Shown: piece by piece, positions 1 to 64,000 of the stretch
How the letters are laid out: each line of letters opens with the position of its first letter
Numbering within the stretch: the stretch's first letter is position 1
Assembly: GCA_001029675.1 (NCBI GenBank)
Contig: CP011210.1
Coordinates: 453,663 to 517,662 of the forward strand
DNA from: Candidatus Beckwithbacteria bacterium GW2011_GWC1_49_16
GTDB lineage: Bacteria; Patescibacteriota; Microgenomatia; UBA1400; CG1-02-47-37
DNA: 64,000 bases
Direction of reading: 5' to 3'
Translations under genes and position numbers: made by a program
Notes under the pieces: model-generated
The model's database searches: none
Seen by the model: only the letters and a program-made list of their open reading frames with translations
What the model was told of the DNA's origin: nothing

Positions 1-86
1 GGGCGGTAAAGGAACCGGTTTAGAATAAACAGGAGCACCCCAAAATTAACCAGCTGAAACAGTAGTTGATACCACTTAATCGACAC
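1..86 (-). CDS. atpF: ATP synthase F0 subunit b (AtpF), N-terminal fragment running off the window edge
   Basis: The reverse complement gives AGGAGG, then 8 nt, then GTG and VSIKWYQLLFQLVNFGVLLFILNRFLYRP. This is a hydrophobic b-subunit-like N-terminus directly downstream of atpE in the usual atpB-atpE-atpF order. The gene is partial and is not in the ORF track. Confidence 0.5.
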   Translation of the reverse strand, partial: MSIKWYQLLFQLVNFGVLLFILNRFLYR

Positions 87-109
87 TTTAAATTGCCTCC
101 TTTTGGTTT

Positions 110-346
<237 letters not shown>

Positions 347-355
347 CTAAATAAT

Positions 356-1099
356 TTAATGATGCTCGCTTGAAACGGCGATGTTGATAAAGACTAAGGT
401 GAGCATAGCAAAAACCAGCGCCTGAATGAAGCCGACAAAGATTTCCAAGGCCACAAAAGGCAAGGGGCCGAACAAAGGCAGGAGAAAGGCGATGACGATG
501 AGCAAGACCTCGCCGGCAAAAATGTTGCCAAACAGCCTGAAAGTAAAAGAGATGAGACGGGAGAACTCGGCGATGATTTCTAAAAAGCCGACAAAAAAGT
601 TTATCGGATTGGTCAGGTTAAAAAACTTTTTAAAATAACTGATCCCCTGGTATTTGTAGCCGTAGATTTGTACCGAGGCCATGGCAAAAATGGCTATCGC
701 TAAAGTGGTGTGGACGTCGGCGGTGGCCGCCCGCAAAAGCGGCACAAAACGCTCCTGGCCGTTAACTACTTTGATCAGGCCGATGGTATCCAGGCCCGGG
801 AGTAACTCGGCCCAGCTGCCAAAAATGACAAATAGAAAAATAGTAGTAAACAGGGGGAAAAATTTCCCCGCGTGGTGCGGAGTGACGGATTGGACGAATT
901 CATAGAGGCTCTCGATGACTGTCGCCACAAAGAGAGCGAAATTACTCTTTTTGTTTTGTTTTAAATGCTGGTAAAACCTAATGGCCACTAAGCTTAAGCC
1001 GGCGGATACCAGAAGGCTCACCAACATCGAGTTGGTGAATTCAAAGTGTCCTAAATTAAAAATCGGCTCTGCCGATATCGAGATGTGTAGTTCAGCCAC
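356..1099 (-). CDS. atpB: F0F1 ATP synthase subunit a
   Basis: 247 aa polytopic membrane protein. Its C-terminal region has the conserved Arg/Glu-containing helices typical of subunit a (RLFGNIFAGEVLL...). It lies immediately upstream of atpE. Confidence 0.88.
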   Translation of the reverse strand: MAELHISISAEPIFNLGHFEFTNSMLVSLLVSAGLSLVAIRFYQHLKQNKKSNFALFVATVIESLYEFVQSVTPHHAGKFFPLFTTIFLFVIFGSWAELLPGLDTIGLIKVVNGQERFVPLLRAATADVHTTLAIAIFAMASVQIYGYKYQGISYFKKFFNLTNPINFFVGFLEIIAEFSRLISFTFRLFGNIFAGEVLLIVIAFLLPLFGPLPFVALEIFVGFIQALVFAMLTLVFINIAVSSEHH

Positions 1100-1162
1100 T
1101 TTAAATTTTTTTTGCTTTATTGGCCGTCTTTAGGATAACAACAGGCGGCAAAAGTGTCAAGG

Positions 1163-2011
1163 TTATAACAGTTTATCCAGCGGCAGGCCCAAGAGCGAGT
1201 CAAGTTGGCTTTTTAAGCTGGCGGCGGTTTCCCGGGAGTCGGGCCAAGGGGAAAAGCGGTAGTGGTCGAGGATCGCCAGTAACAGCTTAGCTTGCTCTGG
1301 CGGCAAAGGAAAAGTGTGCTGGTATTGATCTTTCAGGTTTGCCTCTGCCGAAAAGGCTAAGCTACCTTTGCCACCTTTGGCCTCTTGCAACTCCTTGATC
1401 AGTTTTATCTTGGTGGCTTTGTCAAGTTTTTCGTCGCGGAGTCTCATTAGTTCCGAAAGGTGCAAGAAAAGAATCCGGGCAACATGGCGCATGATGACGT
1501 CGTGCACCAGCGGTGAGGGTTCGCCGCGAAAACCTAAGTTGGTGGAGCGGGAAAAAACCATCTTGTCGATGCCGGTCAGTATCAAATCGACCTCGGGGTG
1601 GATGGCGTTACTAAACAGGGTGGAGAGTAACGCGTCGGCAATAGTCATGCGGGTTTTGTAAGACTCGACGTAGTTTTCGTTGATGTGGCTGTCGGTGGCC
1701 CAAAAGACGAGTTTTTTGACCAGGCGGCGGCGTTCGAGCCTTCCCGATTTGGTATCCGGATTGGCTTTTAAGAATTTATCTACTCTGGTTTCCACCGCTT
1801 TTGAGTGGATGACGGTGACGCTCTTTTTTCTTTCCCGGGCGAGTTTGACGCGGAACTTTAAGAATTTTCGGGCGTCGGCCTCGCCGAACAGGCCGGCCAT
1901 AAAGTCAAAGCGGGGATTCCAATCGTCTTTAAAAGCCAGTCTTAGGGCTAGGTCAAATCTTAACCAGGCGTAAACCGCCAGCATCAAAAAATACTTCACT
2001 CCCCTTTTCAT
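1163..2011 (-). CDS. hypothetical protein with an N-terminal hydrophobic segment
   Basis: 282-aa ORF with core-like GC content. It is directly upstream of atpB but is too long and too hydrophilic to be AtpI. No recognisable motif. Confidence 0.45.
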   Translation of the reverse strand: MKRGVKYFLMLAVYAWLRFDLALRLAFKDDWNPRFDFMAGLFGEADARKFLKFRVKLARERKKSVTVIHSKAVETRVDKFLKANPDTKSGRLERRRLVKKLVFWATDSHINENYVESYKTRMTIADALLSTLFSNAIHPEVDLILTGIDKMVFSRSTNLGFRGEPSPLVHDVIMRHVARILFLHLSELMRLRDEKLDKATKIKLIKELQEAKGGKGSLAFSAEANLKDQYQHTFPLPPEQAKLLLAILDHYRFSPWPDSRETAASLKSQLDSLLGLPLDKLL

Positions 2012-2038
2012 CGTTTTAGTTTACCACGAGCGGTTATT

Positions 2039-2311
2039 TTACCGATTCAGATACATAATTTCCTTAAAAACTCTTCTCAGTTGAATTTTCAACTCGGCCC
2101 TACCTTTACCGCCTTTTAAGTAGACCTCTCGTCCTTTTGCGTCAGCTCTGTTTTTGTAGGCTTCGTAGTAAATTAACTCTAACGGTAAACGATGTTTGGT
2201 TGCTTTAACGTAGCCGTTATTGTGTTTTTTAAGCCTCGCCTTTAAGTCGGGAGTATAGCCGGTGTAAAGTTTTCTATCTTTCTTTGAGAATAAAATATAG
2301 ACGTAGTGCAT
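2039..2311 (-). CDS. GIY-YIG nuclease family protein
   Basis: 90 aa. MHYVYILFSKKDRKLYTGYTPDLKARLKKHN matches the GIY-x10-YIG motif and the conserved Arg of the UPF0213-type small GIY-YIG proteins. It is the first AT-rich gene of the island. Confidence 0.8.
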   Translation of the reverse strand: MHYVYILFSKKDRKLYTGYTPDLKARLKKHNNGYVKATKHRLPLELIYYEAYKNRADAKGREVYLKGGKGRAELKIQLRRVFKEIMYLNR

Positions 2312-2340
2312 CGCGGTTTTCGTTAATCTGGCTTCGTTTT

Positions 2341-2395
2341 GATAGAGGTGAGTCCGCTTAGCGGACTATCACCTCGCTGAGCGAGGTGAGCCATA
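2341..2395. repeat. palindromic stem-loop cluster with mutually exclusive pairings
   Basis: GGTGAG-[AGTCCGC TTAG GCGGACT]-ATCACC-[TCGC TGAG GCGA]-GGTGAG. The central TCACC can pair with either flanking GGTGA. It lies in the divergent intergenic region between the GIY-YIG gene and the 2574 gene. Confidence 0.3.
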
Positions 2396-2455
2396 CGGGT
2401 CTGGAACCCTTTAGTCCCATAACCAGTAACTTTCGTAGTGTATCATATCAAGGCT

Positions 2456-2498
2456 AAATGAGACAAATGAGACACTATAAAAAGGGGTGTCTCAAATG
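2456..2498. promoter_or_regulatory. operator-like array: two direct copies and one inverted copy of (A/T)TTGAGACA
   Basis: The sequence reads aaatGAGACAaatGAGACActataaaaaggggTGTCTCaaatg and lies about 75 nt upstream of the 2574 start codon. A TATAAA element sits between the half-sites. Confidence 0.4.
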
Positions 2499-2573
2499 CT
2501 AGTGATGTAGTTTGATATAGACAGCCTTGATATTGGAACTCACATCCTGTAAGTAATATACTTGAACTAATAT

Positions 2574-3218
2574 ATGGCAAAAAAGACAAAACTAGTGAGC
2601 ATGCGAAAACCGATCTATTTAGTGCTATTTATAGTAATTCTCGCTCTCGGTGCTCTAATCTGGTACAAAAACTGGCAAAGCAAGTTTGAGGCTCCGAAAC
2701 AAGGTACTCAATTAATTGGGTTTACGATTAAGAAAGACACTTCCTTAATGGCGGTAGTTGGCGATCTTCACTATTACGGATTTATTAAGGATGAGGATGC
2801 CTTTAAATACGCTTTAGAGCACACAAAGGACAATACTCCAGGCAAGGCGAATGCTCTTACCATTGGTAATAACACTATCGACCGAGAAGCTAGATATAAA
2901 ATCTCTCAGAGTATGACTGCTTGGCAAATAGCAGACGTACTGCTTAACCAAGGTGAACTTAGTACATGCGACCATGGCTGTCCTGATAGTAATTTTGATC
3001 CAGAACTTCTTCCTGGTGGGGATTTAGCTCCTACTCTGAAAGAAAAGTATTCTGGGGTCAAAACTTACGAAGATTGCACTAAGGCAATTGGTCATGACGG
3101 AGGTCAACTCTCTTCAGAGCAATATGCCCAAAGAACAGGAATCAGAAGATGTGTTGCCCCTGATGGTCGAGAATTTACTCAAGGAAAAGAGGGTTGGTCG
3201 GACGTTCCTACTCCTTAG
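2574..3218 (+). CDS. hypothetical membrane-anchored or secreted protein
   Basis: 214 aa with an N-terminal TM/signal anchor (IYLVLFIVILALGALIWY) and a Cys-containing extracytoplasmic domain. No recognisable family. Confidence 0.5.
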   Translation: MAKKTKLVSMRKPIYLVLFIVILALGALIWYKNWQSKFEAPKQGTQLIGFTIKKDTSLMAVVGDLHYYGFIKDEDAFKYALEHTKDNTPGKANALTIGNNTIDREARYKISQSMTAWQIADVLLNQGELSTCDHGCPDSNFDPELLPGGDLAPTLKEKYSGVKTYEDCTKAIGHDGGQLSSEQYAQRTGIRRCVAPDGREFTQGKEGWSDVPTP

Positions 3219-4012
3219 CTAGTTATTTTTTCTTTATTTACCAGCGCCACGCTTTTGTTTAGCTCGTCCTTCAAAACGCTGAGCTCTGTTAACAACCCCT
3301 GTTTTCCAAAATATTTGGCTGCCACCTCCATTATTCTGCGTAACATATCAAATGCTCCAATCAAGTTGTTTTCCTGACCCTTAGTTTGTGGACCAGCAGA
3401 AAAGGTGGTGACATCATCAATTTTTGCAGACACTAATTGATTCAATACAATTGGCTGTGAATGAGCGTGCTGACTGGCTAAATTGTAGAAAACATCGTAC
3501 TCCCAACTACACCCAGTCTTCTTACAGAGTTCCTTAAAACTATAGCCTGACCATTTATACTTATCTGGCCTCTTATACCTCTTGTAAAACTGGATCTTTG
3601 CTTTGAGTCTTGCTTGGTAAATATCCAACGGAAACTCTTTCTTAAGCCTTCTTTTATTTTTTGCGTAGTCGAGCATGAAAAATTGTTGTACTTGGATATG
3701 CTCAATATATCGCCTAGCTCGAGTGTCTCTTTTTGTTTCATTAAGAATGTAGGTTAAATTTACCAAATCCTCAAACATTGAACGGACGATACTGTCCGCC
3801 TCCATACCATATCCAGACTTACACAAAATAACAGTAGCAGAATGACTGCGAATAGCTTTAGCAATTAAAGCTAGAAGAATATCAGTTTTGCGTGTTTTTG
3901 ATGGTGCCGTAAAACTGTTGAAGTGTTTTCCAGCCGCCGTTAATAAACGATCATTAAGTTCAAATAAACTCAATGAATCTTCAATGACACTTTTTGTCTG
4001 GTCTCTATTCAT
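3215..4012 (-). CDS. hypothetical protein, last gene of the LexA-CBASS operon (possibly HEPN-like)
   Basis: 265 aa. Its start overlaps the upstream gene's stop by 4 nt. It contains an R-x4-H (RRYIEH) and HAH residues. A JAMM-like spacing was checked and does not fit. Confidence 0.5.
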   Translation of the reverse strand: MNRDQTKSVIEDSLSLFELNDRLLTAAGKHFNSFTAPSKTRKTDILLALIAKAIRSHSATVILCKSGYGMEADSIVRSMFEDLVNLTYILNETKRDTRARRYIEHIQVQQFFMLDYAKNKRRLKKEFPLDIYQARLKAKIQFYKRYKRPDKYKWSGYSFKELCKKTGCSWEYDVFYNLASQHAHSQPIVLNQLVSAKIDDVTTFSAGPQTKGQENNLIGAFDMLRRIMEVAAKYFGKQGLLTELSVLKDELNKSVALVNKEKITS

Positions 4013-5679
4013 AGGTTAATTTTATTTCCCTTGCTATCGGCAATACTCATCTGTATTTTAGACTTTTGCTTCGGATATTTCTTCAAAAACTCTTGGTTTT
4101 CACTGACTAAAGATACGGTGTAATAAACAGTTCCATCTTTCCTTTTCAAATCTCTGCCGTGGAGTAAGCCCTCTCTCCTAAGTTTTTTAATCGAAGATGG
4201 ATGGACTCCGTGATTAGATGTAATCTGCAATCTTTCAAACCAGTTACTTTTATCGTCATGGCGATGCTTGAGGGGTGGAATAACGCCTTCTTTGATATTG
4301 TTCCAGCAATCTCTGCACCATAAACCGTTTAATGTCCACCAGATATCCTTTCCGTAGTAATACTCTCCACAAATTCCACAAGTATATGGACCTTTACCGT
4401 CGTCAAGGTAGAATCCTTCTGGCTCTTTCTCAAGTCTTCTTTTTCGTGTTGCTTCGATTCCATCAAATTCACCAGACATTCTTGCGAGTTGAACCAGGTT
4501 ATGACTCATATACTTAGCTCGTTTTTCTGAGTCACTGTTTGATTTTGGAGTTTTAACTTCTTTTTTGGCTCCAACCAATTCAAGTAAATCTTCTTCTTGC
4601 TCATATGCTTTCAGAGTGCCAGACAGATATCCAAGGCGATAGCGGATTCCATCACTCATAAGTCTCCAGTTGGTGTCTTCTAAAGTATCTTTCAGGAGTT
4701 TCTTGAGGGTTGCTTCGCTTATATTAGGATTTCTTGTTGAGTTAGCATCTAAAACATTAAAAGGAATCGTAACAAACCTGCCCATATCAGGTTTATCCAG
4801 CGTGAACTTAACGTATTTCTCCTTTTCCAATTTTTCAGTAAGCAATTTCTCGATTTCAAGAACGGTTAATCTTTTTAGATTGACTGCTGTTTGGTAGGCT
4901 TTGTCATCATATTTCTGTTTTTCTTCTTCATACACTTCATGACCTACTTCCATTGCTTCGAGTGTTTCGACGTGTTCTATGCCATCTTTTTCGTTTAAAC
5001 AAAACTCTCCTCGATACTTTTCAAGAAGTTTTTTGCCTTCTTCTTCCTTTTTCTTTTGCTCTTCCTCCCATTTCTTATGCTCCTCATCATGTTTAGCAAG
5101 ATCCTCAATTTCAGTTTTTGTATAACCACAGGCTTTGCATTTATGTTTCCAAGTAATGACTTTGCCTTTTCGAGTAGCTTTTATATCCATTTCTTCTTTG
5201 CACTTTGGGCAAAGGTCAGGCTTTGATAAGCGGATCTCATTATCGTCATATACCCACTGTTGTTTCTCGCATTTACTGCATTTAAAAAGAAACATCATGC
5301 GCATGATCGGGTTATCGTATGAGTAATCAAGGTGTTTTGAAGAATTGAAAGACATTGAACCGCCACAGAGGGGGCAAACAATTCCTTCTGGGATTGGAGT
5401 GTGATCTTGCTTATCCTGTTTTAGTTTGTCTTCTTCCATCCACTTCTGGATAGTTTCTTGTTTCTTTTCATACCTTTTGCCTTTTATAGTAAAAAGGGTA
5501 CGATGAAGCATAAGGTTTGCGTCATGCGATTTGACTTCTTGGGAAATATCCTTAAGCTCTTCGCTAGTAAGACTAGTTTTATAAATATCCTGAAACATTT
5601 TTACCGTATCAAGACACTCTTCAATGGTATGAAGGTCGTAGCGGTCAACATAATTTTGTTCATCATTTAGGTATTGCAT
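4009..5679 (-). CDS. multi-zinc-ribbon protein with a coiled-coil/Lys-Glu-rich linker, function unknown
   Basis: 556 aa with three CxxC...CxxC clusters (CPLCGG...CSKC; CPKC...CKAC; CGICGE...CRDC). The gene is translationally coupled on both sides, overlapping its neighbours by 17 nt and 4 nt. Confidence 0.5.
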   Translation of the reverse strand: MQYLNDEQNYVDRYDLHTIEECLDTVKMFQDIYKTSLTSEELKDISQEVKSHDANLMLHRTLFTIKGKRYEKKQETIQKWMEEDKLKQDKQDHTPIPEGIVCPLCGGSMSFNSSKHLDYSYDNPIMRMMFLFKCSKCEKQQWVYDDNEIRLSKPDLCPKCKEEMDIKATRKGKVITWKHKCKACGYTKTEIEDLAKHDEEHKKWEEEQKKKEEEGKKLLEKYRGEFCLNEKDGIEHVETLEAMEVGHEVYEEEKQKYDDKAYQTAVNLKRLTVLEIEKLLTEKLEKEKYVKFTLDKPDMGRFVTIPFNVLDANSTRNPNISEATLKKLLKDTLEDTNWRLMSDGIRYRLGYLSGTLKAYEQEEDLLELVGAKKEVKTPKSNSDSEKRAKYMSHNLVQLARMSGEFDGIEATRKRRLEKEPEGFYLDDGKGPYTCGICGEYYYGKDIWWTLNGLWCRDCWNNIKEGVIPPLKHRHDDKSNWFERLQITSNHGVHPSSIKKLRREGLLHGRDLKRKDGTVYYTVSLVSENQEFLKKYPKQKSKIQMSIADSKGNKINL

Positions 5680-6496
5680 TCTTTTTGTTTAATCCTTTTA
5701 AACTGAATACTGGCTGTTTAAAATGAGATCCACCGAACATGCTGTTCCATTCATCTTTGTCATTTATGTAGAAACTAGAAATGTCTTTACTGCTAACAGG
5801 TTTTTTATAATGCAACAGGATTATTGCTCGCATATTATTCAGTAGTGAGCAGACAAAGAGACACTTCCCGAAAATTCTGCCAATCTTAAAATTCAACGTA
5901 TGCTGTAAGACTATTGGAACTCCATCTCTGGTTTCCTTAGAAAAATAAGTAATCGTACTATCGGAGTCGTTCAGCTTAAAATGTTGTCCATTCCCAACGG
6001 AGATAGAAAGAGTTGTCTGGCTATGATTGGCTTTAACCCTATAACCATGTTTATAGGCATTGAGCAGATCGTAGTCGCCTAAATAATCCTTAGCGACTTC
6101 CTTAATTAAATTTGTATAAAGATTATATTTCTCATTTGTTCCACTATTATCTTTGAGAACAGAAAAGATTAATTTAAAAAACCAGGATGAAAGTTCCGTC
6201 GTCTTAGCGAAATTCTCACTAATGAAGTTGCGAAGATTAAAAGAATCGATAAATAAGGCTGAAGGGAATCTGTCAACCGTGACCGACAAAGCATGAGAGT
6301 TAATAAATAAAATCTCTGTCGCCTGTAAATAAAGCGTATATAAATCTAAGACAACTCTGTTTTGTTTTTTCTTATCCTTCAATCTTTCAAACTTGTTATA
6401 TAGCTGGATTGTCTTTTTAGTCAAACTATCGAAATCAGCATTTTCGTAGTGTGAAAGTTTAAAATCATCCAATTCTTTTTCTAAATCCGGAGTCAT
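5663..6496 (-). CDS. hypothetical protein co-transcribed with the CBASS effector
   Basis: 277 aa. It overlaps the effector gene by 4 nt (ATGA coupling). The region is AT-rich. No recognised motif. Confidence 0.5.
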   Translation of the reverse strand: MTPDLEKELDDFKLSHYENADFDSLTKKTIQLYNKFERLKDKKKQNRVVLDLYTLYLQATEILFINSHALSVTVDRFPSALFIDSFNLRNFISENFAKTTELSSWFFKLIFSVLKDNSGTNEKYNLYTNLIKEVAKDYLGDYDLLNAYKHGYRVKANHSQTTLSISVGNGQHFKLNDSDSTITYFSKETRDGVPIVLQHTLNFKIGRIFGKCLFVCSLLNNMRAIILLHYKKPVSSKDISSFYINDKDEWNSMFGGSHFKQPVFSLKGLNKKNAIPK

Positions 6497-7119
6497 AGCG
6501 TTTTATATTCCAGTTGTTCAGCATCCTCGAAATTTTCAGCAATCATGCAGGAATACCTGTCCAAGATAACAGTCCCAGCACCTTTTCTATCTGTAAAGTA
6601 ACTACCGAGCAATTTCTTGACTGGATTCCCTACAATATCAAATACGCTTGCTCCATCATGCGGTCTGTTATTATCTCTCTTACCATAAGGTGCTTCACTC
6701 TTATACAGATAAACAAGCTTTTTTCTATCTGGTTCTTCTTCAATCTTGGCGGTGACAGATTTAGAAGCCGACGGTTTCTTAAAGAATGAGCGGACTGATA
6801 CAGAAGTAAAAGTCTGATTAATAGCAACATAAATATCAGTCTCGCCGCTCATACCTTTCTCGTCACTCTCAAATTTTAGTTTTCCTTTCCATGTTCCATA
6901 AAGAATTGGCACTCCTAAAAATTGAGCTAGATATTTAAAGATCCACTTTCTCCAAATCCATTTATCATATGTAGTCCAGATAATAACCACCAAACTAGTT
7001 GCTCCCGACAACCAACGGAACAAGTTATCGTCAATAGACTGTCTCGTTACGAACGATAAAACAAAGATAAGTACTGAATATAAGAGAATGGCAGTTTTGA
7101 TTATTCGTTGCTGATTCAT
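6493..7119 (-). CDS. 2-TM membrane effector, Cap15-like candidate CBASS effector
   Basis: 208 aa. Two N-terminal hydrophobic helices (IIKTAILLYSVLIFVLSFV; SLVVIIWTTY) are followed by a soluble domain of about 130 aa. Its start lies 1 nt after the cyclase stop. Confidence 0.55.
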   Translation of the reverse strand: MNQQRIIKTAILLYSVLIFVLSFVTRQSIDDNLFRWLSGATSLVVIIWTTYDKWIWRKWIFKYLAQFLGVPILYGTWKGKLKFESDEKGMSGETDIYVAINQTFTSVSVRSFFKKPSASKSVTAKIEEEPDRKKLVYLYKSEAPYGKRDNNRPHDGASVFDIVGNPVKKLLGSYFTDRKGAGTVILDRYSCMIAENFEDAEQLEYKTL

Positions 7120-7120
7120 A

Positions 7121-8023
7121 TTATTTATTTAATAAGTTATAGGCACTCTTTATAAATTGTTTAGCATCATCTTTGGTCCAGTTTTGTTGTCCGTGGAATA
7201 AATATTTACATCCATTTACCTCACGCCACCTACAATCTTCAGAAAGAGTGTACTCGTCTTTTAGTAAATATGTCCACACCTCCTCACATCCTCTCAAAAC
7301 AATATCACGCCAAATCTCATTATTTGTGTAAATAGGATTGCTGACGTTATATGCCAAACTTTCAATCATGAATGATGGAAAGGGCGAGGTGTTGTTATTC
7401 TCAGAAAGGTGACCGTTAACATTTTTTAGAATACGTGCCACATTTTTAAATCGCTTCGAGGTCGAAGTATTTTTCTCAATTCCATTTTCAAGATGTTGAT
7501 CAGGGTAATTGAAATGTCTAATGCCATCAGGTCTGTTTAAAATTAACTGTATACCTTGGTTGTAATTTGTAGATCCAGTCGAATAATAATACCGATATGT
7601 GGTACATGGAATTATGTCAGCATCCAGTATCTTATCTGACCCTCTAATTTTGAAAACCTTATTACCTGATGAATCGACCAAGTTCTTCCCGAACTCAGTT
7701 TCTAGTGCTTTCTGTAAGCGAAGTTTAAAATCAATTTCTGAAATGCCTGTATAGCCGAAAAGACCAGTATTTGAAAATCCAACGCCTTCAGCATAGTTCA
7801 GGTTGATCATATCTTGTAGCTCAACAGCAATATCAATGTCTGAGTCATGTCTAACATTAGTATTATTTGGATAGGATCCTTTTGCAAAAACCCTAATACC
7901 CAAGTCACTCAAATGAGTATCAACAGCTGATTTAACAGTATCTTTTGTCTTTTCTGCTCTTTCCTCCTCGTTGTTAAACCAAGGTTTGATCCAGCCAGAT
8001 AGTTGATCATCGCTAATATTCAT
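7121..8023 (-). CDS. cGAS/DncV-like nucleotidyltransferase (CD-NTase, SMODS-type CBASS cyclase)
   Basis: 300 aa. It has the Pol-beta superfamily signature FAKGSYPNNTNVRHDSDIDIAV (GS...DxD) and a downstream third acidic residue (ILDADIIP). Its size and motif spacing are typical of CD-NTases. Confidence 0.7.
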   Translation of the reverse strand: MNISDDQLSGWIKPWFNNEEERAEKTKDTVKSAVDTHLSDLGIRVFAKGSYPNNTNVRHDSDIDIAVELQDMINLNYAEGVGFSNTGLFGYTGISEIDFKLRLQKALETEFGKNLVDSSGNKVFKIRGSDKILDADIIPCTTYRYYYSTGSTNYNQGIQLILNRPDGIRHFNYPDQHLENGIEKNTSTSKRFKNVARILKNVNGHLSENNNTSPFPSFMIESLAYNVSNPIYTNNEIWRDIVLRGCEEVWTYLLKDEYTLSEDCRWREVNGCKYLFHGQQNWTKDDAKQFIKSAYNLLNK

Positions 8024-8043
8024 AGATAGTTATTTTTTATTCA

Positions 8044-8253
8044 TCACTTTGCCTTACTCCTGTTATATGGATGCCTGTTGTGCGGCATAAGTGAAACATT
8101 TAAATCTTGAGCCTTAGCTTGTATCGCCCCAGGAGTTCTACTCATCTTTAATCCAATAACTCTCGTAGGGGTGTTACCTCTCGCGAGTTTTCGTAGTTGG
8201 GATTCCTGAGTCGGAGACCATTGTTTTCCTTGATTTGCTGGTTTCTTTGTCAT
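8044..8253 (-). CDS. small HTH DNA-binding protein resembling the GcrA N-terminal domain
   Basis: 69 aa. WSPTQESQLRKLARGNTPTRVIGLKMSRTPGAIQAKAQDLNVSL follows the W-x3-E...L-x2-L...G...I...L...R...A...AK...L pattern of GcrA-type or phage HTH proteins. Its start is 2 nt from the lexA stop and its stop is 20 nt upstream of the cyclase start. Confidence 0.45.
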   Translation of the reverse strand: MTKKPANQGKQWSPTQESQLRKLARGNTPTRVIGLKMSRTPGAIQAKAQDLNVSLMPHNRHPYNRSKAK

Positions 8254-8255
8254 AA

Positions 8256-8879
8256 TTAATCACCGCCTTTCTTAATAACATCCTCGACAACGCCTTGAAT
8301 AGAGAAGTCTTCAAATAATAATATTGGTTTATTTTTTGGGTTAGTAGATTCTGGTTGAAGACGTACGTAGCCATCTTCAGGAATTATCTTCTTAATTGTT
8401 GCCTCATCACCAATAAGTGCGACTACACGACTACCGGGGTCAGCTGTTTGCTGTTTTTTAATTAGGACAAAATCTCCATCATCAATTGTTTTTCCGGAAA
8501 CTCTGGCGTTATTCATACTGTCGCCTATTGCCCGTAGGAAAAAATAATTGTCCGGAGTTCCACTGATCTTCGAAGCATCAAATTGAATGTAGGCCTCAAC
8601 ATTTTCGGTAGCTAAGAATGGAACTCCACACGCTACATTGCCTACAAGGGGAATTTGTACTTTGTCAGATGAGTCCGGTAAAGCTAATCCTCGAGTATTT
8701 TCCAGATACCCCTTTTCTTTCAGTGCATCAGTGTGTCGCTGAACGGAGCTTATACTAGCTAAACCCAAGGTCACACGAAGTTCTTCAAGTGTGGGAGTTG
8801 TACCATTTTTATTTGCCTGATCCTTAATAGAAGACAGGACTATCTTTTGCTTTGAGGTTAAAGTCTTTCTCATACGCAC
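8256..8879 (-). CDS. lexA: LexA-like S24 autopeptidase repressor
   Basis: 207 aa. The N-terminus is a LexA-type winged helix (TPTLEELRVTLGLASISSVQRHTDALKEKGYLE). It has a VACG cleavage-site-like segment, the Ser nucleophile GDSM and a downstream KK. Confidence 0.85.
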   Translation of the reverse strand: MRMRKTLTSKQKIVLSSIKDQANKNGTTPTLEELRVTLGLASISSVQRHTDALKEKGYLENTRGLALPDSSDKVQIPLVGNVACGVPFLATENVEAYIQFDASKISGTPDNYFFLRAIGDSMNNARVSGKTIDDGDFVLIKKQQTADPGSRVVALIGDEATIKKIIPEDGYVRLQPESTNPKNKPILLFEDFSIQGVVEDVIKKGGD

Positions 8880-9084
8880 TATTCTACTCTAACTAGCGTA
8901 ATTATGCAAGGGGATTAGTTATTATAAAAAGCCTGTCAAGGGGGTAATTTCATCAAACAGTTTATAAATTGCTGTGTTGATTTAGCCCAATATATCGGTC
9001 TATTTATCATGTAACCCAGGGTTTCACCCACCCCTCCGTGTCACCCGGGCTATATCAAAACGGGGTGATATTGTTATCTTAATT
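8880..9084. promoter_or_regulatory. divergent promoter/operator region between the lexA operon and the ParB-MTase/terminase operon
   Basis: Contains ACAG-N11-CTGT (8957-8975) and CTGT-N20-ACAG, neither of which is a canonical SOS box. It also contains two direct TCACCC copies plus an inverted GGGTGA (9024-9068) just upstream of the 9085 start. Confidence 0.4.
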
Positions 9085-10407
9085 ATGAAAAACATACCTA
9101 TCCAAACGATCGAAGTTCCAATAATGGACCTAGTCTCACCAGACTACAATCCTCGTAAGCATGACGATCTGGCAAAGGAACAATTAAAAGAAAGTATCAG
9201 ACGCTTTGGGATCGTTGACCCAATTGTGGCAAACTCTGCACCAACTCGTAAAAATATAATCATCGGTGGAAATTTTAGATGGGAAACCATAAAGGAGTTG
9301 GGATATAAAACTGTTCCAGTCGTTTATGTAGATATTTCAGATCTGGAAAAGGAAAAAGAGTTGAACATTCGTCTCAATAAGAATACAGGTGAATTTGATT
9401 GGGATTTACTTGCTAAGTTTGATGAGTCATTCCTTGCTGATATTGGTTTTTCCAGTGGTGAACTCGATGGTATTTTTGATATTGACGTCCCAGAAGAATT
9501 CGACCTTGAAAAAGAACTTAAAAAGTTAAATATCCAGAAGATCAATGTTCAAAAAGGTGACATCTATTCTCTTGATGACTCAAAACTAATGTGTGGGGAT
9601 TCTACTATTGAAGCTGATATCTTAAAACTCATGGATGGTAAAAAAGCAGATATGTGTCTGACTGATGAACCATATTTGCTCGATTACGTTGGTGCAAAAC
9701 GTCACGGAAAACCAACAACTGGCTTTGGTGCCAAACGTAACAGAAGGTATCTTGAAACCGATGTTTTGCCGCCTAACTTTATATCCCTTTGGATGTCAAA
9801 TATCGCAAAGGTAGCAAAACCAGATTTCAGCATCATCTCGTACGAAAATTGGAAGAACACCCGAGCCATGTGGGACGAGATCGAGAAGTATTGGAAGGTG
9901 CGCAACATGCTGATATGGAGATTACCAAACAGACACCAGGGGTTTTCAGCTAAATATAAATTTTTCTCAAAATACGATATAGCTATGGTTGGAACAAGTG
10001 AGGGAAACCAAATAAATACAGAGGTGGAAGAAGAACTCCTGCAAAACGAATACGAAACCGCCTTGTATGCAACTTCAGGAAAGCCTCATTGGGAAGGCTA
10101 TGAACATGGAAAGAAGAATCAGCCAACCGATTTTATAGAGTTTAATGCTTCGGATGAAAAACACTCTGGTCAGGGAGTTGTGTTTGGCTGTAAGCCTACA
10201 GAGATTCTTATCCCCTATATCAAGATGCTTACAAAACGTGGCGATTTAATTGTCGAGCCATTTGGGGGAAGTGGAAGCACTCTAATTGCGGCCACCAAAA
10301 TGAAACGACGATGTTACATCATGGAAAAGTCTCCTGTATATACAGAGGTAATTATAAAACGCTGGGAAAATTTAACGGGACAAAAAGCCAAAAAAATCTA
10401 TGGATAA
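9085..10407 (+). CDS. ParB-like nuclease domain fused to a DNA methyltransferase (beta-class N6A/N4C)
   Basis: 440 aa. The N-terminus has a ParB/Srx fold (DYNPRKHD...IVDPIVAN...IIGGNFRWE). The C-terminus has a degenerate DPPY-type motif (TDEPYL) followed by an FGGSGST AdoMet-binding motif, in the permuted beta order. Phage and plasmid ParB-MTase fusions have this architecture. Confidence 0.75.
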   Translation: MKNIPIQTIEVPIMDLVSPDYNPRKHDDLAKEQLKESIRRFGIVDPIVANSAPTRKNIIIGGNFRWETIKELGYKTVPVVYVDISDLEKEKELNIRLNKNTGEFDWDLLAKFDESFLADIGFSSGELDGIFDIDVPEEFDLEKELKKLNIQKINVQKGDIYSLDDSKLMCGDSTIEADILKLMDGKKADMCLTDEPYLLDYVGAKRHGKPTTGFGAKRNRRYLETDVLPPNFISLWMSNIAKVAKPDFSIISYENWKNTRAMWDEIEKYWKVRNMLIWRLPNRHQGFSAKYKFFSKYDIAMVGTSEGNQINTEVEEELLQNEYETALYATSGKPHWEGYEHGKKNQPTDFIEFNASDEKHSGQGVVFGCKPTEILIPYIKMLTKRGDLIVEPFGGSGSTLIAATKMKRRCYIMEKSPVYTEVIIKRWENLTGQKAKKIYG

Positions 10408-10819
10408 CACTATCGAAAAAAGGCAATCAAAAAATAAAGAACAGCTGTTAGAGATACTAAAGAAAACTCCAATAGTTCAAATTGCCTGTGAAAAGGCTGG
10501 AGTAAGTCGAGCCACCTATTATCGATGGCGTAAAGATAACTCTGGATTTTCTCAGGCAAGTGATCAGGCATTATTAGATGGAAGCTTGCTGATAAATGAT
10601 ATGGCCGAAAGTCAAATGATAAGCGCTATCAAAGACAAGAATATGACTGCCATAATCTTTTGGCTTAAGACTCATCATGATGCCTATCGCAATAGAGTTG
10701 AAGTAACCACAACCAATGGCAACCAAGAAATTAACCTTACAGATGAACAAAAGGAACTGTTAAATAAAGCAATAGAGATGGCGGCATTAATTCCGCCCAA
10801 AGAAAACAGCAATGAATGA
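10400..10819 (+). CDS. terS: phage terminase small subunit (HTH type)
   Basis: 139 aa. It has an N-terminal HTH (IACEKAGVSRATYYRWRKDN) and directly precedes, and overlaps, the terminase large subunit. Confidence 0.65.
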   Translation: MDNTIEKRQSKNKEQLLEILKKTPIVQIACEKAGVSRATYYRWRKDNSGFSQASDQALLDGSLLINDMAESQMISAIKDKNMTAIIFWLKTHHDAYRNRVEVTTTNGNQEINLTDEQKELLNKAIEMAALIPPKENSNE

Positions 10820-12356
10820 CCAAGAACAAATAATCAAACAAATTCAGGAAAATCCTGACTTTCGGAAAGTATTAACGAAGGAGAATTTCTATTGGTTTTT
10901 TGTTACCTACTTTCCCCATTATATAACTTGCCCAACCGCTGATTTTCAAAAGGAAATCTTCAATCTCATTCAGAATGAGGAATTACAAAAAATCACAATC
11001 ACAGCCTTTCGCGGGTCGGCAAAATCTACTATTGCAACTTTGGCACTACCCATTTGGGCAATGGTCGGTAAACCCACCAAAAAATATACTCTACTAGTGA
11101 GCTTAACTCAGGGGCTTGCCAAGCAAATTCTTACGAACATAAAACAGGAGCTTTCATCAAACGAACTCCTAATGCGGGATTTTGGACCATTTTCAGAAGT
11201 GGCTGAAGAATGGCGATCTAACTCTCTTGTAATACCACGTTACAATTCCAGAATTTCAGCCATATCGCAAAGTGAAAGAATTAGAGGTCTCAGGCATAGG
11301 CAGTACCGACCAGACCTTATCATTATTGATGATGTTGAGGATCTAGAATCGGTTAAGACAAGAGAAAGCAGAGACAATCTTTGGAATTGGTTTTCGGGTG
11401 AAATAAAGCCTATTGGAGATAGTGGTACCAGAATTATTACCGTAGGCAATTTACTACATTTGGACTCGCTAATGATGCGGATTAAGCAAAACGTTCAAGC
11501 AGGCGCAATGGACGGTATTTATAAAGAATTTCCTTTGTTAGATAGTTATGGAAATATTGCCTGGCCTGGAAAATATCCGACTATGGAGGATATTGAAGCC
11601 AAAAGAAAAGATGTTGCCGACGAGGCAGCTTGGTATCGAGAATTTTTACTAAAAATTATTGCGGACGAAGACAGAATTGTTAAAGGAGCTTGGATTAAAT
11701 ACTACGACACCCTACCGGACTTTGATCGCTATCCGGCAAGATTAATTGCCATAGGAGTCGACTTGGCTATTTCTCTTTTGGCGTCAGCAAATTTAACAGC
11801 CTTAGTACCAGCATACATAGTTGGTTACGGAGACAATCTCCAAGTTTATATTTTGCCTTACATTTTAAACAAACGATTGGATTTTCCTCAAACTATTCAG
11901 GCAATTAAAATTCTTACTGAAAAACTAAAAGTCGGTTATAGACCGCACCCTAGGGTATATATAGAAAGCGTGGGGTATCAGAGTGCGGCTGCCCAACAAC
12001 TAATAGTAGAGCATGTTCTGGCCGAGGAAGTTAGAATTCCACAGTTAGACAAAAGATCAAGACTATCGATAATTTCTCCACTTATTGAGCAAGGCAAAGT
12101 ATTTTTTCCCAGATCAGGAGCTGAAGTGTTAATTGATCAATTACTGAACTTTGGAGTGGAAAAATACGATGATCTAGTTGATGCTTTCACCTTACTTATG
12201 TCAAAAATAATTGAAACAGACCACCCAACGAACAGAAGTACTCATTCAGATTTGCCACCAGAACCAGATCCACACCCTGGTTTGACATGGTCACTTGAAC
12301 ATATGAATGACTTAGGATTTGATCTTGAAACCATCAAACTAAATATGGTTTTCTAA
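10812..12356 (+). CDS. terL: phage terminase large subunit
   Basis: 514 aa with a Walker A (FRGSAKST), a Walker B (DLIIIDDVED) and a C-terminal RNaseH-like nuclease region. No portal or capsid genes follow. Confidence 0.85.
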   Translation: MNDQEQIIKQIQENPDFRKVLTKENFYWFFVTYFPHYITCPTADFQKEIFNLIQNEELQKITITAFRGSAKSTIATLALPIWAMVGKPTKKYTLLVSLTQGLAKQILTNIKQELSSNELLMRDFGPFSEVAEEWRSNSLVIPRYNSRISAISQSERIRGLRHRQYRPDLIIIDDVEDLESVKTRESRDNLWNWFSGEIKPIGDSGTRIITVGNLLHLDSLMMRIKQNVQAGAMDGIYKEFPLLDSYGNIAWPGKYPTMEDIEAKRKDVADEAAWYREFLLKIIADEDRIVKGAWIKYYDTLPDFDRYPARLIAIGVDLAISLLASANLTALVPAYIVGYGDNLQVYILPYILNKRLDFPQTIQAIKILTEKLKVGYRPHPRVYIESVGYQSAAAQQLIVEHVLAEEVRIPQLDKRSRLSIISPLIEQGKVFFPRSGAEVLIDQLLNFGVEKYDDLVDAFTLLMSKIIETDHPTNRSTHSDLPPEPDPHPGLTWSLEHMNDLGFDLETIKLNMVF

Positions 12357-12361
12357 CAACC

Positions 12362-12387
12362 ACAGAAAGACCCTTCGATCTTTCTGT
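12362..12387. terminator. bidirectional intrinsic terminator hairpin between convergent genes
   Basis: Perfect 9-bp stem ACAGAAAGA/TCTTTCTGT with an 8-nt loop. On the plus strand it is followed by ATGGTTTATTTTT. Confidence 0.6.
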
Positions 12388-12392
12388 ATGGT

Positions 12393-12911
12393 TTATTTTT
12401 CACCCTTAAGTTCTTTGTAGTAAGAGTCCTTAAGTGGGTACTCCTTATATGGTCCAAAAGCATATCCAACGGTTGCAACCATATGATCAGCTAGAAAAAC
12501 GGTATTCTTTTTTTTCCAGGTCTCTCGCTGTTCAACTGTGTAGTCGTAACTAAGCATTTTGGTATATTCAGCGTCGAGATCAAATGCTTTTTTGTCGTCA
12601 TATAGAGTGACGTTACATTTTTTCTTACAGCTCTTTTGGACTTCCTCTGCTATTCCCTCGGGATTGGTCTCTCCGGGTTTGATTAAAATGCTAATGTTTT
12701 CATCAGCTTTATTTTCGACTCTAGCCAAAATCTCGTATTCAAAGGCTGGTTTGGTAGTAGCTTCAGCAACCAATTCCTGTTTTTCAGGCGGGGTTTGAAT
12801 ACTGGCTTGGTCGGTAGAAGAGTCCTTACCAACGAGTCCCAAGACGATTATTAAGAGAAGTCCTCCTCCGATAATTAATAGTAATTTCTTCATATTCTCA
12901 CCTCCTTTCAA
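12393..12911 (-). CDS. hypothetical secreted or membrane-anchored protein
   Basis: 172 aa with an N-terminal signal anchor (KKLLLIIGGGLLLIIVLGLVG) and no lipobox Cys. Confidence 0.5.
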   Translation of the reverse strand: MKGGENMKKLLLIIGGGLLLIIVLGLVGKDSSTDQASIQTPPEKQELVAEATTKPAFEYEILARVENKADENISILIKPGETNPEGIAEEVQKSCKKKCNVTLYDDKKAFDLDAEYTKMLSYDYTVEQRETWKKKNTVFLADHMVATVGYAFGPYKEYPLKDSYYKELKGEK

Positions 12912-13009
12912 TGATGTTGTAATACTAACTTACATTTAAGCATATTTCAAGGCTAAATGCTCGCTTTAAGCTAGTGGTGCTCTAGCTCATGGCTATCAAT
13001 AATTAGGAC

Positions 13010-13222
13010 ATGGGCAAAATTACTAAGAATCAAGTAAAATTTGGACACAGAATTCAAAAGAGACGTCAGGGGCTTGGTATAACCCAGGAAGAACTCGCAG
13101 ACAGAGTAAGTCTAAGCAGAACACACATGGGACATATCGAACAAGGTAGGAGATCCCCTTCGCTTGAAGTCTTAAACAAGATTGCAAAAGCACTCAAAAC
13201 TTCCCCAAAAGATTTCTTTTAA
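13010..13222 (+). CDS. XRE-family HTH transcriptional regulator
   Basis: 70 aa. LGITQEELADRVSLSRTHMGHIEQGRRSPSLEVLNKIAKAL is a classic Cro/C1-type HTH. Confidence 0.75.
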   Translation: MGKITKNQVKFGHRIQKRRQGLGITQEELADRVSLSRTHMGHIEQGRRSPSLEVLNKIAKALKTSPKDFF

Positions 13223-13336
13223 TCCCGATTCATCTTCACTTTTTCAGGAAAAGCAATAATTATTTGGCGTCTCAAACTATTGAAAAATGGCAAAGATTTT
13301 TGTATGATATTGATATCAATTGGTAGGTAAATCTAT

Positions 13337-13504
13337 ATGGAAGAACTATTAACTCTCAAAGAAGCGGCACAAGTCTTAAAGGTTCATGCGAATACATTGC
13401 GTTTATGGGACAAAAAGGGTGTTCTGAAAGCTATACGTATTGGGGTAAAAAGGGTGAGAAGATATAAAAAGGAAGATATTGAAAAGTTTATACACAAGAA
13501 ATAA
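13337..13504 (+). CDS. small MerR/excisionase-type HTH protein, possible R-M controller
   Basis: 55-aa ORF not in the track because it is under 60 aa: MEELLTLKEAAQVLKVHANTLRLWDKKGVLKAIRIGVKRVRRYKKEDIEKFIHKK. It matches the AlpA/Xis/MerR-N HTH signature and ends 2 nt before the hsdR start. Confidence 0.55.
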   Translation: MEELLTLKEAAQVLKVHANTLRLWDKKGVLKAIRIGVKRVRRYKKEDIEKFIHKK

Positions 13505-13506
13505 TT

Positions 13507-16017
13507 ATGCAAAAAGAAGCAAAAGCACGGATCAAAATTAACAATCTTCTTCAGGAGTCCGGCTGGAGATTTTTTGATGATGAGCATGGAACGGCGAATA
13601 TAGTTCTAGAAAACAATGTCAAATTGACAAAGCAGGTAGTTGACGAATTAGGCAATGATTTTGATAAAACCAAGAACGGTTTCATAGATTTTCTTCTACT
13701 TGATGAAAAGTGTTTCCCTTATGCAGTGCTGGAAGCTAAATCTGAGGACAAAGATCCTCTAGATGGGAAAGAGCAGGCTAGAAGATACGCCCAGTCACAA
13801 AACGTTCGTTTTATTGTTCTTTCCAATGGTAATGTTCATTACTTCTGGGATTTAGAGCGAGGCAATCCATCTTTTATTTCCTCGTTTCCCACACAAGAAT
13901 CTCTCAAACATTTTGTTTCGTACAAGCCAGACTCTAAGAAATTGACAGAAGAAAAAGTTTCAGAAGATTACATAGCTTTAACTCAAAATCCTACATACCA
14001 AAAAGATCCTCGCTGGCAAGATGAGGTACTTAAACACGATCAAATTCAAGAACAGGATTTGAAGTTTCTACGCCCATATCAACTTAGGGCCATAACTGCT
14101 TTGCAAGAATCTGCCCAAAATGGCAATGACCGTTATCTTTTTGAAATGGCAACTGGTACCGGTAAGACTCTAACCTGTGCCGCCGTTATCAAGCTTTTCC
14201 TGAAAACTGGCAATGCCAAACGAATTCTCTTTTTAGTTGACCGTATTGAGTTGGAAGATCAGGCGGCCAAGAATTTCAAAAAATATTTGGCTAAAGATTT
14301 CACCAGCGTTATTTATAAAGAAAATCGTGATGATTGGCGTAAAGCTGAAATTGTGGTTTCGACTGTTCAAAGCCTTTCAACTAATAATAAATATCAGAAG
14401 TTATTTAATCCTACCGATTTTGATTTAATTATCTCTGACGAGGCACACCGTTCAATTGGTGGTAATAGTAGAGCTGTCTTTGAGTATTTCGTGGGTTACA
14501 AGCTAGGACTTACGGCTACGCCTAAAAACTACCTGAAAGGTATTGATCCAAATCAGCTTAATGCTCGTGATCCTCGGGCTTGGGAAAAACGTCAACTTCT
14601 AGATACCTATAAGACTTTTGGTTGTGAAACAGGAGAACCAACCTTCCGCTATAGTCTTCTTGACGGTGTCAAAGAAGGTTTTCTGGTCAACCCAATAGTT
14701 GCTGATGCCAGAACGGAGATTACTACACAACTCCTTTCTGATGAAGGGTATTCTCTTTTAGTTGATACAGAAGAAGGCAAAGAGGAACAAGTTTTTTATC
14801 AATCAGATTTTGAGCGAAAGTTTTTCTCTGACAAAACTAATCTAATTTTTTGTGAGACTTTCTTAAAGAATGCCTTGATGGATCAAATCTCTGGAGAGGT
14901 TGGCAAAAGCATTATTTACTGTGTGAGTCAAAAACATGCCAGTAAAATTACACAGCTTCTAAATCAGCTCGCTGATAGTTACTGGCCAGGAAAATATAAT
15001 TCCGATTTTGCTGTGCAGGTAACTTCTAATATTCCTGATGCTCAGCAATTCACAATAGGCTTTGCTAATAACAACCTTAATGGTCACACGCCTTGGCTGG
15101 AAGGTTATAAGTCCAGCAAAACTAGAGTTTGCGTGACGGTGGGTATGATGACTACTGGCTATGATTGCCAAGATATATTAAATCTTTGTTTAATGCGGCC
15201 AATTTTTTCCCCAACAGATTTCATTCAGATCAAAGGACGTGGTACACGAAAATACGCCTTTACCTTTGAAAATCGTGAGAATGGTGAAATTGAGAAAGTC
15301 AGGGTTGATAAAGAAAAATTCAAATTATTTGATTTCTTTGCTAACTGTGAGTATTTCGAAGAGAAATATAACTATGATGAAATTCTAAAAATTCCTAAGA
15401 CAATTTCGGGCACAGGACCAGGCGGAGAACCTACGGTTAATATTGATGTGACCATTGGTATCCCAGATCCTCTCAAAACATTCCAAGAAAAAGCGATTGG
15501 TTTACAAGGAATGAAAGTAGATCGCAAGATTTTTGAAAAGTTTGAGGAAACGGTTAAGGCAGATTCTTTCATCAAAGAAAAATACGAAGCTGGCGATATG
15601 CAGGCAGTTGAGGATTATGTGAAGACTGAGGTTTTTGATAAACCTGAAGATTATTTCAATTTAGACAAGCTTCGTAAATCAGTCAAGGTTGACCGTCGGC
15701 TTTCCCTGGGAGAAATAATGGATAAGATTTTTGGGCGGTTAGATAAATTTAAAGATAAAGATGAACTTTTAGAGGAAGAGTTTGAAAAGTTTATCTCAAT
15801 TTACAAGCCAGATAGTAAGTACTACTACCCAATAAAGAATTTCCTCAAAGCTTATATTACTGATAACGAGATTAGAGAAATTGTAGAAACAAAGGAATAC
15901 GGTCGGTTTGCAACAAACCCAAAAGTATCACTAGTAGACTTTAAGGCCTTGAACGGGTACCGTGACGTCGTGCCAGAGTATGTAAAGGACTACGTATCAG
16001 TTAATACGTATATGTAA
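13507..16017 (+). CDS. hsdR: type I restriction enzyme R subunit (short form)
   Basis: 836 aa. The N-terminus is an HsdR_N-type PD-(D/E)xK domain (IDFLLLDEKCFPYAVLEAKS). SF2 helicase motifs follow: GTGKT (Walker A), DLIISDEAHRS (DEAH), and TTGYDCQ motif VI. Confidence 0.8.
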   Translation: MQKEAKARIKINNLLQESGWRFFDDEHGTANIVLENNVKLTKQVVDELGNDFDKTKNGFIDFLLLDEKCFPYAVLEAKSEDKDPLDGKEQARRYAQSQNVRFIVLSNGNVHYFWDLERGNPSFISSFPTQESLKHFVSYKPDSKKLTEEKVSEDYIALTQNPTYQKDPRWQDEVLKHDQIQEQDLKFLRPYQLRAITALQESAQNGNDRYLFEMATGTGKTLTCAAVIKLFLKTGNAKRILFLVDRIELEDQAAKNFKKYLAKDFTSVIYKENRDDWRKAEIVVSTVQSLSTNNKYQKLFNPTDFDLIISDEAHRSIGGNSRAVFEYFVGYKLGLTATPKNYLKGIDPNQLNARDPRAWEKRQLLDTYKTFGCETGEPTFRYSLLDGVKEGFLVNPIVADARTEITTQLLSDEGYSLLVDTEEGKEEQVFYQSDFERKFFSDKTNLIFCETFLKNALMDQISGEVGKSIIYCVSQKHASKITQLLNQLADSYWPGKYNSDFAVQVTSNIPDAQQFTIGFANNNLNGHTPWLEGYKSSKTRVCVTVGMMTTGYDCQDILNLCLMRPIFSPTDFIQIKGRGTRKYAFTFENRENGEIEKVRVDKEKFKLFDFFANCEYFEEKYNYDEILKIPKTISGTGPGGEPTVNIDVTIGIPDPLKTFQEKAIGLQGMKVDRKIFEKFEETVKADSFIKEKYEAGDMQAVEDYVKTEVFDKPEDYFNLDKLRKSVKVDRRLSLGEIMDKIFGRLDKFKDKDELLEEEFEKFISIYKPDSKYYYPIKNFLKAYITDNEIREIVETKEYGRFATNPKVSLVDFKALNGYRDVVPEYVKDYVSVNTYM

Positions 16018-16022
16018 ATATT

Positions 16023-19000
16023 ATGTTAACTCAAGAAACAAAACGAAAAATAGATTCAGCCAGAGATATCCTGGTTGGTAAAGTTCCTGATCCTAAAGCT
16101 CAAGTTGAACAAATTACAACAGCCATGATCTATAAATTCATGGATGATATGGATAAAGATGCTGTGGAACTTGGAGGCAAAGCTCGCTTCTTTACTAATG
16201 GATTTGAAAAATATGCTTGGAGCAAACTTTTAGATTCTAGATTGGGTGGACACGAACGATTAGACCTTTACGCTGAAGCCATAGTACAGATGTCCAGTAA
16301 TCCCCATATTCCCCAATTATTTAGGGATATTTTTAAGGACGCATTTCTACCATATCGTAGTCCGGAAACATTGAGCTTATTCCTTAAGGAGATCAACAGT
16401 TTTACATACGATCATAGTGAGGATTTAGGTGATGCTTTTGAGTATCTACTTTCTATCATGGGTTCCCAAGGAGATGCTGGGCAGTTTCGTACTCCACGTC
16501 ACATAATCGATTTTATAGTAGCTGTAGTTGATCCCAAAAAAGACGATTCAATTTTGGACCCTGCTTGTGGAACTGCTGGATTTTTAATCTCTGCATATAA
16601 ACACATTCTCAAACAACACGATGGTAGGGATGATCCGAAACATAAAGAAAAACCGTTAACACCTGACGACAAAAAGCGATTAATGAACAATCTTTTCGGC
16701 TACGATATTAGTCCTGACATGGTTAAGCTCTCCAAAGTAAACATGTACCTGCATGGCTTTGCTGAACCCAAGATTTTTGAATATGACACTCTTTCTAGCG
16801 ATGAAAAATGGGACGAGACATATGACGTAATTATGGCAAACCCACCATTTATGACTCCAAAAGGCGGCATACGCCCACACAAGCGGTTCAGCGTACAAGC
16901 AAATCGTGCCGAAGTGCTGTTTGTGGATTATATTAAAGAACACCTACGGCCGAATGGTCGAGCGGGAATTATTGTACCTGAGGGGATCATTTTTCAGTCA
17001 GGCAATGCATATAAACAACTCCGTAAAATGTTAGTTGAAGATGGTCTGTTTGCGGTAGTTTCATTACCTAATGGAATATTCAATCCTTACTCTGGGGTAA
17101 AGACAAGTATTTTGTTTTTTGATAATGTGTTAGCAAAAAGAACAAATGAAATATTGTTCGTAAAAATTGACAGCGATGGATTTGACCTCGGAGCTCAAAG
17201 AAGGAAAATTGAAAGTAATGACCTCACTGCCGCCCTGATAATTTTGAAGAAATATATAGAGGACCCCAACACTACTCTCCTAATCGAAGTAAAAAACTTA
17301 GCCACCTTGGTTTCAAAAACAAGAATTTCTGAGAAGGGTGATTATAACTTGAGTAGTGATGAATACAAACAAACCGAAGTAATAAGCAACAAGAGATGGC
17401 CAATGAAGGAATTGGGAAGTTTATTCGAAATGATAAACGGGAGAGCATTTAAAAAAGAAGAATGGAAAACCAACGGAACGCCCATTATCCGAATAGCAAA
17501 TCTCAATGACAATAATGCTGAATTCAATTATTTTGAAGGAAATTGTGATGATAAAATTATTGTCAAAAATGGCGACCTACTTTTTTCCTGGTCAGGAACT
17601 CGTGGCACTTCATTCGGCCCACATATATGGAATAGAGGCAAGGGTGTTCTTAATCAACACATATATAAATTTCAACCCTTACAAGGAGATATAGATATTG
17701 CTTTTGCTTATCTTGTTATAAAAATAATTGTTCCCGAGATCGAAGCCCAAGCTCATGGTGCTGGGGGTCTGGTACATATTACGAAAGAAAAACTTAAACA
17801 TTTTAGAATTCCTGTTCCACCACTTCCTGTTCAAAAGCAAATAGTTGAACAAATTGAAGGTTATCAAAAGATCATTGAGGGAGCAAAACAAGTTGTAAAA
17901 AATTGGAAACCAATAACTGATATCAATCCTGATTGGGAAACAGCACTGATCCAGGATCTTTGTACTTTGGTGCGTGGTAGTTCACCTAGGCCTAAAGGAG
18001 ATAAACGGTATTACGATGGAAAAATCCCCAGACTGATGGTCTCAGACGTAACTAGAGATGGCATGTATACAACTCCCCAAACTGATTCGCTTACAGAAGA
18101 AGGATCTAAGCTTAGTCGTCCAATGAAAAAGGGTGAAGTTGTAATGGCTGTAAGCGGTAATCCAGGGTTGCCAACAATTCTTACAGTTGACGCATGTATC
18201 CATGACGGTTTTGTCGGATTTAGAAAGCTGTCCAGTAAAATAATTCCAGAATTTCTATATTTTATACTTTTGCGCCAAAAGGATGAAAATAACTCTCGAT
18301 CAGTTGGTGCAGTATTTAAAAATCTAACTACAGACCAAATAAAGAAGTTTAAGATTCCTGTCCCCCCTATCAATATCCAACTTGAATTAGTTGAACAAAT
18401 AACCCAAGAGCGTCAGGTTGTTGGTGCCAATGAAGAAATCATCAGAGAGTATGAGGCTAAAATTCAGAACGAGATAAAGGATGTTAATGATGGAAAAGCA
18501 CACTCTCCCCTAAGTAAGAATCAAAATGAACTAATTAAACAGCTTAAGGACGACTTTGAGTCAATTGAGTCAGAAGTTATTAGGATGATGGGCAACAAGG
18601 AGATATTCAAAGAGATTATTGAGATCTCTAAAAGAAATAGCCAGATAAATAAGGGTAACTCCCTGTGGGACTTTCTAAAAGAAAGTTATGTTGCACTAAT
18701 GGTGTCTGCGGTTTGTAGGCAAATTGATACAGACGAACGTTCGTCTAGCTTGGTAAATCTTTTAAGAACAATTCTTTTTAACCCGACAGTTATCCAGAGC
18801 TTAAACAAGGACTGGTATAGCGAACAATATCATCGCGATAACGACATCTTTCCAGGTTTCATGGAAGGAATCGGGAAGGGTGATTTTGAGGAACACTTTG
18901 GTTCAAAAGAATATGTAGATCCAGCTATCGTTTACATGGATCTAAAGAAGCTAGAGGAAGATACAAAAGAAATAAAGAAATACCGCAATAAAAGAATTGC

Positions 19001-19184
19001 CCATTTTGATAAAAAGGAATCACTTTTCAAAGCAAATTATGATGATTTGCATAAAGCAGTAGAAACTGTACGATCAATCGCAAGTAAATATTACTTACTG
19101 CTTAAACAGGGTGGCAATGATCTTATTCCGTCTGATCAAACCGATTGGCAGGAGATACTAACAATTCCCTGGATCAAAAAATAA
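16023..19184 (+). CDS. hsdMS: type I R-M HsdM-HsdS fusion with a C-terminal HEPN/Abi-like domain
   Basis: 1053 aa. The N-terminus is an N6-adenine MTase (DPACGTAGFL motif I; MANPPF motif IV). Two HsdS target-recognition domains follow (LGSLFEMINGRAFKKEEW...NQHIYKF; LCTLVRGSSPRP...FILLRQK) around a central conserved helix. The extra C-terminal domain of about 250 aa contains RNKRIAHFD (R-x5-H). Confidence 0.8.
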   Translation: MLTQETKRKIDSARDILVGKVPDPKAQVEQITTAMIYKFMDDMDKDAVELGGKARFFTNGFEKYAWSKLLDSRLGGHERLDLYAEAIVQMSSNPHIPQLFRDIFKDAFLPYRSPETLSLFLKEINSFTYDHSEDLGDAFEYLLSIMGSQGDAGQFRTPRHIIDFIVAVVDPKKDDSILDPACGTAGFLISAYKHILKQHDGRDDPKHKEKPLTPDDKKRLMNNLFGYDISPDMVKLSKVNMYLHGFAEPKIFEYDTLSSDEKWDETYDVIMANPPFMTPKGGIRPHKRFSVQANRAEVLFVDYIKEHLRPNGRAGIIVPEGIIFQSGNAYKQLRKMLVEDGLFAVVSLPNGIFNPYSGVKTSILFFDNVLAKRTNEILFVKIDSDGFDLGAQRRKIESNDLTAALIILKKYIEDPNTTLLIEVKNLATLVSKTRISEKGDYNLSSDEYKQTEVISNKRWPMKELGSLFEMINGRAFKKEEWKTNGTPIIRIANLNDNNAEFNYFEGNCDDKIIVKNGDLLFSWSGTRGTSFGPHIWNRGKGVLNQHIYKFQPLQGDIDIAFAYLVIKIIVPEIEAQAHGAGGLVHITKEKLKHFRIPVPPLPVQKQIVEQIEGYQKIIEGAKQVVKNWKPITDINPDWETALIQDLCTLVRGSSPRPKGDKRYYDGKIPRLMVSDVTRDGMYTTPQTDSLTEEGSKLSRPMKKGEVVMAVSGNPGLPTILTVDACIHDGFVGFRKLSSKIIPEFLYFILLRQKDENNSRSVGAVFKNLTTDQIKKFKIPVPPINIQLELVEQITQERQVVGANEEIIREYEAKIQNEIKDVNDGKAHSPLSKNQNELIKQLKDDFESIESEVIRMMGNKEIFKEIIEISKRNSQINKGNSLWDFLKESYVALMVSAVCRQIDTDERSSSLVNLLRTILFNPTVIQSLNKDWYSEQYHRDNDIFPGFMEGIGKGDFEEHFGSKEYVDPAIVYMDLKKLEEDTKEIKKYRNKRIAHFDKKESLFKANYDDLHKAVETVRSIASKYYLLLKQGGNDLIPSDQTDWQEILTIPWIKK

Positions 19185-19185
19185 T

Positions 19186-19833
19186 ATGTTGGGTCAAGAT
19201 GTGACTAATAATAACCAGATACAAACATTTATAAGTTCAAATCAATTATGGATTGGTATCGTTTTGGGTTGGCTGCTCACAAGAGTCATGGAGATGTTAC
19301 GTAAACCCTCTATAAGTTTTGGACCTGCTAACGATTCTGAATTCGTTAGAGGGAATAAAAAATTTAAGTTTATAAATGTCACAGTTAAAAACGCTAAGCA
19401 AAATTTTCTGAAGAAATTTTTCTTCGGTAATCCAAGCTTAAATAATGCAAGAGTTTGGGTATCTTTTAAAGACTTTACATCTAACATTGAAATATTAAAA
19501 ATAAATGGTAGATGGGCTTCGACTAAGGAACCTGTAGATTACAGCTCAGGACAACCATTAATTGCAGAGATTCTTCTTCCTTCCCGAGATACGATTCCAC
19601 AAGGAGAAGAAGCCAATATATCAATAGCTATAAAGGAGTCTACAGAAGATTCTTTTTTTGCCTTCAACAATGATAGTTACTTGTACAACTGGAAAAATCC
19701 AGATTTTGAGCTTAAAGATAATAAATATTGGTTAGAAATACGTCTTCTGGCTGATGGAAATGAATATATTGGAAAATTTTTGTTTTCCAATCCATCAAAA
19801 AGTCTTAAAAACTTTAAGATTCACGAATCATAA
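19186..19833 (+). CDS. hypothetical protein trailing the R-M operon
   Basis: 215 aa. It starts 2 nt after the hsdMS stop and has one N-terminal hydrophobic helix. The region is AT-rich. Confidence 0.45.
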   Translation: MLGQDVTNNNQIQTFISSNQLWIGIVLGWLLTRVMEMLRKPSISFGPANDSEFVRGNKKFKFINVTVKNAKQNFLKKFFFGNPSLNNARVWVSFKDFTSNIEILKINGRWASTKEPVDYSSGQPLIAEILLPSRDTIPQGEEANISIAIKESTEDSFFAFNNDSYLYNWKNPDFELKDNKYWLEIRLLADGNEYIGKFLFSNPSKSLKNFKIHES

Positions 19834-19924
19834 TAATTACGGCTTATACTCATCAACCACGCCGTAAAGCAATTTGAAGAGTAACCCCTTTTGAGCCTAG
19901 ACTTCCACGACCCTTCCCGGTACC

Positions 19925-21280
19925 TTGTACCCTGAAATGAGTACAACATACAACCAAAATACGACGATAGAGCCACCAAAAATCGAATATTGCCTCTATG
20001 CACGAAAATCTTCGGAATCTGATGAACGTCAGGCAATGTCCATCGATTCTCAAATCGACGAAATGCTGACTCTGGCTAAGAGAGATAATCTCAAAATTAA
20101 GGAGGTTAAGAAAGAAAGTCATTCAGCCAAAATGTCTGGCTCCAGGCCAGTGTTTACTCAACTTCTTCAAGAACTACGCCAAAAGAAATTTAATGGGATT
20201 CTCACTTGGGCTCCTGACAGATTAAGTAGAAATGCTGGCGATTTGGGATCTGTAGTTGATCTTATGGATCAGGGAAAGCTAATAAAAATTCAAACCTACT
20301 CACAGAGCTTCTCGAATAGCCCAAACGAGAAATTCTTACTCATGATTCTCTGCTCTCAAGCAAAGCTTGAAAACGACAACAAAGGTCTAAATGTCCAACG
20401 AGGACTACGAACTAAGTGTGCGATGGGCTGGAGACCCAGCATAGCCCCCGCAGGATACCTTAATCAGGCTGGCGATGGTCATAAGGATGAACTCATCATT
20501 CTCGATCCCGAACGATCATCTTTCATTGCTCAAATGTTCGAAAGAGTTGGGCATCAAGGCCATAGTGGTCGAGCGATTAAGAATTGGCTTGATAGGATAG
20601 GATTCACAACCAGATTAGGAAACAAGATGCCACTAAGCAAAGTCTACTCAACACTTAATAACCCCTTTTACTATGGAGAATTTGAATTCCCAGTCGGCAG
20701 TGGAACTTGGTATCAAGGAAAACATAAACCCTTGGTTACAAAAGAATTATTCGACAAGGTTCAAGAAGTCCTCATGGTTCCACCCAAAAGTTATCACAAC
20801 AAGATATTTCCATTTAAGAGTATCTTTCGGTGTGGGGGTTGCGGAGGTGGAGTAACGGCTGAAGAAAAAATCAGAAAATTAAAACACGGCGGGTATGCCA
20901 AACATACCTATTATCACTGCGGCAGATCTCTCAATTATGAATGTGACGAGCCATATATTACAGAAGATGACTTAGTAAAACAGTTAATTGCTAATATCGA
21001 TAAAATCAAATTTAATCATACGGGGGTAACAAGAAAAATTCAGGAAGATATTGAACGGTACCACAGACTCAAAACTCAAGTACTTCATCAGGAATTTATA
21101 GATGGACACTTAGCTGAATTTAACAGAATTCCCCAGACTTCAGCTGATAAAAATGAAATGACCAAAAACTATCTATTACACATCTTGCAGATCGGAACAG
21201 CTGAGGAGCGACAGGAAGCTCTCTCATTCATTAAAACAAAATTTATTCTGTCAAAAAGAGCAATAACAATACAAAAATAG
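19925..21280 (+). CDS. large serine recombinase (integrase type)
   Basis: 451 aa. It has a resolvase catalytic N-domain (YCLYARKSSESDERQAMSIDSQ), a recombinase domain, and a zinc ribbon (CGGCGG...HCGRS...C). It lies next to the tRNA-Glu 3' end. Confidence 0.85.
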   Translation: MYPEMSTTYNQNTTIEPPKIEYCLYARKSSESDERQAMSIDSQIDEMLTLAKRDNLKIKEVKKESHSAKMSGSRPVFTQLLQELRQKKFNGILTWAPDRLSRNAGDLGSVVDLMDQGKLIKIQTYSQSFSNSPNEKFLLMILCSQAKLENDNKGLNVQRGLRTKCAMGWRPSIAPAGYLNQAGDGHKDELIILDPERSSFIAQMFERVGHQGHSGRAIKNWLDRIGFTTRLGNKMPLSKVYSTLNNPFYYGEFEFPVGSGTWYQGKHKPLVTKELFDKVQEVLMVPPKSYHNKIFPFKSIFRCGGCGGGVTAEEKIRKLKHGGYAKHTYYHCGRSLNYECDEPYITEDDLVKQLIANIDKIKFNHTGVTRKIQEDIERYHRLKTQVLHQEFIDGHLAEFNRIPQTSADKNEMTKNYLLHILQIGTAEERQEALSFIKTKFILSKRAITIQK

Positions 21281-21455
21281 CCTCAACACCAAGACTGGTG
21301 TTCTTCTCGTGGCTTAAATGCAGGGGAAAAATAGAGGGAAATCTGTGTATTACAGGATCTAAAACGACATTTCGAACAATTCGATCAAAGATTAGCAAGC
21401 AACATCGGGCTTTTCAGCGCAGGCCAACGGGTCGCGCTGAACCTTACGATATATG

Positions 21456-21527
21456 TGACCCCACAGGGAATCGAACCCTGGTTTTCAGGATGAAAACCTG
21501 ATGTCCTAACCGCTAGACGATGGGGCC
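21456..21527 (-). tRNA. tRNA-Glu (UUC)
   Basis: Cloverleaf folded by hand from the reverse complement: GGCCCCA/TGGGGTC acceptor, TCAGG-TTTTCAT-CCTGA anticodon arm (anticodon TTC), T-loop TTCGATT. 72 nt with no encoded CCA. Confidence 0.85.
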
Positions 21528-21556
21528 CTTCGGCAAGCTCAGGGCTAAAGCCCTGG

Positions 21557-21628
21557 TGAGCCCGGAAGGGATCGAACCTTCGACGCACAGATTAAAAGTC
21601 TGTCGCTCTACCACTGAGCTACGGGCCC
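21557..21628 (-). tRNA. tRNA-Lys (UUU)
   Basis: The reverse complement GGGCCCGTAGCTCAGTGGTAGAGCGACAGACTTTTAATCTGTGCGTCGAAGGTTCGATCCCTTCCGGGCTCA folds as a tRNA with anticodon loop CTTTTAA. 72 nt. Confidence 0.85.
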
Positions 21629-21736
21629 GCAAACTTCAAGTATTTTATCAAATAATTGATGCTACCAGCAAATGGGAAATTTTACTTTTAAAACCTATCG
21701 GAATTCAAGACGATCGTTGCGGGCTGGGAGAGGTTA

Positions 21737-22000
21737 TTATGGTTTTCTTGGACCAAAAAGAACGAAGCTTGTGCCGTAGTTGGTTTTGTCATCTGGATCG
21801 CGAAGGCTAATCCAGCCGGCTTGGGCTTCCCGCCAAAATTCCGGATAACGCTCAATCCATTCTTGACGATCGAGTAGGGTGATTTTTTCTTCGTCAGGGG
21901 CGGTTAGCTCGGTAACGGTGCTTTTAAGTTGGGCAATGAAGCTTTTGGCAAAAGGAATGGCTAAAACGCCTGCCTCGCCTAACTTCCTTAATTGACCCAA
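21737..22000 (-). CDS. hypothetical small protein (cassette cargo)
   Basis: 87-aa ORF downstream of the ATPase gene inside the repeat-bounded cassette. No motif recognised. Confidence 0.35.
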   Translation of the reverse strand: MGQLRKLGEAGVLAIPFAKSFIAQLKSTVTELTAPDEEKITLLDRQEWIERYPEFWREAQAGWISLRDPDDKTNYGTSFVLFGPRKP

Positions 22001-22078
22001 AGTAAACTTTTTTGGATTGTCGAATATTTAGGTTGAGTCCTCTGGCTGTTTCATCCTTGTATGACAAACTAATTTCTT

Positions 22079-23413
22079 TCAATACACCTTCCATACTCTT
22101 TTAGAGCCCACAGAGATATCGAATTTCCCAACTGCCACTGGCTGGTCGAGCATAACTATATGTCTGACTTCAGGGTTATACCAATAGCTTTTGTTCAGAG
22201 TGCCGCTGTAAACAAAGTAAGCAATACCTAGCTGTTGGAACAGGCTTTCCGTCATGTAGCCCACCATGGCCGGGTTTTCTACCTCGTCAAAGTGAGCATG
22301 GGCGTGAATTAAGAAAGAGTTGTTTTTTTTACTAAAAACTGGAATACCTAATAAACCCTGTTGATAAGCATAGACAAAGTTATCCCCGGCCTTCTCGATG
22401 CCATAATATTCGTTGTCCAGGTAATTAACCCCGGTGCTAATAAAATTGTTTCTATCAGAATGCCAAATACTCACTTTTCTCATTTCCATCTCAAACATCT
22501 TAGACCTGTTTTCTGGAGTGTAGTAGGCGTACGGACCAATTACCCCAAGGACTCGTCTAAAGATGTAATCGGAGATGTTTGGGGCAAAGACGTCGATTTC
22601 TGCTGGTCCATCAGATTGAAGTATCTCGTCATAAATTTTATAACTTTCCGGCGCCACAAATACAGGATCCTCGTGCACTACTCCTTTGTTTTTTAATCGT
22701 TCTTGCTCGAGCACAGCGCCAGAGAGGTAATCGCCAAATTTCTTCCCTCTAATACTGTAAAATACATCCCGAAGTTGTTCGACCTTATCTAAAACATCTT
22801 GAGGAATCAGTTCGTATGACAAATATTTGAAAGGTTTGGTTTCTCTTCCTAGGTTATTTTTTAGGTATCTGCCGGCGATAAAAACAACCATATCTTCGGT
22901 TACCCCTGACCAACTAAGCATTGTGGCCAGGGTGGGAATTCCAAGCGAGTACCGATGGACCGTATCTCGTGATAAAGACGACTCGCCTTCTAGGTATGCC
23001 CTGTCTAAAAATTGGTCCATTTCTGTCTCAGTCATCCCTTTTAAGGTACGATGATGGATTTTAAATTTCTCCTGTCGAGCTAGTTTTTTTAAATTTTTAT
23101 CATAAACAGAGTCGTTTTGAAAACTTAGCGGCCTTCCTGTAAAGATAGCCCTTGTGTGATTTGAAAGTTCTTTAATTGCGTCTTGATTGTAATAGGTTAT
23201 ATCGTCCTCGGAGAAAAAGTAGACCTCAGACTGGTGGGTTATTTGTTGTAAGTGGTTGACTAGAGTAGTTTTGCCAATCCCTCTAAAGCCCTCAATAATC
23301 ACCAGTTGTTTGTTGTCTGTGGGGGAATTTTGGAAAATATCAAGCACGGCTACTGCCAATTCCTTTTGGCTAGTTGTCAGCTCGATCGGTGATTGATGAA
23401 GCAGGTCTTTCAT
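22079..23413 (-). CDS. P-loop ATPase (AAA / Arch-ATPase-like) with an uncharacterised C-terminal domain
   Basis: 444 aa. It has a Walker A (IIEGFRGIGKTTLVNHL) and a Walker-B-like hydrophobic-strand-D segment. Cassette cargo. Confidence 0.6.
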   Translation of the reverse strand: MKDLLHQSPIELTTSQKELAVAVLDIFQNSPTDNKQLVIIEGFRGIGKTTLVNHLQQITHQSEVYFFSEDDITYYNQDAIKELSNHTRAIFTGRPLSFQNDSVYDKNLKKLARQEKFKIHHRTLKGMTETEMDQFLDRAYLEGESSLSRDTVHRYSLGIPTLATMLSWSGVTEDMVVFIAGRYLKNNLGRETKPFKYLSYELIPQDVLDKVEQLRDVFYSIRGKKFGDYLSGAVLEQERLKNKGVVHEDPVFVAPESYKIYDEILQSDGPAEIDVFAPNISDYIFRRVLGVIGPYAYYTPENRSKMFEMEMRKVSIWHSDRNNFISTGVNYLDNEYYGIEKAGDNFVYAYQQGLLGIPVFSKKNNSFLIHAHAHFDEVENPAMVGYMTESLFQQLGIAYFVYSGTLNKSYWYNPEVRHIVMLDQPVAVGKFDISVGSKRVWKVY

Positions 23414-23523
23414 TAGACGTATTATAGGTCATTTAATAGGGAAAGCAATCCTTACAGGGATAAACCTTGAAGGTTATGAAGGTTAAGCAGATGGGAAATT
23501 ATAGTTTTAAAACCTATCAGAAT

Positions 23524-23964
23524 TTAAGACGATCGTTGAGAAACGGGAGAGGTTTTGGCGGCAGTTTTTGGTTTGGCTGCTTTGGGGGTAGCTTTGGCTT
23601 TGGGGGTAGGTTTAACGACGGCTTTGGTTTTAACGCGGGTGGCGTGGCGGCCGATGCGGGAGCGTAAGTAATTCAGCTTGGCGCGCTTGGGGTGGCCTTT
23701 TTTGACTACTTTGATCTTGGTGATGGATGGGGAAGCCAAGGGCCAGATTTTTTCCACACCGACAGCGTCGGCGGCGATTTTGCGGACGGTGAAGGTTTTA
23801 CCCATTCCCCTGCCCTTAATTCCCATGACTATGCCTTCGAAGGCCTGGGACTGGGTTTTGCCTGCCTCGCCTTTGGCCGGGTCGGCTTCGGTGAACTGGT
23901 GGGTGACTTTGATGGTGTCACCGACGCGAAAGCTGGTTTGATTGAATTTGGCGTAGAGTGCCAT
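23524..23964 (-). CDS. rplS: 50S ribosomal protein L19 with a Lys/Ala/Pro-rich C-terminal extension
   Basis: 146 aa. The core (FRVGDTIKVTHQFTEADPAKGEAGKTQSQAFEGIVMGIKGRGMGKTFTVRKIAADAVGVEKIWPLASPSITKIKVVKKGHPKRAKLNYLR) is L19-like. The tail is KPTPKAKATPKAAKPKTAAKTSPVSQRSS. Confidence 0.85.
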   Translation of the reverse strand: MALYAKFNQTSFRVGDTIKVTHQFTEADPAKGEAGKTQSQAFEGIVMGIKGRGMGKTFTVRKIAADAVGVEKIWPLASPSITKIKVVKKGHPKRAKLNYLRSRIGRHATRVKTKAVVKPTPKAKATPKAAKPKTAAKTSPVSQRSS

Positions 23965-23978
23965 ACCGAGGGATTATA

Positions 23979-25697
23979 CTATTTCACTCCCGAGGAGTCC
24001 ATGCGGCTTGCCTCGCCGGCAGGCGGGCCACCTCGGGAGTGGTAGGCAGAGGCGGCTTTCAAGTATTCGATAAAAATCGGGTGGGGAAATAAGGGGCGGG
24101 ACTTGTATTCGGGGTGGCCCTGGGTGCCTAAGAAAAAAGGGTGGACCTTACGGGGCAGTTCGATAATCTCGACCAAATCCTCTTTAAGCGCGCGGGCGGA
24201 AATGACCAGGCCGGCTTTTCTCAACCGATTTAAATAGTCGCGGTTGAATTCATAGCGGTGGCGGTGGCGTTCTTCGGTCAGGCCGCGCCTTTTATTGATA
24301 AAGCCGCGGTGGCGGTTGTAAATCTGCCAGGCTAAAGTTTTAGGACTGACTAGAGCCCGCCAACTGCCCAGCCTCATCGTGCCGCCGTAGGCACGGGCTT
24401 TAAGGTTTCTCAATTGGGCCGGAATGATGTGGATCACCGGGTGGGCCGTTTTTGGTTTGATTTCAGTCGAATGGGCGCCTTTGAGCTGGGCGACGTTTTG
24501 AGCAAACTCGACTACACTAAGCTGCATGCCGAAGCACAGGCCCAAGTAGGGAATTTTTTCTTCCCGGGCGTATCGAATTGCCTGGATCATGCCGGACACA
24601 CCCCTTGGCCCCCAACCGATGGGGACGATGATGCCGTCGACTCCGGCAAGCAACTTTTTGACGTTAAAACGATTTAATTTTTGCGAGTTGATTTCTCTGA
24701 TTTTCAAGTCGACCCGGGAATTGGCGGCGGCGTGCCTTAAGGCTTCGACCAAGGAACGGTAAGAGTCGGTCAGGTGGTAGTCACCGGTGGAAAAATATTT
24801 GCCGACGATGGCGATTTCGGCCGAGTGGATTTTTTTCTGGTTGGTTTTTTTGATAAAGTCGTGCCAATCTTTAAGTTGAGGCTTTTTGGGTTTTAAACCC
24901 AGTTTGGCTCTTAATCTTTGGGTGAGATTTTGAGAGTCGAAAATTAAGGGCAGCTCGTAGATGTTGGCAACATCCGGCGAGGAGATGATGTCTTCGGCTT
25001 CGAGGTTGCAAAACAGGGCAAAACGCTCGCGCCGACGCTTATCAATGATCCGGTCGGCCCGGGCGACAATAAAATCGGGCTGGATGCCCATGGAGTTTAA
25101 CTGCTTGACTGACAGCTGGGTGGGTTTGGTTTTGGGTTCCCCCAGGTGCGGCGGGGTGGGCAGGTATGACACGTGGACGTGGACGACGGTGTCGTGGTGT
25201 TTTAATTTCATTATCCGGGAGGCCTCGTAGTAGAGGATGTTTTGGTACTCACCGGCGGTGCCGCCAAGCTCGACCACCACCACGTCGGCTTGGTCTTTTT
25301 TGCCCACGGCTTTGATTTTTCTGATGATCTCGTCGGTGACGTGGGGAATGGCTTCGACGTCCTCGCCGCCGTAGTCAAAATTCCTTTCCCGGTCGATAAC
25401 GGTTTTGTAGATTTGGCCCAAGGTGATGAAGTTATCGATGGAGAGGTTGGTGTTTAAAAACATCTCGTAGGTGCCGATGTCCATGTCGGTTTCGGCGCCG
25501 TCGGCGCACAAAAACGGGTCGCCGTGCTCGATGGGGTTAATTAAGCCGGCGTCGAAGTTTAAATAGTTTTCGCACTTGACCGGGACAACTTTAAGGCCGG
25601 TGGACTTTAAAAGCAGGGAGATGGCGCCGGTAATCAAGCCTTTACCCAGTCCGGATAAAACTCCACCAGAAACGAAGATGTAGCGCGTTTGCGGCAT
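23979..25697 (-). CDS. pyrG: CTP synthase
   Basis: 572 aa. The N-terminus reads MPQTRYIFVSGGVLSGLGKG, and the C-terminal half is a glutamine amidotransferase domain (GLCFGMQL). Confidence 0.9.
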   Translation of the reverse strand: MPQTRYIFVSGGVLSGLGKGLITGAISLLLKSTGLKVVPVKCENYLNFDAGLINPIEHGDPFLCADGAETDMDIGTYEMFLNTNLSIDNFITLGQIYKTVIDRERNFDYGGEDVEAIPHVTDEIIRKIKAVGKKDQADVVVVELGGTAGEYQNILYYEASRIMKLKHHDTVVHVHVSYLPTPPHLGEPKTKPTQLSVKQLNSMGIQPDFIVARADRIIDKRRRERFALFCNLEAEDIISSPDVANIYELPLIFDSQNLTQRLRAKLGLKPKKPQLKDWHDFIKKTNQKKIHSAEIAIVGKYFSTGDYHLTDSYRSLVEALRHAAANSRVDLKIREINSQKLNRFNVKKLLAGVDGIIVPIGWGPRGVSGMIQAIRYAREEKIPYLGLCFGMQLSVVEFAQNVAQLKGAHSTEIKPKTAHPVIHIIPAQLRNLKARAYGGTMRLGSWRALVSPKTLAWQIYNRHRGFINKRRGLTEERHRHRYEFNRDYLNRLRKAGLVISARALKEDLVEIIELPRKVHPFFLGTQGHPEYKSRPLFPHPIFIEYLKAASAYHSRGGPPAGEASRMDSSGVK

Positions 25698-25714
25698 AAA
25701 GTATTATACCCGAT

Positions 25715-28700
25715 TTAGTCAATCCTGCCTTTGAAGGGTTTGATCAGCTGAATGATTTTCTCTTCGGTTGTAGTAAAGTCGACGCCGTAGGGCAGGCGGA
25801 TTTTTTGGCTGTAGCCGTTTTGGCTCAAATTGATGGAAACGGGTTGATCGCCGGGGTGGGATTCAAGTAAATTTTTTAATTTGACCATGGTATTTTTGGG
25901 AGTGGAAGAATTAAGGTAGATTGTATGGTTTGGGCTCCTGGTGTCAGTGGTTTTTGGAGTTTGGGACTGGGGAGATTTGACGCTGTCAACCAGAATCGCC
26001 AGCTTGTCCTTAAAGTCAACTTTGCCGGTGATCAGTAAAGGCCTGTCGGGAGCTAAAAACTTGGCGGCGGCGGCGTAGACTTTAGGGAAAATGACCAACT
26101 CAATGGTGCCGGTTTCGTCTTCGAGTTCGGCAAAAGCCATCAACTGGTTTGATTTTTTGGTGCGGATGGTTTTTAAGTTTTTCAAAACTCCGCCCAAAAG
26201 TACCTGGCGGTTCAAGTGGACTTGGCGGTCGAGTTCGGAAACTTGGTGGGAGGCTTGTTTCCTGATTTTTTTCAAAGCGTCGGCCATGGGGTGCTCGGTT
26301 AAGTAAAAACCCAAGAGCTGGCGCTCAAAGTTAAGGAGGTCGGTTTTGCCAAGTTCGGCGACTTCAGGGAGGACGTCGGTAAAGTGGCTGCCGGGGTTGT
26401 CGCGGGCTGCGCCAAAGAGCGAAGTTTGGGGACTGGTAAGCTCTTTTTGGTATTGAGCCGCTTTTTGGCGGATGGCTTCCAGCCCGACCAGCATCGCCGA
26501 GCGTTTGCCGAAAGCGTCCAGTGCCCCCACTTGGATGAGGCTTTCGAGCACTTTCTTGTTGACTTTTTGCTGGTCGACGCGGCGGCAAAAGTCAGTCAAA
26601 GATTTAAAGGGGCTTTTATCCCTTTGAGCTAAGATAGCTTTGATGGCGGCGACGCCGACGTTTTTTATGGCAGATAAACCAAAGCGGATGGACTTTTGGT
26701 TTAAAGAATGTTTGTCTTTGATGATGGTGAAACCGACTTTGGACTGGTTAATATCCGGGGGCAAAACGGCAATGCCCATTTGCTTTGATTCTTCGACGGC
26801 GACGGGGATTTTGTCTTTGTTGCCGGACTCGGCGGTGAGCAGTGCGGCCATGAACTCAACCGGGTAGAGGGCTTTCATGTAGGCGGTCTGGTAAGCGATC
26901 ATGGCGTAAGCGGTGGCGTGGGCTTTGTTGAAACCGTAGCCGGCAAATTTGTCGATGTAGCCCCAGACGCGGTCGGCGATTTCCTTGGAATAACCTTTTT
27001 CCCGAGCCTGGCGGATAAATTTTTCTTTCTCTTTGACCATTAAAGCCCGTTTTTTCTTGCCGATGGCCCGGCGCAAAATATCGGCCTCGCCCAGGGAGTA
27101 GCCGGCCATGATGTTGGCAATTTGTAAAGCCTGCTCCTGGTAGACGGCGATGCCGTAGGTTTCTTCCAAAACTTCTTTTAAGTCGGGGTGGGGGTAGCGA
27201 ACGCGGGAGGGATTTAGTTTTCCGGCAATAAAGTCGTCGATTAGCTCCATCGGGCCGGGGCGGTAAAGAGCCACCATGGCGGTGATGTCGGAAAAGCGGG
27301 AAGGTTTTAATTTTCTGGCGACCCGGCGCATGCCGGCCGACTCTAATTGAAAAATGCCGATGGTGTTGCCCGTCGACAAAAGCTTAAACACCGCCGGTTC
27401 GTCTAAGGGGATTTCGGAGATGTCGACCTTATCCCCTGACTGCTCCTCGACAAACTCGATCGCCTTTTGGAGAATGGTCAGGTTTCTCAAGCCCAAAAAG
27501 TCGATTTTTAACAAACCAATGGCGTCGGGCGAGATGTTGCAGTCTAACGAGTACATGTCGTATTGGGTCATCACCCGTTCGTTTTTAGTCTCAAGCTGCA
27601 GCGGGGTGTACTCGGTCAAAGGTTTGTCACCGATGACCACGCCGGCGGCGTGGGTCGAAGCGTGCCTGGCGGTACCCTCGACTTTTTTAGCCAGATTAAG
27701 TAGCTCTTTAAAGTCGTCCTGTTTGTAGTATTCCTGGAGTTCGGTGGAGTTGACCAGTGCCTCTTCTAAAGAAAAGCCAAAGGGAATGAGTTTGGCGATG
27801 CGGTCGGGGTCGGAGTAGGGCATGCCCAAGACCCGGCCGATGTCTCTGATGGCGCCGCGGGCCTCCATGGTGCCGAAGGTAATGATCTGGGCCACCTTGT
27901 CTTTGCCGTACTTGTTGGCGACGTAGTCGATGACTAAGTCCCTGCGGTCGTCGGCAAAGTCAAGGTCGATGTCCGGAGGACTGGGGCGCTCGGGGTTTAA
28001 AAAGCGCTCAAAAGGAATGTTGTGTTCGATCGGGTTGATTGAGGTAATCCGCAAAGCGTAGGCGACCAATGAGCCGGCGACTGAACCCCGCCCGGGGCCG
28101 ACCCGGACGTGGTTTTTCTTGGCCCAGTTGACAAAGTCAGCGACGATCAGAAAGTAAGTGGCAAAGCCTTTGTCGTTGATAACGTCTAACTCGTAGTCGA
28201 GGCGCTTTTGGACGTCTTTTTTGATAGGAGTAAAGCGTTTTTTTAAACCCTCTTGGGCGAGTTTAGTTAAGTACTTTTCCGGTTTTTTGAAGCCTGAAGG
28301 CAAAGGGAAGGCGGGCAGGATCCATTTACCGGTGGGAATCTCCACATTACATTTGTCGGCGATTTTGAGGGTATTTTCCAAAGCATCGGGAGTCTCGGGG
28401 AAAAGATCCGCCATTTCCGAAGCCGATTTTAAATAGTAGTCAGGGGAGCCGATCATGGTCAGGCGGTTTTCATCGGAGAGAACAGTTTTGGTCTGGATGG
28501 CCAGAAGTGCGTCCTGGGCCTTGGCGTCTTCGGCATTGACGTAATGGACGTCGTTGGTGGCCACCACCGGGATGCCAAGCTGGCGCGACAGGTCAAGAAT
28601 TTTTTGGTTTAAACCTTTCAGCTCGGGAATACCCTGGTGGGATTGAAGTTCTAAATAAAAATCTTCGCCAAAGGCTTCGATAAACTTTTTGCACCAGGCT

Positions 28701-29167
28701 TTGGCTTCTTTTTCGTTGCCGTCTCTTAAGCATTTGGGGATAATTCCCTGCATGCAGGAGGAAGTGGCGATCAGTCCTTTAGAGTATTTTTTCAGAGTGT
28801 CCCAGTCAAAGCGGGGGCGGTAATAGTAGCCTTCAAGGTGGGCGATAGTGGTCAGCTGCATTAGGTTTTTATAGCCGGTGATGTCGCGGGCCAGAAGCAG
28901 CTGGTGAAAGGTTTTTTTATTGACTCCGGGGGAGCGGTCGGCCATATCAGCGGTAGTCAGGTAGCCCTCCATGCCGATGATCGGTTTTAGCCCGGCCTTT
29001 TTGGCGGCGTTTTGGAACTTAACCGCGCCGTACATGACGCCGTGGTCGGTCAGGGCCAGGGACTTCATCTTTAGAGCTTGGGCGCGGGCGATGAGTTCGT
29101 CGATGTCGGAGAGTCCGTCTAACAGGGAGTATTCGGAGTGAACGTGAAGATGAACGAAGTCAGCCAT
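25715..29167 (-). CDS. dnaE: DNA polymerase III alpha subunit
   Basis: 1150 aa. The N-terminal PHP domain begins HLHVHSEYSLLDG. The polymerase core and an OB-fold C-terminal region follow. Confidence 0.9.
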   Translation of the reverse strand: MADFVHLHVHSEYSLLDGLSDIDELIARAQALKMKSLALTDHGVMYGAVKFQNAAKKAGLKPIIGMEGYLTTADMADRSPGVNKKTFHQLLLARDITGYKNLMQLTTIAHLEGYYYRPRFDWDTLKKYSKGLIATSSCMQGIIPKCLRDGNEKEAKAWCKKFIEAFGEDFYLELQSHQGIPELKGLNQKILDLSRQLGIPVVATNDVHYVNAEDAKAQDALLAIQTKTVLSDENRLTMIGSPDYYLKSASEMADLFPETPDALENTLKIADKCNVEIPTGKWILPAFPLPSGFKKPEKYLTKLAQEGLKKRFTPIKKDVQKRLDYELDVINDKGFATYFLIVADFVNWAKKNHVRVGPGRGSVAGSLVAYALRITSINPIEHNIPFERFLNPERPSPPDIDLDFADDRRDLVIDYVANKYGKDKVAQIITFGTMEARGAIRDIGRVLGMPYSDPDRIAKLIPFGFSLEEALVNSTELQEYYKQDDFKELLNLAKKVEGTARHASTHAAGVVIGDKPLTEYTPLQLETKNERVMTQYDMYSLDCNISPDAIGLLKIDFLGLRNLTILQKAIEFVEEQSGDKVDISEIPLDEPAVFKLLSTGNTIGIFQLESAGMRRVARKLKPSRFSDITAMVALYRPGPMELIDDFIAGKLNPSRVRYPHPDLKEVLEETYGIAVYQEQALQIANIMAGYSLGEADILRRAIGKKKRALMVKEKEKFIRQAREKGYSKEIADRVWGYIDKFAGYGFNKAHATAYAMIAYQTAYMKALYPVEFMAALLTAESGNKDKIPVAVEESKQMGIAVLPPDINQSKVGFTIIKDKHSLNQKSIRFGLSAIKNVGVAAIKAILAQRDKSPFKSLTDFCRRVDQQKVNKKVLESLIQVGALDAFGKRSAMLVGLEAIRQKAAQYQKELTSPQTSLFGAARDNPGSHFTDVLPEVAELGKTDLLNFERQLLGFYLTEHPMADALKKIRKQASHQVSELDRQVHLNRQVLLGGVLKNLKTIRTKKSNQLMAFAELEDETGTIELVIFPKVYAAAAKFLAPDRPLLITGKVDFKDKLAILVDSVKSPQSQTPKTTDTRSPNHTIYLNSSTPKNTMVKLKNLLESHPGDQPVSINLSQNGYSQKIRLPYGVDFTTTEEKIIQLIKPFKGRID

Positions 29168-29208
29168 TTGAATTATCTTACCACACCTTCAGGATCTGAT
29201 CCCGTAGG

Positions 29209-30495
29209 CTAGACTTGAAGGCGTTTGAGCAGGAGTTTGCGGGCGGCAACGGCATCGGCTTGGCCGCGGGTGAGTCTCATTACCTGGCCGACTAAAAAGG
29301 CAACGGCCGAACTTTTACCGGCTTTGATTTTGGCGACGACGTCGGGGTTGTCTTTAATTACCTGGTCGATTATACCTAAGTCGACGGTTTGCTTTTGAGT
29401 GAGAGTCTTCAGCTGTTCGGCTGCCGGTTTATCCAATGAGATTTTGTGGTTGATGATTAAATTGGCCAGCTTTTCTGGCGATACTTTAAGGGTCTGGGCG
29501 GTTTTGACCGAGTTTTTAAAGTAAGTTAGCCTTGAAGCTTTGGCGACCAAAAGTGAAGCAAGTTTAGGCGGGAGATTAAAGCGGTCGACCAAATCTTTGG
29601 CCTTGGCTTCCGGCAGCCGGGGCAGTTTGGCGCGGATGGCAGCGATGTCTTTATCGGAAAAGACCATTGGTGGAATGTCCGGCTCGGGAAAGTAACGGTA
29701 GTCCTCGGCGGTTTCTTTGTAGCGCTGGACAAAAGTGGAGCGGGTTTTGGGGTCGTAGCCGCGGGTTTCCTGCCTGGGGGTTTTACCGGCCTTTAAGAGT
29801 TTTTCCTGGCGGGATAATTCATAGTCGATGGCTTGTTCGACAAATCTAAACGAGTTTAGGTTTTTGACCTCGACCTTGTAGGCGAGTGACTCCCCCATCG
29901 AGACGTTGGCTTCGAGTCTCATTGAGCCTTTTTCCATGTCGCAGTCGGAGACTTTAAGGGTGCGCAGAATAGCGGTTAGTTTCTTCAAAAACTCTTTGGC
30001 CTCGGCGCCCGAGGCAATGTCCGGCTCGGTGACGATCTCGACCAAGGGCACGCCCGAGCGGTTAAAGTCGACCAAAGATACGCGCTTGCCGCCGACGGTT
30101 TGGTGGATGAGTTTGCCGGTATCTTCTTCCAGATGCACCCGGGTGAGGTTAATGATTTTACCCGAGTCCAAAGCCAGCTGGCCGCCGCGGCACAAAGGCT
30201 CGTCGTACTGGGAGATCTGGAAGCCTTTGGGCAGGTCGGGGTAAAAGTAGTGCTTGCGGTCAAACTTGGAAGTTTTATTGACGGTTGAGCCAAGCGCCAG
30301 GCCGATCATCATCGTCCAGTCGACGGCCTTTTTGTTGGGTACCGGCAAAGCCCCGGGCAACCCTAAACAAACCGGGCAGGTGTGAGTGTTGGGTTTGACA
30401 GCAAAGTGCTCAGCCGGGCAGCCGCAAAACATTTTCGAGGCGGTAGCCAGCTCGACGTGGACTTCCATGCCGATGGTGGGAGTGAGTTTAAGCAT
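29209..30495 (-). CDS. gatB: Asp-tRNA(Asn)/Glu-tRNA(Gln) amidotransferase subunit B
   Basis: 428 aa. TIGMEVHVELATASKMFCGCPAEHF...THTCPVCLGLPGALPV is a GatB signature. It overlaps gatA by 8 nt. Confidence 0.85.
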   Translation of the reverse strand: MLKLTPTIGMEVHVELATASKMFCGCPAEHFAVKPNTHTCPVCLGLPGALPVPNKKAVDWTMMIGLALGSTVNKTSKFDRKHYFYPDLPKGFQISQYDEPLCRGGQLALDSGKIINLTRVHLEEDTGKLIHQTVGGKRVSLVDFNRSGVPLVEIVTEPDIASGAEAKEFLKKLTAILRTLKVSDCDMEKGSMRLEANVSMGESLAYKVEVKNLNSFRFVEQAIDYELSRQEKLLKAGKTPRQETRGYDPKTRSTFVQRYKETAEDYRYFPEPDIPPMVFSDKDIAAIRAKLPRLPEAKAKDLVDRFNLPPKLASLLVAKASRLTYFKNSVKTAQTLKVSPEKLANLIINHKISLDKPAAEQLKTLTQKQTVDLGIIDQVIKDNPDVVAKIKAGKSSAVAFLVGQVMRLTRGQADAVAARKLLLKRLQV

Positions 30496-31918
30496 AGTCG
30501 GTTACCGGTTTTTTTAAGTGCCAGTCGGTGGCGGCCTGGTAAGCGGCGCTTACCGCCAGCACCAATCCCTCGGCAAACTGGGGGCCGGTGATCTGCAGGC
30601 CGACGGGCAGGCCAGTGACAAAGCCGCAAGGGACGCTGGTGCCGGTGAGGCCGGCGACACTTGAGGGTTCCATGAGCATGTCGACGATCTCGCCAAACAT
30701 GGGGCTGTCTTTGCTGGCGCCGACTTTAAGGGCCGGGCCGGGGGTGACCGGACCGATAACCAGGTCGTACTTTCGAAAAGTTTTTTTAAACTCTTCGATA
30801 ATTAAGGTTCTGACTTTTTGGGCCTTGTTGTAATACTGGTCGTAGTAGCCGGCTGACAGGGCAAAAGAACCGAGCATGACGCGGTTTTTGGCTTCGTGGC
30901 CAAAATGACTTCTGTCGTTGCCGTAGCGGACGCCGTCGTAGCGGGCCAGGTTTGACGAGACTTCGGAGCGCTGGACCAGGGTATAAACGCCGATTGAATA
31001 GTGCGGGTCGATGAGTGAAATTTGGTCAATTTTGGCACCCAAGCCTTCTAGTTTTTTTAAAGCGTTTTCGATTAGTTTGGCCGTAGCCTTATCCATCTCC
31101 TTGACCAGATACTCCTTGGGAACAGCCAGACGCCTGCCCTTCAAGGATAAACCTTGAAGGTGGCCAAGGTTTAAGTTTACCGGTCGACCCGAGGTGGTAG
31201 CATCAAAGGGGTCGGGGCCAGCGATGACTTGATACACTCTGGCAGCGTCGGCGACGGTTTTGGTTAAAGGGCCTGGAGAATCGGTTGATGAAGCCATGGC
31301 GATGACGCCGTAGCGGGACACGCGGCCGTAGGTGGGTTTTAAACCGGTGATGCCGCACCAGCAAGCCGGGCCTCTGACCGAGCCGGCGGTTTCGGAACCG
31401 ATGGCAAAAATGCACATGTCGGCGGCCACAGCTGCGGCCGAGCCTCCTGAAGACCCGCCGGGAGTATGATTCAGGTTCCAGGGGTTTCTGGTGGTGCCGT
31501 AGTCTGAAGTTTCGGTGGACGAGCCGTGGGCCCAGGCGTCCATGTTGGTTTTACCCAAAAGGACGGTGCCGGCAGTCTTCAAGCGGGCATAAACCGTGGC
31601 GTCGTATTGAGGAATGTAGTCGTCTAAAACTTTAGAGGAAGCAGTGGTTTTCAACCCGGCAGTCAAAAAGTTGTCTTTTAAAGCGTAAGGGATGCCCAAA
31701 AGCGGTTGGGTTTTAAAGGCGTTGCCATCGGAGCGGATTTTTAAGTCTGCAGCCTTGGCGGCTTTCAAGGCGTCGGGGTTCAGGGTCAAAAAAGCGTTTA
31801 GCTTGGGGTTTAAGCGCTTGATTTCGTCAAGGCAAGCCAGGGTCAGCTCGACCGAAGAAAATTTCTTGACCTTCAAGCCTTCGAGGGCTTCGGTGAGAGT
31901 CAACTGATTAAGTTTCAT
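30488..31918 (-). CDS. gatA: Glu-tRNA(Gln) amidotransferase subunit A (amidase signature family)
   Basis: Amidase signature GGSSGGSAAAVAA. The track ORF extends to 31966. The internal Met (MKLNQLTLTEALEGL) at 31918 gives the usual 11-nt overlap with gatC, so either start is possible. Confidence 0.85.
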   Translation of the reverse strand: MKLNQLTLTEALEGLKVKKFSSVELTLACLDEIKRLNPKLNAFLTLNPDALKAAKAADLKIRSDGNAFKTQPLLGIPYALKDNFLTAGLKTTASSKVLDDYIPQYDATVYARLKTAGTVLLGKTNMDAWAHGSSTETSDYGTTRNPWNLNHTPGGSSGGSAAAVAADMCIFAIGSETAGSVRGPACWCGITGLKPTYGRVSRYGVIAMASSTDSPGPLTKTVADAARVYQVIAGPDPFDATTSGRPVNLNLGHLQGLSLKGRRLAVPKEYLVKEMDKATAKLIENALKKLEGLGAKIDQISLIDPHYSIGVYTLVQRSEVSSNLARYDGVRYGNDRSHFGHEAKNRVMLGSFALSAGYYDQYYNKAQKVRTLIIEEFKKTFRKYDLVIGPVTPGPALKVGASKDSPMFGEIVDMLMEPSSVAGLTGTSVPCGFVTGLPVGLQITGPQFAEGLVLAVSAAYQAATDWHLKKPVTDYA

Positions 31919-32234
31919 CAAAGATGGCCGGGACAACAAAGTATCCCTTATGAGAATTTTTGGCATTGACTAGAGCTTTTTGTTGCGATAGCACCCGTGA
32001 TTTATCGACCTTATCGGGCCGATAGACGTTTTTCAGGCCGGTGACCTGGAAGGTGGAGCCAACTTTTTTGGTGTTAAGTTGTTCTAGCTTGTCAACTGTC
32101 TTAAGCGTCGCCTCAAAACCGGTTTTAAAGCCGGCAGCCTCATTAGGGCTGACCGTCATCTTAGAAAGCTCGGCCAAGTGGGAGACGTTGATTTTGGATT
32201 TGGTTTTGTCCATAAAAAAAACTAGCGCCTTCAA
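31908..32234 (-). CDS. gatC: Glu-tRNA(Gln) amidotransferase subunit C
   Basis: About 100 aa. INVSHLAELSKMTVSPNE is a GatC N-terminal motif. The gatC-gatA-gatB gene order fits. Confidence 0.75.
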   Translation of the reverse strand: MKALVFFMDKTKSKINVSHLAELSKMTVSPNEAAGFKTGFEATLKTVDKLEQLNTKKVGSTFQVTGLKNVYRPDKVDKSRVLSQQKALVNAKNSHKGYFVVPAIFDET

Positions 32235-32337
32235 GAGCTAGTTTAGCAAAGTTTGGCTCAACCAACCAGCTCTCCTAGGTTTAGGAGTTTTGTTGCTGAT
32301 TGAGTTGAGAAAGATACATTGGGGGTAAGTTATCAAT

Positions 32338-34920
32338 TTAAGCCTTCAAAGTCAAGGCGCCTTTGGCGGCGTCGATGGTAACGGTAGTTCCCTCTTTGAC
32401 TTTATTTTCGATGATCATCAGTGACAGGGGGTCGAGGATCTCGTTTTGGATGACTCTTTTTAAGGGCCGGGCGCCAAAAGCGTCGTCAAAGCCTTTTTGG
32501 CTTAAGTACTTCTCGGCCGCCGGGGTGACTTTGAGGGTGATTTTTTTGTCGGCTAGACGCCGGTTGACCCGGTCAAGCTGGAGCTTGACGATTGAGTTAA
32601 GCATTTCCGGGGTGAGTTGGTCGAAGATGATGATCTGGTCCAGACGGTTGATAAACTCGGGGCGGAAAGACTGGTTAACTAGCTCCCAGATTTTCTGTTT
32701 CATTTCTTCCTGTTTGTCTTTTTTGCCGGCGTAATCCTGAATAATGTTGCCGCCAAGGTTACTGGTCATAATCACAACGGTGTTTTTAAAGCTGATGGTT
32801 CTGCCCTTGCCGTCGGTCAGTCTGCCCTCGTCAAGGATCTGAAGGAATGCGTTAAAAATCTGCGGGTGGGCTTTTTCGATCTCGTCAAAGAGGATGACCG
32901 AGTAGGGTTTTCTCCTGACCGCCTCGGTCAGCTGGCCGCCCTCTTCAAAGCCGACGTAGCCGGGCGGGGCGCCGATTAAGCGCGCCAGGGAGTGGCTTTC
33001 CGAGTACTCGCTCATGTCGGTTCTTACTAGCGCCTTTTCGTCGCCGAACAAAACCTCGGCTAAGGCTTTGGCCAGTTCGGTTTTGCCCACACCCGTCGGG
33101 CCCATGAAGATAAACGAGCCGATGGGGCGGGGTTCTTCGCTAATCCCCGCCCGGGACCGCCTGATGGCGCCGGCGACTTCGCGGACGGCCTCGTCTTGGT
33201 TGACGACGCGCTGGTGGAGTTCGTCTTCAAGGTGGGCCAGTTTTTCGGCCTCGGTAGAGAGGAGTTTGGCCACCGGCACGCCGCTCCAGCGGGAGACGAC
33301 CTGGGCGATGTCTTCCTCGGTGACTGACAGCTTTAAAATTTTATCTTCGTCGGGGATTTTCTCCCAAGTTTCTTGGAGCTTGGTCAACTCCTTTTCAATT
33401 TGGGGTAAATCGCCGTATTTGATTTTGGCGGCTTCTTCGAGTTTGACCTCGCGCTCGAGCGTTTCCAGCCTGGTTTTTAGCTCGTCAGCCTGGCCTTGGA
33501 GTTTTTGGATTTTGGTCAGTAATTCTTTTTGACTCGCCCACCTTAATTTCAACTTGGTTTCTTTTTCTTTGAGGGGAGCTAAGTTTTTCTTGATTTCGGC
33601 TAGTCTGGCCTGGGCGGTTTTTGATTTCTCCTTTTTGAGGGCGGCCTGTTCGATTTCTAGTTGGGTAATTTGGCGTTTTAATTGGTCAAGTTCCTCCGGT
33701 TGCGATTCGGACTCGATTTTTAGGCCCGAAGTGGCTTCGTCAACCAAGTCGATGGCTTTGTCGGGCAAAAAGCGGTCGGCAATGTAGCGGTCGGAGAGCT
33801 TGGCGGCGGCAACGACGGCGTCGTCAGTGATCTTGATGCCGTGGTGGACTTCGTACTTTTCTTTAAGGCCGCGGAGGATGGAGACGGTGTCGGCTACGCT
33901 CGGCGGGTTGATCAGCACCGGCTGGAAGCGGCGCTCGAGCGCCGCGTCTTTTTCGATGTGCTGGCGGTATTCGCTGACAGTCGTGGCGCCGATGGCGTGG
34001 AGTTCGCCGCGGGCTAAGGCCGGCTTTAAGATGTTGGCCGCGTCGATGGCCCCTTCGGCCGCCCCGGCCCCGACCAGGGTGTGGAGTTCGTCGATAAACA
34101 GAAGGTAGCGGCCGGCGCCTTTTTGGATTTGTTTTAAGACGGCTTTTAGCCGGTCTTCAAACTCGCCCCTGAACTTGGAGCCGGCCAAGATCGAAGCCAG
34201 GTCCAAAACCAGCACTTCTTTGTCTTTTAAAGTTTCGGGGACGTCGCCGGAAGCGACGCGCTGGGCCAAGCCTTCGGCGATGGCGGTCTTACCCACGCCG
34301 GGATCGCCGATTAGTACGGGATTGTTTTTGGTGCGCCGGGAAAGTACCTGCATCAGCCGTCTTATCTCTTCGTTCCGGCCGATGACCGGGTCGAGCTTGC
34401 CGGCGCGGGCCAACTCTGTCAGGTTGGTGGTAAATTTTTCCAAGGCTTGGTATTTGCCTTCGGGATTTTGGTCGGTCACTTTTTCGCCTCCTCTGACGTC
34501 TTTTAAGACCGCGTTGATTTTATCGGCGGTGACGTTTGCTTGTTTGAGGATAGCACTAGCTTGGCAGTCTGTCAATGAGAGTGCTAAGAGCAGATGTTCG
34601 CGGGAAACATAGTCGTCGCCCAAACTTTTAGCTTGCTTCTCGGCTTGATTTAAGACTTCTGCCAGTTCCCGGGCGACTCGCGGTTGGCTGCCGCCTTCTA
34701 CTTTCGGTTCTGCTTCCAGTTTTTCCTGGGCTGCCTGGCTGATTTCTGCCGGCGAGGCCTCAAGCTGCTTTAAGATCTCTACCACCACCGAGTCAAAGTC
34801 TGTCAGTAAGGCTAAAAGCAGATGAAGCGAGTTGACTTCCGCGTTTTTGGCGTCAGTTGCCAGCTTAACGGCAGCGGCCAGGGCTTGTTGTGATTGGTGG
34901 GTTAACTTTTCCGGATCCAT
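32338..34920 (-). CDS. clpB: ATP-dependent chaperone ClpB
   Basis: 860 aa with two AAA+ modules ([18 protein letters not shown]; [16 protein letters not shown]), a long coiled-coil middle domain and a Clp N-domain. Confidence 0.9.
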
Positions 34921-34943
34921 GGGCAGTAAACCTATTTTACCCT

Positions 34944-35846
34944 TTAGGCCATCTGGCGCAAGGCGCGGATGCGTTCGGATACGGGCGGGTGGGTGTTGAA
35001 AAGGCCGGCAAACCAGCCGATTGAGTCATGGCGGTTTTTTAAGGGGTTGGCGATATACAAATGAGCGGTGGCTTTGTTGGCCGCTTCTAAAGGTTCGCGG
35101 TCATGGGAGATTTTTTCCAAAGCCCGGGCCAGGCCTTGGGGAAAGCGGGTGATCTTGACTGCCGAGGCGTCGGCCAATAACTCGCGCCGGCGGGAGACGG
35201 CCAGTTTGATCAGGTTGGCAATCAAAGGCGAAAGCAGGGCTAAAACGACACCGACGACAAAAATGACCACCTTGACTTGATTTCTGTCGTTGTCCCGACC
35301 CCGGCCCCAGTAGGTAGCCCGCAAAAACCAGTCGGCGAGCAAAGTGACCAAGCCGACCAGAACGGTGACTAAAGACATCACCCTGATGTCGTAGTTTTTT
35401 ATATGGGAGAGTTCGTGGGCGATCACCCCCTCAAGCTCGGTGCGATCAAGTTTGTCGATTAGCCCGGTAGTGGCGCAAACGACGGCATGGCCTGGGTCGC
35501 GGCCGGTGGCAAAGGCGTTGGGAGCAGAGTCGTCGATAACATAGAGTTTGGGCAGGGGCAGTCGGGTGGCCAGACACAAGTTTTCGGTGACGGTGTAAAA
35601 CTTAAAGTCTTTTTTTCTTGAAGCGGGCCTGGCTTTGGAAATGGCCAGGATGATTTTGTCCGAGTTGTAGTAGGAAAAAAAGCTCACCAGGCCGGAAAAG
35701 ATTAAAGCCAGGCCGACCCAGGACAGGCCGTAACCGGAAGCCTCACCCAAAACCCAGGCAACTAGGGCGATAAAGGCGACAAAGAAAGCGATGATCAGGG
35801 CGCTTTTTCTTTTGTTTCGATCTACCTGTTCGTAGACGTTGAGCAT
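34944..35846 (-). CDS. htpX: M48 zinc metalloprotease HtpX
   Basis: 300 aa with TM helices and an HELSHI (HExxH) motif. Confidence 0.85.
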   Translation of the reverse strand: MLNVYEQVDRNKRKSALIIAFFVAFIALVAWVLGEASGYGLSWVGLALIFSGLVSFFSYYNSDKIILAISKARPASRKKDFKFYTVTENLCLATRLPLPKLYVIDDSAPNAFATGRDPGHAVVCATTGLIDKLDRTELEGVIAHELSHIKNYDIRVMSLVTVLVGLVTLLADWFLRATYWGRGRDNDRNQVKVVIFVVGVVLALLSPLIANLIKLAVSRRRELLADASAVKITRFPQGLARALEKISHDREPLEAANKATAHLYIANPLKNRHDSIGWFAGLFNTHPPVSERIRALRQMA

Positions 35847-36433
35847 TAAAGATCGACTTTGGGAGTTTTGGTGTCTGCGGCTTTAACTTCCAGGTGTTCA
35901 CCGGTTTCTGGGGTTTTGAGGCCCTCTTTTGGCTTAAAACCAAAAAGGCCGGCCAACAGGCTTGAGGGTAGGGTGACCACCATCACATTGTAGTCGGCGG
36001 TTAAATCAATCAGGGTGCGGCGCGAGTACATCACTTTGTCGGCGGTGTCGCGCAATTCGTCCATGAGGCTTTGAGTCGGCCCGGCGGCCTTGAGTTCGGG
36101 GGTGTCTTCAAAGACGGCCCTGATGCCGGGAAGGGCCCCTTGGAGTTGTGAGGCGGCGGCGACCAGGTTTTGGACTTGGCCTGATTTGACGGCCGTCAGG
36201 ATTGATTTTCTGGCGTCAGTCAAGGCTTTGATCGCTGCCGACTCGTGCTTCATATAGCCCTTGACCGAACTGACCAGGTTGGGGATCAAATCCGCTTGGC
36301 GTTTCAGCTGGTTGCCGATTTCCTGGATCGAAGCTTTGAGCCTGGTTTCGATGGTCTTAAATTTGTTGTAAACGGAGAAGATATAGAAGGCGATGAGAAG
36401 CGCCAAGATGATGAGGATAGTGCTCAAGCTCAT
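35846..36433 (-). CDS. lemA: LemA family protein
   Basis: 195 aa with an N-terminal TM helix and the LemA-like sequence YNKFKTIETRLKASIQEIGNQLKRQADLIPNLV. Confidence 0.8.
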   Translation of the reverse strand: MSLSTILIILALLIAFYIFSVYNKFKTIETRLKASIQEIGNQLKRQADLIPNLVSSVKGYMKHESAAIKALTDARKSILTAVKSGQVQNLVAAASQLQGALPGIRAVFEDTPELKAAGPTQSLMDELRDTADKVMYSRRTLIDLTADYNVMVVTLPSSLLAGLFGFKPKEGLKTPETGEHLEVKAADTKTPKVDL

Positions 36434-38190
36434 AAGTTAAGTATAGCGGCAAGTTTGGCGTATGGCAAGGTGTTAATCACGTCGCGGGCTTCGGCCCAGC
36501 CGCGGCGGGCGACAGCAACGCCGGAGGCGATACCGCCTAACTGGTCTGCTGCGTGGGCATCGGTGTTGACAGCCAGCTTGACACCCAGGTCAACGGCTCG
36601 TTTGACCAGGCTGTCGGGCAGGTCGAGCCTTTCGGGCGAGCTGTTTATTTCCAAAACTTTGTGGTTTTTGAGGCAAAAAGCAAAAATTTTGTCCCAGTCG
36701 AGGTTGACCGGTGGGCGGCGGTTGAGCATCCGGGCCGTGGGGTGGGCCAGTATTTTGGCCTTGGGGTGGCTCAAACCAGTGAGTAAGCGCTGGGTAGCCG
36801 TCTTTAAGGGCTGGCGGAAGCTTGAGTGAATCGAGACCAGGGCAAAATCGAGCAGGTCAAGACCCTGTTCAGGTACTGCCAGGCTGCCGTCAGGCTTGAT
36901 GTCAACTTCGAGTAAATTTAGTACCTTTATTTTCATTTTATTTTCATGCGAGGTGTTAAACTTATCTATCTTATCCTTTCGGGCTTTTATAATAGCTATT
37001 ATTTGTTTAGAGGTGTGGTTGGTGGTGGCCGGGTTATGGTCGGCAACACCTAAGTATTGGTAGCCCAGCGACCTGGCTTTGAGTACCAAATTCTTGAGGG
37101 AATCGGCACCTAAGTCGTGGCTGGTTTGAATGTCTATATCAGAGTGGACGTGGAGGTCGCCTTTAATGTCGTCTAGTTCCACCAGCTTAGGCAACACTTT
37201 CGTAGTAATCTCTCCCCTGTCCTCGCGCAGTTCGGGGGGAATGTATTTTAAACCCAGGGCGGCGTAAAATTTCTCTTCAGAAGCGAATTTTTTCAAGGAT
37301 TTCCCCTTTTTGATGCCATATTCTGACAGGCTAAGGCCTTTTTTAAGAGCCAGCTCGCGCAATTTGACGTTATGGCTTTTAGAGCCGGTAAAGTGCTGCA
37401 CGAGCGAGCCGTACTCGTCAGGCGGGTGAAAGCGTACGTCCACCTGGCGGCCGTTCTTGAGTAACACCGAGACCTTTTTTTCGCCTTGGTCGGTGATTTT
37501 TTTGATCTCGGGGAATTTCAAGAAGTAGGCGGCGGCCCCTTGAGGGTTTTTGGTGGCCACGGCGATGTCGATGTCGCCGACGGTGTCTTTTTGGCGCCTT
37601 AAACTACCCAAATGCTCGGCCTTGATTACCAGGGGCGACTTCTGGAGGTGGTCAAGGATTTTTCGGGCCAGATGCGAGGCCGCGCTCAAAAGCATTCGAT
37701 CTTCTTTCTGGTGAAACTCGCTAATACCCTGAATAATATCTTTTTCAGATTGCTCGCCAAAACCTTCAACGCGCCGCAGCTTGCCCTCCTGGGCCAGCCT
37801 TTTTAACCTGGGAACGGCGGTTGAGGCTTGGTTTAACTTCAGTTTAGTCGCCAACTTGTAGGCAGTCTTGGGGCCGATTCCGGGCACTTCCATCAGTTTA
37901 AACATGGCTTCAGGTAAGCCTCTAAAGATTTGGTCAAAATGTTTCACCCTGCCGGTTTGGAAAAGCTCGTCCAAGTGGGCGGCGATGTTTTTGCCGATGC
38001 CGGGTACTTGGTCGAGTTTTCCCTCACGCCATAAATCTTTTAACTCCTGCGGAGACTTTTCGATCGAGGCGGCGACGTTTTGGTAGGCGATAATCCGGAA
38101 ACGGTTCTTTTTCTTGATTTCAAGGGCCGAGGCCAAGGCCCGAAACAGACCGGCCAGTTCCCGGTTGTCCATGTGGCGGTGGGTTTTCAT
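36430..38190 (-). CDS. polX: DNA polymerase X family protein with a C-terminal PHP domain
   Basis: 586 aa. It has helix-hairpin-helix motifs (GIGKNIAAHLDEL; VPGIGPKTAYKL), a Pol-beta-like palm, and a PHP domain (LHVHSDIDIQTSHD). Confidence 0.8.
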   Translation of the reverse strand: MKTHRHMDNRELAGLFRALASALEIKKKNRFRIIAYQNVAASIEKSPQELKDLWREGKLDQVPGIGKNIAAHLDELFQTGRVKHFDQIFRGLPEAMFKLMEVPGIGPKTAYKLATKLKLNQASTAVPRLKRLAQEGKLRRVEGFGEQSEKDIIQGISEFHQKEDRMLLSAASHLARKILDHLQKSPLVIKAEHLGSLRRQKDTVGDIDIAVATKNPQGAAAYFLKFPEIKKITDQGEKKVSVLLKNGRQVDVRFHPPDEYGSLVQHFTGSKSHNVKLRELALKKGLSLSEYGIKKGKSLKKFASEEKFYAALGLKYIPPELREDRGEITTKVLPKLVELDDIKGDLHVHSDIDIQTSHDLGADSLKNLVLKARSLGYQYLGVADHNPATTNHTSKQIIAIIKARKDKIDKFNTSHENKMKIKVLNLLEVDIKPDGSLAVPEQGLDLLDFALVSIHSSFRQPLKTATQRLLTGLSHPKAKILAHPTARMLNRRPPVNLDWDKIFAFCLKNHKVLEINSSPERLDLPDSLVKRAVDLGVKLAVNTDAHAADQLGGIASGVAVARRGWAEARDVINTLPYAKLAAILNL

Positions 38191-38260
38191 CGCTTAATCA
38201 TATCATGATTTTAAGATTGACTCGGGTAAATCTTATCTGATAATATAGGCTTGTTAGTTA

Positions 38261-38335
38261 GGACCCGTAGTGTAGTCGGTTTAACACGCATCCCTGTCAA
38301 GGATGAGATCGCCGGTTCGAATCCGGTCGGGTCCG
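38261..38335 (+). tRNA. tRNA-Asp (GUC)
   Basis: GGACCCG/CGGGTCC acceptor, anticodon arm CATCC-CTGTCAA-GGATG, T-loop TTCGAAT. A CCA is encoded after the discriminator G (to 38338). Confidence 0.85.
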
Positions 38336-38372
38336 CCACTGCCCATAATTTCTGTCCAGAAAGGAGGAGACT

Positions 38373-38957
38373 ATGGAAACATACGAACAAGATTCAAGGC
38401 TTAAAACTTTTCTTAAAACTTTACGCTTGAAAGAATCGACCATCAGCATGGTATTGGGTGCCTTGGTAGTGGTAGTGGTTGGAGTTTTAATTTACAACTA
38501 TTTTGCCAACATCAACCGCCCCGAACAACCGATAGTCGAAGAAGGGGTGAAGCTGGTTGAGGAAGAGGGTGAACTTGTGCCAGAAGCCTTACCTACCAGT
38601 CACACGGTTGCTGCCGGTGAGGATTTGTGGAAAATTGCCCAAACCTACTACGAATCCGGCTATAACTGGGTGGATATTGCCAAGGAAAACAAGCTAGTAA
38701 ACGCCAACCTGATCGAGGTGGGCCAAGAACTGACTATTCCCAGAACTCCGGTAATCAAGGTGGAGGTCGCCTCTGAGCCCGAGCTCTCTATTTTGGAAAC
38801 AGAGTACGTTGTGGTTAAAGGCGATTTTCTCTGGGAGATTGCGGTCCGCGCCTACGGCGACGGTTACCGCTGGCCGGAGATTTACGAAGCCAACGCTGAT
38901 CAAATCGCCGATCCCAACGTTATCGAAGTCGGGCAGGTGCTCACCTTACCCAGATAA
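38373..38957 (+). CDS. LysM peptidoglycan-binding domain protein (two LysM repeats)
   Basis: 194 aa with an N-terminal TM helix and two LysM motifs (HTVAAGEDLWKIAQTYY...; YVVVKGDFLWEIAVRAYGDG...). Confidence 0.8.
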   Translation: METYEQDSRLKTFLKTLRLKESTISMVLGALVVVVVGVLIYNYFANINRPEQPIVEEGVKLVEEEGELVPEALPTSHTVAAGEDLWKIAQTYYESGYNWVDIAKENKLVNANLIEVGQELTIPRTPVIKVEVASEPELSILETEYVVVKGDFLWEIAVRAYGDGYRWPEIYEANADQIADPNVIEVGQVLTLPR

Positions 38958-39072
38958 CCCCCACTTCGTCAAGGCTACGTGGGCTCTCCGATTTACAATT
39001 CCCCTGCCGGGGGATAAAATTTGATGTGCTAAAAGCAAAAAGCGGGCTTGCCTCGCCGGAGCTTTAGCGTAG

Positions 39073-39145
39073 GCGGGAATAGCTCAGTTGGTAGAGCGTC
39101 TGCTTCCCAAGCAGAAGGTCGCGAGTTCGAGACTCGTTTCCCGCT
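39073..39145 (+). tRNA. tRNA-Gly (CCC)
   Basis: GCGGGAATAGCTCAGTTGGTAGAGCGTCTGCTTCCCAAGCAGAAGGTCGCGAGTTCGAGACTCGTTTCCCGCT folds with a GCGGGAA/TTCCCGC acceptor and anticodon loop TTCCCAA. Confidence 0.85.
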
Positions 39146-39264
39146 CAATTTAATTTGCCGCTTTTAACGTCTCATTGGTGGCGGATATTTTTGGCAGTCG
39201 GGGTGGGTTTGTCCAGGCCTTCATTCTTGTCTTCGGACATGGTTTAATTATAATATAATAAGAC

Positions 39265-39522
39265 ATGACTGAAAACTTAAACGAAGTTTACAACTCATGC
39301 CACGATCCCAACATAAAGAAAGTTGCCGGGGCTAAGACGCCAAAGGGGAAATTAAACAGAGTTCTTAGCGTCGGTGAGGGTCCTTACAATGCAGGAGATT
39401 ATGCCGAGAAGCTCGCAGCCGACTTGGTTGATCCAGTTAGAGCGAATCAAAGAAGACAAAGAAAGACTCGGTTGTCGGATAATCAAAAAAAGGCCATTCT
39501 CGAACGCAATGGCATAGTTTAA
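39265..39522 (+). CDS. hypothetical small basic protein
   Basis: 85-aa ORF downstream of tRNA-Gly. Assigned by coding potential only. Confidence 0.35.
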   Translation: MTENLNEVYNSCHDPNIKKVAGAKTPKGKLNRVLSVGEGPYNAGDYAEKLAADLVDPVRANQRRQRKTRLSDNQKKAILERNGIV

Positions 39523-39532
39523 AATTATCGTT

Positions 39533-39736
39533 ATGACTGAATCGCCTTCCACTTTACACTCGAGGCTAGGTCAGATAGATAAGATCGTGGCCGACAAGGA
39601 AGGGTTAGAATCGCCTGGCGACATTCGCCAGGCTTTAATTAGGCAGACTCAACTAACTGATAAGGAAGCCGCAGTCGAAGCAGAACAACCCACGGCAGCT
39701 AAGAAAAACTTGCCTCCAAAAGTTTTAAGTCGTTAA
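39533..39736 (+). CDS. hypothetical small protein
   Basis: 67-aa ORF 10 nt after the previous ORF. No motif. Confidence 0.3.
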   Translation: MTESPSTLHSRLGQIDKIVADKEGLESPGDIRQALIRQTQLTDKEAAVEAEQPTAAKKNLPPKVLSR

Positions 39737-39836
39737 TGAGCTTGCTGAAGCCAAGCAAATGCTAGAAGATTTGATTTTAGGAAAATAAGTCCCAGAACTG
39801 CTTTGACAAGAAGTTTGGCGGTGGGTAGAATGATTT

Positions 39837-41654
39837 ATGCTCGAGAAATTGGCAAAACTGGTAAGATACTGGGTGGTGCGGTCGACGACCAAGGCAGGTT
39901 CGGGCCACCCGACGACGGCGCTGTCGGCCACCGATTTGCTGGTGGCGCTTTTTTTTAACCATTTAAACTACGACCTTGACCGGCCCGGCCACCCCAACAA
40001 CGACCGGGTGATATTTTCCAAAGGCCACGGAGCGCCTTTGCTTTACGCTTTGTACGCGGCGGCGGGGGCGATTAAGCCGGAAGAATTGGATAATTTGCGC
40101 CAGTTTGACAGCGAGCTTGAGGGCCACCCGGTGCCAAGATTCAAGTACGCCGAGGTAGCCACCGGTTCTTTGGGCCAGGGCTTGTCGGTGGGCTTGGGGA
40201 TGGCTTTAAACGGAAAGTATTTGGATAAACTGCCGTACAAAACTTATGTGCTCTTGGGCGACTCGGAGATGGCCGAAGGCAGTGTTTGGGAAGCGGTGGA
40301 ACTAGCCGCCCATTATCAGACCGACAACCTGGTGGCGATTATCGACGTCAACCGCTGGGGCCAGGCAAACCAAACCATGTACGGCCACGATACCGCGGCT
40401 TACGCCAAACGTCTGGAGGCTTTTGGCTGGCAGGTGATGATAATCGACGGGCACAACCTGACGGAGATCGAGACTGCTTTTGCCTGGGCCAAAAAGGCCG
40501 AAGGCGCGCCCAAGGCGATCGTGGCCAAAACCATCAAAGGCCGCGGGGTCAAGTTCCTGGAAGATAAACCCGGCCACCACGGGGTGCCTTTGAGTGAGGC
40601 GGAGTTGGCGCGAGCAACTAAAGCCTGGGGTAAGATTGATTTTGAAGTTCGGGGTAAGATAGCCAAACCCGAAGATAAAAAGCCGGCCAAGGCAAGGGCC
40701 GGAGGCAAGATAGAGCTGGACTATCCGGACGACTGGCCGACGAGAAAAGCCTACGGGCTAGGACTGGCTTTAGCGGGCAGCAAAAATGCGGCAGTAGTGG
40801 CTTTGGACGCGGAGGTAAAAAACTCGACTTATGCCCAAACCTTTGGCGACAAGTTCCCGGAGAGGTTTTTTGAGATGTACATTGCCGAGCAAAACATGGT
40901 GGGCGTGGCCTTGGGGCTTAGTAAGTGCAGCAAGGTGCCGTTTGCCTCGACGTTTGCGGCTTTTTTGACCCGGGCCTTTGACCAGTTGAGGATGGCGGCT
41001 TACTCAAAACCCAACTTAAAGATCGTCGGCAGCCACGCCGGGGTGTCGATCGGCCAGGACGGGCCGAGTCAAATGGGGCTGGAAGATATGGCCATGATGC
41101 GGAGTTTGCCGGGGTCGGTGGTGTTTTACCCGGCAGACGCGGCGGCGACGGTGAAATTGGTAGCAGTGATGACGGAGACAGACGGGTTGATGTATTTAAG
41201 GACCACCAGGCCGGCGACTAATAAAATCTATGCTGAAAACGAGGCATTTAAGGTTGGAGGCAGTAAAACTTTGGTTTCAGGCAAAGACGACCAAGTGACT
41301 ATCGTGGCCGCGGGCATTACTGTCTACGAGGCGTTGACTGCCGCCCACGAGTTAAAAGGCGAAGGGATTAAGGTGAGGGTGATCGACGCTTACTCAATAA
41401 AACCGGTTGACAAACAGGGCTTGCTTGCGGCGGCCAAGGAGGCGGGCGGGAAAATAATCACCGTGGAAGACCACCGGCCCGAAGGGGGCTTAGGAGAAGC
41501 GGTGATGGAGGCGGTGGCGGCAGAGTCAGTCAAGGTTTACCAACTGGCGGTTGGCAAAATCCCCCGCTCGGGGACGAAGGACGAGCTTTTGGCTTTTGAA
41601 GAAATCGACGCCGCTGCCATTGTCAAAAAAGTCAAAGAAATTTTGGTAAAATAG
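39837..41654 (+). CDS. tkt: transketolase (single-chain, short form)
   Basis: 605 aa. It has an N-terminal TPP-binding domain (GSGHPTTALSATDLL...GHGAPLLYALY), a pyrimidine-binding domain and a C-terminal domain. Confidence 0.9.
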   Translation: MLEKLAKLVRYWVVRSTTKAGSGHPTTALSATDLLVALFFNHLNYDLDRPGHPNNDRVIFSKGHGAPLLYALYAAAGAIKPEELDNLRQFDSELEGHPVPRFKYAEVATGSLGQGLSVGLGMALNGKYLDKLPYKTYVLLGDSEMAEGSVWEAVELAAHYQTDNLVAIIDVNRWGQANQTMYGHDTAAYAKRLEAFGWQVMIIDGHNLTEIETAFAWAKKAEGAPKAIVAKTIKGRGVKFLEDKPGHHGVPLSEAELARATKAWGKIDFEVRGKIAKPEDKKPAKARAGGKIELDYPDDWPTRKAYGLGLALAGSKNAAVVALDAEVKNSTYAQTFGDKFPERFFEMYIAEQNMVGVALGLSKCSKVPFASTFAAFLTRAFDQLRMAAYSKPNLKIVGSHAGVSIGQDGPSQMGLEDMAMMRSLPGSVVFYPADAAATVKLVAVMTETDGLMYLRTTRPATNKIYAENEAFKVGGSKTLVSGKDDQVTIVAAGITVYEALTAAHELKGEGIKVRVIDAYSIKPVDKQGLLAAAKEAGGKIITVEDHRPEGGLGEAVMEAVAAESVKVYQLAVGKIPRSGTKDELLAFEEIDAAAIVKKVKEILVK

Positions 41655-41661
41655 GAGTCAA

Positions 41662-41734
41662 GCCTGCGTAGCTCAACCGGTAGAGCAACGGTATCGTAAA
41701 CCGTAGGTAGTCGGTTCGAGTCCGACCGCAGGCT
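41662..41734 (+). tRNA. tRNA-Thr (CGU)
   Basis: GCCTGCG/CGCAGGC acceptor, anticodon arm ACGGT-ATCGTAA-ACCGT, T-arm GTCGG-TTCGAGT-CCGAC. 73 nt. Confidence 0.85.
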
Positions 41735-41736
41735 CT

Positions 41737-41815
41737 GGGCGGTATCGCCCGCCTGCAACGCTTTGCGTAGCAATGCGGGCAGGGAAACTGCAAGTCGCGA
41801 GTTCGAATTTCACTC
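41737..41815 (+). other. degenerate tRNA-like or structured element immediately after tRNA-Thr
   Basis: It contains the hairpin GGGCG-GTAT-CGCCC and the pairing CCCGC...GCGGG. Its 3' part (GCAAGTCGCGAGTTCGAATTTCACTCCTGGCTCT) resembles the T-arm plus acceptor of tRNA-Thr (GGTAGTCGGTTCGAGTCCGACCGCAGGCTCT) and ends in the same GGCTCT. It cannot be folded into a complete cloverleaf. Confidence 0.25.
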
Positions 41816-41821
41816 CTGGCT

Positions 41822-43054
41822 CTAGTTAGGGATAAAATCAAAAACTTCTAATATCGAGGTTGGTTCTAAGCGGTAAGGAGTTTGTTTCCCCTCATAAAAT
41901 CCGTATCTTTGAATCATATCCGGAAGTAAACAGGAACATTTCAAGGAAACACCTGTGTCTAAATTAGTGATGGTCATGTCTGACGCTGTTCCGGTTTCGT
42001 CCTCAAAAGGAGAAAATTGCATTCCTCTGAAAGTGTCCATTTCAACTCTAAATTTCCTCCCGCCTAAACTAAACTGGGTGCCAAATCCTTTAAAATAGTG
42101 TTCTCTAGCGTAAAAAAGAGGAGCAGCCAAATCCTGGTGGGTTAATTTTTGCGATAATACAAAGTCGTTGTCCGACGCCATTATATACAACAGTGATTCA
42201 TTCTCCCCAAGGAAGCCAGCCATAGAATCTCGCATTGGGCGCATTCTAGATTCAAGCTTTTCAACTGGCTGCCCGTTAATTTCCGTAAGCTCCTTTATTA
42301 GTTCCGTCTCATTCCTTCCACCTATCTTGAACCCGCTCTGTTCAGCAACAATTTCTAATGGTCGTATGTCAAGCTCTTCGGGCTCAACGTTGCGCAAAAG
42401 TTTTTGACTGCCCTCGACCAAACTGCCACCATATATGAGATTAATTTTAAACTCCATGGTGCTGTTTCTGACGGTTAGAACTGTGCTTGCTCCACCCCAT
42501 TCGTAAGGTTCTTCTGTGCAATCAATTATTTGAGTTTTATCATCGAGCATTGCCTGTAGAGCGGGTCTTATCGGCTTGGTCATTCTTTCTACTTTCCCAC
42601 CTGATGTCCAGGCAATTACTTCTCCGCTTTCACCTTCATATTGAAGTTGGTATCTAAAAATATTGGGTTCAATGAGGTCAGATTCAAAACCTGTCTCTAA
42701 AAGTTGTTGTTCAATTGTCTTATCTTGAAACTTGGTAAAGTCAGGTTTTCTTTCTCCGCTGAAACCACCACCGCTGCCGTTAAGCGTTCTTTCCATTACA
42801 GTCAAGTCAGATGTAATTGTTATTAGGGAAAAACCTTCCTTAAAATATCCCTCGCCGACTTGTAACGCTAAAATTCTTTTCCAGTCTGTGTGAGAGTCAT
42901 AATCAACCATCAACGTCAATGTGCCATTGTCTTTAATGTCGACCACAGCTCCGCCATTTTCAAATATACTGGATTTCCCAAGGCGGTTAAAACCAACTTG
43001 ATTTAGTTCTTTCATCCTATCCGTTTGGGCCCGAGAAAGTTCTTGTTGATCCAT
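41822..43054 (-). CDS. hypothetical protein (AT-rich ORF next to the tRNA-like element)
   Basis: 410 aa with Gly-rich segments and no recognisable motif. It is visibly AT-richer than the flanking tkt and downstream genes. Confidence 0.5.
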   Translation of the reverse strand: MDQQELSRAQTDRMKELNQVGFNRLGKSSIFENGGAVVDIKDNGTLTLMVDYDSHTDWKRILALQVGEGYFKEGFSLITITSDLTVMERTLNGSGGGFSGERKPDFTKFQDKTIEQQLLETGFESDLIEPNIFRYQLQYEGESGEVIAWTSGGKVERMTKPIRPALQAMLDDKTQIIDCTEEPYEWGGASTVLTVRNSTMEFKINLIYGGSLVEGSQKLLRNVEPEELDIRPLEIVAEQSGFKIGGRNETELIKELTEINGQPVEKLESRMRPMRDSMAGFLGENESLLYIMASDNDFVLSQKLTHQDLAAPLFYAREHYFKGFGTQFSLGGRKFRVEMDTFRGMQFSPFEDETGTASDMTITNLDTGVSLKCSCLLPDMIQRYGFYEGKQTPYRLEPTSILEVFDFIPN

Positions 43055-43163
43055 AATCTGTATAGTGTACCTCTAATTTTTTAATTGTCAATAACTATAG
43101 GTTAATTAAATACTGGACTAGACTTGTTCTTAGGCTGTAGAATCTTCTTGTAAGAGATTAATT

Positions 43164-43880
43164 ATGGCAGTAAAAAAAACCAGATTAGAACGAAAAAAGG
43201 AAAAAGAGAGCTTGAAGCAGGCTTGGGGCTACCTGGTGCTCATCTTGGCGCTTTTGTGGTTGATCGTCAAACTGGGCTTGCCGGCTTTGGTGAAAATGTC
43301 CACCTTTATCGGTAATTTGCGCCAGCCCGAGCCGATCGAGCAAACCGCTGCCACTCCGGTCTTGCCGCCGAGGCTCGAGGCTTTGCCGGCAGACACAAAT
43401 AAAGCCCAACTTAACGTGGCCGGTTATTCTCAAGAGGGAACGACGGTTAAACTTTACCTGCGGGGCTTGAGCGTGACCGAGACAATCGCCGACAAGGAAG
43501 GCAGGTTTGTGTTCAGCGACGTCAATTTGCGCGTGGGGGAAAATGAAATTTACACCGTGGCCGGCGATGACAAAGGCAACACCAGCGACAGGTCAAACGT
43601 GTTTGTGGTTAGTTTTGACCAATCAGCGCCGCAGTTGACGGTGGAAACTCCCAGCGAGTCTGACAGATTTTTTGATAACGACAACCCGATCACCGTAGCC
43701 GGCCAGGCGGAAGCGGAAGTAACGGTTAAAATCAACGGCCGGATAGTGAAAGCTGGCGACGACGGCAGTTTTACCACCCAACTAACCCTTGAAGAGGGCG
43801 ACAATCAAATCGAGGTGTTGGCGGTAGACCGGGCGGAGAACGAGACTGTCAAGCTGGTCACGGTCAACTATACGCCTTAG
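43164..43880 (+). CDS. membrane-anchored surface protein with Ig-like/BIG-type beta repeats
   Basis: 238 aa. An N-terminal TM helix (LVLILALLWLIVKLGLPAL) is followed by a Pro-rich linker and repeated beta-rich segments (TVKLYLRGLSV...; EVTVKINGRIV...). Confidence 0.5.
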   Translation: MAVKKTRLERKKEKESLKQAWGYLVLILALLWLIVKLGLPALVKMSTFIGNLRQPEPIEQTAATPVLPPRLEALPADTNKAQLNVAGYSQEGTTVKLYLRGLSVTETIADKEGRFVFSDVNLRVGENEIYTVAGDDKGNTSDRSNVFVVSFDQSAPQLTVETPSESDRFFDNDNPITVAGQAEAEVTVKINGRIVKAGDDGSFTTQLTLEEGDNQIEVLAVDRAENETVKLVTVNYTP

Positions 43881-43891
43881 GCTTGAGGGTT

Positions 43892-44716
43892 TTAAGTTTC
43901 GGTTAAACCTCGATACATAATTCCAGAGTTTTTTCTTAGGGTTGCGATTCTTTGCAGGTATCGTTTCGGGTCTTCTTTAATGAAACCCTGATTGACCAAC
44001 CAATTTACTTTTTCAAGAGATGGTAACTCTTTTGGTTTAAACCACTCCTTTAGGTCTTCGATGACTGCAGTTTGTAGACTGGGGTTTTGGGTTAGAATTA
44101 AGTCTTTCCTAACCGATAACGGATCGAAATGTTTTTTCTTAAAGTCGTGCATTGTTGATTTCGTTTTACTAAAAGACTCTCGGAAATTGTCAGCTAATTG
44201 AAATAAAAAGGCGTTGGCGTTTTTCGGACTTTCAAATATACCTGGCGGAGTATTTTTAACGACGCTTTCTGAAGCCTCTGGGTCTATCGTTGTTTGGCCG
44301 TTTTCTAGGGCCTGAACCGTTAAGGATTTTAATCCGGACTCTGTCAATTGTTCTGTCTGACTAAGAATATTTAATACATAGGGAAAAACGTAGGGAACAA
44401 AAAGATGTGATGCAGAAATTAACTCCAGTTCAGGTCTTAAATAGGACAATTTTTGTGTTTCAGCTATTTGCCCAAAAACGCTGTTAATCAATATTGAAGG
44501 CGAGGTTGTTTTTGGGACCTGAATCGACTCGACCCTAAATGCTTGCCTAGTGTCGGGACTTGATATCCCCAAGGCTAAGGAGTACAAAATAAGTTTCCCC
44601 AAGACTTGGTCGCTGGCTTGTTTTTTCTTTTCCCAGTCACTCAAGTCGCCAAGGTCAAAGCGAAATTCTTCTAGATACTTTATGGCGTTGTCTATCTGGA
44701 GAAATTCTTTTGTCAT
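43892..44716 (-). CDS. hypothetical protein
   Basis: 274-aa ORF with no motif. It may head or join the downstream envelope cluster. Confidence 0.4.
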   Translation of the reverse strand: MTKEFLQIDNAIKYLEEFRFDLGDLSDWEKKKQASDQVLGKLILYSLALGISSPDTRQAFRVESIQVPKTTSPSILINSVFGQIAETQKLSYLRPELELISASHLFVPYVFPYVLNILSQTEQLTESGLKSLTVQALENGQTTIDPEASESVVKNTPPGIFESPKNANAFLFQLADNFRESFSKTKSTMHDFKKKHFDPLSVRKDLILTQNPSLQTAVIEDLKEWFKPKELPSLEKVNWLVNQGFIKEDPKRYLQRIATLRKNSGIMYRGLTET

Positions 44717-44722
44717 AAAGTA

Positions 44723-45874
44723 TTATAGATTATTGTGAAGGGGGTTTTTAAAAGTGAAAAGGCAAAAAAGCCAAATCATCACCCAGGGATAAAAGAGCGA
44801 ATTGGTGAACAGGCTGTGGGTAAGGGCGGCCGCAAGCGACACTTGGGCCAGGGGGGAAAGGCTGCAGGCTTTAACCAGCAAGTTGAGGTAGGCGGCTAAG
44901 CCGATCAAGCCGGTGGTGGCTAAGACAAAAATAAGACTGGCGTCGTAACCTGCGGCAGCGTGGCTTAAGTCTTTCCCTGGATCGGTGACGGCAGCCGGCT
45001 GGTAGCGGACCAGGTTGAAGCCGGCGCCCAAGACAGGGTGTTGGCGCCACAAGGTTAAACCTTGACGGTAGTTGGTCAGCCTTTGCCCAATAGAAAAGGT
45101 GCGCAGTAAATTGACGCCTTCGCCACCAGGGCGGGGCAATAAGAGAAAAGCCAGCAGCACGCAGGAAGCAGCTACTAGAAAGACCCGAGATTTTCTTTTG
45201 ATGATTGAATAGACGGCTGCGGCGGCGAGAAGGGCCAGATAGGAGCTTCTCGAATAAGTCAAAAGCAGGCCGATAAGAACGGCGGCAGTGGCCGAGGAGT
45301 AGACCAGGGGCTGGAGTTTTTTTTGGTGGAAAAACAAGAGGATTAAGCTAAACAGGTAAATAAGACCGGTAAAGTTGGGGTCAAAAAGGGACGAGATTAC
45401 CCGGTAGAAGTGGTCGTCCCAGCCGGAAGCGGCCAAAAACCTGACGTCGGGGAAAAAGAGATACTGAAACAAACCCAAACCGACGAGGCTTAAACCGAAG
45501 ACGAGCAGGAGATTGGCTGGTTTGAGCCTGAGGTTTTTGACCAGGGCGGGGTCGGAAAAGACAAAGTAAAGGCAGGAGTAGAAAACGAAGCGCACCAGGT
45601 AGAGGCTGCCGACCAAGATTTGGTTTGGCGGGTGGCGGAAGAGGGCGGGCAGAAGCGAGGCCAAAGCGGCGGCGGTAAACCAAAGCAGCGGCCGGGCAAG
45701 CGGAGGCGGTTTCAGTTTTTTGAGTCCGGTTATTGACCAGAGGCAAACGATGGCGGCAATGACCAAATCGTGGAGATAAAGGTTGACGCCGGGGTAGGGC
45801 TGGGGTAAACGTTCCAGTTGGCCGAAAGGCAAAACCAGGAAAAGAGCGTAAATAAGCAGGGTTAAAACTTTCAT
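44723..45874 (-). CDS. O-antigen ligase/polymerase-like polytopic membrane protein
   Basis: 383 aa with about 10 TM helices and a large periplasmic loop, in the Wzy/WaaL style. It sits in a glycosylation gene context. Confidence 0.5.
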   Translation of the reverse strand: MKVLTLLIYALFLVLPFGQLERLPQPYPGVNLYLHDLVIAAIVCLWSITGLKKLKPPPLARPLLWFTAAALASLLPALFRHPPNQILVGSLYLVRFVFYSCLYFVFSDPALVKNLRLKPANLLLVFGLSLVGLGLFQYLFFPDVRFLAASGWDDHFYRVISSLFDPNFTGLIYLFSLILLFFHQKKLQPLVYSSATAAVLIGLLLTYSRSSYLALLAAAAVYSIIKRKSRVFLVAASCVLLAFLLLPRPGGEGVNLLRTFSIGQRLTNYRQGLTLWRQHPVLGAGFNLVRYQPAAVTDPGKDLSHAAAGYDASLIFVLATTGLIGLAAYLNLLVKACSLSPLAQVSLAAALTHSLFTNSLFYPWVMIWLFCLFTFKNPLHNNL

Positions 45875-47172
45875 AAGAGCTTAAATAGTTTAACCCGGGT
45901 GAGGTGGTTTTGGTAAATCAACTCGGCCGGTTTTAACTTTTCCGACAGGGTGTTGCCACTGCCCACCAAGACGTGAGTGTAGTTTTCCCGGGGGCCGGCC
46001 CAAGACTGATGGTCAAAGGGGAAATCCACATAGTAAAGGTTATGAATGTCATAGACCAAAACCTTACCACTCTCCCCCACCAGGTTCTTTATTTCTGCGT
46101 CGGCATCGTAAAAGTCGCCGAAGTCAAAGTTTAGATGCTCAAGCAGAAATTCCTGCCGGGACTCTTGCCCCAAAAGCACCGGTAAGTATTTGGCGTTGGC
46201 ATAAGCTCTAGCGCCGATGCCGACGACGGCCTGGGTGACAATCAAGACCAACGCCAGTTTTCTACCTACGGGATCAGATCCTGAAGTTAGACGGGCGGCG
46301 AAAACGGCCAAAAGTGCCAAAAGCGGTAGGGCGAAACGGCCAAAACCGGTTCCGGGCATCAACCACCAGATAATAAACAGCCAGAAAGTGATTGATTTAA
46401 GAATCTTTTTAAGCGGTGGTTTTAGTTTAAAGACGAGGATGGCGACCAGGGTGGCGACTGCCGGGCCGACGCGGAAAGCCGGGTCGAAAAAGAGCCTTGC
46501 CGGCCGGGTCAGCCAGTAGCCAAAGCCGTTAAAAAACCAATCGCCGGAGAGGTTGAAGCCTTCACCGAAAGGGTAAAAAAGGTTGCCGGTGGAGAAAAAA
46601 TTAACCAGCCAAAAAGGCAGAGCGCCCAAAGCGGCCCAAGGGACAGGGGTAAGGACCAGTCCAAAAGCCACAGCTTGGAGCTTGACGGCGCCGGAGAGAA
46701 CTAAAAATAGAGGCCGCCGCCAATCGGTAAAATAAACCGCGGCCAGAAACAGGGCGGTGAAACTAAGATCGACATAGGCGGTGGTGGCGAGCCAGCCGAC
46801 GAGCAGGGTCGAGTAGAAAAGCAGACCGGCAGCCAAGGCGGCGGTTTGAGGCAGTTTTTTTCTGGCGATTTTGAAGACAAAAAATGCGGCAATCATCCCG
46901 GAAAGCCAGTGGATCAGTTTAGGAGCTTGAACCGACAAAGGTAAAACCAAGGCGTAAACCGCTTCGCTCAAGCGGGGCAGGCCGGACCAGTAGAGCAGGC
47001 TTCCGGGGATCGGGGCCAGGGAGCGGTCGGCCAAAAACAGTCGTGCCTCAGGCAGATGATACCAGAGGGCGTCAAAGCCAAGTTCGGGGCCCAAGGCGCC
47101 GACCAGATTGATCAGAGCCTGAACGGCTAGAAGCAGCCACAAAAGCTTATCGATTGGCAAAAGTTTTTTCAT
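45871..47172 (-). CDS. polytopic membrane protein, possibly a GT-C-type glycosyltransferase
   Basis: 433 aa with many TM helices and an Arg/Asp-containing first loop (YHLPEARLFLADRS). Confidence 0.45.
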   Translation of the reverse strand: MKKLLPIDKLLWLLLAVQALINLVGALGPELGFDALWYHLPEARLFLADRSLAPIPGSLLYWSGLPRLSEAVYALVLPLSVQAPKLIHWLSGMIAAFFVFKIARKKLPQTAALAAGLLFYSTLLVGWLATTAYVDLSFTALFLAAVYFTDWRRPLFLVLSGAVKLQAVAFGLVLTPVPWAALGALPFWLVNFFSTGNLFYPFGEGFNLSGDWFFNGFGYWLTRPARLFFDPAFRVGPAVATLVAILVFKLKPPLKKILKSITFWLFIIWWLMPGTGFGRFALPLLALLAVFAARLTSGSDPVGRKLALVLIVTQAVVGIGARAYANAKYLPVLLGQESRQEFLLEHLNFDFGDFYDADAEIKNLVGESGKVLVYDIHNLYYVDFPFDHQSWAGPRENYTHVLVGSGNTLSEKLKPAELIYQNHLTRVKLFKLL

Positions 47173-47764
47173 AGACTTTGACCCTGACGGCCAAGGAGTG
47201 GAGCGACATGGCCAGGGCCAAAGCCAGACCGGGTAATCGATCCAAAAAGCCCAAGCGGAAAAAGTAATTGAGAATAAACTTGGCCGGCGGGTAGACGATC
47301 AACTGCCAGAGTTTGAATGCCGCATTTTGTCCGACCAGTTCCCGGGCGCGCAGCTCAGAGTAAAAGTTTAAGCGGTCAAGAAACAGGCTAAAGCTTAAGT
47401 TCCTTTGGTGAAGCAAAGGGGCGGATAAGGTTTTGAGCGGTAACCGGGAAACGAAGATTTCGTGGACCCGGCCGGTAAAGCGGCCTGTTCCTGGTTGGAC
47501 CAAGCGGGTGAACTTAACGGCAGCCGTTTCGCCAAACTTGAGATGCTTGCCCAAAAACCAGTCCTGACGGCGAAAGTTATAGTTAAACCGCCGGTCGGTG
47601 ACGGCCCGGTTGATTTGGCTTTTGAGCTCGGAGGTCAATTTTTCATCGCTGTCTAAAAACAACACCCAGGGAGTTTGGGCCTGCTTTAGGAGCCGGTTCC
47701 TTTCCCGGGAAAAATCGGCGATGCCGGGGCGGTTGAGGGTCATAACGGTTAAAGCCTTATTCAT
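47147..47764 (-). CDS. family 2 glycosyltransferase-like protein (short)
   Basis: 205 aa. TVMTLNRPG...PWVLFLDSDEKL has a GT2-type DxD region. Confidence 0.5.
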   Translation of the reverse strand: MNKALTVMTLNRPGIADFSRERNRLLKQAQTPWVLFLDSDEKLTSELKSQINRAVTDRRFNYNFRRQDWFLGKHLKFGETAAVKFTRLVQPGTGRFTGRVHEIFVSRLPLKTLSAPLLHQRNLSFSLFLDRLNFYSELRARELVGQNAAFKLWQLIVYPPAKFILNYFFRLGFLDRLPGLALALAMSLHSLAVRVKVYEKTFANR

Positions 47765-49958
47765 ACTTTAAAACCTGGATGTTTTCAAAATGGAATACGG
47801 TCGCACCCCGGGCGGGGGAAAAAGTTTCGGCCGGGGCTTCGTCGATCTGGTAGGTGAGATCGGCTGCCGGATCCTCGGGTGAGCCGAGCCACCAGAGAAG
47901 ATAACGGTAGTTGTCCAGGTAAGAAGCAAAGCCGATGTAGCTCGGGTTTTTCAGCTTGAAACTTTGGCCAGGGGCGTTGAGAGCGATGAACTTGGTCACT
48001 TCAATCCGCTGGCTTAGGGTCGGCCCCCGGGGGATGAAGCGGCGGCTGGCTAAATACCAGCTGTTGTAAAACGCCAAAGCCAGCAGTAAAGAGTAAACCA
48101 GCGCTTTGGGCTTGATTTTATCGGTCAGCCAAGCTAGTGCCAGCGCCCAAGCGGGAAACAGCACCGGAAAATAGGCTTCGGAGGGAGCGCCGTGAAAGTA
48201 AAAAGCGACCAGGTTTACCAGGATAAAGGCGAGTAAAAGCTTTAATTTAAGAGAAAGCGGTTTAAGCCTGAATCTTTTTGCCAGAACCAGGACGAGAATC
48301 AGAACCAGGGCCAAAGCCAGGCCTGGGCTGTCCCACAGGATAAATTTTTGCCAGTAGTTAAAGATGGTCAGGGTCACTTGCCTCAAGCTAGCCGGCGACA
48401 CGGTGTGGCGCTGGGAGTAGCCGAAGAAGCTCAAAAAACGGTAGCCAAGCCAGGCGGCAAAACCAAGGGTTTGGCTAAATTGGTGGGAAAAATCGTAGAT
48501 GATTTTGGGCAGCCAGGGAAGCAAGAAGGCGGCAGCGGCAAGCAGCAGCTGGCGTTTTTCGGGCAGCCGGCGTTTAAGGTAGGCGCCAAGAACCAGGACT
48601 AAGATTAAAGGGGCGGTGGTGAGCTCAAACTGAACCAGGGCGGCCCACAACAACACCGGCCAGAAAAGCGGCAGCTTATTTTTGACCCAAAAGTAAAGGC
48701 TAAAGATGAAAAGCAGGCTGATAAGCGGAATCGGGCTGGTGTGGTAGGGCATGCGGCTGTGAATGACCGACAAGGGAGAAGTGGCCAAAACCAGGCTGGC
48801 GGCCAGGGCGGCCGAGGCTTTGAACCAATAGCGGGCCAAGCGGTAGGTCAAATAAACGGTTAAGACGCCCAAAGTGGCGGTAACGATTGCCGGGGCGACG
48901 GGGTTAAAGTTAGTTAGTTTTAATGCCAGGGCAGTAAGCCAGATGAAAAACGGGCCTTGTTTGAGCCAAGGGACGCTGGAGTCGATGCCGACCAAGGGGA
49001 TGCTTCCGGTCAAAACCATATCGCGGGCGGCCAGGTAGTCGCGGCCCTGGTCGCCGATAAACATCATCAATTCGGGCAAATGAAAAAACCTTAACCAAGC
49101 GGCCAGGGCCAGGATAAAAAATAAGCCCAGGTTGGCCGGGGTCAAGCCGGTGGCCAGCTCGACCAACCACATGGAGAAGATGCCGAAGTGCTTGTTAAAA
49201 TAGTAGCGGCGGCTGGCGGCAAAAATGGCCCGGGTTGGGGCAGTCTGGGGGGTACTCCCCTGCCAATAGTGGACTAGTTTGGCTTGGGGGAGAATGAAAA
49301 GGCGGTAGCCTTTGGCCTTGAGCCGCTGGCCTAAGTCTGATTCTTCAAAGTACAAAAAGAAATTTTCGTCAAAACCCTTGAGCTGCTTAAAAACGCTGGT
49401 TTTGATTAAAAAGGCCGAACCGGGGACGACCTCGACTTGGCGCGGGGCCGGGTCTGTTTCGGCCGGCCAATTTTCCCAGTACTGTTGGGCTACGGGGTTT
49501 TTGGGCCAAAGGCGGTTTAACAGGGTTAAGGAAAAGATAGCCTTCAGGGGAGTCAGTTGGCTGGTACCCTGGAGCGGGTAGGGTTTAAGTTTGGCGTCGA
49601 CCAGCAAAGGGGCGGCGGCAGCAGCTTTGGGTTTAGACCGCAAAAACCTGACTAAAGCCTCCAGCGTGCCGGGAAGAAGCCTGGTGTCGGGGTTTAAAAT
49701 AAACAGGTATTTGCCCCGGGCGAGTTTGGCGCCCAAGTTGTTGCCGGCGGCGTAGCCGACGTTGCCGGGGCTTTTGACGTATTTGACCCGGGGGAATTTT
49801 CGTTTCAGGGCCTTTTCTATGGTCGGCGTTTCATCGTTGTCGACGACGATGGTTTCGAAAGCTGGTTGGGGGCGGGCTTGTTTGAGGCTGTCTAAACAGC
49901 GATAAAGCAGGCGGCGGTTTTGGTAGTGGACAATGACGATGGAAACTTGAGGTTTCAT
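47757..49958 (-). CDS. GT2 glycosyltransferase fused to a large polytopic membrane (GT-C-like) domain
   Basis: 733 aa. The N-terminus reads VSIVIVHYQNRRLLYRCLDSL...VVDNDETP...NVGYAAGNN and is GT2. The C-terminal 450 aa is a multi-TM domain. Confidence 0.7.
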   Translation of the reverse strand: MKPQVSIVIVHYQNRRLLYRCLDSLKQARPQPAFETIVVDNDETPTIEKALKRKFPRVKYVKSPGNVGYAAGNNLGAKLARGKYLFILNPDTRLLPGTLEALVRFLRSKPKAAAAAPLLVDAKLKPYPLQGTSQLTPLKAIFSLTLLNRLWPKNPVAQQYWENWPAETDPAPRQVEVVPGSAFLIKTSVFKQLKGFDENFFLYFEESDLGQRLKAKGYRLFILPQAKLVHYWQGSTPQTAPTRAIFAASRRYYFNKHFGIFSMWLVELATGLTPANLGLFFILALAAWLRFFHLPELMMFIGDQGRDYLAARDMVLTGSIPLVGIDSSVPWLKQGPFFIWLTALALKLTNFNPVAPAIVTATLGVLTVYLTYRLARYWFKASAALAASLVLATSPLSVIHSRMPYHTSPIPLISLLFIFSLYFWVKNKLPLFWPVLLWAALVQFELTTAPLILVLVLGAYLKRRLPEKRQLLLAAAAFLLPWLPKIIYDFSHQFSQTLGFAAWLGYRFLSFFGYSQRHTVSPASLRQVTLTIFNYWQKFILWDSPGLALALVLILVLVLAKRFRLKPLSLKLKLLLAFILVNLVAFYFHGAPSEAYFPVLFPAWALALAWLTDKIKPKALVYSLLLALAFYNSWYLASRRFIPRGPTLSQRIEVTKFIALNAPGQSFKLKNPSYIGFASYLDNYRYLLWWLGSPEDPAADLTYQIDEAPAETFSPARGATVFHFENIQVLKYE

Positions 49959-50977
49959 TTTCGGGCCAGTTTAAGTAAACTTTGCTCCAGTATAGCCAGG
50001 TGGTTGTCCCAGGTAAAATTGTTTTCAACGCGGCGGCGGCCGGCACTCCCCAGGGCTTGTGCCCGACGCGGGTTTTTGATCAAGTAAATAATTTTTTCAG
50101 CCAAAGCTTGAGGCGAGTTTTTGACCAAGAAACCGGTTTTTTGGTCGACGACGGTTTCCCGGTAGCCGCCTTGGTCGATGGCAATGACCGGAGTTTGGCA
50201 GGCCATGGACTCGATCGCGGTTAAGCCGAACGGCTCGTTGGCGCTTAAACACAGGCTGGCCAAACTTTGACTGTAGGCCCGGGCTAACCCCCTATCGGTC
50301 AAAGAGAACTTATCAACCACTTTAAGCTCGGGCCGAATCTTTTTTTCGATTAGGGCCAAGGCCTGTTTGGCTAAATCAAAGCCGGTGATTTTGGCTTTGG
50401 CGGCGACGAAAACAAGTTGATTTTTCTTGGGGACCGAACCGGCCCTGAAGACATCCCCGTCAACGCCGGGATAGCAAACTGTCGATGAGCGCTGGTAAGC
50501 TTTTTTAACATTTTTTTGGGTTGCTTTTGAGTTAACCAGAATCAGCTTGGCCGCCCGGGCGTTGGCTTTATCGATTGTCTTTCTTAACTTCCTGGTAACA
50601 GCCTCGTAGGCTTTGTTGGCCAAAGGCAGGTGGCTGGGAGCGGCCAATTCCGGTTCATACGCCAGGCGTAAAAGCTCGTGACAATAGTAAACCGAAGGGA
50701 TAGTCAGGTAAGGCAACAAAAAAGGCGCTTGGGTGAGTTGGTCGGGGTGAAGCAGGCAAACGTCGAAGCCTCCCCGGTTGATGGCGGCGGCGATTTTTTG
50801 ATGGGACCGATTAAGGCTGACAAAATTGGCGTAGTCCCTGGCCAGGCGGCTGCCTGAAAGAACCGGGCGGAGACGAAAAAGTTTAAGCCGATACTTTTGG
50901 CCTAAAAGTTTAAGCTGGTGGTCGACTACCCGCCTGGCGCCTCCCCGGGGCAGGTTATGAAAGACGGCAATGTTCAT
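49955..50977 (-). CDS. family 4 glycosyltransferase (GT-B)
   Basis: 340 aa with the EPFGLTAIESMACQTPVIA motif. Confidence 0.75.
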   Translation of the reverse strand: MNIAVFHNLPRGGARRVVDHQLKLLGQKYRLKLFRLRPVLSGSRLARDYANFVSLNRSHQKIAAAINRGGFDVCLLHPDQLTQAPFLLPYLTIPSVYYCHELLRLAYEPELAAPSHLPLANKAYEAVTRKLRKTIDKANARAAKLILVNSKATQKNVKKAYQRSSTVCYPGVDGDVFRAGSVPKKNQLVFVAAKAKITGFDLAKQALALIEKKIRPELKVVDKFSLTDRGLARAYSQSLASLCLSANEPFGLTAIESMACQTPVIAIDQGGYRETVVDQKTGFLVKNSPQALAEKIIYLIKNPRRAQALGSAGRRRVENNFTWDNHLAILEQSLLKLARK

Positions 50978-51947
50978 CGATGAGCTTGATAGATTGTAAA
51001 AAGTTGATTTTAAGTTTTTTGACGAGACTAGCTTGTTGGTTTTTGATTTGGGGGGCGTTTTTCCGAGCCGTGGCGATTTTTTTGGCCACCGAAGCCAAAG
51101 ATTCGTCGAGGGAAACGATCAGCGGCCGGTAGTTTTTGAGAGTCATTTTGACCGGCTGGGCCACTTTTTCGTTCAAAGGGATCGCCAGCGACGGAGTACC
51201 GACGGCCAAAGAAAATATCTGGCTGTGGCCCCTCATCCCCAAAACCAAGCGGCAACAGCGGTAGACGGAAAAGACTTTTTGCGGGCGGGAGGAATAGAAA
51301 ACTCGAGTTTGGGGAAAGATTTTTTGAAAAAGCCGTTTTTCTTTTTTGGCGTGGCAAATGACGATTTTTTCACCGCCGAGTTTTTTGACTACCCGGTCAA
51401 CCAGCCTTAATGTTTGACCTGATTTTTGCAGGTAAAACCGGGCATGGCTTGTGGCCAGGTTAATGCCTAAATCATAGGTTTTTTTAGATTGGAGATTTAC
51501 TCGATCGGGAAGAAAAAGGGACGGGCAACCGGTGATCTTGGTCTGAAGGCCGAGCCACTTTAAATAATTAAAGCTCCATTGGTCCCGGACGGTGTTTAAA
51601 AATGAAACTTCAACTAACCGTTTTAGCCTGCGGTTGTCTTGGGCGTTGAACTTTTGACGGCCGTCGAGGTTTAATCCGACGCCGACAATGGCCAAAGGGG
51701 TCGGGGAGGAAAAAAGGTTGGTGTTTTTTTCTAAAGACTTTAAGTGGTCCGGATGGTAGAGGCCGCCGCCGCCGAGAACAACCAGGTCGTAGGGCCTAAG
51801 GTCGACTCTTGAACGGTTAAAAAAAGCGGTGACCCAGCGGTCTTTTTTTTGCTTGAGGTATTTTTTCAAAGCCAAGGCGGCAAAAGCATCGCCGATGTTT
51901 TGTTCAAAACCGGTTTTAGAATAAGCCAGCAGATTGATGATTTTCAT
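50955..51947 (-). CDS. polysaccharide pyruvyl transferase family protein
   Basis: 330 aa. NIGDAFAALALKKYL...DLVVLGGGGL follows the CsaB/WcaK-like pattern. Confidence 0.55.
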   Translation of the reverse strand: MKIINLLAYSKTGFEQNIGDAFAALALKKYLKQKKDRWVTAFFNRSRVDLRPYDLVVLGGGGLYHPDHLKSLEKNTNLFSSPTPLAIVGVGLNLDGRQKFNAQDNRRLKRLVEVSFLNTVRDQWSFNYLKWLGLQTKITGCPSLFLPDRVNLQSKKTYDLGINLATSHARFYLQKSGQTLRLVDRVVKKLGGEKIVICHAKKEKRLFQKIFPQTRVFYSSRPQKVFSVYRCCRLVLGMRGHSQIFSLAVGTPSLAIPLNEKVAQPVKMTLKNYRPLIVSLDESLASVAKKIATARKNAPQIKNQQASLVKKLKINFLQSIKLIDEHCRLS

Positions 51948-53173
51948 TTGGGGTTATGGGTTAAAACCCTAAAGACAAAAAAGAAAACTACCGGAAAGGC
52001 TACCAGGGAAGAAAGCAGCGAAGCCTGGGCCGCGCCGACTATGCCTTGTTTTAAAGTCAAGGGGATAATAAAAAGCGCCAGGGCGGTTAAGCGGACGAAA
52101 GTAGTCACGGTAACGATTTTTTGTTTCTTTAGAGACAAAAACAAGGCCGAGCCGGAACCGGATATGGCCCGAACCACCCCATAGAGAGCTAAAACTTTAA
52201 GGGCCGGCGCGGCAGGCAGCCAGTTTGAGCCAAAAGCGATGGTGATTATCTCACCGGGATAGCTAAAGAGGATGAAACCCAAAGGCACGGTCAGCAGGAT
52301 GACGCTGGCCAGGGTTTTGAGATAGGCTTTTTTAAGCCTGTGTCTGTCGCCGGCGATCTTGACGTAAACCGGAAAGGTGACGTTGCCGACAACATCGCCT
52401 ATCTCTGTCACCGGTAAAGTGGCCAGTTTGAAGGCCATTTGGTAAAAACCCAAAGAAGTGGTGTTTAAGAGTTTGGCGACGACAGCGTCGTCTCCCTGGC
52501 TGGCTAAATAGTTAAAAACACCGGCCAAAGTCAACCACTTGCCCTGGCTGACGATGGCTTTAAACTGGGGCAGCCTGAATTTCAGCCTGGGCCAGGGTTT
52601 AATAAAGGCGAAAGAAAAAACCACCTCTAAAACGGCGCTGACTATCAGGGCGACAACCAGGGCGACGGCCGATTTGGTGATTAGCGCCAGGACGACGGCG
52701 GTGACAGTCTCTGCCAGAAAAATCGAAGACCGGAACCAAAAATCTTTGTTAAACTCCAGCTGTTTTTGAAACTTAACCCGGGCCGGGTTGATAAAACCCC
52801 TAATCAGGGCGACTAAACCGATCAGGTATAAAAGCGGCCCGCTGGCGGGACTGTTGAAAAAGTTAACAATTAAAGGCGTGGTCAAAACTATCAACAAGGC
52901 AATCAGCCCGCCCCTAAAGACGGAGACGATCCAAGCGGTGTTGAGGTGTTCTTTGACGTCCTGGTCTTCTTGAACCAAGAAAACGTTGACCCCGGTTTCG
53001 GTAATGATTTCCAAAAATGCCAGGGATAAAACGGCAATGCCGTAGACGCCAAACTGATCCGGCAGTAAAATTCTGGCTAAAATGGCGGTTCTTAAGAAAG
53101 TCAGGGAGCGGGCAAAGCCCCTAAAACCAGCCAGCCAGGAAAAACCCTTAACTGTGTCTTTGGTCAATGACAT
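51944..53173 (-). CDS. oligosaccharide/polysaccharide flippase (Wzx/MOP-like)
   Basis: 409 aa with about 12 TM helices. The N-terminus reads FSWLAGFRGFARSLTFLRTAILARILLPDQFGVYGIA. Confidence 0.7.
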   Translation of the reverse strand: MSLTKDTVKGFSWLAGFRGFARSLTFLRTAILARILLPDQFGVYGIAVLSLAFLEIITETGVNVFLVQEDQDVKEHLNTAWIVSVFRGGLIALLIVLTTPLIVNFFNSPASGPLLYLIGLVALIRGFINPARVKFQKQLEFNKDFWFRSSIFLAETVTAVVLALITKSAVALVVALIVSAVLEVVFSFAFIKPWPRLKFRLPQFKAIVSQGKWLTLAGVFNYLASQGDDAVVAKLLNTTSLGFYQMAFKLATLPVTEIGDVVGNVTFPVYVKIAGDRHRLKKAYLKTLASVILLTVPLGFILFSYPGEIITIAFGSNWLPAAPALKVLALYGVVRAISGSGSALFLSLKKQKIVTVTTFVRLTALALFIIPLTLKQGIVGAAQASLLSSLVAFPVVFFFVFRVLTHNPK

Positions 53174-53176
53174 AGC

Positions 53177-54064
53177 TTAGCTGTATTTTACCAGCAAACC
53201 CTTAAGCAGCCCGACCAAAACGGCCATGTCGGCGGTGACCTGTAAAAGCGGCAGGTAGATTAAAGCCAATGGGTGTTTGACTTTGAAGATGAATTTTTTG
53301 ATGGGCCAGAGAAGGTAGACAGGAAAAAGCAGGGGCACGGCGGTAAAAACAAGATAGCGCAAAGGCACGGTGAGGTTTTTTTTGAGGTGCGGGGCAAACC
53401 AGGCTTCGACGCTGCCTGAGGTATAGTTGACGTTCTGGCCGAAAAAACCAAAAAAGTTTTTAGCCTGGCGCCAGTGGACCAGAGCCTTTTTCTCGGTGAC
53501 CATATAGGTATGTTGGCGCAGGCGCTGGGCAAAAACCAGATCTTCGGCAAACTTCAACTTTTCCGGGTAGCCGCCGACTTTGGCCCAGGCGGATTTTTTG
53601 AAAGCGATTGAGCGCGACGAGGGTAAAAAGGTTTTGGGGTCGACTTTTTTTGAGGGTACGACCAAAAAACAGGCGCTAGTCAGCTGAAAGACGTTTTCCA
53701 CTTCGGGCAGATAAAAGCCGGCCACGGCGTCGACGGCTTTTTTCATCAAGGGGGCGGTGATGAGTTTAAGCCAGTCGGGTTTCAATCTGCAGCCGGCGTC
53801 GGAAACGGCGATGAGGTCATTGGTGGCGGTTTTGACGGCCAGATTCCTGCCGACTGAACGGTTGGCGCCGGGTTTGACCAGCAGTTTGATTTTTCCCTGG
53901 CGATAGAGGAGGTGGCTTTTGATTTTTTCGACAGTGCCGTCTTTGGAGCCGGCGTCGACGATGACGATTTCGTCCGGGGGTTTGGTCTGGTCGTCGAGGG
54001 AATCAAGCAGGTCATCGATGACTGGAGCTTCGTTAAAGACCGTGGCGATAAAACTGACTTTCAT
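53177..54064 (-). CDS. family 2 glycosyltransferase
   Basis: 295 aa. VSFIATVFNEAPVIDDLLDSLDDQT...IVIVDAGSKDGT. Confidence 0.8.
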   Translation of the reverse strand: MKVSFIATVFNEAPVIDDLLDSLDDQTKPPDEIVIVDAGSKDGTVEKIKSHLLYRQGKIKLLVKPGANRSVGRNLAVKTATNDLIAVSDAGCRLKPDWLKLITAPLMKKAVDAVAGFYLPEVENVFQLTSACFLVVPSKKVDPKTFLPSSRSIAFKKSAWAKVGGYPEKLKFAEDLVFAQRLRQHTYMVTEKKALVHWRQAKNFFGFFGQNVNYTSGSVEAWFAPHLKKNLTVPLRYLVFTAVPLLFPVYLLWPIKKFIFKVKHPLALIYLPLLQVTADMAVLVGLLKGLLVKYS

Positions 54065-54727
54065 CTAATATGGCTCTGCTTTGGCCGTCGGTTTGGCCTG
54101 GTTAACTTTATACGTCTCTTTGACAAAAAAGTCCACCCCGTCGCATTGAATCCTGGCGTAGGCGCCGTTGTCAACGGCGTAGGCCGGCAGCTGGTCGTAG
54201 CCGGCAAAGCCCAAACGGATGAGAAGCACCCGCAAAACGCCGCCATGGGTGACCAGCAAGACGTTTTTGCCCTGGTAGGCGACGGCGGTTTGGCGCAAAA
54301 ACCTGATAACCCGGTCCATCAGTTCCTGGTCGCTTTCGACTTCGGGGTTAGTTCTGAAAGTAAATCTGTCTTCGTCAGACATTTTTTGGTATTTTTTGAT
54401 CAGACGGGCAAATTTCTTTTGATAATCCTCGTAAACTTGGCCTTCATAGCGGCCAAAGGTTCTCTCCCTTAGAGCCTCGGTGGTCTCTACCGCCAGCTTT
54501 TTCTCGGCGGCTATAATCTCGGCGGTGCGCCGGGCCCGCAACAAGTCGGAGGAGAAAACGGCGGCAAAGTTGATGTCTTTGAGTTTTTTGGCGGTGTCTT
54601 TGGCCTGGTTGATGCCGGTCTGGGTCAAGGGAGAATCAGTGTGGCCCATGATGGTGTGGGTAATGTTCCACTCGGTCTCGCCGTGGCGAACCAGATACAG
54701 GGTGCAGAAGTTTTTGCCTGAAACCAT
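54065..54727 (-). CDS. histidine phosphatase (phosphoglycerate mutase) family protein
   Basis: 220 aa with the LYLVRHGETEWN (RHGE) catalytic motif. Confidence 0.75.
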   Translation of the reverse strand: MVSGKNFCTLYLVRHGETEWNITHTIMGHTDSPLTQTGINQAKDTAKKLKDINFAAVFSSDLLRARRTAEIIAAEKKLAVETTEALRERTFGRYEGQVYEDYQKKFARLIKKYQKMSDEDRFTFRTNPEVESDQELMDRVIRFLRQTAVAYQGKNVLLVTHGGVLRVLLIRLGFAGYDQLPAYAVDNGAYARIQCDGVDFFVKETYKVNQAKPTAKAEPY

Positions 54728-54733
54728 TAAAGT

Positions 54734-55606
54734 TTATGGTAGCACAAAGTGGCAAAGTAAATCTTCTTTTCTAACCCAAACGGTTTTAGGCTGATAGCCT
54801 TTCAAATGAAGGTTTTTTACTATCGAAGCCGTGTTAGTATTAAAGTGATTGAGATAGTCAGGTGAATGTATCTCGACAAAAATGTGGTCTGGCCTAATAC
54901 TGCCTAATCCGTCAATCACTTTTTCTTCGGCTCCTTCAACGTCGATTTTTATAATATTTGGCGCAGGCCAGCCATCGGCAACGAGACTATCTATTCTTCT
55001 GGTGGTAACTTTTTGAGTACCTTTAAATCTATGAACGTCTTCTAGGCTAGGACACTGACCAGAGGAATTGTCGACATGTAATATTTCCTCGCCGTCATGA
55101 TCGCTGATGGCTATCTGTAAACAATCTATTTGAGAAGAGACTTTATTGCTTATGACGTTGTCAGTTAGTTTTTGGAAAGTAGGAAGATTGGGCTCAAAAG
55201 CAACGATCTTACTCGTAGGTTCTTTTTTAGCAGAGACAATGGAGTAGCTGCCAATATAAGCTCCTATGTCCCACAATGCAGAACCCGGTTGTACCGCTTC
55301 AAGAAGCCTGGCCATGTATTTTTCCTCGTGGCCGGAGCCTTTTCTAATTAAAAACTCCTGAATCGAGGAAGCTACTGAATTAACCAGGGATTTTTCTCCA
55401 TTTCTCCCTAGATAGACCAGTGGAAAAATTCCATATCTTAGCTGAAAAAGTCGTTTTCTTAATGTAAAAGGAAGAAATTGACGATAAACTCTTCTTAAAA
55501 GCTGATCAGACTGGATTTCTTGATCTGGAATGTCAAGTACTAATATTTGAGGAACTGTTTCTAAATCAAGAATAGGCCCGATGGATATAAATTTGCTTCT
55601 TTCCAT
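54734..55606 (-). CDS. FkbM-family methyltransferase
   Basis: 290 aa with the WDIGAYIGSYSIV SAM-binding motif. The gene is AT-rich. Confidence 0.6.
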   Translation of the reverse strand: MERSKFISIGPILDLETVPQILVLDIPDQEIQSDQLLRRVYRQFLPFTLRKRLFQLRYGIFPLVYLGRNGEKSLVNSVASSIQEFLIRKGSGHEEKYMARLLEAVQPGSALWDIGAYIGSYSIVSAKKEPTSKIVAFEPNLPTFQKLTDNVISNKVSSQIDCLQIAISDHDGEEILHVDNSSGQCPSLEDVHRFKGTQKVTTRRIDSLVADGWPAPNIIKIDVEGAEEKVIDGLGSIRPDHIFVEIHSPDYLNHFNTNTASIVKNLHLKGYQPKTVWVRKEDLLCHFVLP

Positions 55607-55652
55607 GCGGGTATTATAGCAAATCTAGTCTTATAGTGTTATTTCTAGAGAC

Positions 55653-56660
55653 TTAAGATTTCCAAAGCCTAAGGTAATCATCAACCACTTTGTCCCAAGT
55701 TTGCCCTTGGGCAAAACGATAAGCAGCCTCGATCATTTTGTCGATTTTTCTGGGTTTATTCCTGGCGCTTTCAAACTGGCTCACCAGCTGGCTGGCCGAG
55801 CCGGCAATAAAGATGAATTTAGCTCCGGGGAAAAGAGTCAGGTAGTCTTTTTTCAAGGGATTTTGGTAGAGGGCGAAAACCGGGCGGCGGCGGGCCATGG
55901 CCTCAAGGATGGTCAGATAAGACGAGGCAAAGATATAAGCGGGCCGGTTTAAAAACTTACCAATATCTTTGACCAGGCCGGTAACCTGGCCTAATTTCTC
56001 GGCCTGACCGCGAAGGCTGCCGTCGCCGACAAAAGTGATTTTTAAATTGTACCGGGCTTTGATTTGTTTTAAAGCCTTCAAATATTCACTTACTGCCAAG
56101 TCGGGTTCAAGCCTGCCGATAAAAATAACCTCCCTTAAGCCCCTTCCCCCAATAAAGTTCTGATGTATCGATACATCGATACCGCCGTAGGTGACCGCGC
56201 CAGCTTTGGTGCCATAGTGATTGATAAGATAATCGCCGACGCAGATGTTGCCGGAAGATAAACTCTCCCAGATTTTTCTGGCCAGTTTGTTTTTGGCCGG
56301 CACCGGAAACTTACCCTCCCAACCGTGGAAGGTGGTAAAGACCGGTTTTTTGGGATACAGAAAACTAAAGGGCAAGTACCAAAAGAAAACGTCGTGGCAG
56401 TGGACCAAGTCGGCTTTTTGGATTAGACTCCGCCGGCGCCAAAGATTTAACCATATCCCCCATTTTGAGTTTGAATAGGGGAGTCTGACGATTTTTATGC
56501 CCCGGTGGCTGGCAATTTCGGCCAGTCCCCTTTTATGTTTCAAGGTGACTACGGTTATTTGGTGGCCTTTTTCCGCCAACCTGGCGCTCACCTCCTCTAC
56601 GTGCTTCTCCACCCCGCCGATGTGGGGGTAGAAAAGCCTGGTGAGCATGAGTATGGTCAT
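55653..56660 (-). CDS. family 4 (GT-B) glycosyltransferase
   Basis: 335 aa. The N-terminus reads MLTRLFYPHIGGVEKHVEEVSARLAEKGHQITVVT. Confidence 0.7.
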   Translation of the reverse strand: MTILMLTRLFYPHIGGVEKHVEEVSARLAEKGHQITVVTLKHKRGLAEIASHRGIKIVRLPYSNSKWGIWLNLWRRRSLIQKADLVHCHDVFFWYLPFSFLYPKKPVFTTFHGWEGKFPVPAKNKLARKIWESLSSGNICVGDYLINHYGTKAGAVTYGGIDVSIHQNFIGGRGLREVIFIGRLEPDLAVSEYLKALKQIKARYNLKITFVGDGSLRGQAEKLGQVTGLVKDIGKFLNRPAYIFASSYLTILEAMARRRPVFALYQNPLKKDYLTLFPGAKFIFIAGSASQLVSQFESARNKPRKIDKMIEAAYRFAQGQTWDKVVDDYLRLWKS

Positions 56661-57427
56661 TTATCCGGTTTTACCCCAACTAAAATTATCTGGGATTCCC
56701 CAAAGATCTTTAGAGTTATCCAATCCAGAAAGCTTACCAAATAAGTAAGTGGGCCTCTAATAAATTTGATAAAAAATCCAAGCCTTTGAGAGAGAAATAA
56801 CAAATTTCTCAAAATTCCTTCTGTTTTCTTTATCTCTTTGGTTTTAAACCCGCATCTAGTCGTCAGTTCCTTTAAAGACCTCTCTGTATATCTTCTTAAA
56901 TGTCCAACTCGTCTATCAAAGTCTTTAGCATATCCTATTCGATAAAGAGGCGCATTGTATGAGGGGACTGTTATAATAATCTTTCCTCCTTTTTTAATTA
57001 ACTTATGTATTTTAAAAAGGATTACTTCTTCGTTTTTCAAGTGCTCGAGTATTTCAGAGCAAATTACTAAATCGAATTTCTTATTTACCTTTAAACCTCT
57101 ATTAAAGTCCCCCCTGATAAATCTAGTCTTATTTCTTAAATTAAATGACCTTGCAGACTTCTCGGAAATATCTACTGCCTTTTTCGAAATTTCTATTCCG
57201 ACGACGTTAAACCCTTTCTTTGCTAGGTAAAGAGAAATAGCGCCCGTCCCACTGCCTATGTCTAAGACTGTTCTTCCTTTAATTTTTTTAAAGCCTTCTT
57301 TAAACAGTTCGTTATCAAATGTTCTTAAGAGATTAAGGTAAGTAAAGTTGTTCCTGCCAATAATTCTTCTTGGTATTGTAGAATTTTTATGAAATTTGTC
57401 ATATAAACTAACGTTGTCTCTTCTCAT
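56657..57427 (-). CDS. class I SAM-dependent methyltransferase
   Basis: 256 aa with motif I VLDIGSGTGAISLYLAKKG. The gene is AT-rich. Confidence 0.75.
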   Translation of the reverse strand: MRRDNVSLYDKFHKNSTIPRRIIGRNNFTYLNLLRTFDNELFKEGFKKIKGRTVLDIGSGTGAISLYLAKKGFNVVGIEISKKAVDISEKSARSFNLRNKTRFIRGDFNRGLKVNKKFDLVICSEILEHLKNEEVILFKIHKLIKKGGKIIITVPSYNAPLYRIGYAKDFDRRVGHLRRYTERSLKELTTRCGFKTKEIKKTEGILRNLLFLSQRLGFFIKFIRGPLTYLVSFLDWITLKIFGESQIILVGVKPDK

Positions 57428-57477
57428 AGTTTAGTTTATCACGACATAGTAGGTCCTTGACAAATAATTCTTTTTAG

Positions 57478-60081
57478 GTGTACCTTCAAGGAGCAATGTT
57501 TCTTCGTCTGCCCAGGGTATTGGTGTTTTTCTTAGGTTTTCTTTTTGTCCTCTTAATATTTCCAAATAAAAGCAGCGCTGCAGTTTTATTTCAGGATAAT
57601 TTTGATGACGGAAATGCCAATGGGTGGATAGTTGCAAGAAACATGCAATGGGGAAATAACTTATTGCCATGCTATAAAGAAGGTCAACCGACAGACTGGG
57701 CTGTTCAGGACGGAAAATATGGGATTTATATAGTCGGACAGAGTTGTGTTACTGAAACAATGCCAGCAAGCTGGGATAATTCGTGGAACAACTACATTTT
57801 TGAAGCTGACGTTATTTTCGTCAGAGGAACTGATGGGAATATCGCTTTCAGATATTCGGGAAGTCCTAATTTCGATTGGTATGGCTACCATTTTCAAATC
57901 GACTCAAATCCAAGCTTTTCAAAAGTTACTCTTCAAAGAGTCTTAAACACAAGCATTTATTCAGATAACTCAGTTTTCTATCTGGAACGCAACACCCCTT
58001 ATCACCTAAAAATTATTGTTAACAATGAAGAGATAAAACTATTTATAAATGATAATTTGGCTCTAGATTACCCAGATGCTGGAGGCAGATTCACCACAGG
58101 CAGAATCGCATTACAAGCCAGCGTTGGAGGTGATCCAGAATCACAAGTCTGGTTTGACAATGTTGTGGTCAGCTCAATCGGTGACGAGCCAGAGGAAAAA
58201 GATCCGGTTGTGTTGCTGCCAGGGTTTGGAGCAAGCTGGGACAAGACGGCCCTGGTGATAGGAGGTCCTGGCGATGACTGGACTAAAACTCCGTTCGTCA
58301 ACGTCTACGACAACTTGAGAAATACTTTTATCGACAACGCCGGCTATACCGAAGGCGATGATTACTTTGAGTTTTACTACGACTGGCGCAAGCCGTTGAC
58401 CGATTTAGCCGATGACTTTGATGACTTTCTTCAAACAACGGTGCTCACGGATAAGCCGGAAGACACTAAAGTCGACCTAGTCGGTCACAGCCTTGGAGGA
58501 ATGGTGGCCAGAGTCTTTGCCCAAGAACATGGCATAGATAAACTAGACGAGATCGTCACCACTGGTTCACCCCATGAGGGAGCCATTCCAGCCTGGCTGG
58601 CTTGGTCGGGAGCGGAGGTGGGCGAACGCTGGTCGTGGCAGTGGTTAGCGCTGCAGCTTTATCTTCAAATCCACAACTTGGGTTACGCCTCACCAGTGAC
58701 TGCGGTGCGGGGTTTGACTCCGGGGCTTAAAGATTTGCTGCCTATTTTTGACTTTGCCAAAGACGAGGGCGACTCGGTAATTCCTTATACCAGTTTGACC
58801 GGCATCAATGACTATTTGGACAGCCTTGAATCAAGCCTATCCACAGAAGTTAAAGGTGTCTTAAACACCATTGCCGGCCGTGAAGACGACCCTGATCGGA
58901 ATACGGTTGAATGGTTGACTCTGGGAGAGAGAAGCTGGATCGACCAACTTTTGGGTAGGTGGCCTGACGGCAAACCGGTGGCCAAAGAAACCACAGACGC
59001 TGGTGACTTAACTGTGTTGCAAAAAAGCGCCACAGTCAGCGGCGTTGCCTCGACGGCCGTGGTCAATACCACTCACGTTAGTTTGCCGCAAACAAAGGAA
59101 GGCATCCAAGCAATTCTTGATGCTTTAGACTTATCGGGGGTAGCTCCGGCAACTGGCGTCGATCCTCTGCCGCGAAACCCATCCTTGGTTTTCTTTCTCC
59201 ACTCGCCAGCCGAATTGACCGTAACTGCGCCCGACGAATCTCAAGCTGGCTTCGGCGTCGCCTCGCCGATGGCCAACTCCCTTTACAGCCCGGAAGACAA
59301 ACTTTTGGTTATTTACAACGCCTTGGCCGGAATTTATGGAGTGGAAATTTTGGGAACCGGCACCGGTCCATACCACTTGGAAGTCGGCCAGTTGACCGAA
59401 GCGGGTGAATTTTTCAACACCTTAAGCGAAACTACTTCTGCCGGAGAAACCGACACTTTTCAACTTGACTTTAACCCCGAAGACCCTTTGGCTCAACCGG
59501 TCGTCGATGAAACCGGAAAAACCCAACTACTCTTGGCCAAAGCCAGGCTGGAAGAACTCAAAGACGCCGTTAACCGGCGCTGGTTTAAAAACTTTATCGA
59601 CCAAATGATTCGCTTAATTGACCGGGCCGTGGAGAAAATCGATCAGGGCAGATTCCTCTGGGCCCAAGTCTATGTGCAGAGAACCTTGCTGACCGACTAC
59701 TATCTGCGCTTGTTTTCAGACAGACACTGGAGTTTTTGGGGGCTTACTTCCCAAGAGCAAATCTTGGCTCATAATTTGGCCGCAGAGGCGGGTCAATACT
59801 TGGAAGAGGCTTTTGTGATTACTTTTGACTTAAGCGGTCGCAGGTTAACTTCCCGGCAAGTGCAAAGTTATATCAGAGAGACGGAGAGGTTAAAGGCCCG
59901 GGTCGACCGCCGACTGGAAAGCTACGGTCAAGAGAATCAACTTTTGGGTGAAACCTACGAGCTGGCAGAGGCCAGTCTTGCCGGAGCCAAGGCTGATTTT
60001 GACTCGGGGAACTTAAGTAGCGCTTACGCCCAGCTTTTGGCCGCCAAAATTCTCTATCAGGAAGCCTTAGGCCTGCTGTAG
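57478..60081 (+). CDS. secreted protein with an N-terminal concanavalin/LamG-like lectin domain and an alpha/beta-hydrolase (lipase/PGAP1-like) domain
   Basis: 867 aa. It has a signal peptide and a jelly-roll-like domain (FQDNFDDGNANGWIV...RIALQASVGGDPESQVWFDNVVVS). A nucleophile elbow, GHSLGGMVAR, follows. Confidence 0.6.
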   Translation: MYLQGAMFLRLPRVLVFFLGFLFVLLIFPNKSSAAVLFQDNFDDGNANGWIVARNMQWGNNLLPCYKEGQPTDWAVQDGKYGIYIVGQSCVTETMPASWDNSWNNYIFEADVIFVRGTDGNIAFRYSGSPNFDWYGYHFQIDSNPSFSKVTLQRVLNTSIYSDNSVFYLERNTPYHLKIIVNNEEIKLFINDNLALDYPDAGGRFTTGRIALQASVGGDPESQVWFDNVVVSSIGDEPEEKDPVVLLPGFGASWDKTALVIGGPGDDWTKTPFVNVYDNLRNTFIDNAGYTEGDDYFEFYYDWRKPLTDLADDFDDFLQTTVLTDKPEDTKVDLVGHSLGGMVARVFAQEHGIDKLDEIVTTGSPHEGAIPAWLAWSGAEVGERWSWQWLALQLYLQIHNLGYASPVTAVRGLTPGLKDLLPIFDFAKDEGDSVIPYTSLTGINDYLDSLESSLSTEVKGVLNTIAGREDDPDRNTVEWLTLGERSWIDQLLGRWPDGKPVAKETTDAGDLTVLQKSATVSGVASTAVVNTTHVSLPQTKEGIQAILDALDLSGVAPATGVDPLPRNPSLVFFLHSPAELTVTAPDESQAGFGVASPMANSLYSPEDKLLVIYNALAGIYGVEILGTGTGPYHLEVGQLTEAGEFFNTLSETTSAGETDTFQLDFNPEDPLAQPVVDETGKTQLLLAKARLEELKDAVNRRWFKNFIDQMIRLIDRAVEKIDQGRFLWAQVYVQRTLLTDYYLRLFSDRHWSFWGLTSQEQILAHNLAAEAGQYLEEAFVITFDLSGRRLTSRQVQSYIRETERLKARVDRRLESYGQENQLLGETYELAEASLAGAKADFDSGNLSSAYAQLLAAKILYQEALGLL

Positions 60082-60629
60082 TTGGCACCAGGAAAGGTGC
60101 CGGCAAATCTACTTATCTCTATGCCTGTATCGTCGAAAACATCGACCATGTATCTTTTATTGCCCAGCTCAACCGTAGAAATTAATTCCTTAGGTGCCAA
60201 AGGTTGAAGCCCAAACTTTTCAATGATCTCCTCTAAGGTTCTGATTTCAGTTGAGGGTAATTGAGAAAACTCTAACGTATATGAAGGCTCTCCCCTTTCA
60301 AACACCAAAACTCCTTTATGTAAGGTTATGGGCGCCAGCACGGGAATTGATAAATTAGTTAATTGACTTAAAGCCATTAAAGTTTCGTAGGCTCTCTCGG
60401 CGTAACCTCGAGAGTTTTCGTTTTCCGCAGGGTAAAGTTTCATAAATAGTCCAACTGAATCACTTGATGCCGACAACCTCAAAGTGAACTCATAGAGTCG
60501 GCTCTCCAGCTCCCAATCCCCTTTGGGAGAAAAGTCTATCGGAAACCCTTCGCCGTTAAACTCAAGCATTCCTAGGAAATTTTCCGCCTGGATGGTTGCG
60601 TATTCAACAGAAACTTTTTCTCTGTCCAT
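60057..60629 (-). CDS. hypothetical protein
   Basis: 190-aa ORF convergent with the lipase gene. No motif. Confidence 0.4.
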   Translation of the reverse strand: MDREKVSVEYATIQAENFLGMLEFNGEGFPIDFSPKGDWELESRLYEFTLRLSASSDSVGLFMKLYPAENENSRGYAERAYETLMALSQLTNLSIPVLAPITLHKGVLVFERGEPSYTLEFSQLPSTEIRTLEEIIEKFGLQPLAPKELISTVELGNKRYMVDVFDDTGIEISRFAGTFPGANYSRPKAS

Positions 60630-60651
60630 GTTCGGTATTATATCAGGTCAG

Positions 60652-62725
60652 TTTAAATTAGCCTCTTAATCGCTTCTAGGTAAACGTGTTTGTTTTTGCG
60701 GGCGGGGAAGTCCTGGGAGATTTGATTGCGTAGAGAAGTTTTTAGTCACTTTCTTAACTTTTCAAGGAGATCTCTTAAATAAACTTCTAGTAAAAATTCT
60801 GACTCTGGTATATATTTTTGCTCATACTCTTGAAAAACTCCGTAACTTTCAAGTAAATATAAATTTTCAATCGTTAATTGTATTTGTTTTATTAATTGGA
60901 TTCGTTGGTCCAATAAAATATCCTCTATTTGACGAAAGGGATTAAAGCCCAATGTTGGCTGGTCGCAAATTTTAAGAAGGAACTCAGAAACTTTTTGAAA
61001 ACTTTTTCCTACTTCTTCAAAGTCTGGAGTAGTGGTCAGCTCTTTACCCAAGGAGTCTAATTCTGAAAACCATCTAATTAAGTTGCTATTATCATAGGGT
61101 GGTGGTTTTTGGTTAATTTCTCTCAGAATTTCTACCCTACCTCTATTTTTCGTGTTAGTTATCTTAAATTCTTGATCCCAAATAGCAATATAGGTGCCTT
61201 TTTTTGCTGATATGGTCCCCAGAATATCTTGTGGGTTACCGTCGTATTCTTTAACAACCACACCCAGAAATAAAATGTCATTTCTTGACGTTAATGTGGT
61301 GAAATGGTCTCCTCCTCTGCCGCCGGTATGGTCAACTCTAGGCGCGAGAATCATTCCAGGTATTCGTTCGTCTCTGACATACTGCAACTCGACAATCGCA
61401 GCTGCATTACTAAAATGACCAATGCTAACTTTTCTTAGACCAAAAAACCCACTAAAAACCGTGTCTGGAAGGATCAAGAGATAATTTGAGTGTTGCTGAT
61501 TGAATTTGAGTAATATGTCCATATCGTCTAGGCTAAATCCGCCTGCACCTACTTGAATTATCCCCCGTCCTTTCCGCGAATCAATGTTAACAACATCTGT
61601 TCCTTCGAAAAGAACGGTTCCTTCTTGGGGTTCGAGTTCTAAATCTTTTACGGGGGTTCTATTTTCAGGCGAATGCTGAACAACGATGCCTGGACTTTCT
61701 GATTGATCAATAGCAAACTCCCAGTAAGATGAGGTTTTGTCTGTTAATGTTTTTTGCCAGGCCCTGATAAGCTCTACTAGTTTAGGAACTTGAGGGTATA
61801 TTGATTTTTCAATTTCGAAACTTCGTCTAATAGTAATAGTTTCTAATTGGGTCGTATTTAGATTAACCACGTCAACTTTTGTTATCGACTGAAGAGCTTT
61901 AAAGATTGTTTTTATATCAGAAATTTTTTCTTTTTTTAAAACAATTGCCTCGCTTGTCTCTACTGCTTTAGTTCCAAGACCTATTACTAGACGTAGGATG
62001 GGCTCGTCATTAACTAAAGTTAGGACTCCAGATAAAGACGGCATAAAGTAATCCCCAAACCTATCCCCGACTACCGGATGAATTAGCATTCCCATTCCGG
62101 AATTTGTCCGCTCTAAATTAACAACTTTATCAGATGAAAAAAAGCTAGCAAAAATGCTTTTCTGATTCTCCTCCAGAACAGCTAAATCTTCCTGAGTGTC
62201 TCCTGTCTTGATATAAAACGTAGTGTAATATATTCCCGTTCCACCTCTTTCGTCTGTGGCGGAAGACCTTATAGCTATAGGAATTCCTTTGGGTATAAAA
62301 GACAAAATTTCTTGGTTTATTTCTGATAAATGTGGAGGAATTTCCCCTTGTTCAATTTCAAAATCTTGAGTTGAATTACGAAAATCGTTATACTGAATGA
62401 ACTCGTGAAAAAGTGACGACCCGATGCTAATCCCAGGTAGAACAGAAATCCCACTTAGATTTTGTTCATCCAAATTAATTAAATCTCTGGTTTTCAGGCC
62501 TGGATTGGAACCATAGCTAATCCACTCCTTACCGAATTGAGATTCAGTTGGCTTTTGGTTTTCTGACATACGGTCTTATAACTATTAATATAAGACCGTA
62601 TTTTATCATACGGGTGCTGAGCCTACTGGTTTAAGCACTAAGATGAGAACAAGCCTGACTTAAACTAACTTCTTAATCGCTTCCAAGTAAACGTGTTTGT
62701 TTTTGCGGGCGGGGAAGTCCTGGGG
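60652..62725. mobile_element. cargo cassette inserted at the 3' end of the uridine-kinase-like gene, bounded by ~65-bp imperfect direct repeats (60652-60717 and 62659-62725)
   Basis: The repeat is tt[a/c]aa[t/c]ta[g/a]c[c/t]TCTTAATCGCTTC[T/C]A[G/A]GTAAACGTGTTTGTTTTTGCGGGCGGGGAAGTCCTGGG. The relic copy still encodes ...ARKNKHVYLEAIKRLI-stop, against ...ARKNKHVYLEAIKKLV-stop in the live gene. The cargo is a single 607-aa gene and there is no recombinase. Confidence 0.55.
60746..62569 (-). CDS. hypothetical protein with a PPDK_N/PEP-synthase-like nucleotide-binding motif (cassette cargo)
   Basis: 607 aa. IPIAIRSSATDERGGTGIYYTTFYI resembles the V(A/R)VRSSATAED motif of PEP synthase and pyruvate phosphate dikinase ATP-grasp N-domains. 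The C-terminal 350 aa is unrecognised and the gene is AT-rich. Confidence 0.45.
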   Translation of the reverse strand: MSENQKPTESQFGKEWISYGSNPGLKTRDLINLDEQNLSGISVLPGISIGSSLFHEFIQYNDFRNSTQDFEIEQGEIPPHLSEINQEILSFIPKGIPIAIRSSATDERGGTGIYYTTFYIKTGDTQEDLAVLEENQKSIFASFFSSDKVVNLERTNSGMGMLIHPVVGDRFGDYFMPSLSGVLTLVNDEPILRLVIGLGTKAVETSEAIVLKKEKISDIKTIFKALQSITKVDVVNLNTTQLETITIRRSFEIEKSIYPQVPKLVELIRAWQKTLTDKTSSYWEFAIDQSESPGIVVQHSPENRTPVKDLELEPQEGTVLFEGTDVVNIDSRKGRGIIQVGAGGFSLDDMDILLKFNQQHSNYLLILPDTVFSGFFGLRKVSIGHFSNAAAIVELQYVRDERIPGMILAPRVDHTGGRGGDHFTTLTSRNDILFLGVVVKEYDGNPQDILGTISAKKGTYIAIWDQEFKITNTKNRGRVEILREINQKPPPYDNSNLIRWFSELDSLGKELTTTPDFEEVGKSFQKVSEFLLKICDQPTLGFNPFRQIEDILLDQRIQLIKQIQLTIENLYLLESYGVFQEYEQKYIPESEFLLEVYLRDLLEKLRK

Positions 62726-63511
62726 GGCTTCGACCTGGAGGGAGTTGTCAAAAAGTATGGCTTTATCGGCCAGAGTCCCCTGGCGCAAAGCGTCAAGATA
62801 GGGTTTGACGAACTGGAGATAACCGGGTTTGGTGGTGGAGGCGATTTGGTCTTGAGAGTCTTTTTTAGTGCGGCCGCGTTCTTGGACGTCGCGGTTGATG
62901 CGGCGAGCCACACAGATTTCCCAGGGAGCATCGACGCCGATAAGCAAGTCTGCCTCGTCTTTTAAAGCGTGGGCGGCCATGATGCCGGAAACGACGATAA
63001 TCGATTTGGGTGCGAGCTCGGGGCGACCCCGATCGACCCGGCTATGAATGGAAAAGTCGTACTCGGGCAGGGTAACGGTATGACCCTGGCGGAGGAGCGA
63101 CAGGTGAAGCCTTTGCAAGTCCCAGTCGACTGAGTTGGGGTGGTCGTAGTTGTTGGAATATATCCCTGGTTGGCTGTCGCCGAACAGCTTGCCGGTAGGG
63201 CCGTAGTAAAGGTCGGAAGGCAGGTGGACGACGGACTCTGCCAGCTCTTGCTGGATGACTTCGATGACCGTGTCTTTTCCCGAGCCGCTGGGGCCGAAGA
63301 TGACCACGGTTTTAGGCGTTTGGGCTAGCGAGCTTTTGGGACCAGATTGCCTAAGATAACCCCAGCGGGGGTCGTTCCTGGCGGCGGTTAAAAATTCCAG
63401 CGCTTGCTGGCTTTCGACTTTGATAATCAGGCCTTCGGGGTCGCCGATGGCCATCCAGGGCATGATCTTTGCCTTAGGGACTTTTTGGAGCAGGGCTTTT
63501 AAGTCGGGCAT
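62660..63511 (-). CDS. udk: uridine kinase / phosphoribulokinase-family P-loop kinase with an N-terminal extension
   Basis: 283 aa. P-loop VVIFGPSGSGKDTVIEV, then IGVDAPWEICVARRINRDVQERGRT (an Udk-like R..RD..ERGR motif). Confidence 0.65.
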   Translation of the reverse strand: MPDLKALLQKVPKAKIMPWMAIGDPEGLIIKVESQQALEFLTAARNDPRWGYLRQSGPKSSLAQTPKTVVIFGPSGSGKDTVIEVIQQELAESVVHLPSDLYYGPTGKLFGDSQPGIYSNNYDHPNSVDWDLQRLHLSLLRQGHTVTLPEYDFSIHSRVDRGRPELAPKSIIVVSGIMAAHALKDEADLLIGVDAPWEICVARRINRDVQERGRTKKDSQDQIASTTKPGYLQFVKPYLDALRQGTLADKAILFDNSLQVEAPQDFPARKNKHVYLEAIKKLV

Positions 63512-63569
63512 TGTCTAGAACAATATAGCATATCTAGTGGTCAATTTGACTATAGGGTATAATTCACAC

Positions 63570-64000
63570 ATGGAGCCGAAACCGCTTCCCGATAGCCAAA
63601 GTCTAAATCTGCCATACAGCCAAGAGATCGAAACGGCTGGCATCAAGATTGCCTCGATTGTTCAATCTTACCGAAAAGGTCAGATAGAAACCAAAGAAGC
63701 CAGATCACAACTATCAAGCTGGCTGATGAAAAAATTTACCTATGAAGAATTTCGTGAAGCTGTAAAGGCAGCCTTTGGCAGAAACATAACAGACCCAGAC
63801 ATTTTACCGGTTAACCAATCGCGGAACTGGTCAGCTAAGGAGTTAGCTTCTTCGCTCAGGCGGCCAGTAGTTTTTGGCGGTACCGGTCTAGCGGTTGTGT
63901 TCGTAGACATGTTTGATTCTGGCATATCAGCGGCACATAAATATCCGATGAATTATGACTTGTTGGTAAGTTACTTTAAAAGACATCCCGATAAACTATT
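63570..64000 (+). CDS. hypothetical protein, 5' partial ORF running off the window end
   Basis: ATG at 63570 with an open frame to the window end (MEPKPLPDSQSLNLPYSQEIE...). It is not in the track because no stop lies within the window. Confidence 0.35.
   Translation, partial: MEPKPLPDSQSLNLPYSQEIETAGIKIASIVQSYRKGQIETKEARSQLSSWLMKKFTYEEFREAVKAAFGRNITDPDILPVNQSRNWSAKELASSLRRPVVFGGTGLAVVFVDMFDSGISAAHKYPMNYDLLVSYFKRHPDKL

What the first reader, a model, noticed from the sequence alone, without database searches (positions are those of the whole stretch)
21670..62725. Recurrent insertion mode: gene-3'-end-targeting cassettes with ~65-bp target duplications and no cis recombinase
Two independent loci, rplS and udk, show the same signature: a 60-70 bp duplication of the terminal coding sequence, an AT-rich cargo of one or two genes, and retained coding of the displaced gene end. 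This pattern suggests a trans-acting, tyrosine-recombinase-like targeting of protein-gene 3' ends, as seen in tycheposon or integron-less cassette systems. A serine recombinase would not be expected to leave such long repeats. This may be a distinct family of mobilisable defence/cargo cassettes in this lineage.
Basis: inference. Interest (0 to 1): 0.7.

Follow-up and report, generated by a model that had tools for sequence, protein, structure and literature searches.

The report
Recombinase-less gene cassettes at gene ends
In a Candidatus Beckwithbacteria (CPR) genome, two small foreign gene cassettes sit in the last bases of rplS and udk, each flanked by an imperfect 65-69 bp copy of the gene end; this is a real but fairly ordinary insertion scar, with no evidence of a new mobile-cassette system.

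Summary
Two direct-repeat pairs exist: 21667-21735/23486-23554 (69 nt, 86%) and 60653-60717/62660-62724 (65 nt, 92%). Each brackets low-GC cargo at the 3' end of rplS or udk, and both copies keep an open frame and a stop codon.

Relatives show the empty sites. Related Beckwithbacteria have rplS followed directly by tRNA-Lys and tRNA-Glu. A sister lineage has udk running directly into the convergent hydrolase gene.

- The udk locus holds two nested insertions. The 190-aa one has only a 3-nt repeat.
- The two cassettes share no sequence or common ends.
- The 607-aa gene's homologues sit at other sites without repeats, including rplS/tRNA-Lys in another Beckwithbacteria.
- 22 other Microgenomates loci with inserts after rplS show no such repeat.
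- Both cassettes are fixed in every conspecific contig seen.
- No tyrosine recombinase is in the window.
- A mobile large serine recombinase island starts 386 bp from the rplS-distal repeat, but cannot explain the repeats.
- The cargo has no convincing defence assignment.

Substitution patterns indicate the repeat copies are two alleles, not a decayed local duplication. Best reading: single-crossover insertion of DNA carrying its own gene-end copy, leaving CIME-like relics. The enzyme is unresolved.

The parts
23524..23964 (-). rplS (ribosomal protein L19, 146 aa), the target gene of locus 1
   Evidence: ORF. PF01245.
23486..23554 (-). Repeat D2, gene-proximal copy: the last 31 nt of rplS including the stop, plus 38 nt downstream. 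Carries a promoter-like TTAAAT-18-TATAAT.
22079..23413 (-). Cargo 1: a 444-aa P-loop NTPase, nearly an orphan (3 proteins found among 5.8 billion), GC 0.415.
21737..22094 (-). Cargo 1, second ORF: a gene of about 117 aa split by a frameshift in an A6 run into 56-aa and 87-aa ORFs. No family match.
21667..21735 (-). Repeat D2, distal copy: the displaced rplS end (TSPSPQRSS*) plus 38 nt, lying 38 nt upstream of tRNA-Lys. Contains a promoter-like TTGAAT-18-TAAAAT.
21455..21628 (-). tRNA-Lys(UUU) and tRNA-Glu(UUC), the ancestral neighbours of rplS.
19925..21280 (+). Large serine recombinase at the end of the neighbouring 19-kb low-GC island (about 2039-21400). It lies outside the repeats and is not part of the cassettes.
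62660..63511 (-). udk (uridine kinase family, 283 aa), the target gene of locus 2.
62660..62724 (-). Repeat D3, gene-proximal copy: the last 65 nt of udk including the stop (…KKLV*).
60746..62569 (-). Cargo A: a 607-aa protein with an ATP-grasp ATP-binding domain of the rifampin phosphotransferase / PEP synthase type, GC 0.372. Preceded by a 13-bp perfect hairpin at 62568-62601.
60653..60717 (-). Repeat D3, distal copy: the displaced udk end (…KRLI*). The 38 nt on the gene-proximal side are identical to the other copy. Five transitions fall in the last 27 nt.
60082..60658 (-). Cassette B: an older insertion carrying the 190-aa ORF (ORF 60057-60629, GC 0.435). It is bounded only by a 3-nt CTA repeat and is absent from sister lineage L098.
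60067..60081 (-). Remnant of the ancestral udk terminus (CTA CAG CAG GCC TAA = LQQA*). It overlaps the stop codon of the convergent hydrolase gene, as in L098.
57478..60081 (+). Convergent alpha/beta-hydrolase gene, the ancestral neighbour of udk.

Best explanation
Each locus records the insertion of a small, low-GC 'promoter plus gene' cassette into the last bases of a housekeeping gene. The insertion was made by one reciprocal crossover between the chromosome and an incoming, probably circular, DNA that carried its own allelic copy of that gene end.

The incoming copy is now fused to the gene, so rplS and udk stay intact. The resident copy was pushed to the far side of the cargo. This gives imperfect 65-69 bp direct repeats that are equivalent to attL and attR.

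No recombinase is encoded between the repeats. I take the most likely enzyme to be a site-specific integrase that acted in trans or was later deleted. On that reading the cassettes are recombinase-less relics of integrative elements (CIME-like), now fixed and probably immobile.

Shown: the insertion itself, its polarity, gene-end restoration, the allelic nature of the two copies, and the absence of a recombinase inside. Inferred: the circular intermediate and the identity of the enzyme.
For: Repeats and anatomy:
- The repeats are real, with sharp gene-proximal boundaries.

Empty sites in relatives:
- Twelve related Beckwithbacteria-type loci with tRNA-Lys within 100 nt of the rplS stop (L011, L012, L013, L014, L016, L017, L019, L029, L114, L117, L133, L187) have rplS followed by tRNA-Lys within 1-99 nt. 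In the window, the displaced stop is 76 nt from tRNA-Lys.
- Sister lineage L098 has udk overlapping the hydrolase gene, with neither the 607-aa nor the 190-aa gene.

Foreign origin:
- Cargo GC is 0.37-0.42 against a core of 0.52-0.55.

The two udk copies are alleles, not a decayed duplicate:
- They differ by 5 transitions that give 3 synonymous and 2 conservative changes, with the stop kept. In simulation this has p of about 0.004 for random substitutions and 0.03-0.05 for transitions only.
- All five differences cluster in the distal 27 of 65 nt (p of about 0.012).

No other mobility machinery inside:
- No recombinase or transposase lies between the repeats.
- No terminal inverted repeats were found.

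Precedent:
- Integration into the 3' ends of ribosomal-protein and metabolic genes, leaving att repeats and recombinase-less derivatives of 1.2-13 kb, is established for tyrosine-integrase elements (PMC7563491, read).
Against: - No tyrosine recombinase was found in the 64-kb window.
- The two cassettes share no sequence, arms or core motif, so one trans-acting integrase serving both is unsupported.
- No integrase-bearing element with either repeat was found in about 190 related loci or in IMG/VR.
- The incoming udk allele is closer to the resident allele than the sister lineage is. This points to a conspecific donor rather than a long-evolved attP.
- Insertions at the very same sites occur without long repeats.
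- The cassettes are fixed in every conspecific contig seen.
- The cassettes hold almost no non-coding DNA and no integrase pseudogene. That is unusually clean for two independent decays.
Confidence: 0.4

Rival explanations
1. The topology is the same, but no dedicated recombinase was involved. DNA from a conspecific strain, carrying that strain's gene end with cargo already next to it, was taken up. Host recombination then inserted it, either as a RecA-dependent single crossover of a circular fragment or as an unequal or illegitimate exchange between sister alleles. The repeats are simply donor and recipient alleles of the gene end.
For: - The two udk copies are each other's closest relatives. 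They share derived KHVY and xTTTAA states against sister lineage L098.
- A 38-nt block of perfect identity in D3 would suffice for homologous pairing.
- udk cluster members P0154 and P0155 are mosaics of L098-like and window-like segments, so homologous recombination occurs inside udk.
- L098 is 99.8% identical to the window a few kb away but only 84-91% identical at udk and the hydrolase gene.
- There is no shared cassette backbone.
- Other insertions at the same sites have at most 3 nt of repeat.
- No integrase was found.
Against: - D2 has no identical run longer than 14 nt, which is too short for RecA-type pairing unless the copies diverged afterwards.
- Simple single-strand homology-facilitated illegitimate recombination usually gives replacement or deletion rather than duplication (my own knowledge, not tested here).
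- It needs a circular or sister-chromosome intermediate whose origin is unexplained.
- Two independent events gave nearly equal repeat lengths (65 and 69 nt) and spacings (2007 and 1819 nt).
Confidence: 0.3
2. Local duplication. The cargo arrived by a process that duplicated 65-69 bp of target (a very long target-site duplication, or a tandem duplication). The copies then diverged in place.
For: - The copies are each other's closest relatives.
- The structures are old enough to be fixed in the species.
- The relative distances of the two udk copies to L098 are similar: 9 versus 10 differences, by hand count on the alignment.
Against: - The displaced, non-functional udk copy shows only synonymous or conservative transitions and keeps its stop (p of about 0.004 to 0.05).
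- The differences are clustered (p of about 0.012).
- The rplS copies differ by a 6-nt block replacement plus a TAA to TGA change that keeps the stop, which looks allelic.
- There are no terminal inverted repeats and no transposase.
- Known transposition duplications are at most about 15 bp (my own knowledge).
Confidence: 0.08
3. The neighbouring large serine recombinase (19925-21280) inserted the rplS cassette.
For: - It lies 386 bp from the distal D2 copy.
- It belongs to a clearly mobile island. L158, a distant Microgenomates genome, has a 93.5% identical recombinase at the same tRNA-Glu flank.
Against: - It is outside the repeats and separated from them by two tRNA genes.
- Similarity between L158 and the window starts exactly at tRNA-Glu (window 21527) and does not reach the cassette.
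- Serine recombinases exchange at a 2-bp core and leave no long repeats (established knowledge).
- The udk locus has no serine recombinase anywhere in the window.
Confidence: 0.03

Closest known systems
CIMEs (cis-mobilizable elements) and other recombinase-less, att-flanked relics of ICEs/IMEs in Streptococcus (PMC7563491)
   Same: - Small size: CIMEs are 1.2-13 kb, and these cassettes are 1.8-2.0 kb.
- Cargo-only content.
- Flanked by direct repeats, one of which is the 3' end of a housekeeping gene (rpsI, rpmG, rplL and fda there; rplS and udk here).
- The target gene is kept intact.
- Can sit in tandem at one gene end.
   Different: - No parent ICE/IME or integrase with the same att has been found.
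- The repeats are longer and more diverged (86-92%).
- The cassettes are a single gene with its own promoter and almost no spare DNA.
- The host is a CPR bacterium with no known conjugation apparatus.
- The second cassette at udk has no long repeat.
Tycheposons and their degenerate remnants in Prochlorococcus islands (bioRxiv 10.1101/2020.12.28.424599)
   Same: - Streamlined genome.
- Cargo islets stacked at a fixed site and separated by partial copies of the target.
- Remnants lacking integrase are described there.
   Different: - Tycheposons are defined by a tyrosine recombinase and by tRNA targets with partial-tRNA repeats.
- Here the targets are protein-gene ends, there are no partial tRNAs, and there is no recombinase.
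SCC / pseudo-SCC elements at the 3' end of rlmH (serine recombinase CcrAB; my own knowledge)
   Same: - Target is the 3' end of a protein gene.
- Recombinase-less cassettes flanked by direct repeats can be mobilised in trans.
- Tandem arrays occur.
   Different: - SCC repeats are about 15-18 bp.
- SCC cassettes share conserved ends recognised by one recombinase.
- Here the repeats are 65-69 bp, are copies of the gene end, and are unrelated between the two loci.
Insertion-duplication by single-crossover (Campbell-type) homologous integration, and homology-facilitated illegitimate recombination during natural transformation (my own knowledge)
   Same: - Produces a direct duplication of exactly the homologous segment carried by the incoming DNA.
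- Needs no element-encoded enzyme.
- The donor is a close relative.
   Different: - This is mostly a laboratory or transformation phenomenon.
- Natural 65-bp, 86-92% identical substrates are poor for RecA.
- It has not been documented in CPR bacteria.

Membership tests
CIME-like recombinase-less att-flanked element | [quoted passage not shown] | tested here: met
CIME-like recombinase-less att-flanked element | No integrase, relaxase or conjugation genes inside | tested here: met
   Pfam and PADLOC on all cassette ORFs.
CIME-like recombinase-less att-flanked element | The repeats are att sites of an identifiable integrase-bearing parent element (ICE/IME/GI) using the same target | tested here: inconclusive
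   No such element was found in the window, in about 190 related loci, or in IMG/VR. The whole genome and its close relatives could not be scanned. The collection scans returned nothing above 70% pyrG identity.
CIME-like recombinase-less att-flanked element | Excision or mobilisation through recombination between the flanking repeats | not testable with these tools
   This needs reads or experiments. No presence/absence polymorphism was seen within the species.
Tycheposon | Encodes a tyrosine (or large serine) recombinase at the element end | tested here: not met
Tycheposon | Integrates in a tRNA gene and is flanked by a partial tRNA copy | tested here: not met
   The repeats are rplS and udk ends. 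ARAGORN and Rfam find only five complete tRNAs.
Integron gene cassette | Promoterless ORF ending in an attC imperfect inverted repeat, in an array next to intI/attI | tested here: not met
   No IntI or tyrosine recombinase in the window. The boundaries are direct copies of the target gene end. No shared terminal structure exists between the cassettes. Promoter-like sites precede the cargo.
Large-serine-recombinase island / SCC-like cassette | Boundaries made by a serine recombinase: short core, no long repeat, recombinase at the element end | tested here: not met
   The serine recombinase lies outside the repeats. Its island's similarity to L158 ends at tRNA-Glu. The repeats are 65-69 bp. There is none at udk.
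Transposon / insertion sequence | Transposase, terminal inverted repeats, short target-site duplication | tested here: not met

The most novel reading that the evidence does not exclude
Beckwithbacteria, and perhaps other CPR bacteria, may build their flexible genome with compact 'gene end + promoter + one gene' circles. These would integrate at the extreme 3' ends of housekeeping genes without carrying a recombinase. The enzyme would be either an unlinked, flexible-specificity integrase or the host's DNA-uptake and recombination machinery. That would make them a recombinase-free, self-restoring cassette system, distinct from integrons and tycheposons.
Probability: 0.12. Interest if true: 0.65.

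Novelty: new member of a known kind. Interest (0 to 1): 0.3.

Why it matters
CPR bacteria have tiny genomes and few recognisable mobile elements, so how they gain accessory genes is poorly documented. These two loci give clean insertion scars that comparison with relatives confirms. They show gene gain at the very ends of essential genes without loss of those genes. They also mark the rplS / tRNA-Lys / tRNA-Glu junction as a hot spot that holds a genuinely mobile serine-recombinase defence island. If a trans-acting integrase or a transformation-driven insertion route were demonstrated, that would explain part of CPR genome flexibility. As it stands, this is a modest, descriptive case.

Tried and rejected
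- **More gene-end duplications in the window.** Searched by the repeat finder and self-BLAST. None was found, and the other low-GC single genes (41822-43054, 43892-44716, 54734-55606, 56657-57427) have no flanking repeats.
- **rplS-end duplications elsewhere.** Searched about 160 pyrG-rplS loci of other Microgenomates, including 22 with inserts between rplS and the next tRNA. None was found.
- **Strain-level empty sites.** Looked through exact-protein look-ups of rplS, udk, the 190-aa protein, pyrG variants and an atpB variant. All conspecific contigs carry both cassettes.
- **Close relatives in the collections.** The genome and metagenome scans with pyrG returned nothing above 70% identity. 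The sister lineage's rplS locus therefore could not be fetched.
- **Cargo or repeats on phages or plasmids.** No relatives were found.
- **Shared ends between the two cassettes.** None was found. There are no terminal inverted repeats.
- **Defence annotation of the cargo.** PADLOC gives only weak P-loop matches.
- **Structure of the 444-aa protein.** The model is too poor to search with (pLDDT 59).
- **Rfam.** Only tRNAs were found.
- **L113.** Its tail diverges from the window inside cassette 1, and I judged this a low-coverage chimera.
Full report
**Observation.** The window comes from a Candidatus Beckwithbacteria (Microgenomates, CPR) genome. Its proteins match records named Beckwithbacteria GW2011_GWB1_47_15, and they also occur on a 1,049,888-bp contig. 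Two direct-repeat pairs stand out from everything else in the 64 kb:
- 21667-21735 / 23486-23554 (69 nt, 86%)
- 60653-60717 / 62660-62724 (65 nt, 92%)

Self-BLAST E-values are 2e-15 and 1e-19. No other pair of this kind exists in the window. Core genes have GC 0.52-0.55. The genes between the repeats have GC 0.415 and 0.372.

**Locus 1** (minus strand). The order is:
- rplS (23964 to 23524)
- the proximal repeat, made of the last 31 nt of rplS plus 38 nt downstream
- 72 nt containing a promoter-like site
- a 444-aa P-loop NTPase gene (23413 to 22079)
- an overlapping gene of about 117 aa, broken by a frameshift in an A6 run (22094 to 21737)
- one base
- the distal repeat, which still reads TSPSPQRSS* against the working TSPVSQRSS*
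- 38 nt
- tRNA-Lys and then tRNA-Glu

Both repeat copies contain a promoter-like hexamer pair just after the stop codon (not above chance). If real, the duplication would leave both the cargo and the tRNAs with a promoter.

**Locus 2** (minus strand). The order is:
- udk (63511 to 62660), whose last 65 nt are the proximal repeat
- 90 nt with a perfect 13-bp hairpin
- a 607-aa gene (62569 to 60746)
- 28 nt
- the distal repeat, reading QDFPARKNKHVYLEAIKRLI* against ...KKLV*
- 23 nt
- a 190-aa ORF (60629 to 60057), which overlaps the end of a convergent hydrolase gene (57478-60081)

**These are insertions.** For locus 1, twelve related Beckwithbacteria-type loci in which tRNA-Lys lies within 100 nt of the rplS stop carry pyrG-rplS followed by tRNA-Lys within 1-99 nt and, where the contig continues, tRNA-Glu (pyrG 62-70% identical). 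These are L011, L012, L013, L014, L016, L017, L019, L029, L114, L117, L133 and L187. In the window the displaced stop codon lies 76 nt from tRNA-Lys. So the distal copy plus the tRNAs reproduce the ancestral arrangement.

For locus 2, a sister lineage provides the empty site. L098-L101 (udk 92% identical in protein) has udk ending ...KKLQQA* and overlapping the hydrolase gene by 15 nt. It has neither the 607-aa nor the 190-aa gene. The window still holds that ancestral terminus, CTA CAG CAG GCC TAA, at 60081 to 60067. It lies at the 3' end of the 190-aa ORF, with CTA being the reverse of the hydrolase stop codon.

Locus 2 therefore contains two nested events. The older is cassette B (about 60082-60658, the 190-aa gene), bounded only by a 3-nt CTA repeat. 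The younger is cassette A (the 607-aa gene), bounded by the 65-nt repeat. Both repeat copies share the xTTTAA end created by event B. They also share KHVY where L098 has KLIY. So they are closer to each other than to the sister lineage.

**Population.** Every conspecific contig retrieved carries both cassettes with identical repeats. These contigs come from several samples and MAGs. I found no presence/absence polymorphism and no variant neighbourhood.

**Cargo.**
- The 444-aa protein has only a weak P-loop / AAA / STAND-like signal. It has two homologues among 5.8 billion proteins. Its model is poor.
- The 607-aa protein belongs to a family of 18 proteins restricted to Beckwithbacteria-like genomes.
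- Its model (pLDDT 80) matches the ATP-binding ATP-grasp domain of rifampin phosphotransferase and PEP synthase. It is probably a small-molecule phosphotransferase.
- Neither protein is a recognised defence protein. One homologue does sit beside a type I restriction-modification system and an AAA_15/21 ATPase.

**Is this a recurrent, family-like mode?** The evidence says no, or not yet:
- The two cassettes share no sequence, ends or motifs, and neither has terminal inverted repeats.
- Homologues of the 607-aa gene lie at other places without repeats.
- In Beckwithbacteria RIFCSPLOWO2_02_FULL_47 (L091), and probably L116, the homologue sits exactly between rplS and tRNA-Lys. There are 41 nt and 21 nt of spacer and no duplication.
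- Twenty-two other Microgenomates loci with 0.4-4.4 kb inserted between rplS and the next tRNA show no rplS-end copy.
- About 160 loci scanned by self-BLAST show nothing comparable.

The sites are hot spots, but the long repeat is peculiar to these two events.

**Recombinases.** No tyrosine recombinase is encoded in the window (precomputed Pfam). A large serine recombinase (19925-21280) lies 386 bp beyond the distal rplS repeat, on the far side of the two tRNAs. It closes a 19-kb low-GC island (about 2039-21400). That island carries a CBASS pair (CD-NTase plus Cap15), a type I restriction-modification system fused to AbiU2, a ParB-methylase and other genes.

The island is truly mobile. L158 has pyrG only 61% identical but a recombinase 93.5% identical, at the same tRNA-Glu flank. 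Nucleotide similarity starts exactly at tRNA-Glu. More distant serine recombinases occupy the same position in L053 and L068. This recombinase lies outside the repeats. It cannot generate 69-bp repeats, and it is absent from the udk locus.

**Mechanism.** The five differences between the udk copies are all transitions. They produce three synonymous and two conservative changes and keep the stop codon. In simulation this has p of about 0.004 for random substitutions and 0.03-0.05 for random transitions. All five fall in the distal 27 of 65 nt (p of about 0.012). The rplS copies differ by a 6-nt block (VS versus SP) and by TAA versus TGA, again keeping a stop.

This is what two working alleles of a gene end look like. 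It is not what a dead duplicate decaying in place looks like. A local duplication or very long target-site duplication is therefore unlikely.

The simplest topology that places two alleles as direct repeats around foreign DNA is a single reciprocal crossover with a circular molecule carrying one allele. That is the classical attP x attB scheme.

Two readings of the enzyme remain. On balance I favour site-specific integration with the recombinase supplied in trans or since lost (about 0.4). It explains circle formation, sharp boundaries, gene-end restoration and the low identity tolerated in D2. Precedent exists for ribosomal-protein and metabolic gene ends with recombinase-less derivatives (PMC7563491).

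The close rival is host recombination between conspecific strains (about 0.3). It is favoured by these points:
- the conspecific origin of the incoming allele
- the 38-nt identity block in D3
- mosaic udk alleles
- the lack of any shared cassette backbone
- repeat-less insertions at the same sites
- the absence of any integrase

It is disfavoured by the 14-nt maximum identity run in D2 and by the need for a circular intermediate.

**Comparison and verdict.** The structures work like CIMEs or other att-flanked relics. However, membership is unproven, because no parent element or integrase is known. They are not tycheposons: there is no recombinase and no tRNA target (for the definition). They are not integron cassettes, not serine-recombinase cassettes and not transposons.

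The finding is real and neatly documented by comparison with relatives. It is a new example of a known kind of scar in an under-studied lineage, not a demonstrated new mobile system. Interest is 0.3. The most novel reading not excluded is a recombinase-free, self-restoring cassette system in CPR, with probability about 0.12.

Noticed in passing
window 2039-21400 (recombinase 19925-21280); L158:11850-15824; L053, L068, L025, L052: A 19-kb low-GC defence island sits on the 3' side of tRNA-Glu and ends in a large serine recombinase. It carries a CBASS CD-NTase plus Cap15, a type I restriction-modification system fused to AbiU2, a ParB-methylase, a LexA-like gene, and a pair made of a 139-aa HTH protein and a 514-aa protein. 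A distant Microgenomates contig (L158, pyrG 61%) has a 93.5% identical recombinase plus homologues of the 514-aa and 139-aa genes at the same tRNA-Glu flank. More distant serine recombinases occupy the same spot in other lineages. This looks like a recurrent serine-recombinase attachment site in Microgenomates.
   Followed up: partly
L110 and L112 (ends correspond to window 21454 and 21416): Two conspecific metagenome contigs stop at or just past the 3' end of tRNA-Glu. This suggests assembly breaks at the island edge, and possibly strain variation in the serine-recombinase island.
   Followed up: no
window 60746-62569; L091:6001-7791; L093:6001-7866; L200:6001-7830: The 607-aa cargo belongs to an 18-member family confined to Beckwithbacteria-like genomes. 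It has a rifampin-phosphotransferase / PEP-synthase-type ATP-grasp domain and invariant histidines (H414, H422). It always occurs as a lone gene at different chromosomal sites, once beside a type I restriction-modification system and an AAA_15/21 ATPase. Most contigs holding the homologue P0004 (12 of its 13) are only 2-5 kb long.
   Followed up: partly
window 21737-22094 (minus strand): The 56-aa and 87-aa ORFs read as one gene of about 117 aa, interrupted by a frameshift in a run of six A. There is no family match. The same split is called in all conspecific contigs.
   Followed up: partly
P0154, P0155 versus P0143 and the window udk (62660-63511): Some udk alleles combine an L098-like N-terminus with the window-type C-terminus. 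L098 is 99.8% identical to the window at 56000-56660 but only 84-91% identical at udk and the hydrolase gene. This indicates frequent homologous exchange between sister lineages around this locus.
   Followed up: no
L028/L130:2455-2568 and 11750-11863; L062, L065, L085, L141: Several Microgenomates loci have a 50-114 nt sequence between pyrG and rplS that recurs 8-12 kb upstream at 82-95% identity. Its nature is unknown.
   Followed up: no
L113:8827-8939 (diverges at window 21809): One low-coverage contig departs from the window sequence inside the 87-aa ORF of cassette 1 and continues into unrelated coding sequence. It is probably a chimeric assembly, but a structural variant is not excluded.
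   Followed up: partly
L095:1486-1519 and 1838-1871: Next to the only moderately close homologue of the 444-aa NTPase (P0020, 42-44% identical), a 34-nt direct repeat (91%) brackets most of a 139-aa ORF.
   Followed up: no
window 41822-43054, 43892-44716, 54734-55606, 56657-57427: These are further single low-GC genes (GC 0.33-0.41) embedded among core genes of GC 0.52-0.55. One lies next to tRNA-Thr. None has detectable flanking repeats. The two methyltransferase genes are also present in the sister lineage L098.
   Followed up: partly

What the first reader, a model, noticed from the sequence alone, without database searches (positions are those of the whole stretch)
60652..62725. Second integrase-less cassette with the same architecture at the udk-like 3' end, carrying a PPDK_N-like 607-aa protein
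A ~65-bp repeat sits at the 3' end of the uridine-kinase-like gene and recurs 2 kb away, after a single AT-rich 607-aa gene. The relic copy retains the Udk C-terminal reading frame (KNKHVYLEAIKRLI-stop) with synonymous changes, implying past selection on both copies (attL/attR-like). The cargo protein has an RSSAT motif like PEP synthase/PPDK ATP-grasp N-domains (also found in rifampin phosphotransferases) but lacks the recognisable phospho-His swivel motif. Its function is unclear. It could be a nucleotide- or antibiotic-modifying enzyme or a defence protein.
Basis: seen in the sequence. Interest (0 to 1): 0.75.

Follow-up and report, generated by a model that had tools for sequence, protein, structure and literature searches.

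The report
Accessory dikinase gene beside udk
A Candidatus Beckwithbacteria (CPR) genome carries a low-GC accessory gene just after its uridine-kinase-like gene, bracketed by a duplicated copy of that gene's last 65 bases. The gene encodes an uncharacterised relative of rifampin phosphotransferase and PEP synthase whose substrate is unknown.

Summary
A 65-nt direct repeat (60/65 identical) lies at 62660-62724, the 3' end of a udk-like gene, and at 60653-60717. It brackets one low-GC 607-aa gene, and the displaced copy still reads ...QDFPARKNKHVYLEAIKRLI-stop.

Three points change the picture.
- A sister lineage (~91% identical udk, same synteny) lacks a larger segment of about 2,585 bp (window ~60081-62665). 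That segment also contains the relic and an orphan 190-aa ORF. The presence/absence boundaries therefore do not coincide with the repeats, and insertion here cannot be told apart from deletion there.
- The family is accessory and sits in many different contexts. In one relative it occupies the L19/tRNA-Lys slot that holds the other tail-duplication cassette in this window.

No recombinase lies in or next to the segment, and no known defence, phage or RNA family matches. Best reading: a fixed, one-gene insertion made by single-crossover recombination at the udk tail, carrying a dikinase of unknown substrate. Interest is moderate.

The parts
62660..63511 (-). udk-like gene (283 aa), a P-loop uridine kinase/PRK family member with an N-terminal extension. 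Its last 65 nt form repeat copy 1.
   Evidence: PF00485 at 6e-25 and NF004018 at 5.7e-40, below its cut-off. The C-terminal motif PARxNKxVYLExIxxL is conserved in orthologues.
62660..62724 (-). Repeat copy 1: the udk tail attached to the gene (QDFPARKNKHVYLEAIKKLV-stop).
   Evidence: It shares AAGAAGTTA with the sister-lineage allele.
62570..62659 (-). 90-nt spacer between the udk stop and the cargo start. It is strongly structured, with a 13-bp perfect hairpin (62568-62601) that contains the cargo AUG, and a TGaTAAAAT -10-like element upstream.
   Evidence: Fold z = -5.6. Hairpin seen. No Rfam match. The promoter reading is inference from the sequence.
60746..62569 (-). Cargo gene of 607 aa. 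Domains: ATP-grasp (PPDK_N, about residues 30-305), swivel phospho-His-type domain (about 315-485, invariant His422), and a family-specific helical tail (494-606).
   Evidence: GC is 37.2%.
60653..60717 (-). Repeat copy 2: the displaced udk tail (relic), in frame with the cargo stop codon, reading QDFPARKNKHVYLEAIKRLI-stop.
60630..60652 (-). 23-nt spacer with an extended -10 (TGaTATAAT) lying 7 nt before the ATG of the 190-aa ORF. This suggests a near-leaderless transcript.
   Evidence: Read directly from the sequence. The function is inferred.
60057..60629 (-). Orphan 190-aa ORF, also absent from the sister lineage. Its 3' end overlaps the convergent lipase-like gene by 25 nt.
   Evidence: No Pfam, NCBIfam, PADLOC or PHROG hit. 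No homologues found. Not found next to other family members. GC is 43.5%.
60081..62665 (.). The segment present here and absent in the sister lineage (about 2,585 bp, GC 38.6%).
   Evidence: blastn breakpoints: window 63533..62666 matches L060 1022..1890, and window 60080..58183 matches L060 1889..3786.
57478..60081 (+). Convergent lipase-like / alpha-beta-hydrolase gene that forms the far boundary of the variable segment.
   Evidence: PF06439, PF07819 and PF12697. Syntenic in the sister lineage.

Best explanation
**What it is.** Window ~60081-62665 is a lineage-specific, low-GC accessory segment wedged between the udk-like gene and a convergent lipase-like gene in a Candidatus Beckwithbacteria genome.

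**How it most likely got there.** Its udk-proximal 2.0 kb is a one-gene insertion. It most likely entered by a single-crossover (Campbell-type) recombination between the last ~65 nt of udk and a matching udk-tail copy carried on a small circular or otherwise foreign DNA. That event left one functional tail on udk. It displaced a second tail 2,007 bp downstream, directly in front of the promoter and ATG of an orphan 190-aa ORF. The enzyme responsible is unknown: it could be RecA acting on 65 nt of homology, or a recombinase acting in trans. The insertion is now fixed in this population and is probably immobile.

**What the cargo does.** The cargo is a histidine-dependent dikinase of the PEP synthase / PPDK / rifampin phosphotransferase superfamily. 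The N-terminal ATP-grasp domain binds ATP, and the beta-phosphate passes to the invariant His422 on a swivel domain. By analogy with RPH and HpeHI, it is then delivered to an acceptor, releasing AMP and Pi. No known acceptor domain is present, whether a PEP/pyruvate TIM barrel or a rifampin-binding domain. The acceptor is therefore unknown. It may be bound by the family-specific helical tail or by a partner.

**Shown:** the repeat, its coordinates, the absence of the segment from the sister lineage, the domain folds, the invariant residues, and the varied genomic contexts of the family.

**Inferred:** the Campbell-type mechanism, the direction of the event, phosphotransfer through His422, and any physiological role.
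For: **Repeat and relic.**

**Mosaic pattern.** There are 38 identical nt followed by 5 clustered mismatches. In the three-way alignment the attached tail equals the relic in the core, but equals the sister in the distal 9 nt.

**Foreign composition.** GC is 37.2% in the cargo against 55.6% in udk.

**Fixed in the population.** All 24 and 23 contigs read that carry the identical udk or 190-aa protein also carry the insertion.

**Absent elsewhere.** The segment is missing from the sister lineage, which has identical synteny. The gene is also missing from beside udk in more distant relatives.

**Varied contexts of the family**:
- the L19/tRNA-Lys-Glu slot (L002, L004, L029, L039), which holds a different tail-duplication cassette in this window
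- upstream of fusA
- next to HicAB
- next to an OLD-like ATPase plus a Fic/RhuM-like protein
- next to a VirB4-like ATPase
- next to a large serine recombinase

The names for these neighbours (HicAB, OLD-like ATPase, Fic/RhuM-like, VirB4-like ATPase, and the L046 recombinase) are my reading of the translations, not the result of a domain search.

**Enzyme class.**
- PF01326 covers the full-length domain.
- Foldseek E is 5e-10 to RPH.
- His422 is invariant in 63/63 members, R101 and S102 in 62/63, and Q298 in 63/63.
- His422 sits at the N-terminus of a helix, followed by ILFLG, which parallels GGxTSHAAIVARExGIPAVVG.

**Mechanism of RPH and HpeHI.** PMC4844700 and PMC12167813.
Against: **On the insertion model**
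- No recombinase lies in or near the segment, and no circular form or attP has been seen.
- The sister lineage's gap does not end at the repeats. It removes the relic and the 190-aa ORF as well, with only TA/TTA microhomology. The repeat-bounded unit has therefore never been seen present or absent on its own.
- The sister could equally be a deletion derivative of a genome like this one.
- No other family locus shows a comparable bracket. L051 has only a 40-nt and a 21-nt match in non-collinear order.
- The mismatch clustering is only modestly significant (P 0.01-0.06), and gene conversion between the two tails could create the identical run.

**On the enzyme**
- The swivel domain has no sequence-profile match to PF00391 or to any PDB chain.
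- I could not check residue by residue that His422 superposes on the catalytic His.
- The loop before His422 is modelled with low confidence (residues 400-427).
Confidence: 0.5

Rival explanations
1. Remnant of a larger, conventional integrative element. An integrase-encoding island once integrated site-specifically into the udk 3' end, giving attL and attR as the two tails. Reductive deletion then removed the integrase and most of the cargo, leaving the 607-aa gene.
For: Direct repeats that rebuild the 3' end of a target gene are the classic signature of integrase-mediated integration (established knowledge of genomic islands). CPR genomes are small and streamlined (established knowledge). 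The family gene lies beside a large serine recombinase in L046 (my reading of the translation). A serine recombinase also sits beside the other cassette in this window.
Against: Only 29 nt separate the cargo stop from the relic, and 90 nt separate the udk stop from the cargo start. Any deletion would have had to be almost perfectly flush on both sides. No integrase pseudogene fragment is visible among the ORFs. Large serine recombinases do not normally generate 65-bp direct repeats (established knowledge).
Confidence: 0.15
2. Not a mobile cassette at all. The tail duplication would be a by-product of illegitimate or homology-facilitated recombination during uptake of foreign DNA, or of local rearrangement. 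The present/absent difference with the sister lineage would reflect a 2.6-kb deletion in the sister. The similarity to the L19 site would be coincidental.
For: The sister junctions show only TA/TTA microhomology. The sister udk acquires a new QQA-stop tail encoded by the reverse complement of the lipase gene's end, as expected after a deletion that fuses two convergent genes. Divergence between the lineages is patchy: 99.85% identity in the glycosyltransferase gene, 90.7% in udk and 84.5% in the lipase gene. That indicates frequent homologous exchange. None of the other family loci tested has a comparable bracket.
Against: Two independent tail duplications of 65 and 69 nt occur in 64 kb. Each lies at the 3' end of a conserved gene and is followed by co-oriented low-GC cargo. 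The cargo family occupies the other slot in a relative. This is hard to put down to chance. Simple illegitimate insertion does not duplicate 65 nt.
Confidence: 0.25
3. Functional rival A. The cargo is a small-molecule (antibiotic or xenobiotic) phosphotransferase that confers resistance, as RPH does for rifamycins.
For: The best structural matches are RPH and HpeI. It is a single self-sufficient accessory gene that moves between genomes. RPH-like dikinases are described as a large unexplored group (PMC4844700).
Against: There is no rifampin-binding domain and no NCBIfam resistance model hit. At 607 aa it is much shorter than the 840-847-residue RPH chains. No acceptor pocket has been identified.
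Confidence: 0.25
4. Functional rival B. The cargo is an anti-phage or anti-MGE defence effector, for example one that consumes ATP or phosphorylates a phage component once triggered.
For: The family member P0002 occupies the L19/tRNA slot. In this genome that slot carries a P-loop NTPase cassette, and it lies next to a type I R-M + HEPN/AbiU2 + recombinase island. Other members sit next to HicAB and next to an OLD-like ATPase plus Fic/RhuM (my reading of the translations).
Against: There is no PADLOC or PHROGs hit, and no members were found on viral contigs. Many members lie among housekeeping genes such as enolase, IF-2 and ProRS (my reading of the translations). The case rests on association only.
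Confidence: 0.15

Closest known systems
Rifampin phosphotransferase (RPH; PDB 5HV1/5HV6; PMC4844700)
   Different: There is no rifampin-binding domain of ~450 aa. The swivel domain follows the ATP-grasp directly and is itself followed by a ~115-aa helical tail, whereas in RPH the His domain is C-terminal. Sequence identity is 14-18%. No NCBIfam or Pfam model beyond a marginal PPDK_N hit recognises it.
Two-component small-molecule dikinases HpeHI / phenylphosphate-synthase type (PDB 9GOJ; PMC12167813)
   Different: HpeHI splits the ATP-grasp and the swivel-plus-substrate domains into two proteins. Here the ATP-grasp and swivel are fused, and the substrate-binding domain of HpeH has no counterpart.
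PEP synthase / pyruvate phosphate dikinase
   Different: There is no PEP/pyruvate-binding TIM barrel (PF02896) and no PF00391 sequence signature. The gene is an accessory, horizontally scattered gene rather than a core metabolic enzyme.
Genomic islands / integrative elements inserted in the 3' end of a gene (attL/attR direct repeats that rebuild the gene's end)
   Same: A direct repeat covers the last 20 codons plus the stop of the target gene, and the gene stays intact. The cargo is foreign in composition and absent from relatives.
   Different: There is no integrase, only one gene between the repeats (2.0 kb), and no observed excised form. The natural absence polymorphism does not end at the repeats.
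Recombinase-less cassettes mobilised in trans (integron gene cassettes, IMEX elements, cis-mobilisable elements). Comparison from my own knowledge.
   Same: The unit is a single ORF of similar size, co-oriented with the upstream gene, with no recombinase in cis.
   Different: No attC-like or dif-like site is shared between the two cassettes in the window. There is no IntI or attI. The recombination site mimics a protein-coding gene's tail.

Membership tests
PEP-utilising / dikinase superfamily (PEPS, PPDK, RPH) | PPDK_N-type ATP-grasp nucleotide-binding domain | tested here: met
PEP-utilising / dikinase superfamily (PEPS, PPDK, RPH) | Sequence signature of the phospho-His mobile domain (PF00391 PEP-utilizers) | tested here: not met
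   No PF00391 hit for any of 25 middle-domain sequences, even at E <= 10. No PEP-utilising chain appeared in a PDB profile search.
PEP-utilising / dikinase superfamily (PEPS, PPDK, RPH) | Swiveling beta/beta/alpha phospho-carrier fold bearing a conserved catalytic His | tested here: met
PEP-utilising / dikinase superfamily (PEPS, PPDK, RPH) | Phosphoryl transfer ATP to His to acceptor (biochemical activity) | not testable with these tools
   This needs an autophosphorylation assay, an H422A mutant and product analysis.
PEP synthase / PPDK proper | C-terminal PEP/pyruvate-binding TIM barrel (PF02896) | tested here: not met
   No Pfam hit beyond PPDK_N. Residues 494-606 are predicted to be all-helical.
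Rifampin phosphotransferase | Rifampin-binding domain between the ATP-grasp and a C-terminal His domain | tested here: not met
   The protein has 607 aa, against 840-847 residues for the RPH chains. The swivel domain follows the ATP-grasp directly. There is no NCBIfam hit.
Site-specific integrative element (genomic island) | Direct repeats (attL/attR) flanking the insert and rebuilding the target gene's end | tested here: met
   65 nt with 60/65 identical, and both copies keep the frame and the stop codon.
Site-specific integrative element (genomic island) | Integrase or recombinase encoded within or adjacent to the element | tested here: not met
   The only ORFs between udk and the lipase-like gene are the 607-aa and 190-aa ORFs, and neither has a recombinase domain. 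The neighbours on the other side of udk, which are a 264-aa protein, S26 peptidase, ParB, L27 and L21 (L008), include no integrase or site-specific recombinase.
Site-specific integrative element (genomic island) | Empty site in relatives whose junction falls within the repeat | tested here: inconclusive
   The sister lineage lacks the region. Its left junction lies 6 nt inside repeat copy 1, but its right junction lies ~570 nt beyond the relic, at the lipase stop.
Site-specific integrative element (genomic island) | Excised circular form / attP | not testable with these tools
   This needs read-level data or PCR across the predicted 2,007-bp circle junction.
Integron gene cassette | attC site at the cassette end, with IntI and attI nearby | tested here: not met
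   No motif is shared between the two cassettes' ends. No tyrosine integrase was seen. The only recombinase in the window is a large serine recombinase at 19925..21280.
Known anti-phage defence systems | Match to a PADLOC model | tested here: not met
   No PADLOC hit for the 607-aa or the 190-aa protein. No PHROGs hit.

The most novel reading that the evidence does not exclude
CPR bacteria may possess a class of tiny (~2 kb), recombinase-less, single-gene cassettes. These would circulate as circles carrying a mimic of the last ~65 nt of a conserved gene (udk, rplS) and insert by single crossover at that gene's tail. They would be co-transcribed with the gene, or carry their own leaderless-type promoter. 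This would create exchangeable 'slots' that hold defence-type cargo. The ATP-grasp + swivel-His dikinase would be one such cargo and would act in phage or MGE defence, for example by triggered ATP consumption or by phosphorylating an invader component.
Probability: 0.12. Interest if true: 0.8.

Novelty: new variant of a known kind. Interest (0 to 1): 0.5.

Why it matters
**The enzyme.** RPH-type dikinases have been called a large unexplored enzyme group (PMC4844700). This family has about 60 full-length clusters at 50% identity and 1,462 representative proteins at E <= 0.001. It reduces the architecture to ATP-grasp plus swivel His with no recognisable acceptor domain. Finding its substrate would extend the known chemistry of the superfamily.

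**Gene flow in CPR bacteria.** These organisms have ~1-Mb genomes, and little is known about how they gain and lose genes. Here there are two tail-duplication cassettes in 64 kb. One cargo family alternates between such slots in related genomes. A sister lineage also lacks the segment. Together these give a concrete, testable example of how accessory genes are slotted in behind conserved genes without a cis-encoded recombinase.

**Limits.** As it stands, both the mechanism and the function are inferred, so the finding is a useful lead rather than a discovery.

Tried and rejected
- **Species-representative genome scan with udk**. It returned only distant archaeal and Firmicute uridine kinases, so it gave no empty site.
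- **Exact-protein look-ups of udk, the 190-aa ORF and P0001**. Every contig carries the insertion, so there is no polymorphism within the population.
- **Direct repeats around 24 other family loci**. None is comparable. L051's 40-nt and 21-nt matches are non-collinear and were not pursued.
- **Viral contigs**. No family members were found.
- **PADLOC, NCBIfam and PHROGs on the cargo and the 190-aa ORF**. No hits.
- **Sequence-profile test of the swivel domain against PDB and Pfam**. Negative, so the claim rests on fold and conservation.
- **AFDB fold search**. The library was unavailable.
- **A palindromic motif at the cassette-1 junction that recurs at 31137**. It lies in what reads as ordinary coding sequence and was rejected as a shared recombination site.
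- **Extension of the relic beyond 65 nt**. 11/27 matches, not significant.
- **Rfam search of 59900-63700**. Only a sub-threshold chance hit.
- **Conserved partnership of the 190-aa ORF with the family**. Rejected.
- **Homologues of the 190-aa ORF**. None found.
- **Start-codon hairpins upstream of 15 other family members**. Only the closest relative (L002) has a weaker one, so this is not a family feature.
Full report

Yes. The repeat finder reports one 65-nt direct repeat at 60653-60717 and 62660-62724, with 60/65 identical and a start-to-start spacing of 2007 nt. A local blastn of the flanks gives E = 1.8e-23.

Copy 1 is the last 20 codons plus the stop of a 283-aa gene on the minus strand (62660..63511). 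That gene belongs to the uridine kinase/PRK family: PF00485 at 6e-25, and uridine kinase NCBIfam models at 1e-37 to 1e-40, below their equivalog cut-offs.

Copy 2 translates in the same register to QDFPARKNKHVYLEAIKRLI-stop, against ...KKLV-stop for the gene. The five differences are three synonymous changes in two Leu codons plus K>R and V>I. All five lie in the 27 nt nearest the stop codon, and 38 identical nt follow.

The clustering is modestly unusual: P is about 0.01-0.02 for the terminal clustering and 0.06 for an identical run of 38 or more. The synonymous excess alone is not significant. Similarity does not continue beyond the 65 nt (11/27 matches, P = 0.06).

A single 607-aa ORF (60746..62569, minus strand) lies between the copies. 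Its GC is 37.2%, against 55.6% for udk and 46.0% for the window.

**2. Where does the window come from, and is the insertion variable?**

The udk and cargo proteins are identical to entries AKM79311 and AKM79310 of a Candidatus Beckwithbacteria genome, on a contig of 1,049,888 bp. This is a CPR bacterium. Every contig read that encodes the identical udk or the identical downstream 190-aa protein has the same udk / 607 / 190 arrangement. The insertion is therefore fixed in this population.

The next udk orthologues outside the 90% cluster are only 41-51% identical. Where I looked (P0022, P0024), they have unrelated downstream genes and no PPDK_N gene beside udk. They do share the C-terminal motif PARxNKxVYLExIxxL, so the repeat covers a conserved part of the protein.

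The 90% cluster of udk also contains a 285-aa variant, P0282. Its contigs (L060-L063) show the same synteny: S26 peptidase, a small ORF, udk, the convergent lipase-like gene, a methyltransferase and glycosyltransferases. In these contigs udk and the lipase-like gene overlap by 15 nt, and both the 607-aa gene and the 190-aa ORF are missing.

blastn places the breakpoints at window 62666 and 60080. The segment present here and absent there is about 2,585 bp with GC 38.6%. The sister's udk ends ...AAG AAG TTA | CAA CAA GCC TAA. Its last four codons are the reverse complement of the lipase gene's end. In our genome the homologous CTACAGCAGGCCTAAGG lies at the end of the 190-aa ORF. The junctions share only TA/TTA.

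Two consequences follow. The cargo is truly accessory. However, the natural presence/absence difference does not end at the repeats, and its direction cannot be decided. Either two gains happened here, or one 2.6-kb deletion in the sister fused two convergent genes.

**3. The second cassette, and the cargo's other homes**

The window holds a second repeat pair: 69 nt, 86% identical, at 21667-21735 and 23486-23554. It covers the last 10 codons plus the stop of ribosomal protein L19 and 38 nt downstream of the stop. It brackets a 444-aa P-loop NTPase and an 87-aa ORF. The relic is followed by tRNA-Lys and tRNA-Glu.

In another Beckwithbacteria genome, the closest named relative of the 607-aa protein is P0002 (47% identity). 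It sits exactly in the slot CTP synthase / L19 / [P0002] / tRNA-Lys / tRNA-Glu (also L029 and L039). No repeat of 25 nt or more is left there.

Other relatives lie upstream of fusA. Others lie next to HicAB, an OLD-like ATPase plus a Fic/RhuM-like protein, a VirB4-like ATPase, a large serine recombinase, enolase, IF-2 or ProRS. These neighbour names are my reading of the translations, not the result of a domain search.

None was found on viral contigs. This is the distribution of a horizontally moving accessory gene. The co-occurrence of two tail-duplication cassettes with a cargo family that alternates between such slots is the strongest argument that the architecture is not accidental.

**4. 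What is the cargo?**

Pfam detects only PPDK_N, just above threshold but over the whole domain. PADLOC, NCBIfam and PHROGs give nothing.

A profile search of 1.84 billion representative proteins finds about 60 full-length clusters, 97 proteins at E <= 1e-30, 702 at E <= 1e-10 and 1,462 at E <= 0.001. Many of the weaker ones are ~500-aa proteins that match only profile positions ~15-400. These too carry PPDK_N or no annotation at all.

The family alignment shows strong conservation in the part with no annotation: HFSNAA..E.Q and DHTxGRGGxHFxxLxxRxDILFLG. The second motif parallels the swivel motif GGxTSHAAIVARExGIPAVVG, which I quote from my own knowledge. His422 is invariant in 63 of 63 members of at least 450 aa. 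In the model it lies at the N-terminus of a helix.

I conclude that the protein has an ATP-grasp domain, a divergent phospho-His-type swivel domain and a ~115-aa helical tail. The tail is absent from some relatives such as P0013-P0015. The protein has neither the PEP/pyruvate TIM barrel nor the rifampin-binding domain.

By analogy with RPH (PMC4844700) and HpeHI (PMC12167813), the likely chemistry is ATP + acceptor giving AMP + Pi + phospho-acceptor through His422. The acceptor is unknown.

**5. How did the structure arise?**

A single crossover between a udk tail on a circular or foreign DNA and the chromosomal udk tail yields exactly the observed topology:
- an intact udk with one tail
- the incoming DNA
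- a second tail joined to what was originally downstream

Immediately after the relic come TGaTATAAT and, 7 nt later, the ATG of the 190-aa ORF. This is compatible with the relic and the ORF having been the native downstream neighbourhood.

The three-way alignment is a mosaic. The attached tail and the relic share a 13-nt patch that differs from the sister at 7-9 positions, while the attached tail shares the distal AAGAAGTTA with the sister. This fits recombination. It could equally reflect gene conversion between the two tails, against a background of frequent inter-lineage exchange. That background is visible in the identity to the sister: 99.85% in the glycosyltransferase gene, 90.7% in udk and 84.5% in the lipase gene, with patchy mismatches within udk.

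There is no recombinase in the segment. The only one in the window is a large serine recombinase 40 kb away, in a type I R-M / HEPN-AbiU2 island beside the L19 cassette. That enzyme class does not normally leave 65-bp repeats (my own knowledge). I therefore rate the Campbell-type model as the best explanation but not a proven one. I keep two rivals: a decayed integrase-bearing island, and a non-mobile rearrangement combined with a deletion in the sister.

**6. Comparison with known systems, and novelty**

The cargo works like an RPH/PEPS-type dikinase. It fails the membership tests for PEPS/PPDK proper (no TIM barrel) and for RPH (no rifampin-binding domain). It is best described as an uncharacterised, minimal branch of that superfamily.

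The genomic architecture resembles integration into a gene's 3' end with attL/attR. It lacks the integrase, and no repeat-bounded empty site has been shown. It also resembles recombinase-less cassettes in size and orientation, but without any shared attC-like or dif-like site.

Overall this is a new variant of known kinds. It is interesting mainly as a lead on gene flux in CPR genomes and on an unexplored dikinase family. Neither function nor mobility has been demonstrated.

**7. Verdict**
- Observation: confirmed.
- Interest: 0.5.
- Most novel reading still open: a recombinase-less, gene-tail-mimicking cassette system in CPR bacteria that carries defence-type cargo. I put this at about 12% probability. 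It would deserve about 0.8 interest if true.

Noticed in passing
window 13507-21280: A defence-type island. It contains type I R-M HsdR (13507..16017), an HsdM-HsdS fusion protein with a C-terminal HEPN/AbiU2 domain (16023..19184), an unknown 215-aa ORF, and a large serine recombinase (19925..21280). It abuts tRNA-Glu and tRNA-Lys.
   Followed up: partly
window 21667-23554: The other tail-duplication cassette. A 69-nt repeat (86% identical) of the L19 3' end plus 38 nt downstream of the stop brackets a 444-aa P-loop NTPase (weak AAA_14/AAA_16/nSTAND3 hits) and an 87-aa ORF. The relic keeps the frame and a stop codon (TSPSPQRSS-stop against TSPVSQRSS-stop), as I read it by hand from the sequences.
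   Followed up: partly
window 62568-62601: A perfect 13-bp hairpin whose 3' arm contains the AUG of the 607-aa gene. The 126-nt region folds with z = -5.6. The closest relative, P0002 in L002, has a weaker hairpin that also occludes its AUG (z = -2.5), and other family members have none. This may be translational control. There is no Rfam match.
   Followed up: partly
window 60746-60748 and 60653-60745: The cargo's TGA stop codon is in frame with the 30-codon relic udk tail. This is probably coincidence (a 1 in 3 chance), but read-through would append a udk-like tail.
   Followed up: no
window 60630-60652: An extended -10 element (TGaTATAAT) lies 7 nt upstream of the ATG of the orphan 190-aa ORF, which suggests a leaderless or near-leaderless transcript.
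   Followed up: no
window 56000-56660 compared with L060 5226-5886: The glycosyltransferase gene is 99.85% identical to the sister lineage, whereas udk is 90.7% and the lipase-like gene 84.5% identical. This indicates recent homologous exchange between the lineages.
   Followed up: no
L004 7449-7658: A perfect 55-nt repeat at a spacing of 155 nt that contains the 3' end of tRNA-Glu, downstream of P0002. It reads as a 155-nt tandem duplication and is absent from L002.
   Followed up: no
L036 5001-8390: Two PPDK_N-family paralogues (611 aa and 524 aa) lie in convergent orientation. By my reading of the translations, they sit next to a VirB4-like ATPase and an M23 peptidase.
   Followed up: no
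L039 4992-6684: A family member in the L19 slot is split into two ORFs of 266 and 314 aa. This may be a pseudogene or an assembly frameshift.
   Followed up: no
L051 1887-1925 / 3781-3820 and 1991-2010 / 3755-3775: A distant family member (30% identity) is flanked by a 40-nt (90%) match and a 21-nt (95%) match in non-collinear order. Their nature was not examined.
   Followed up: no
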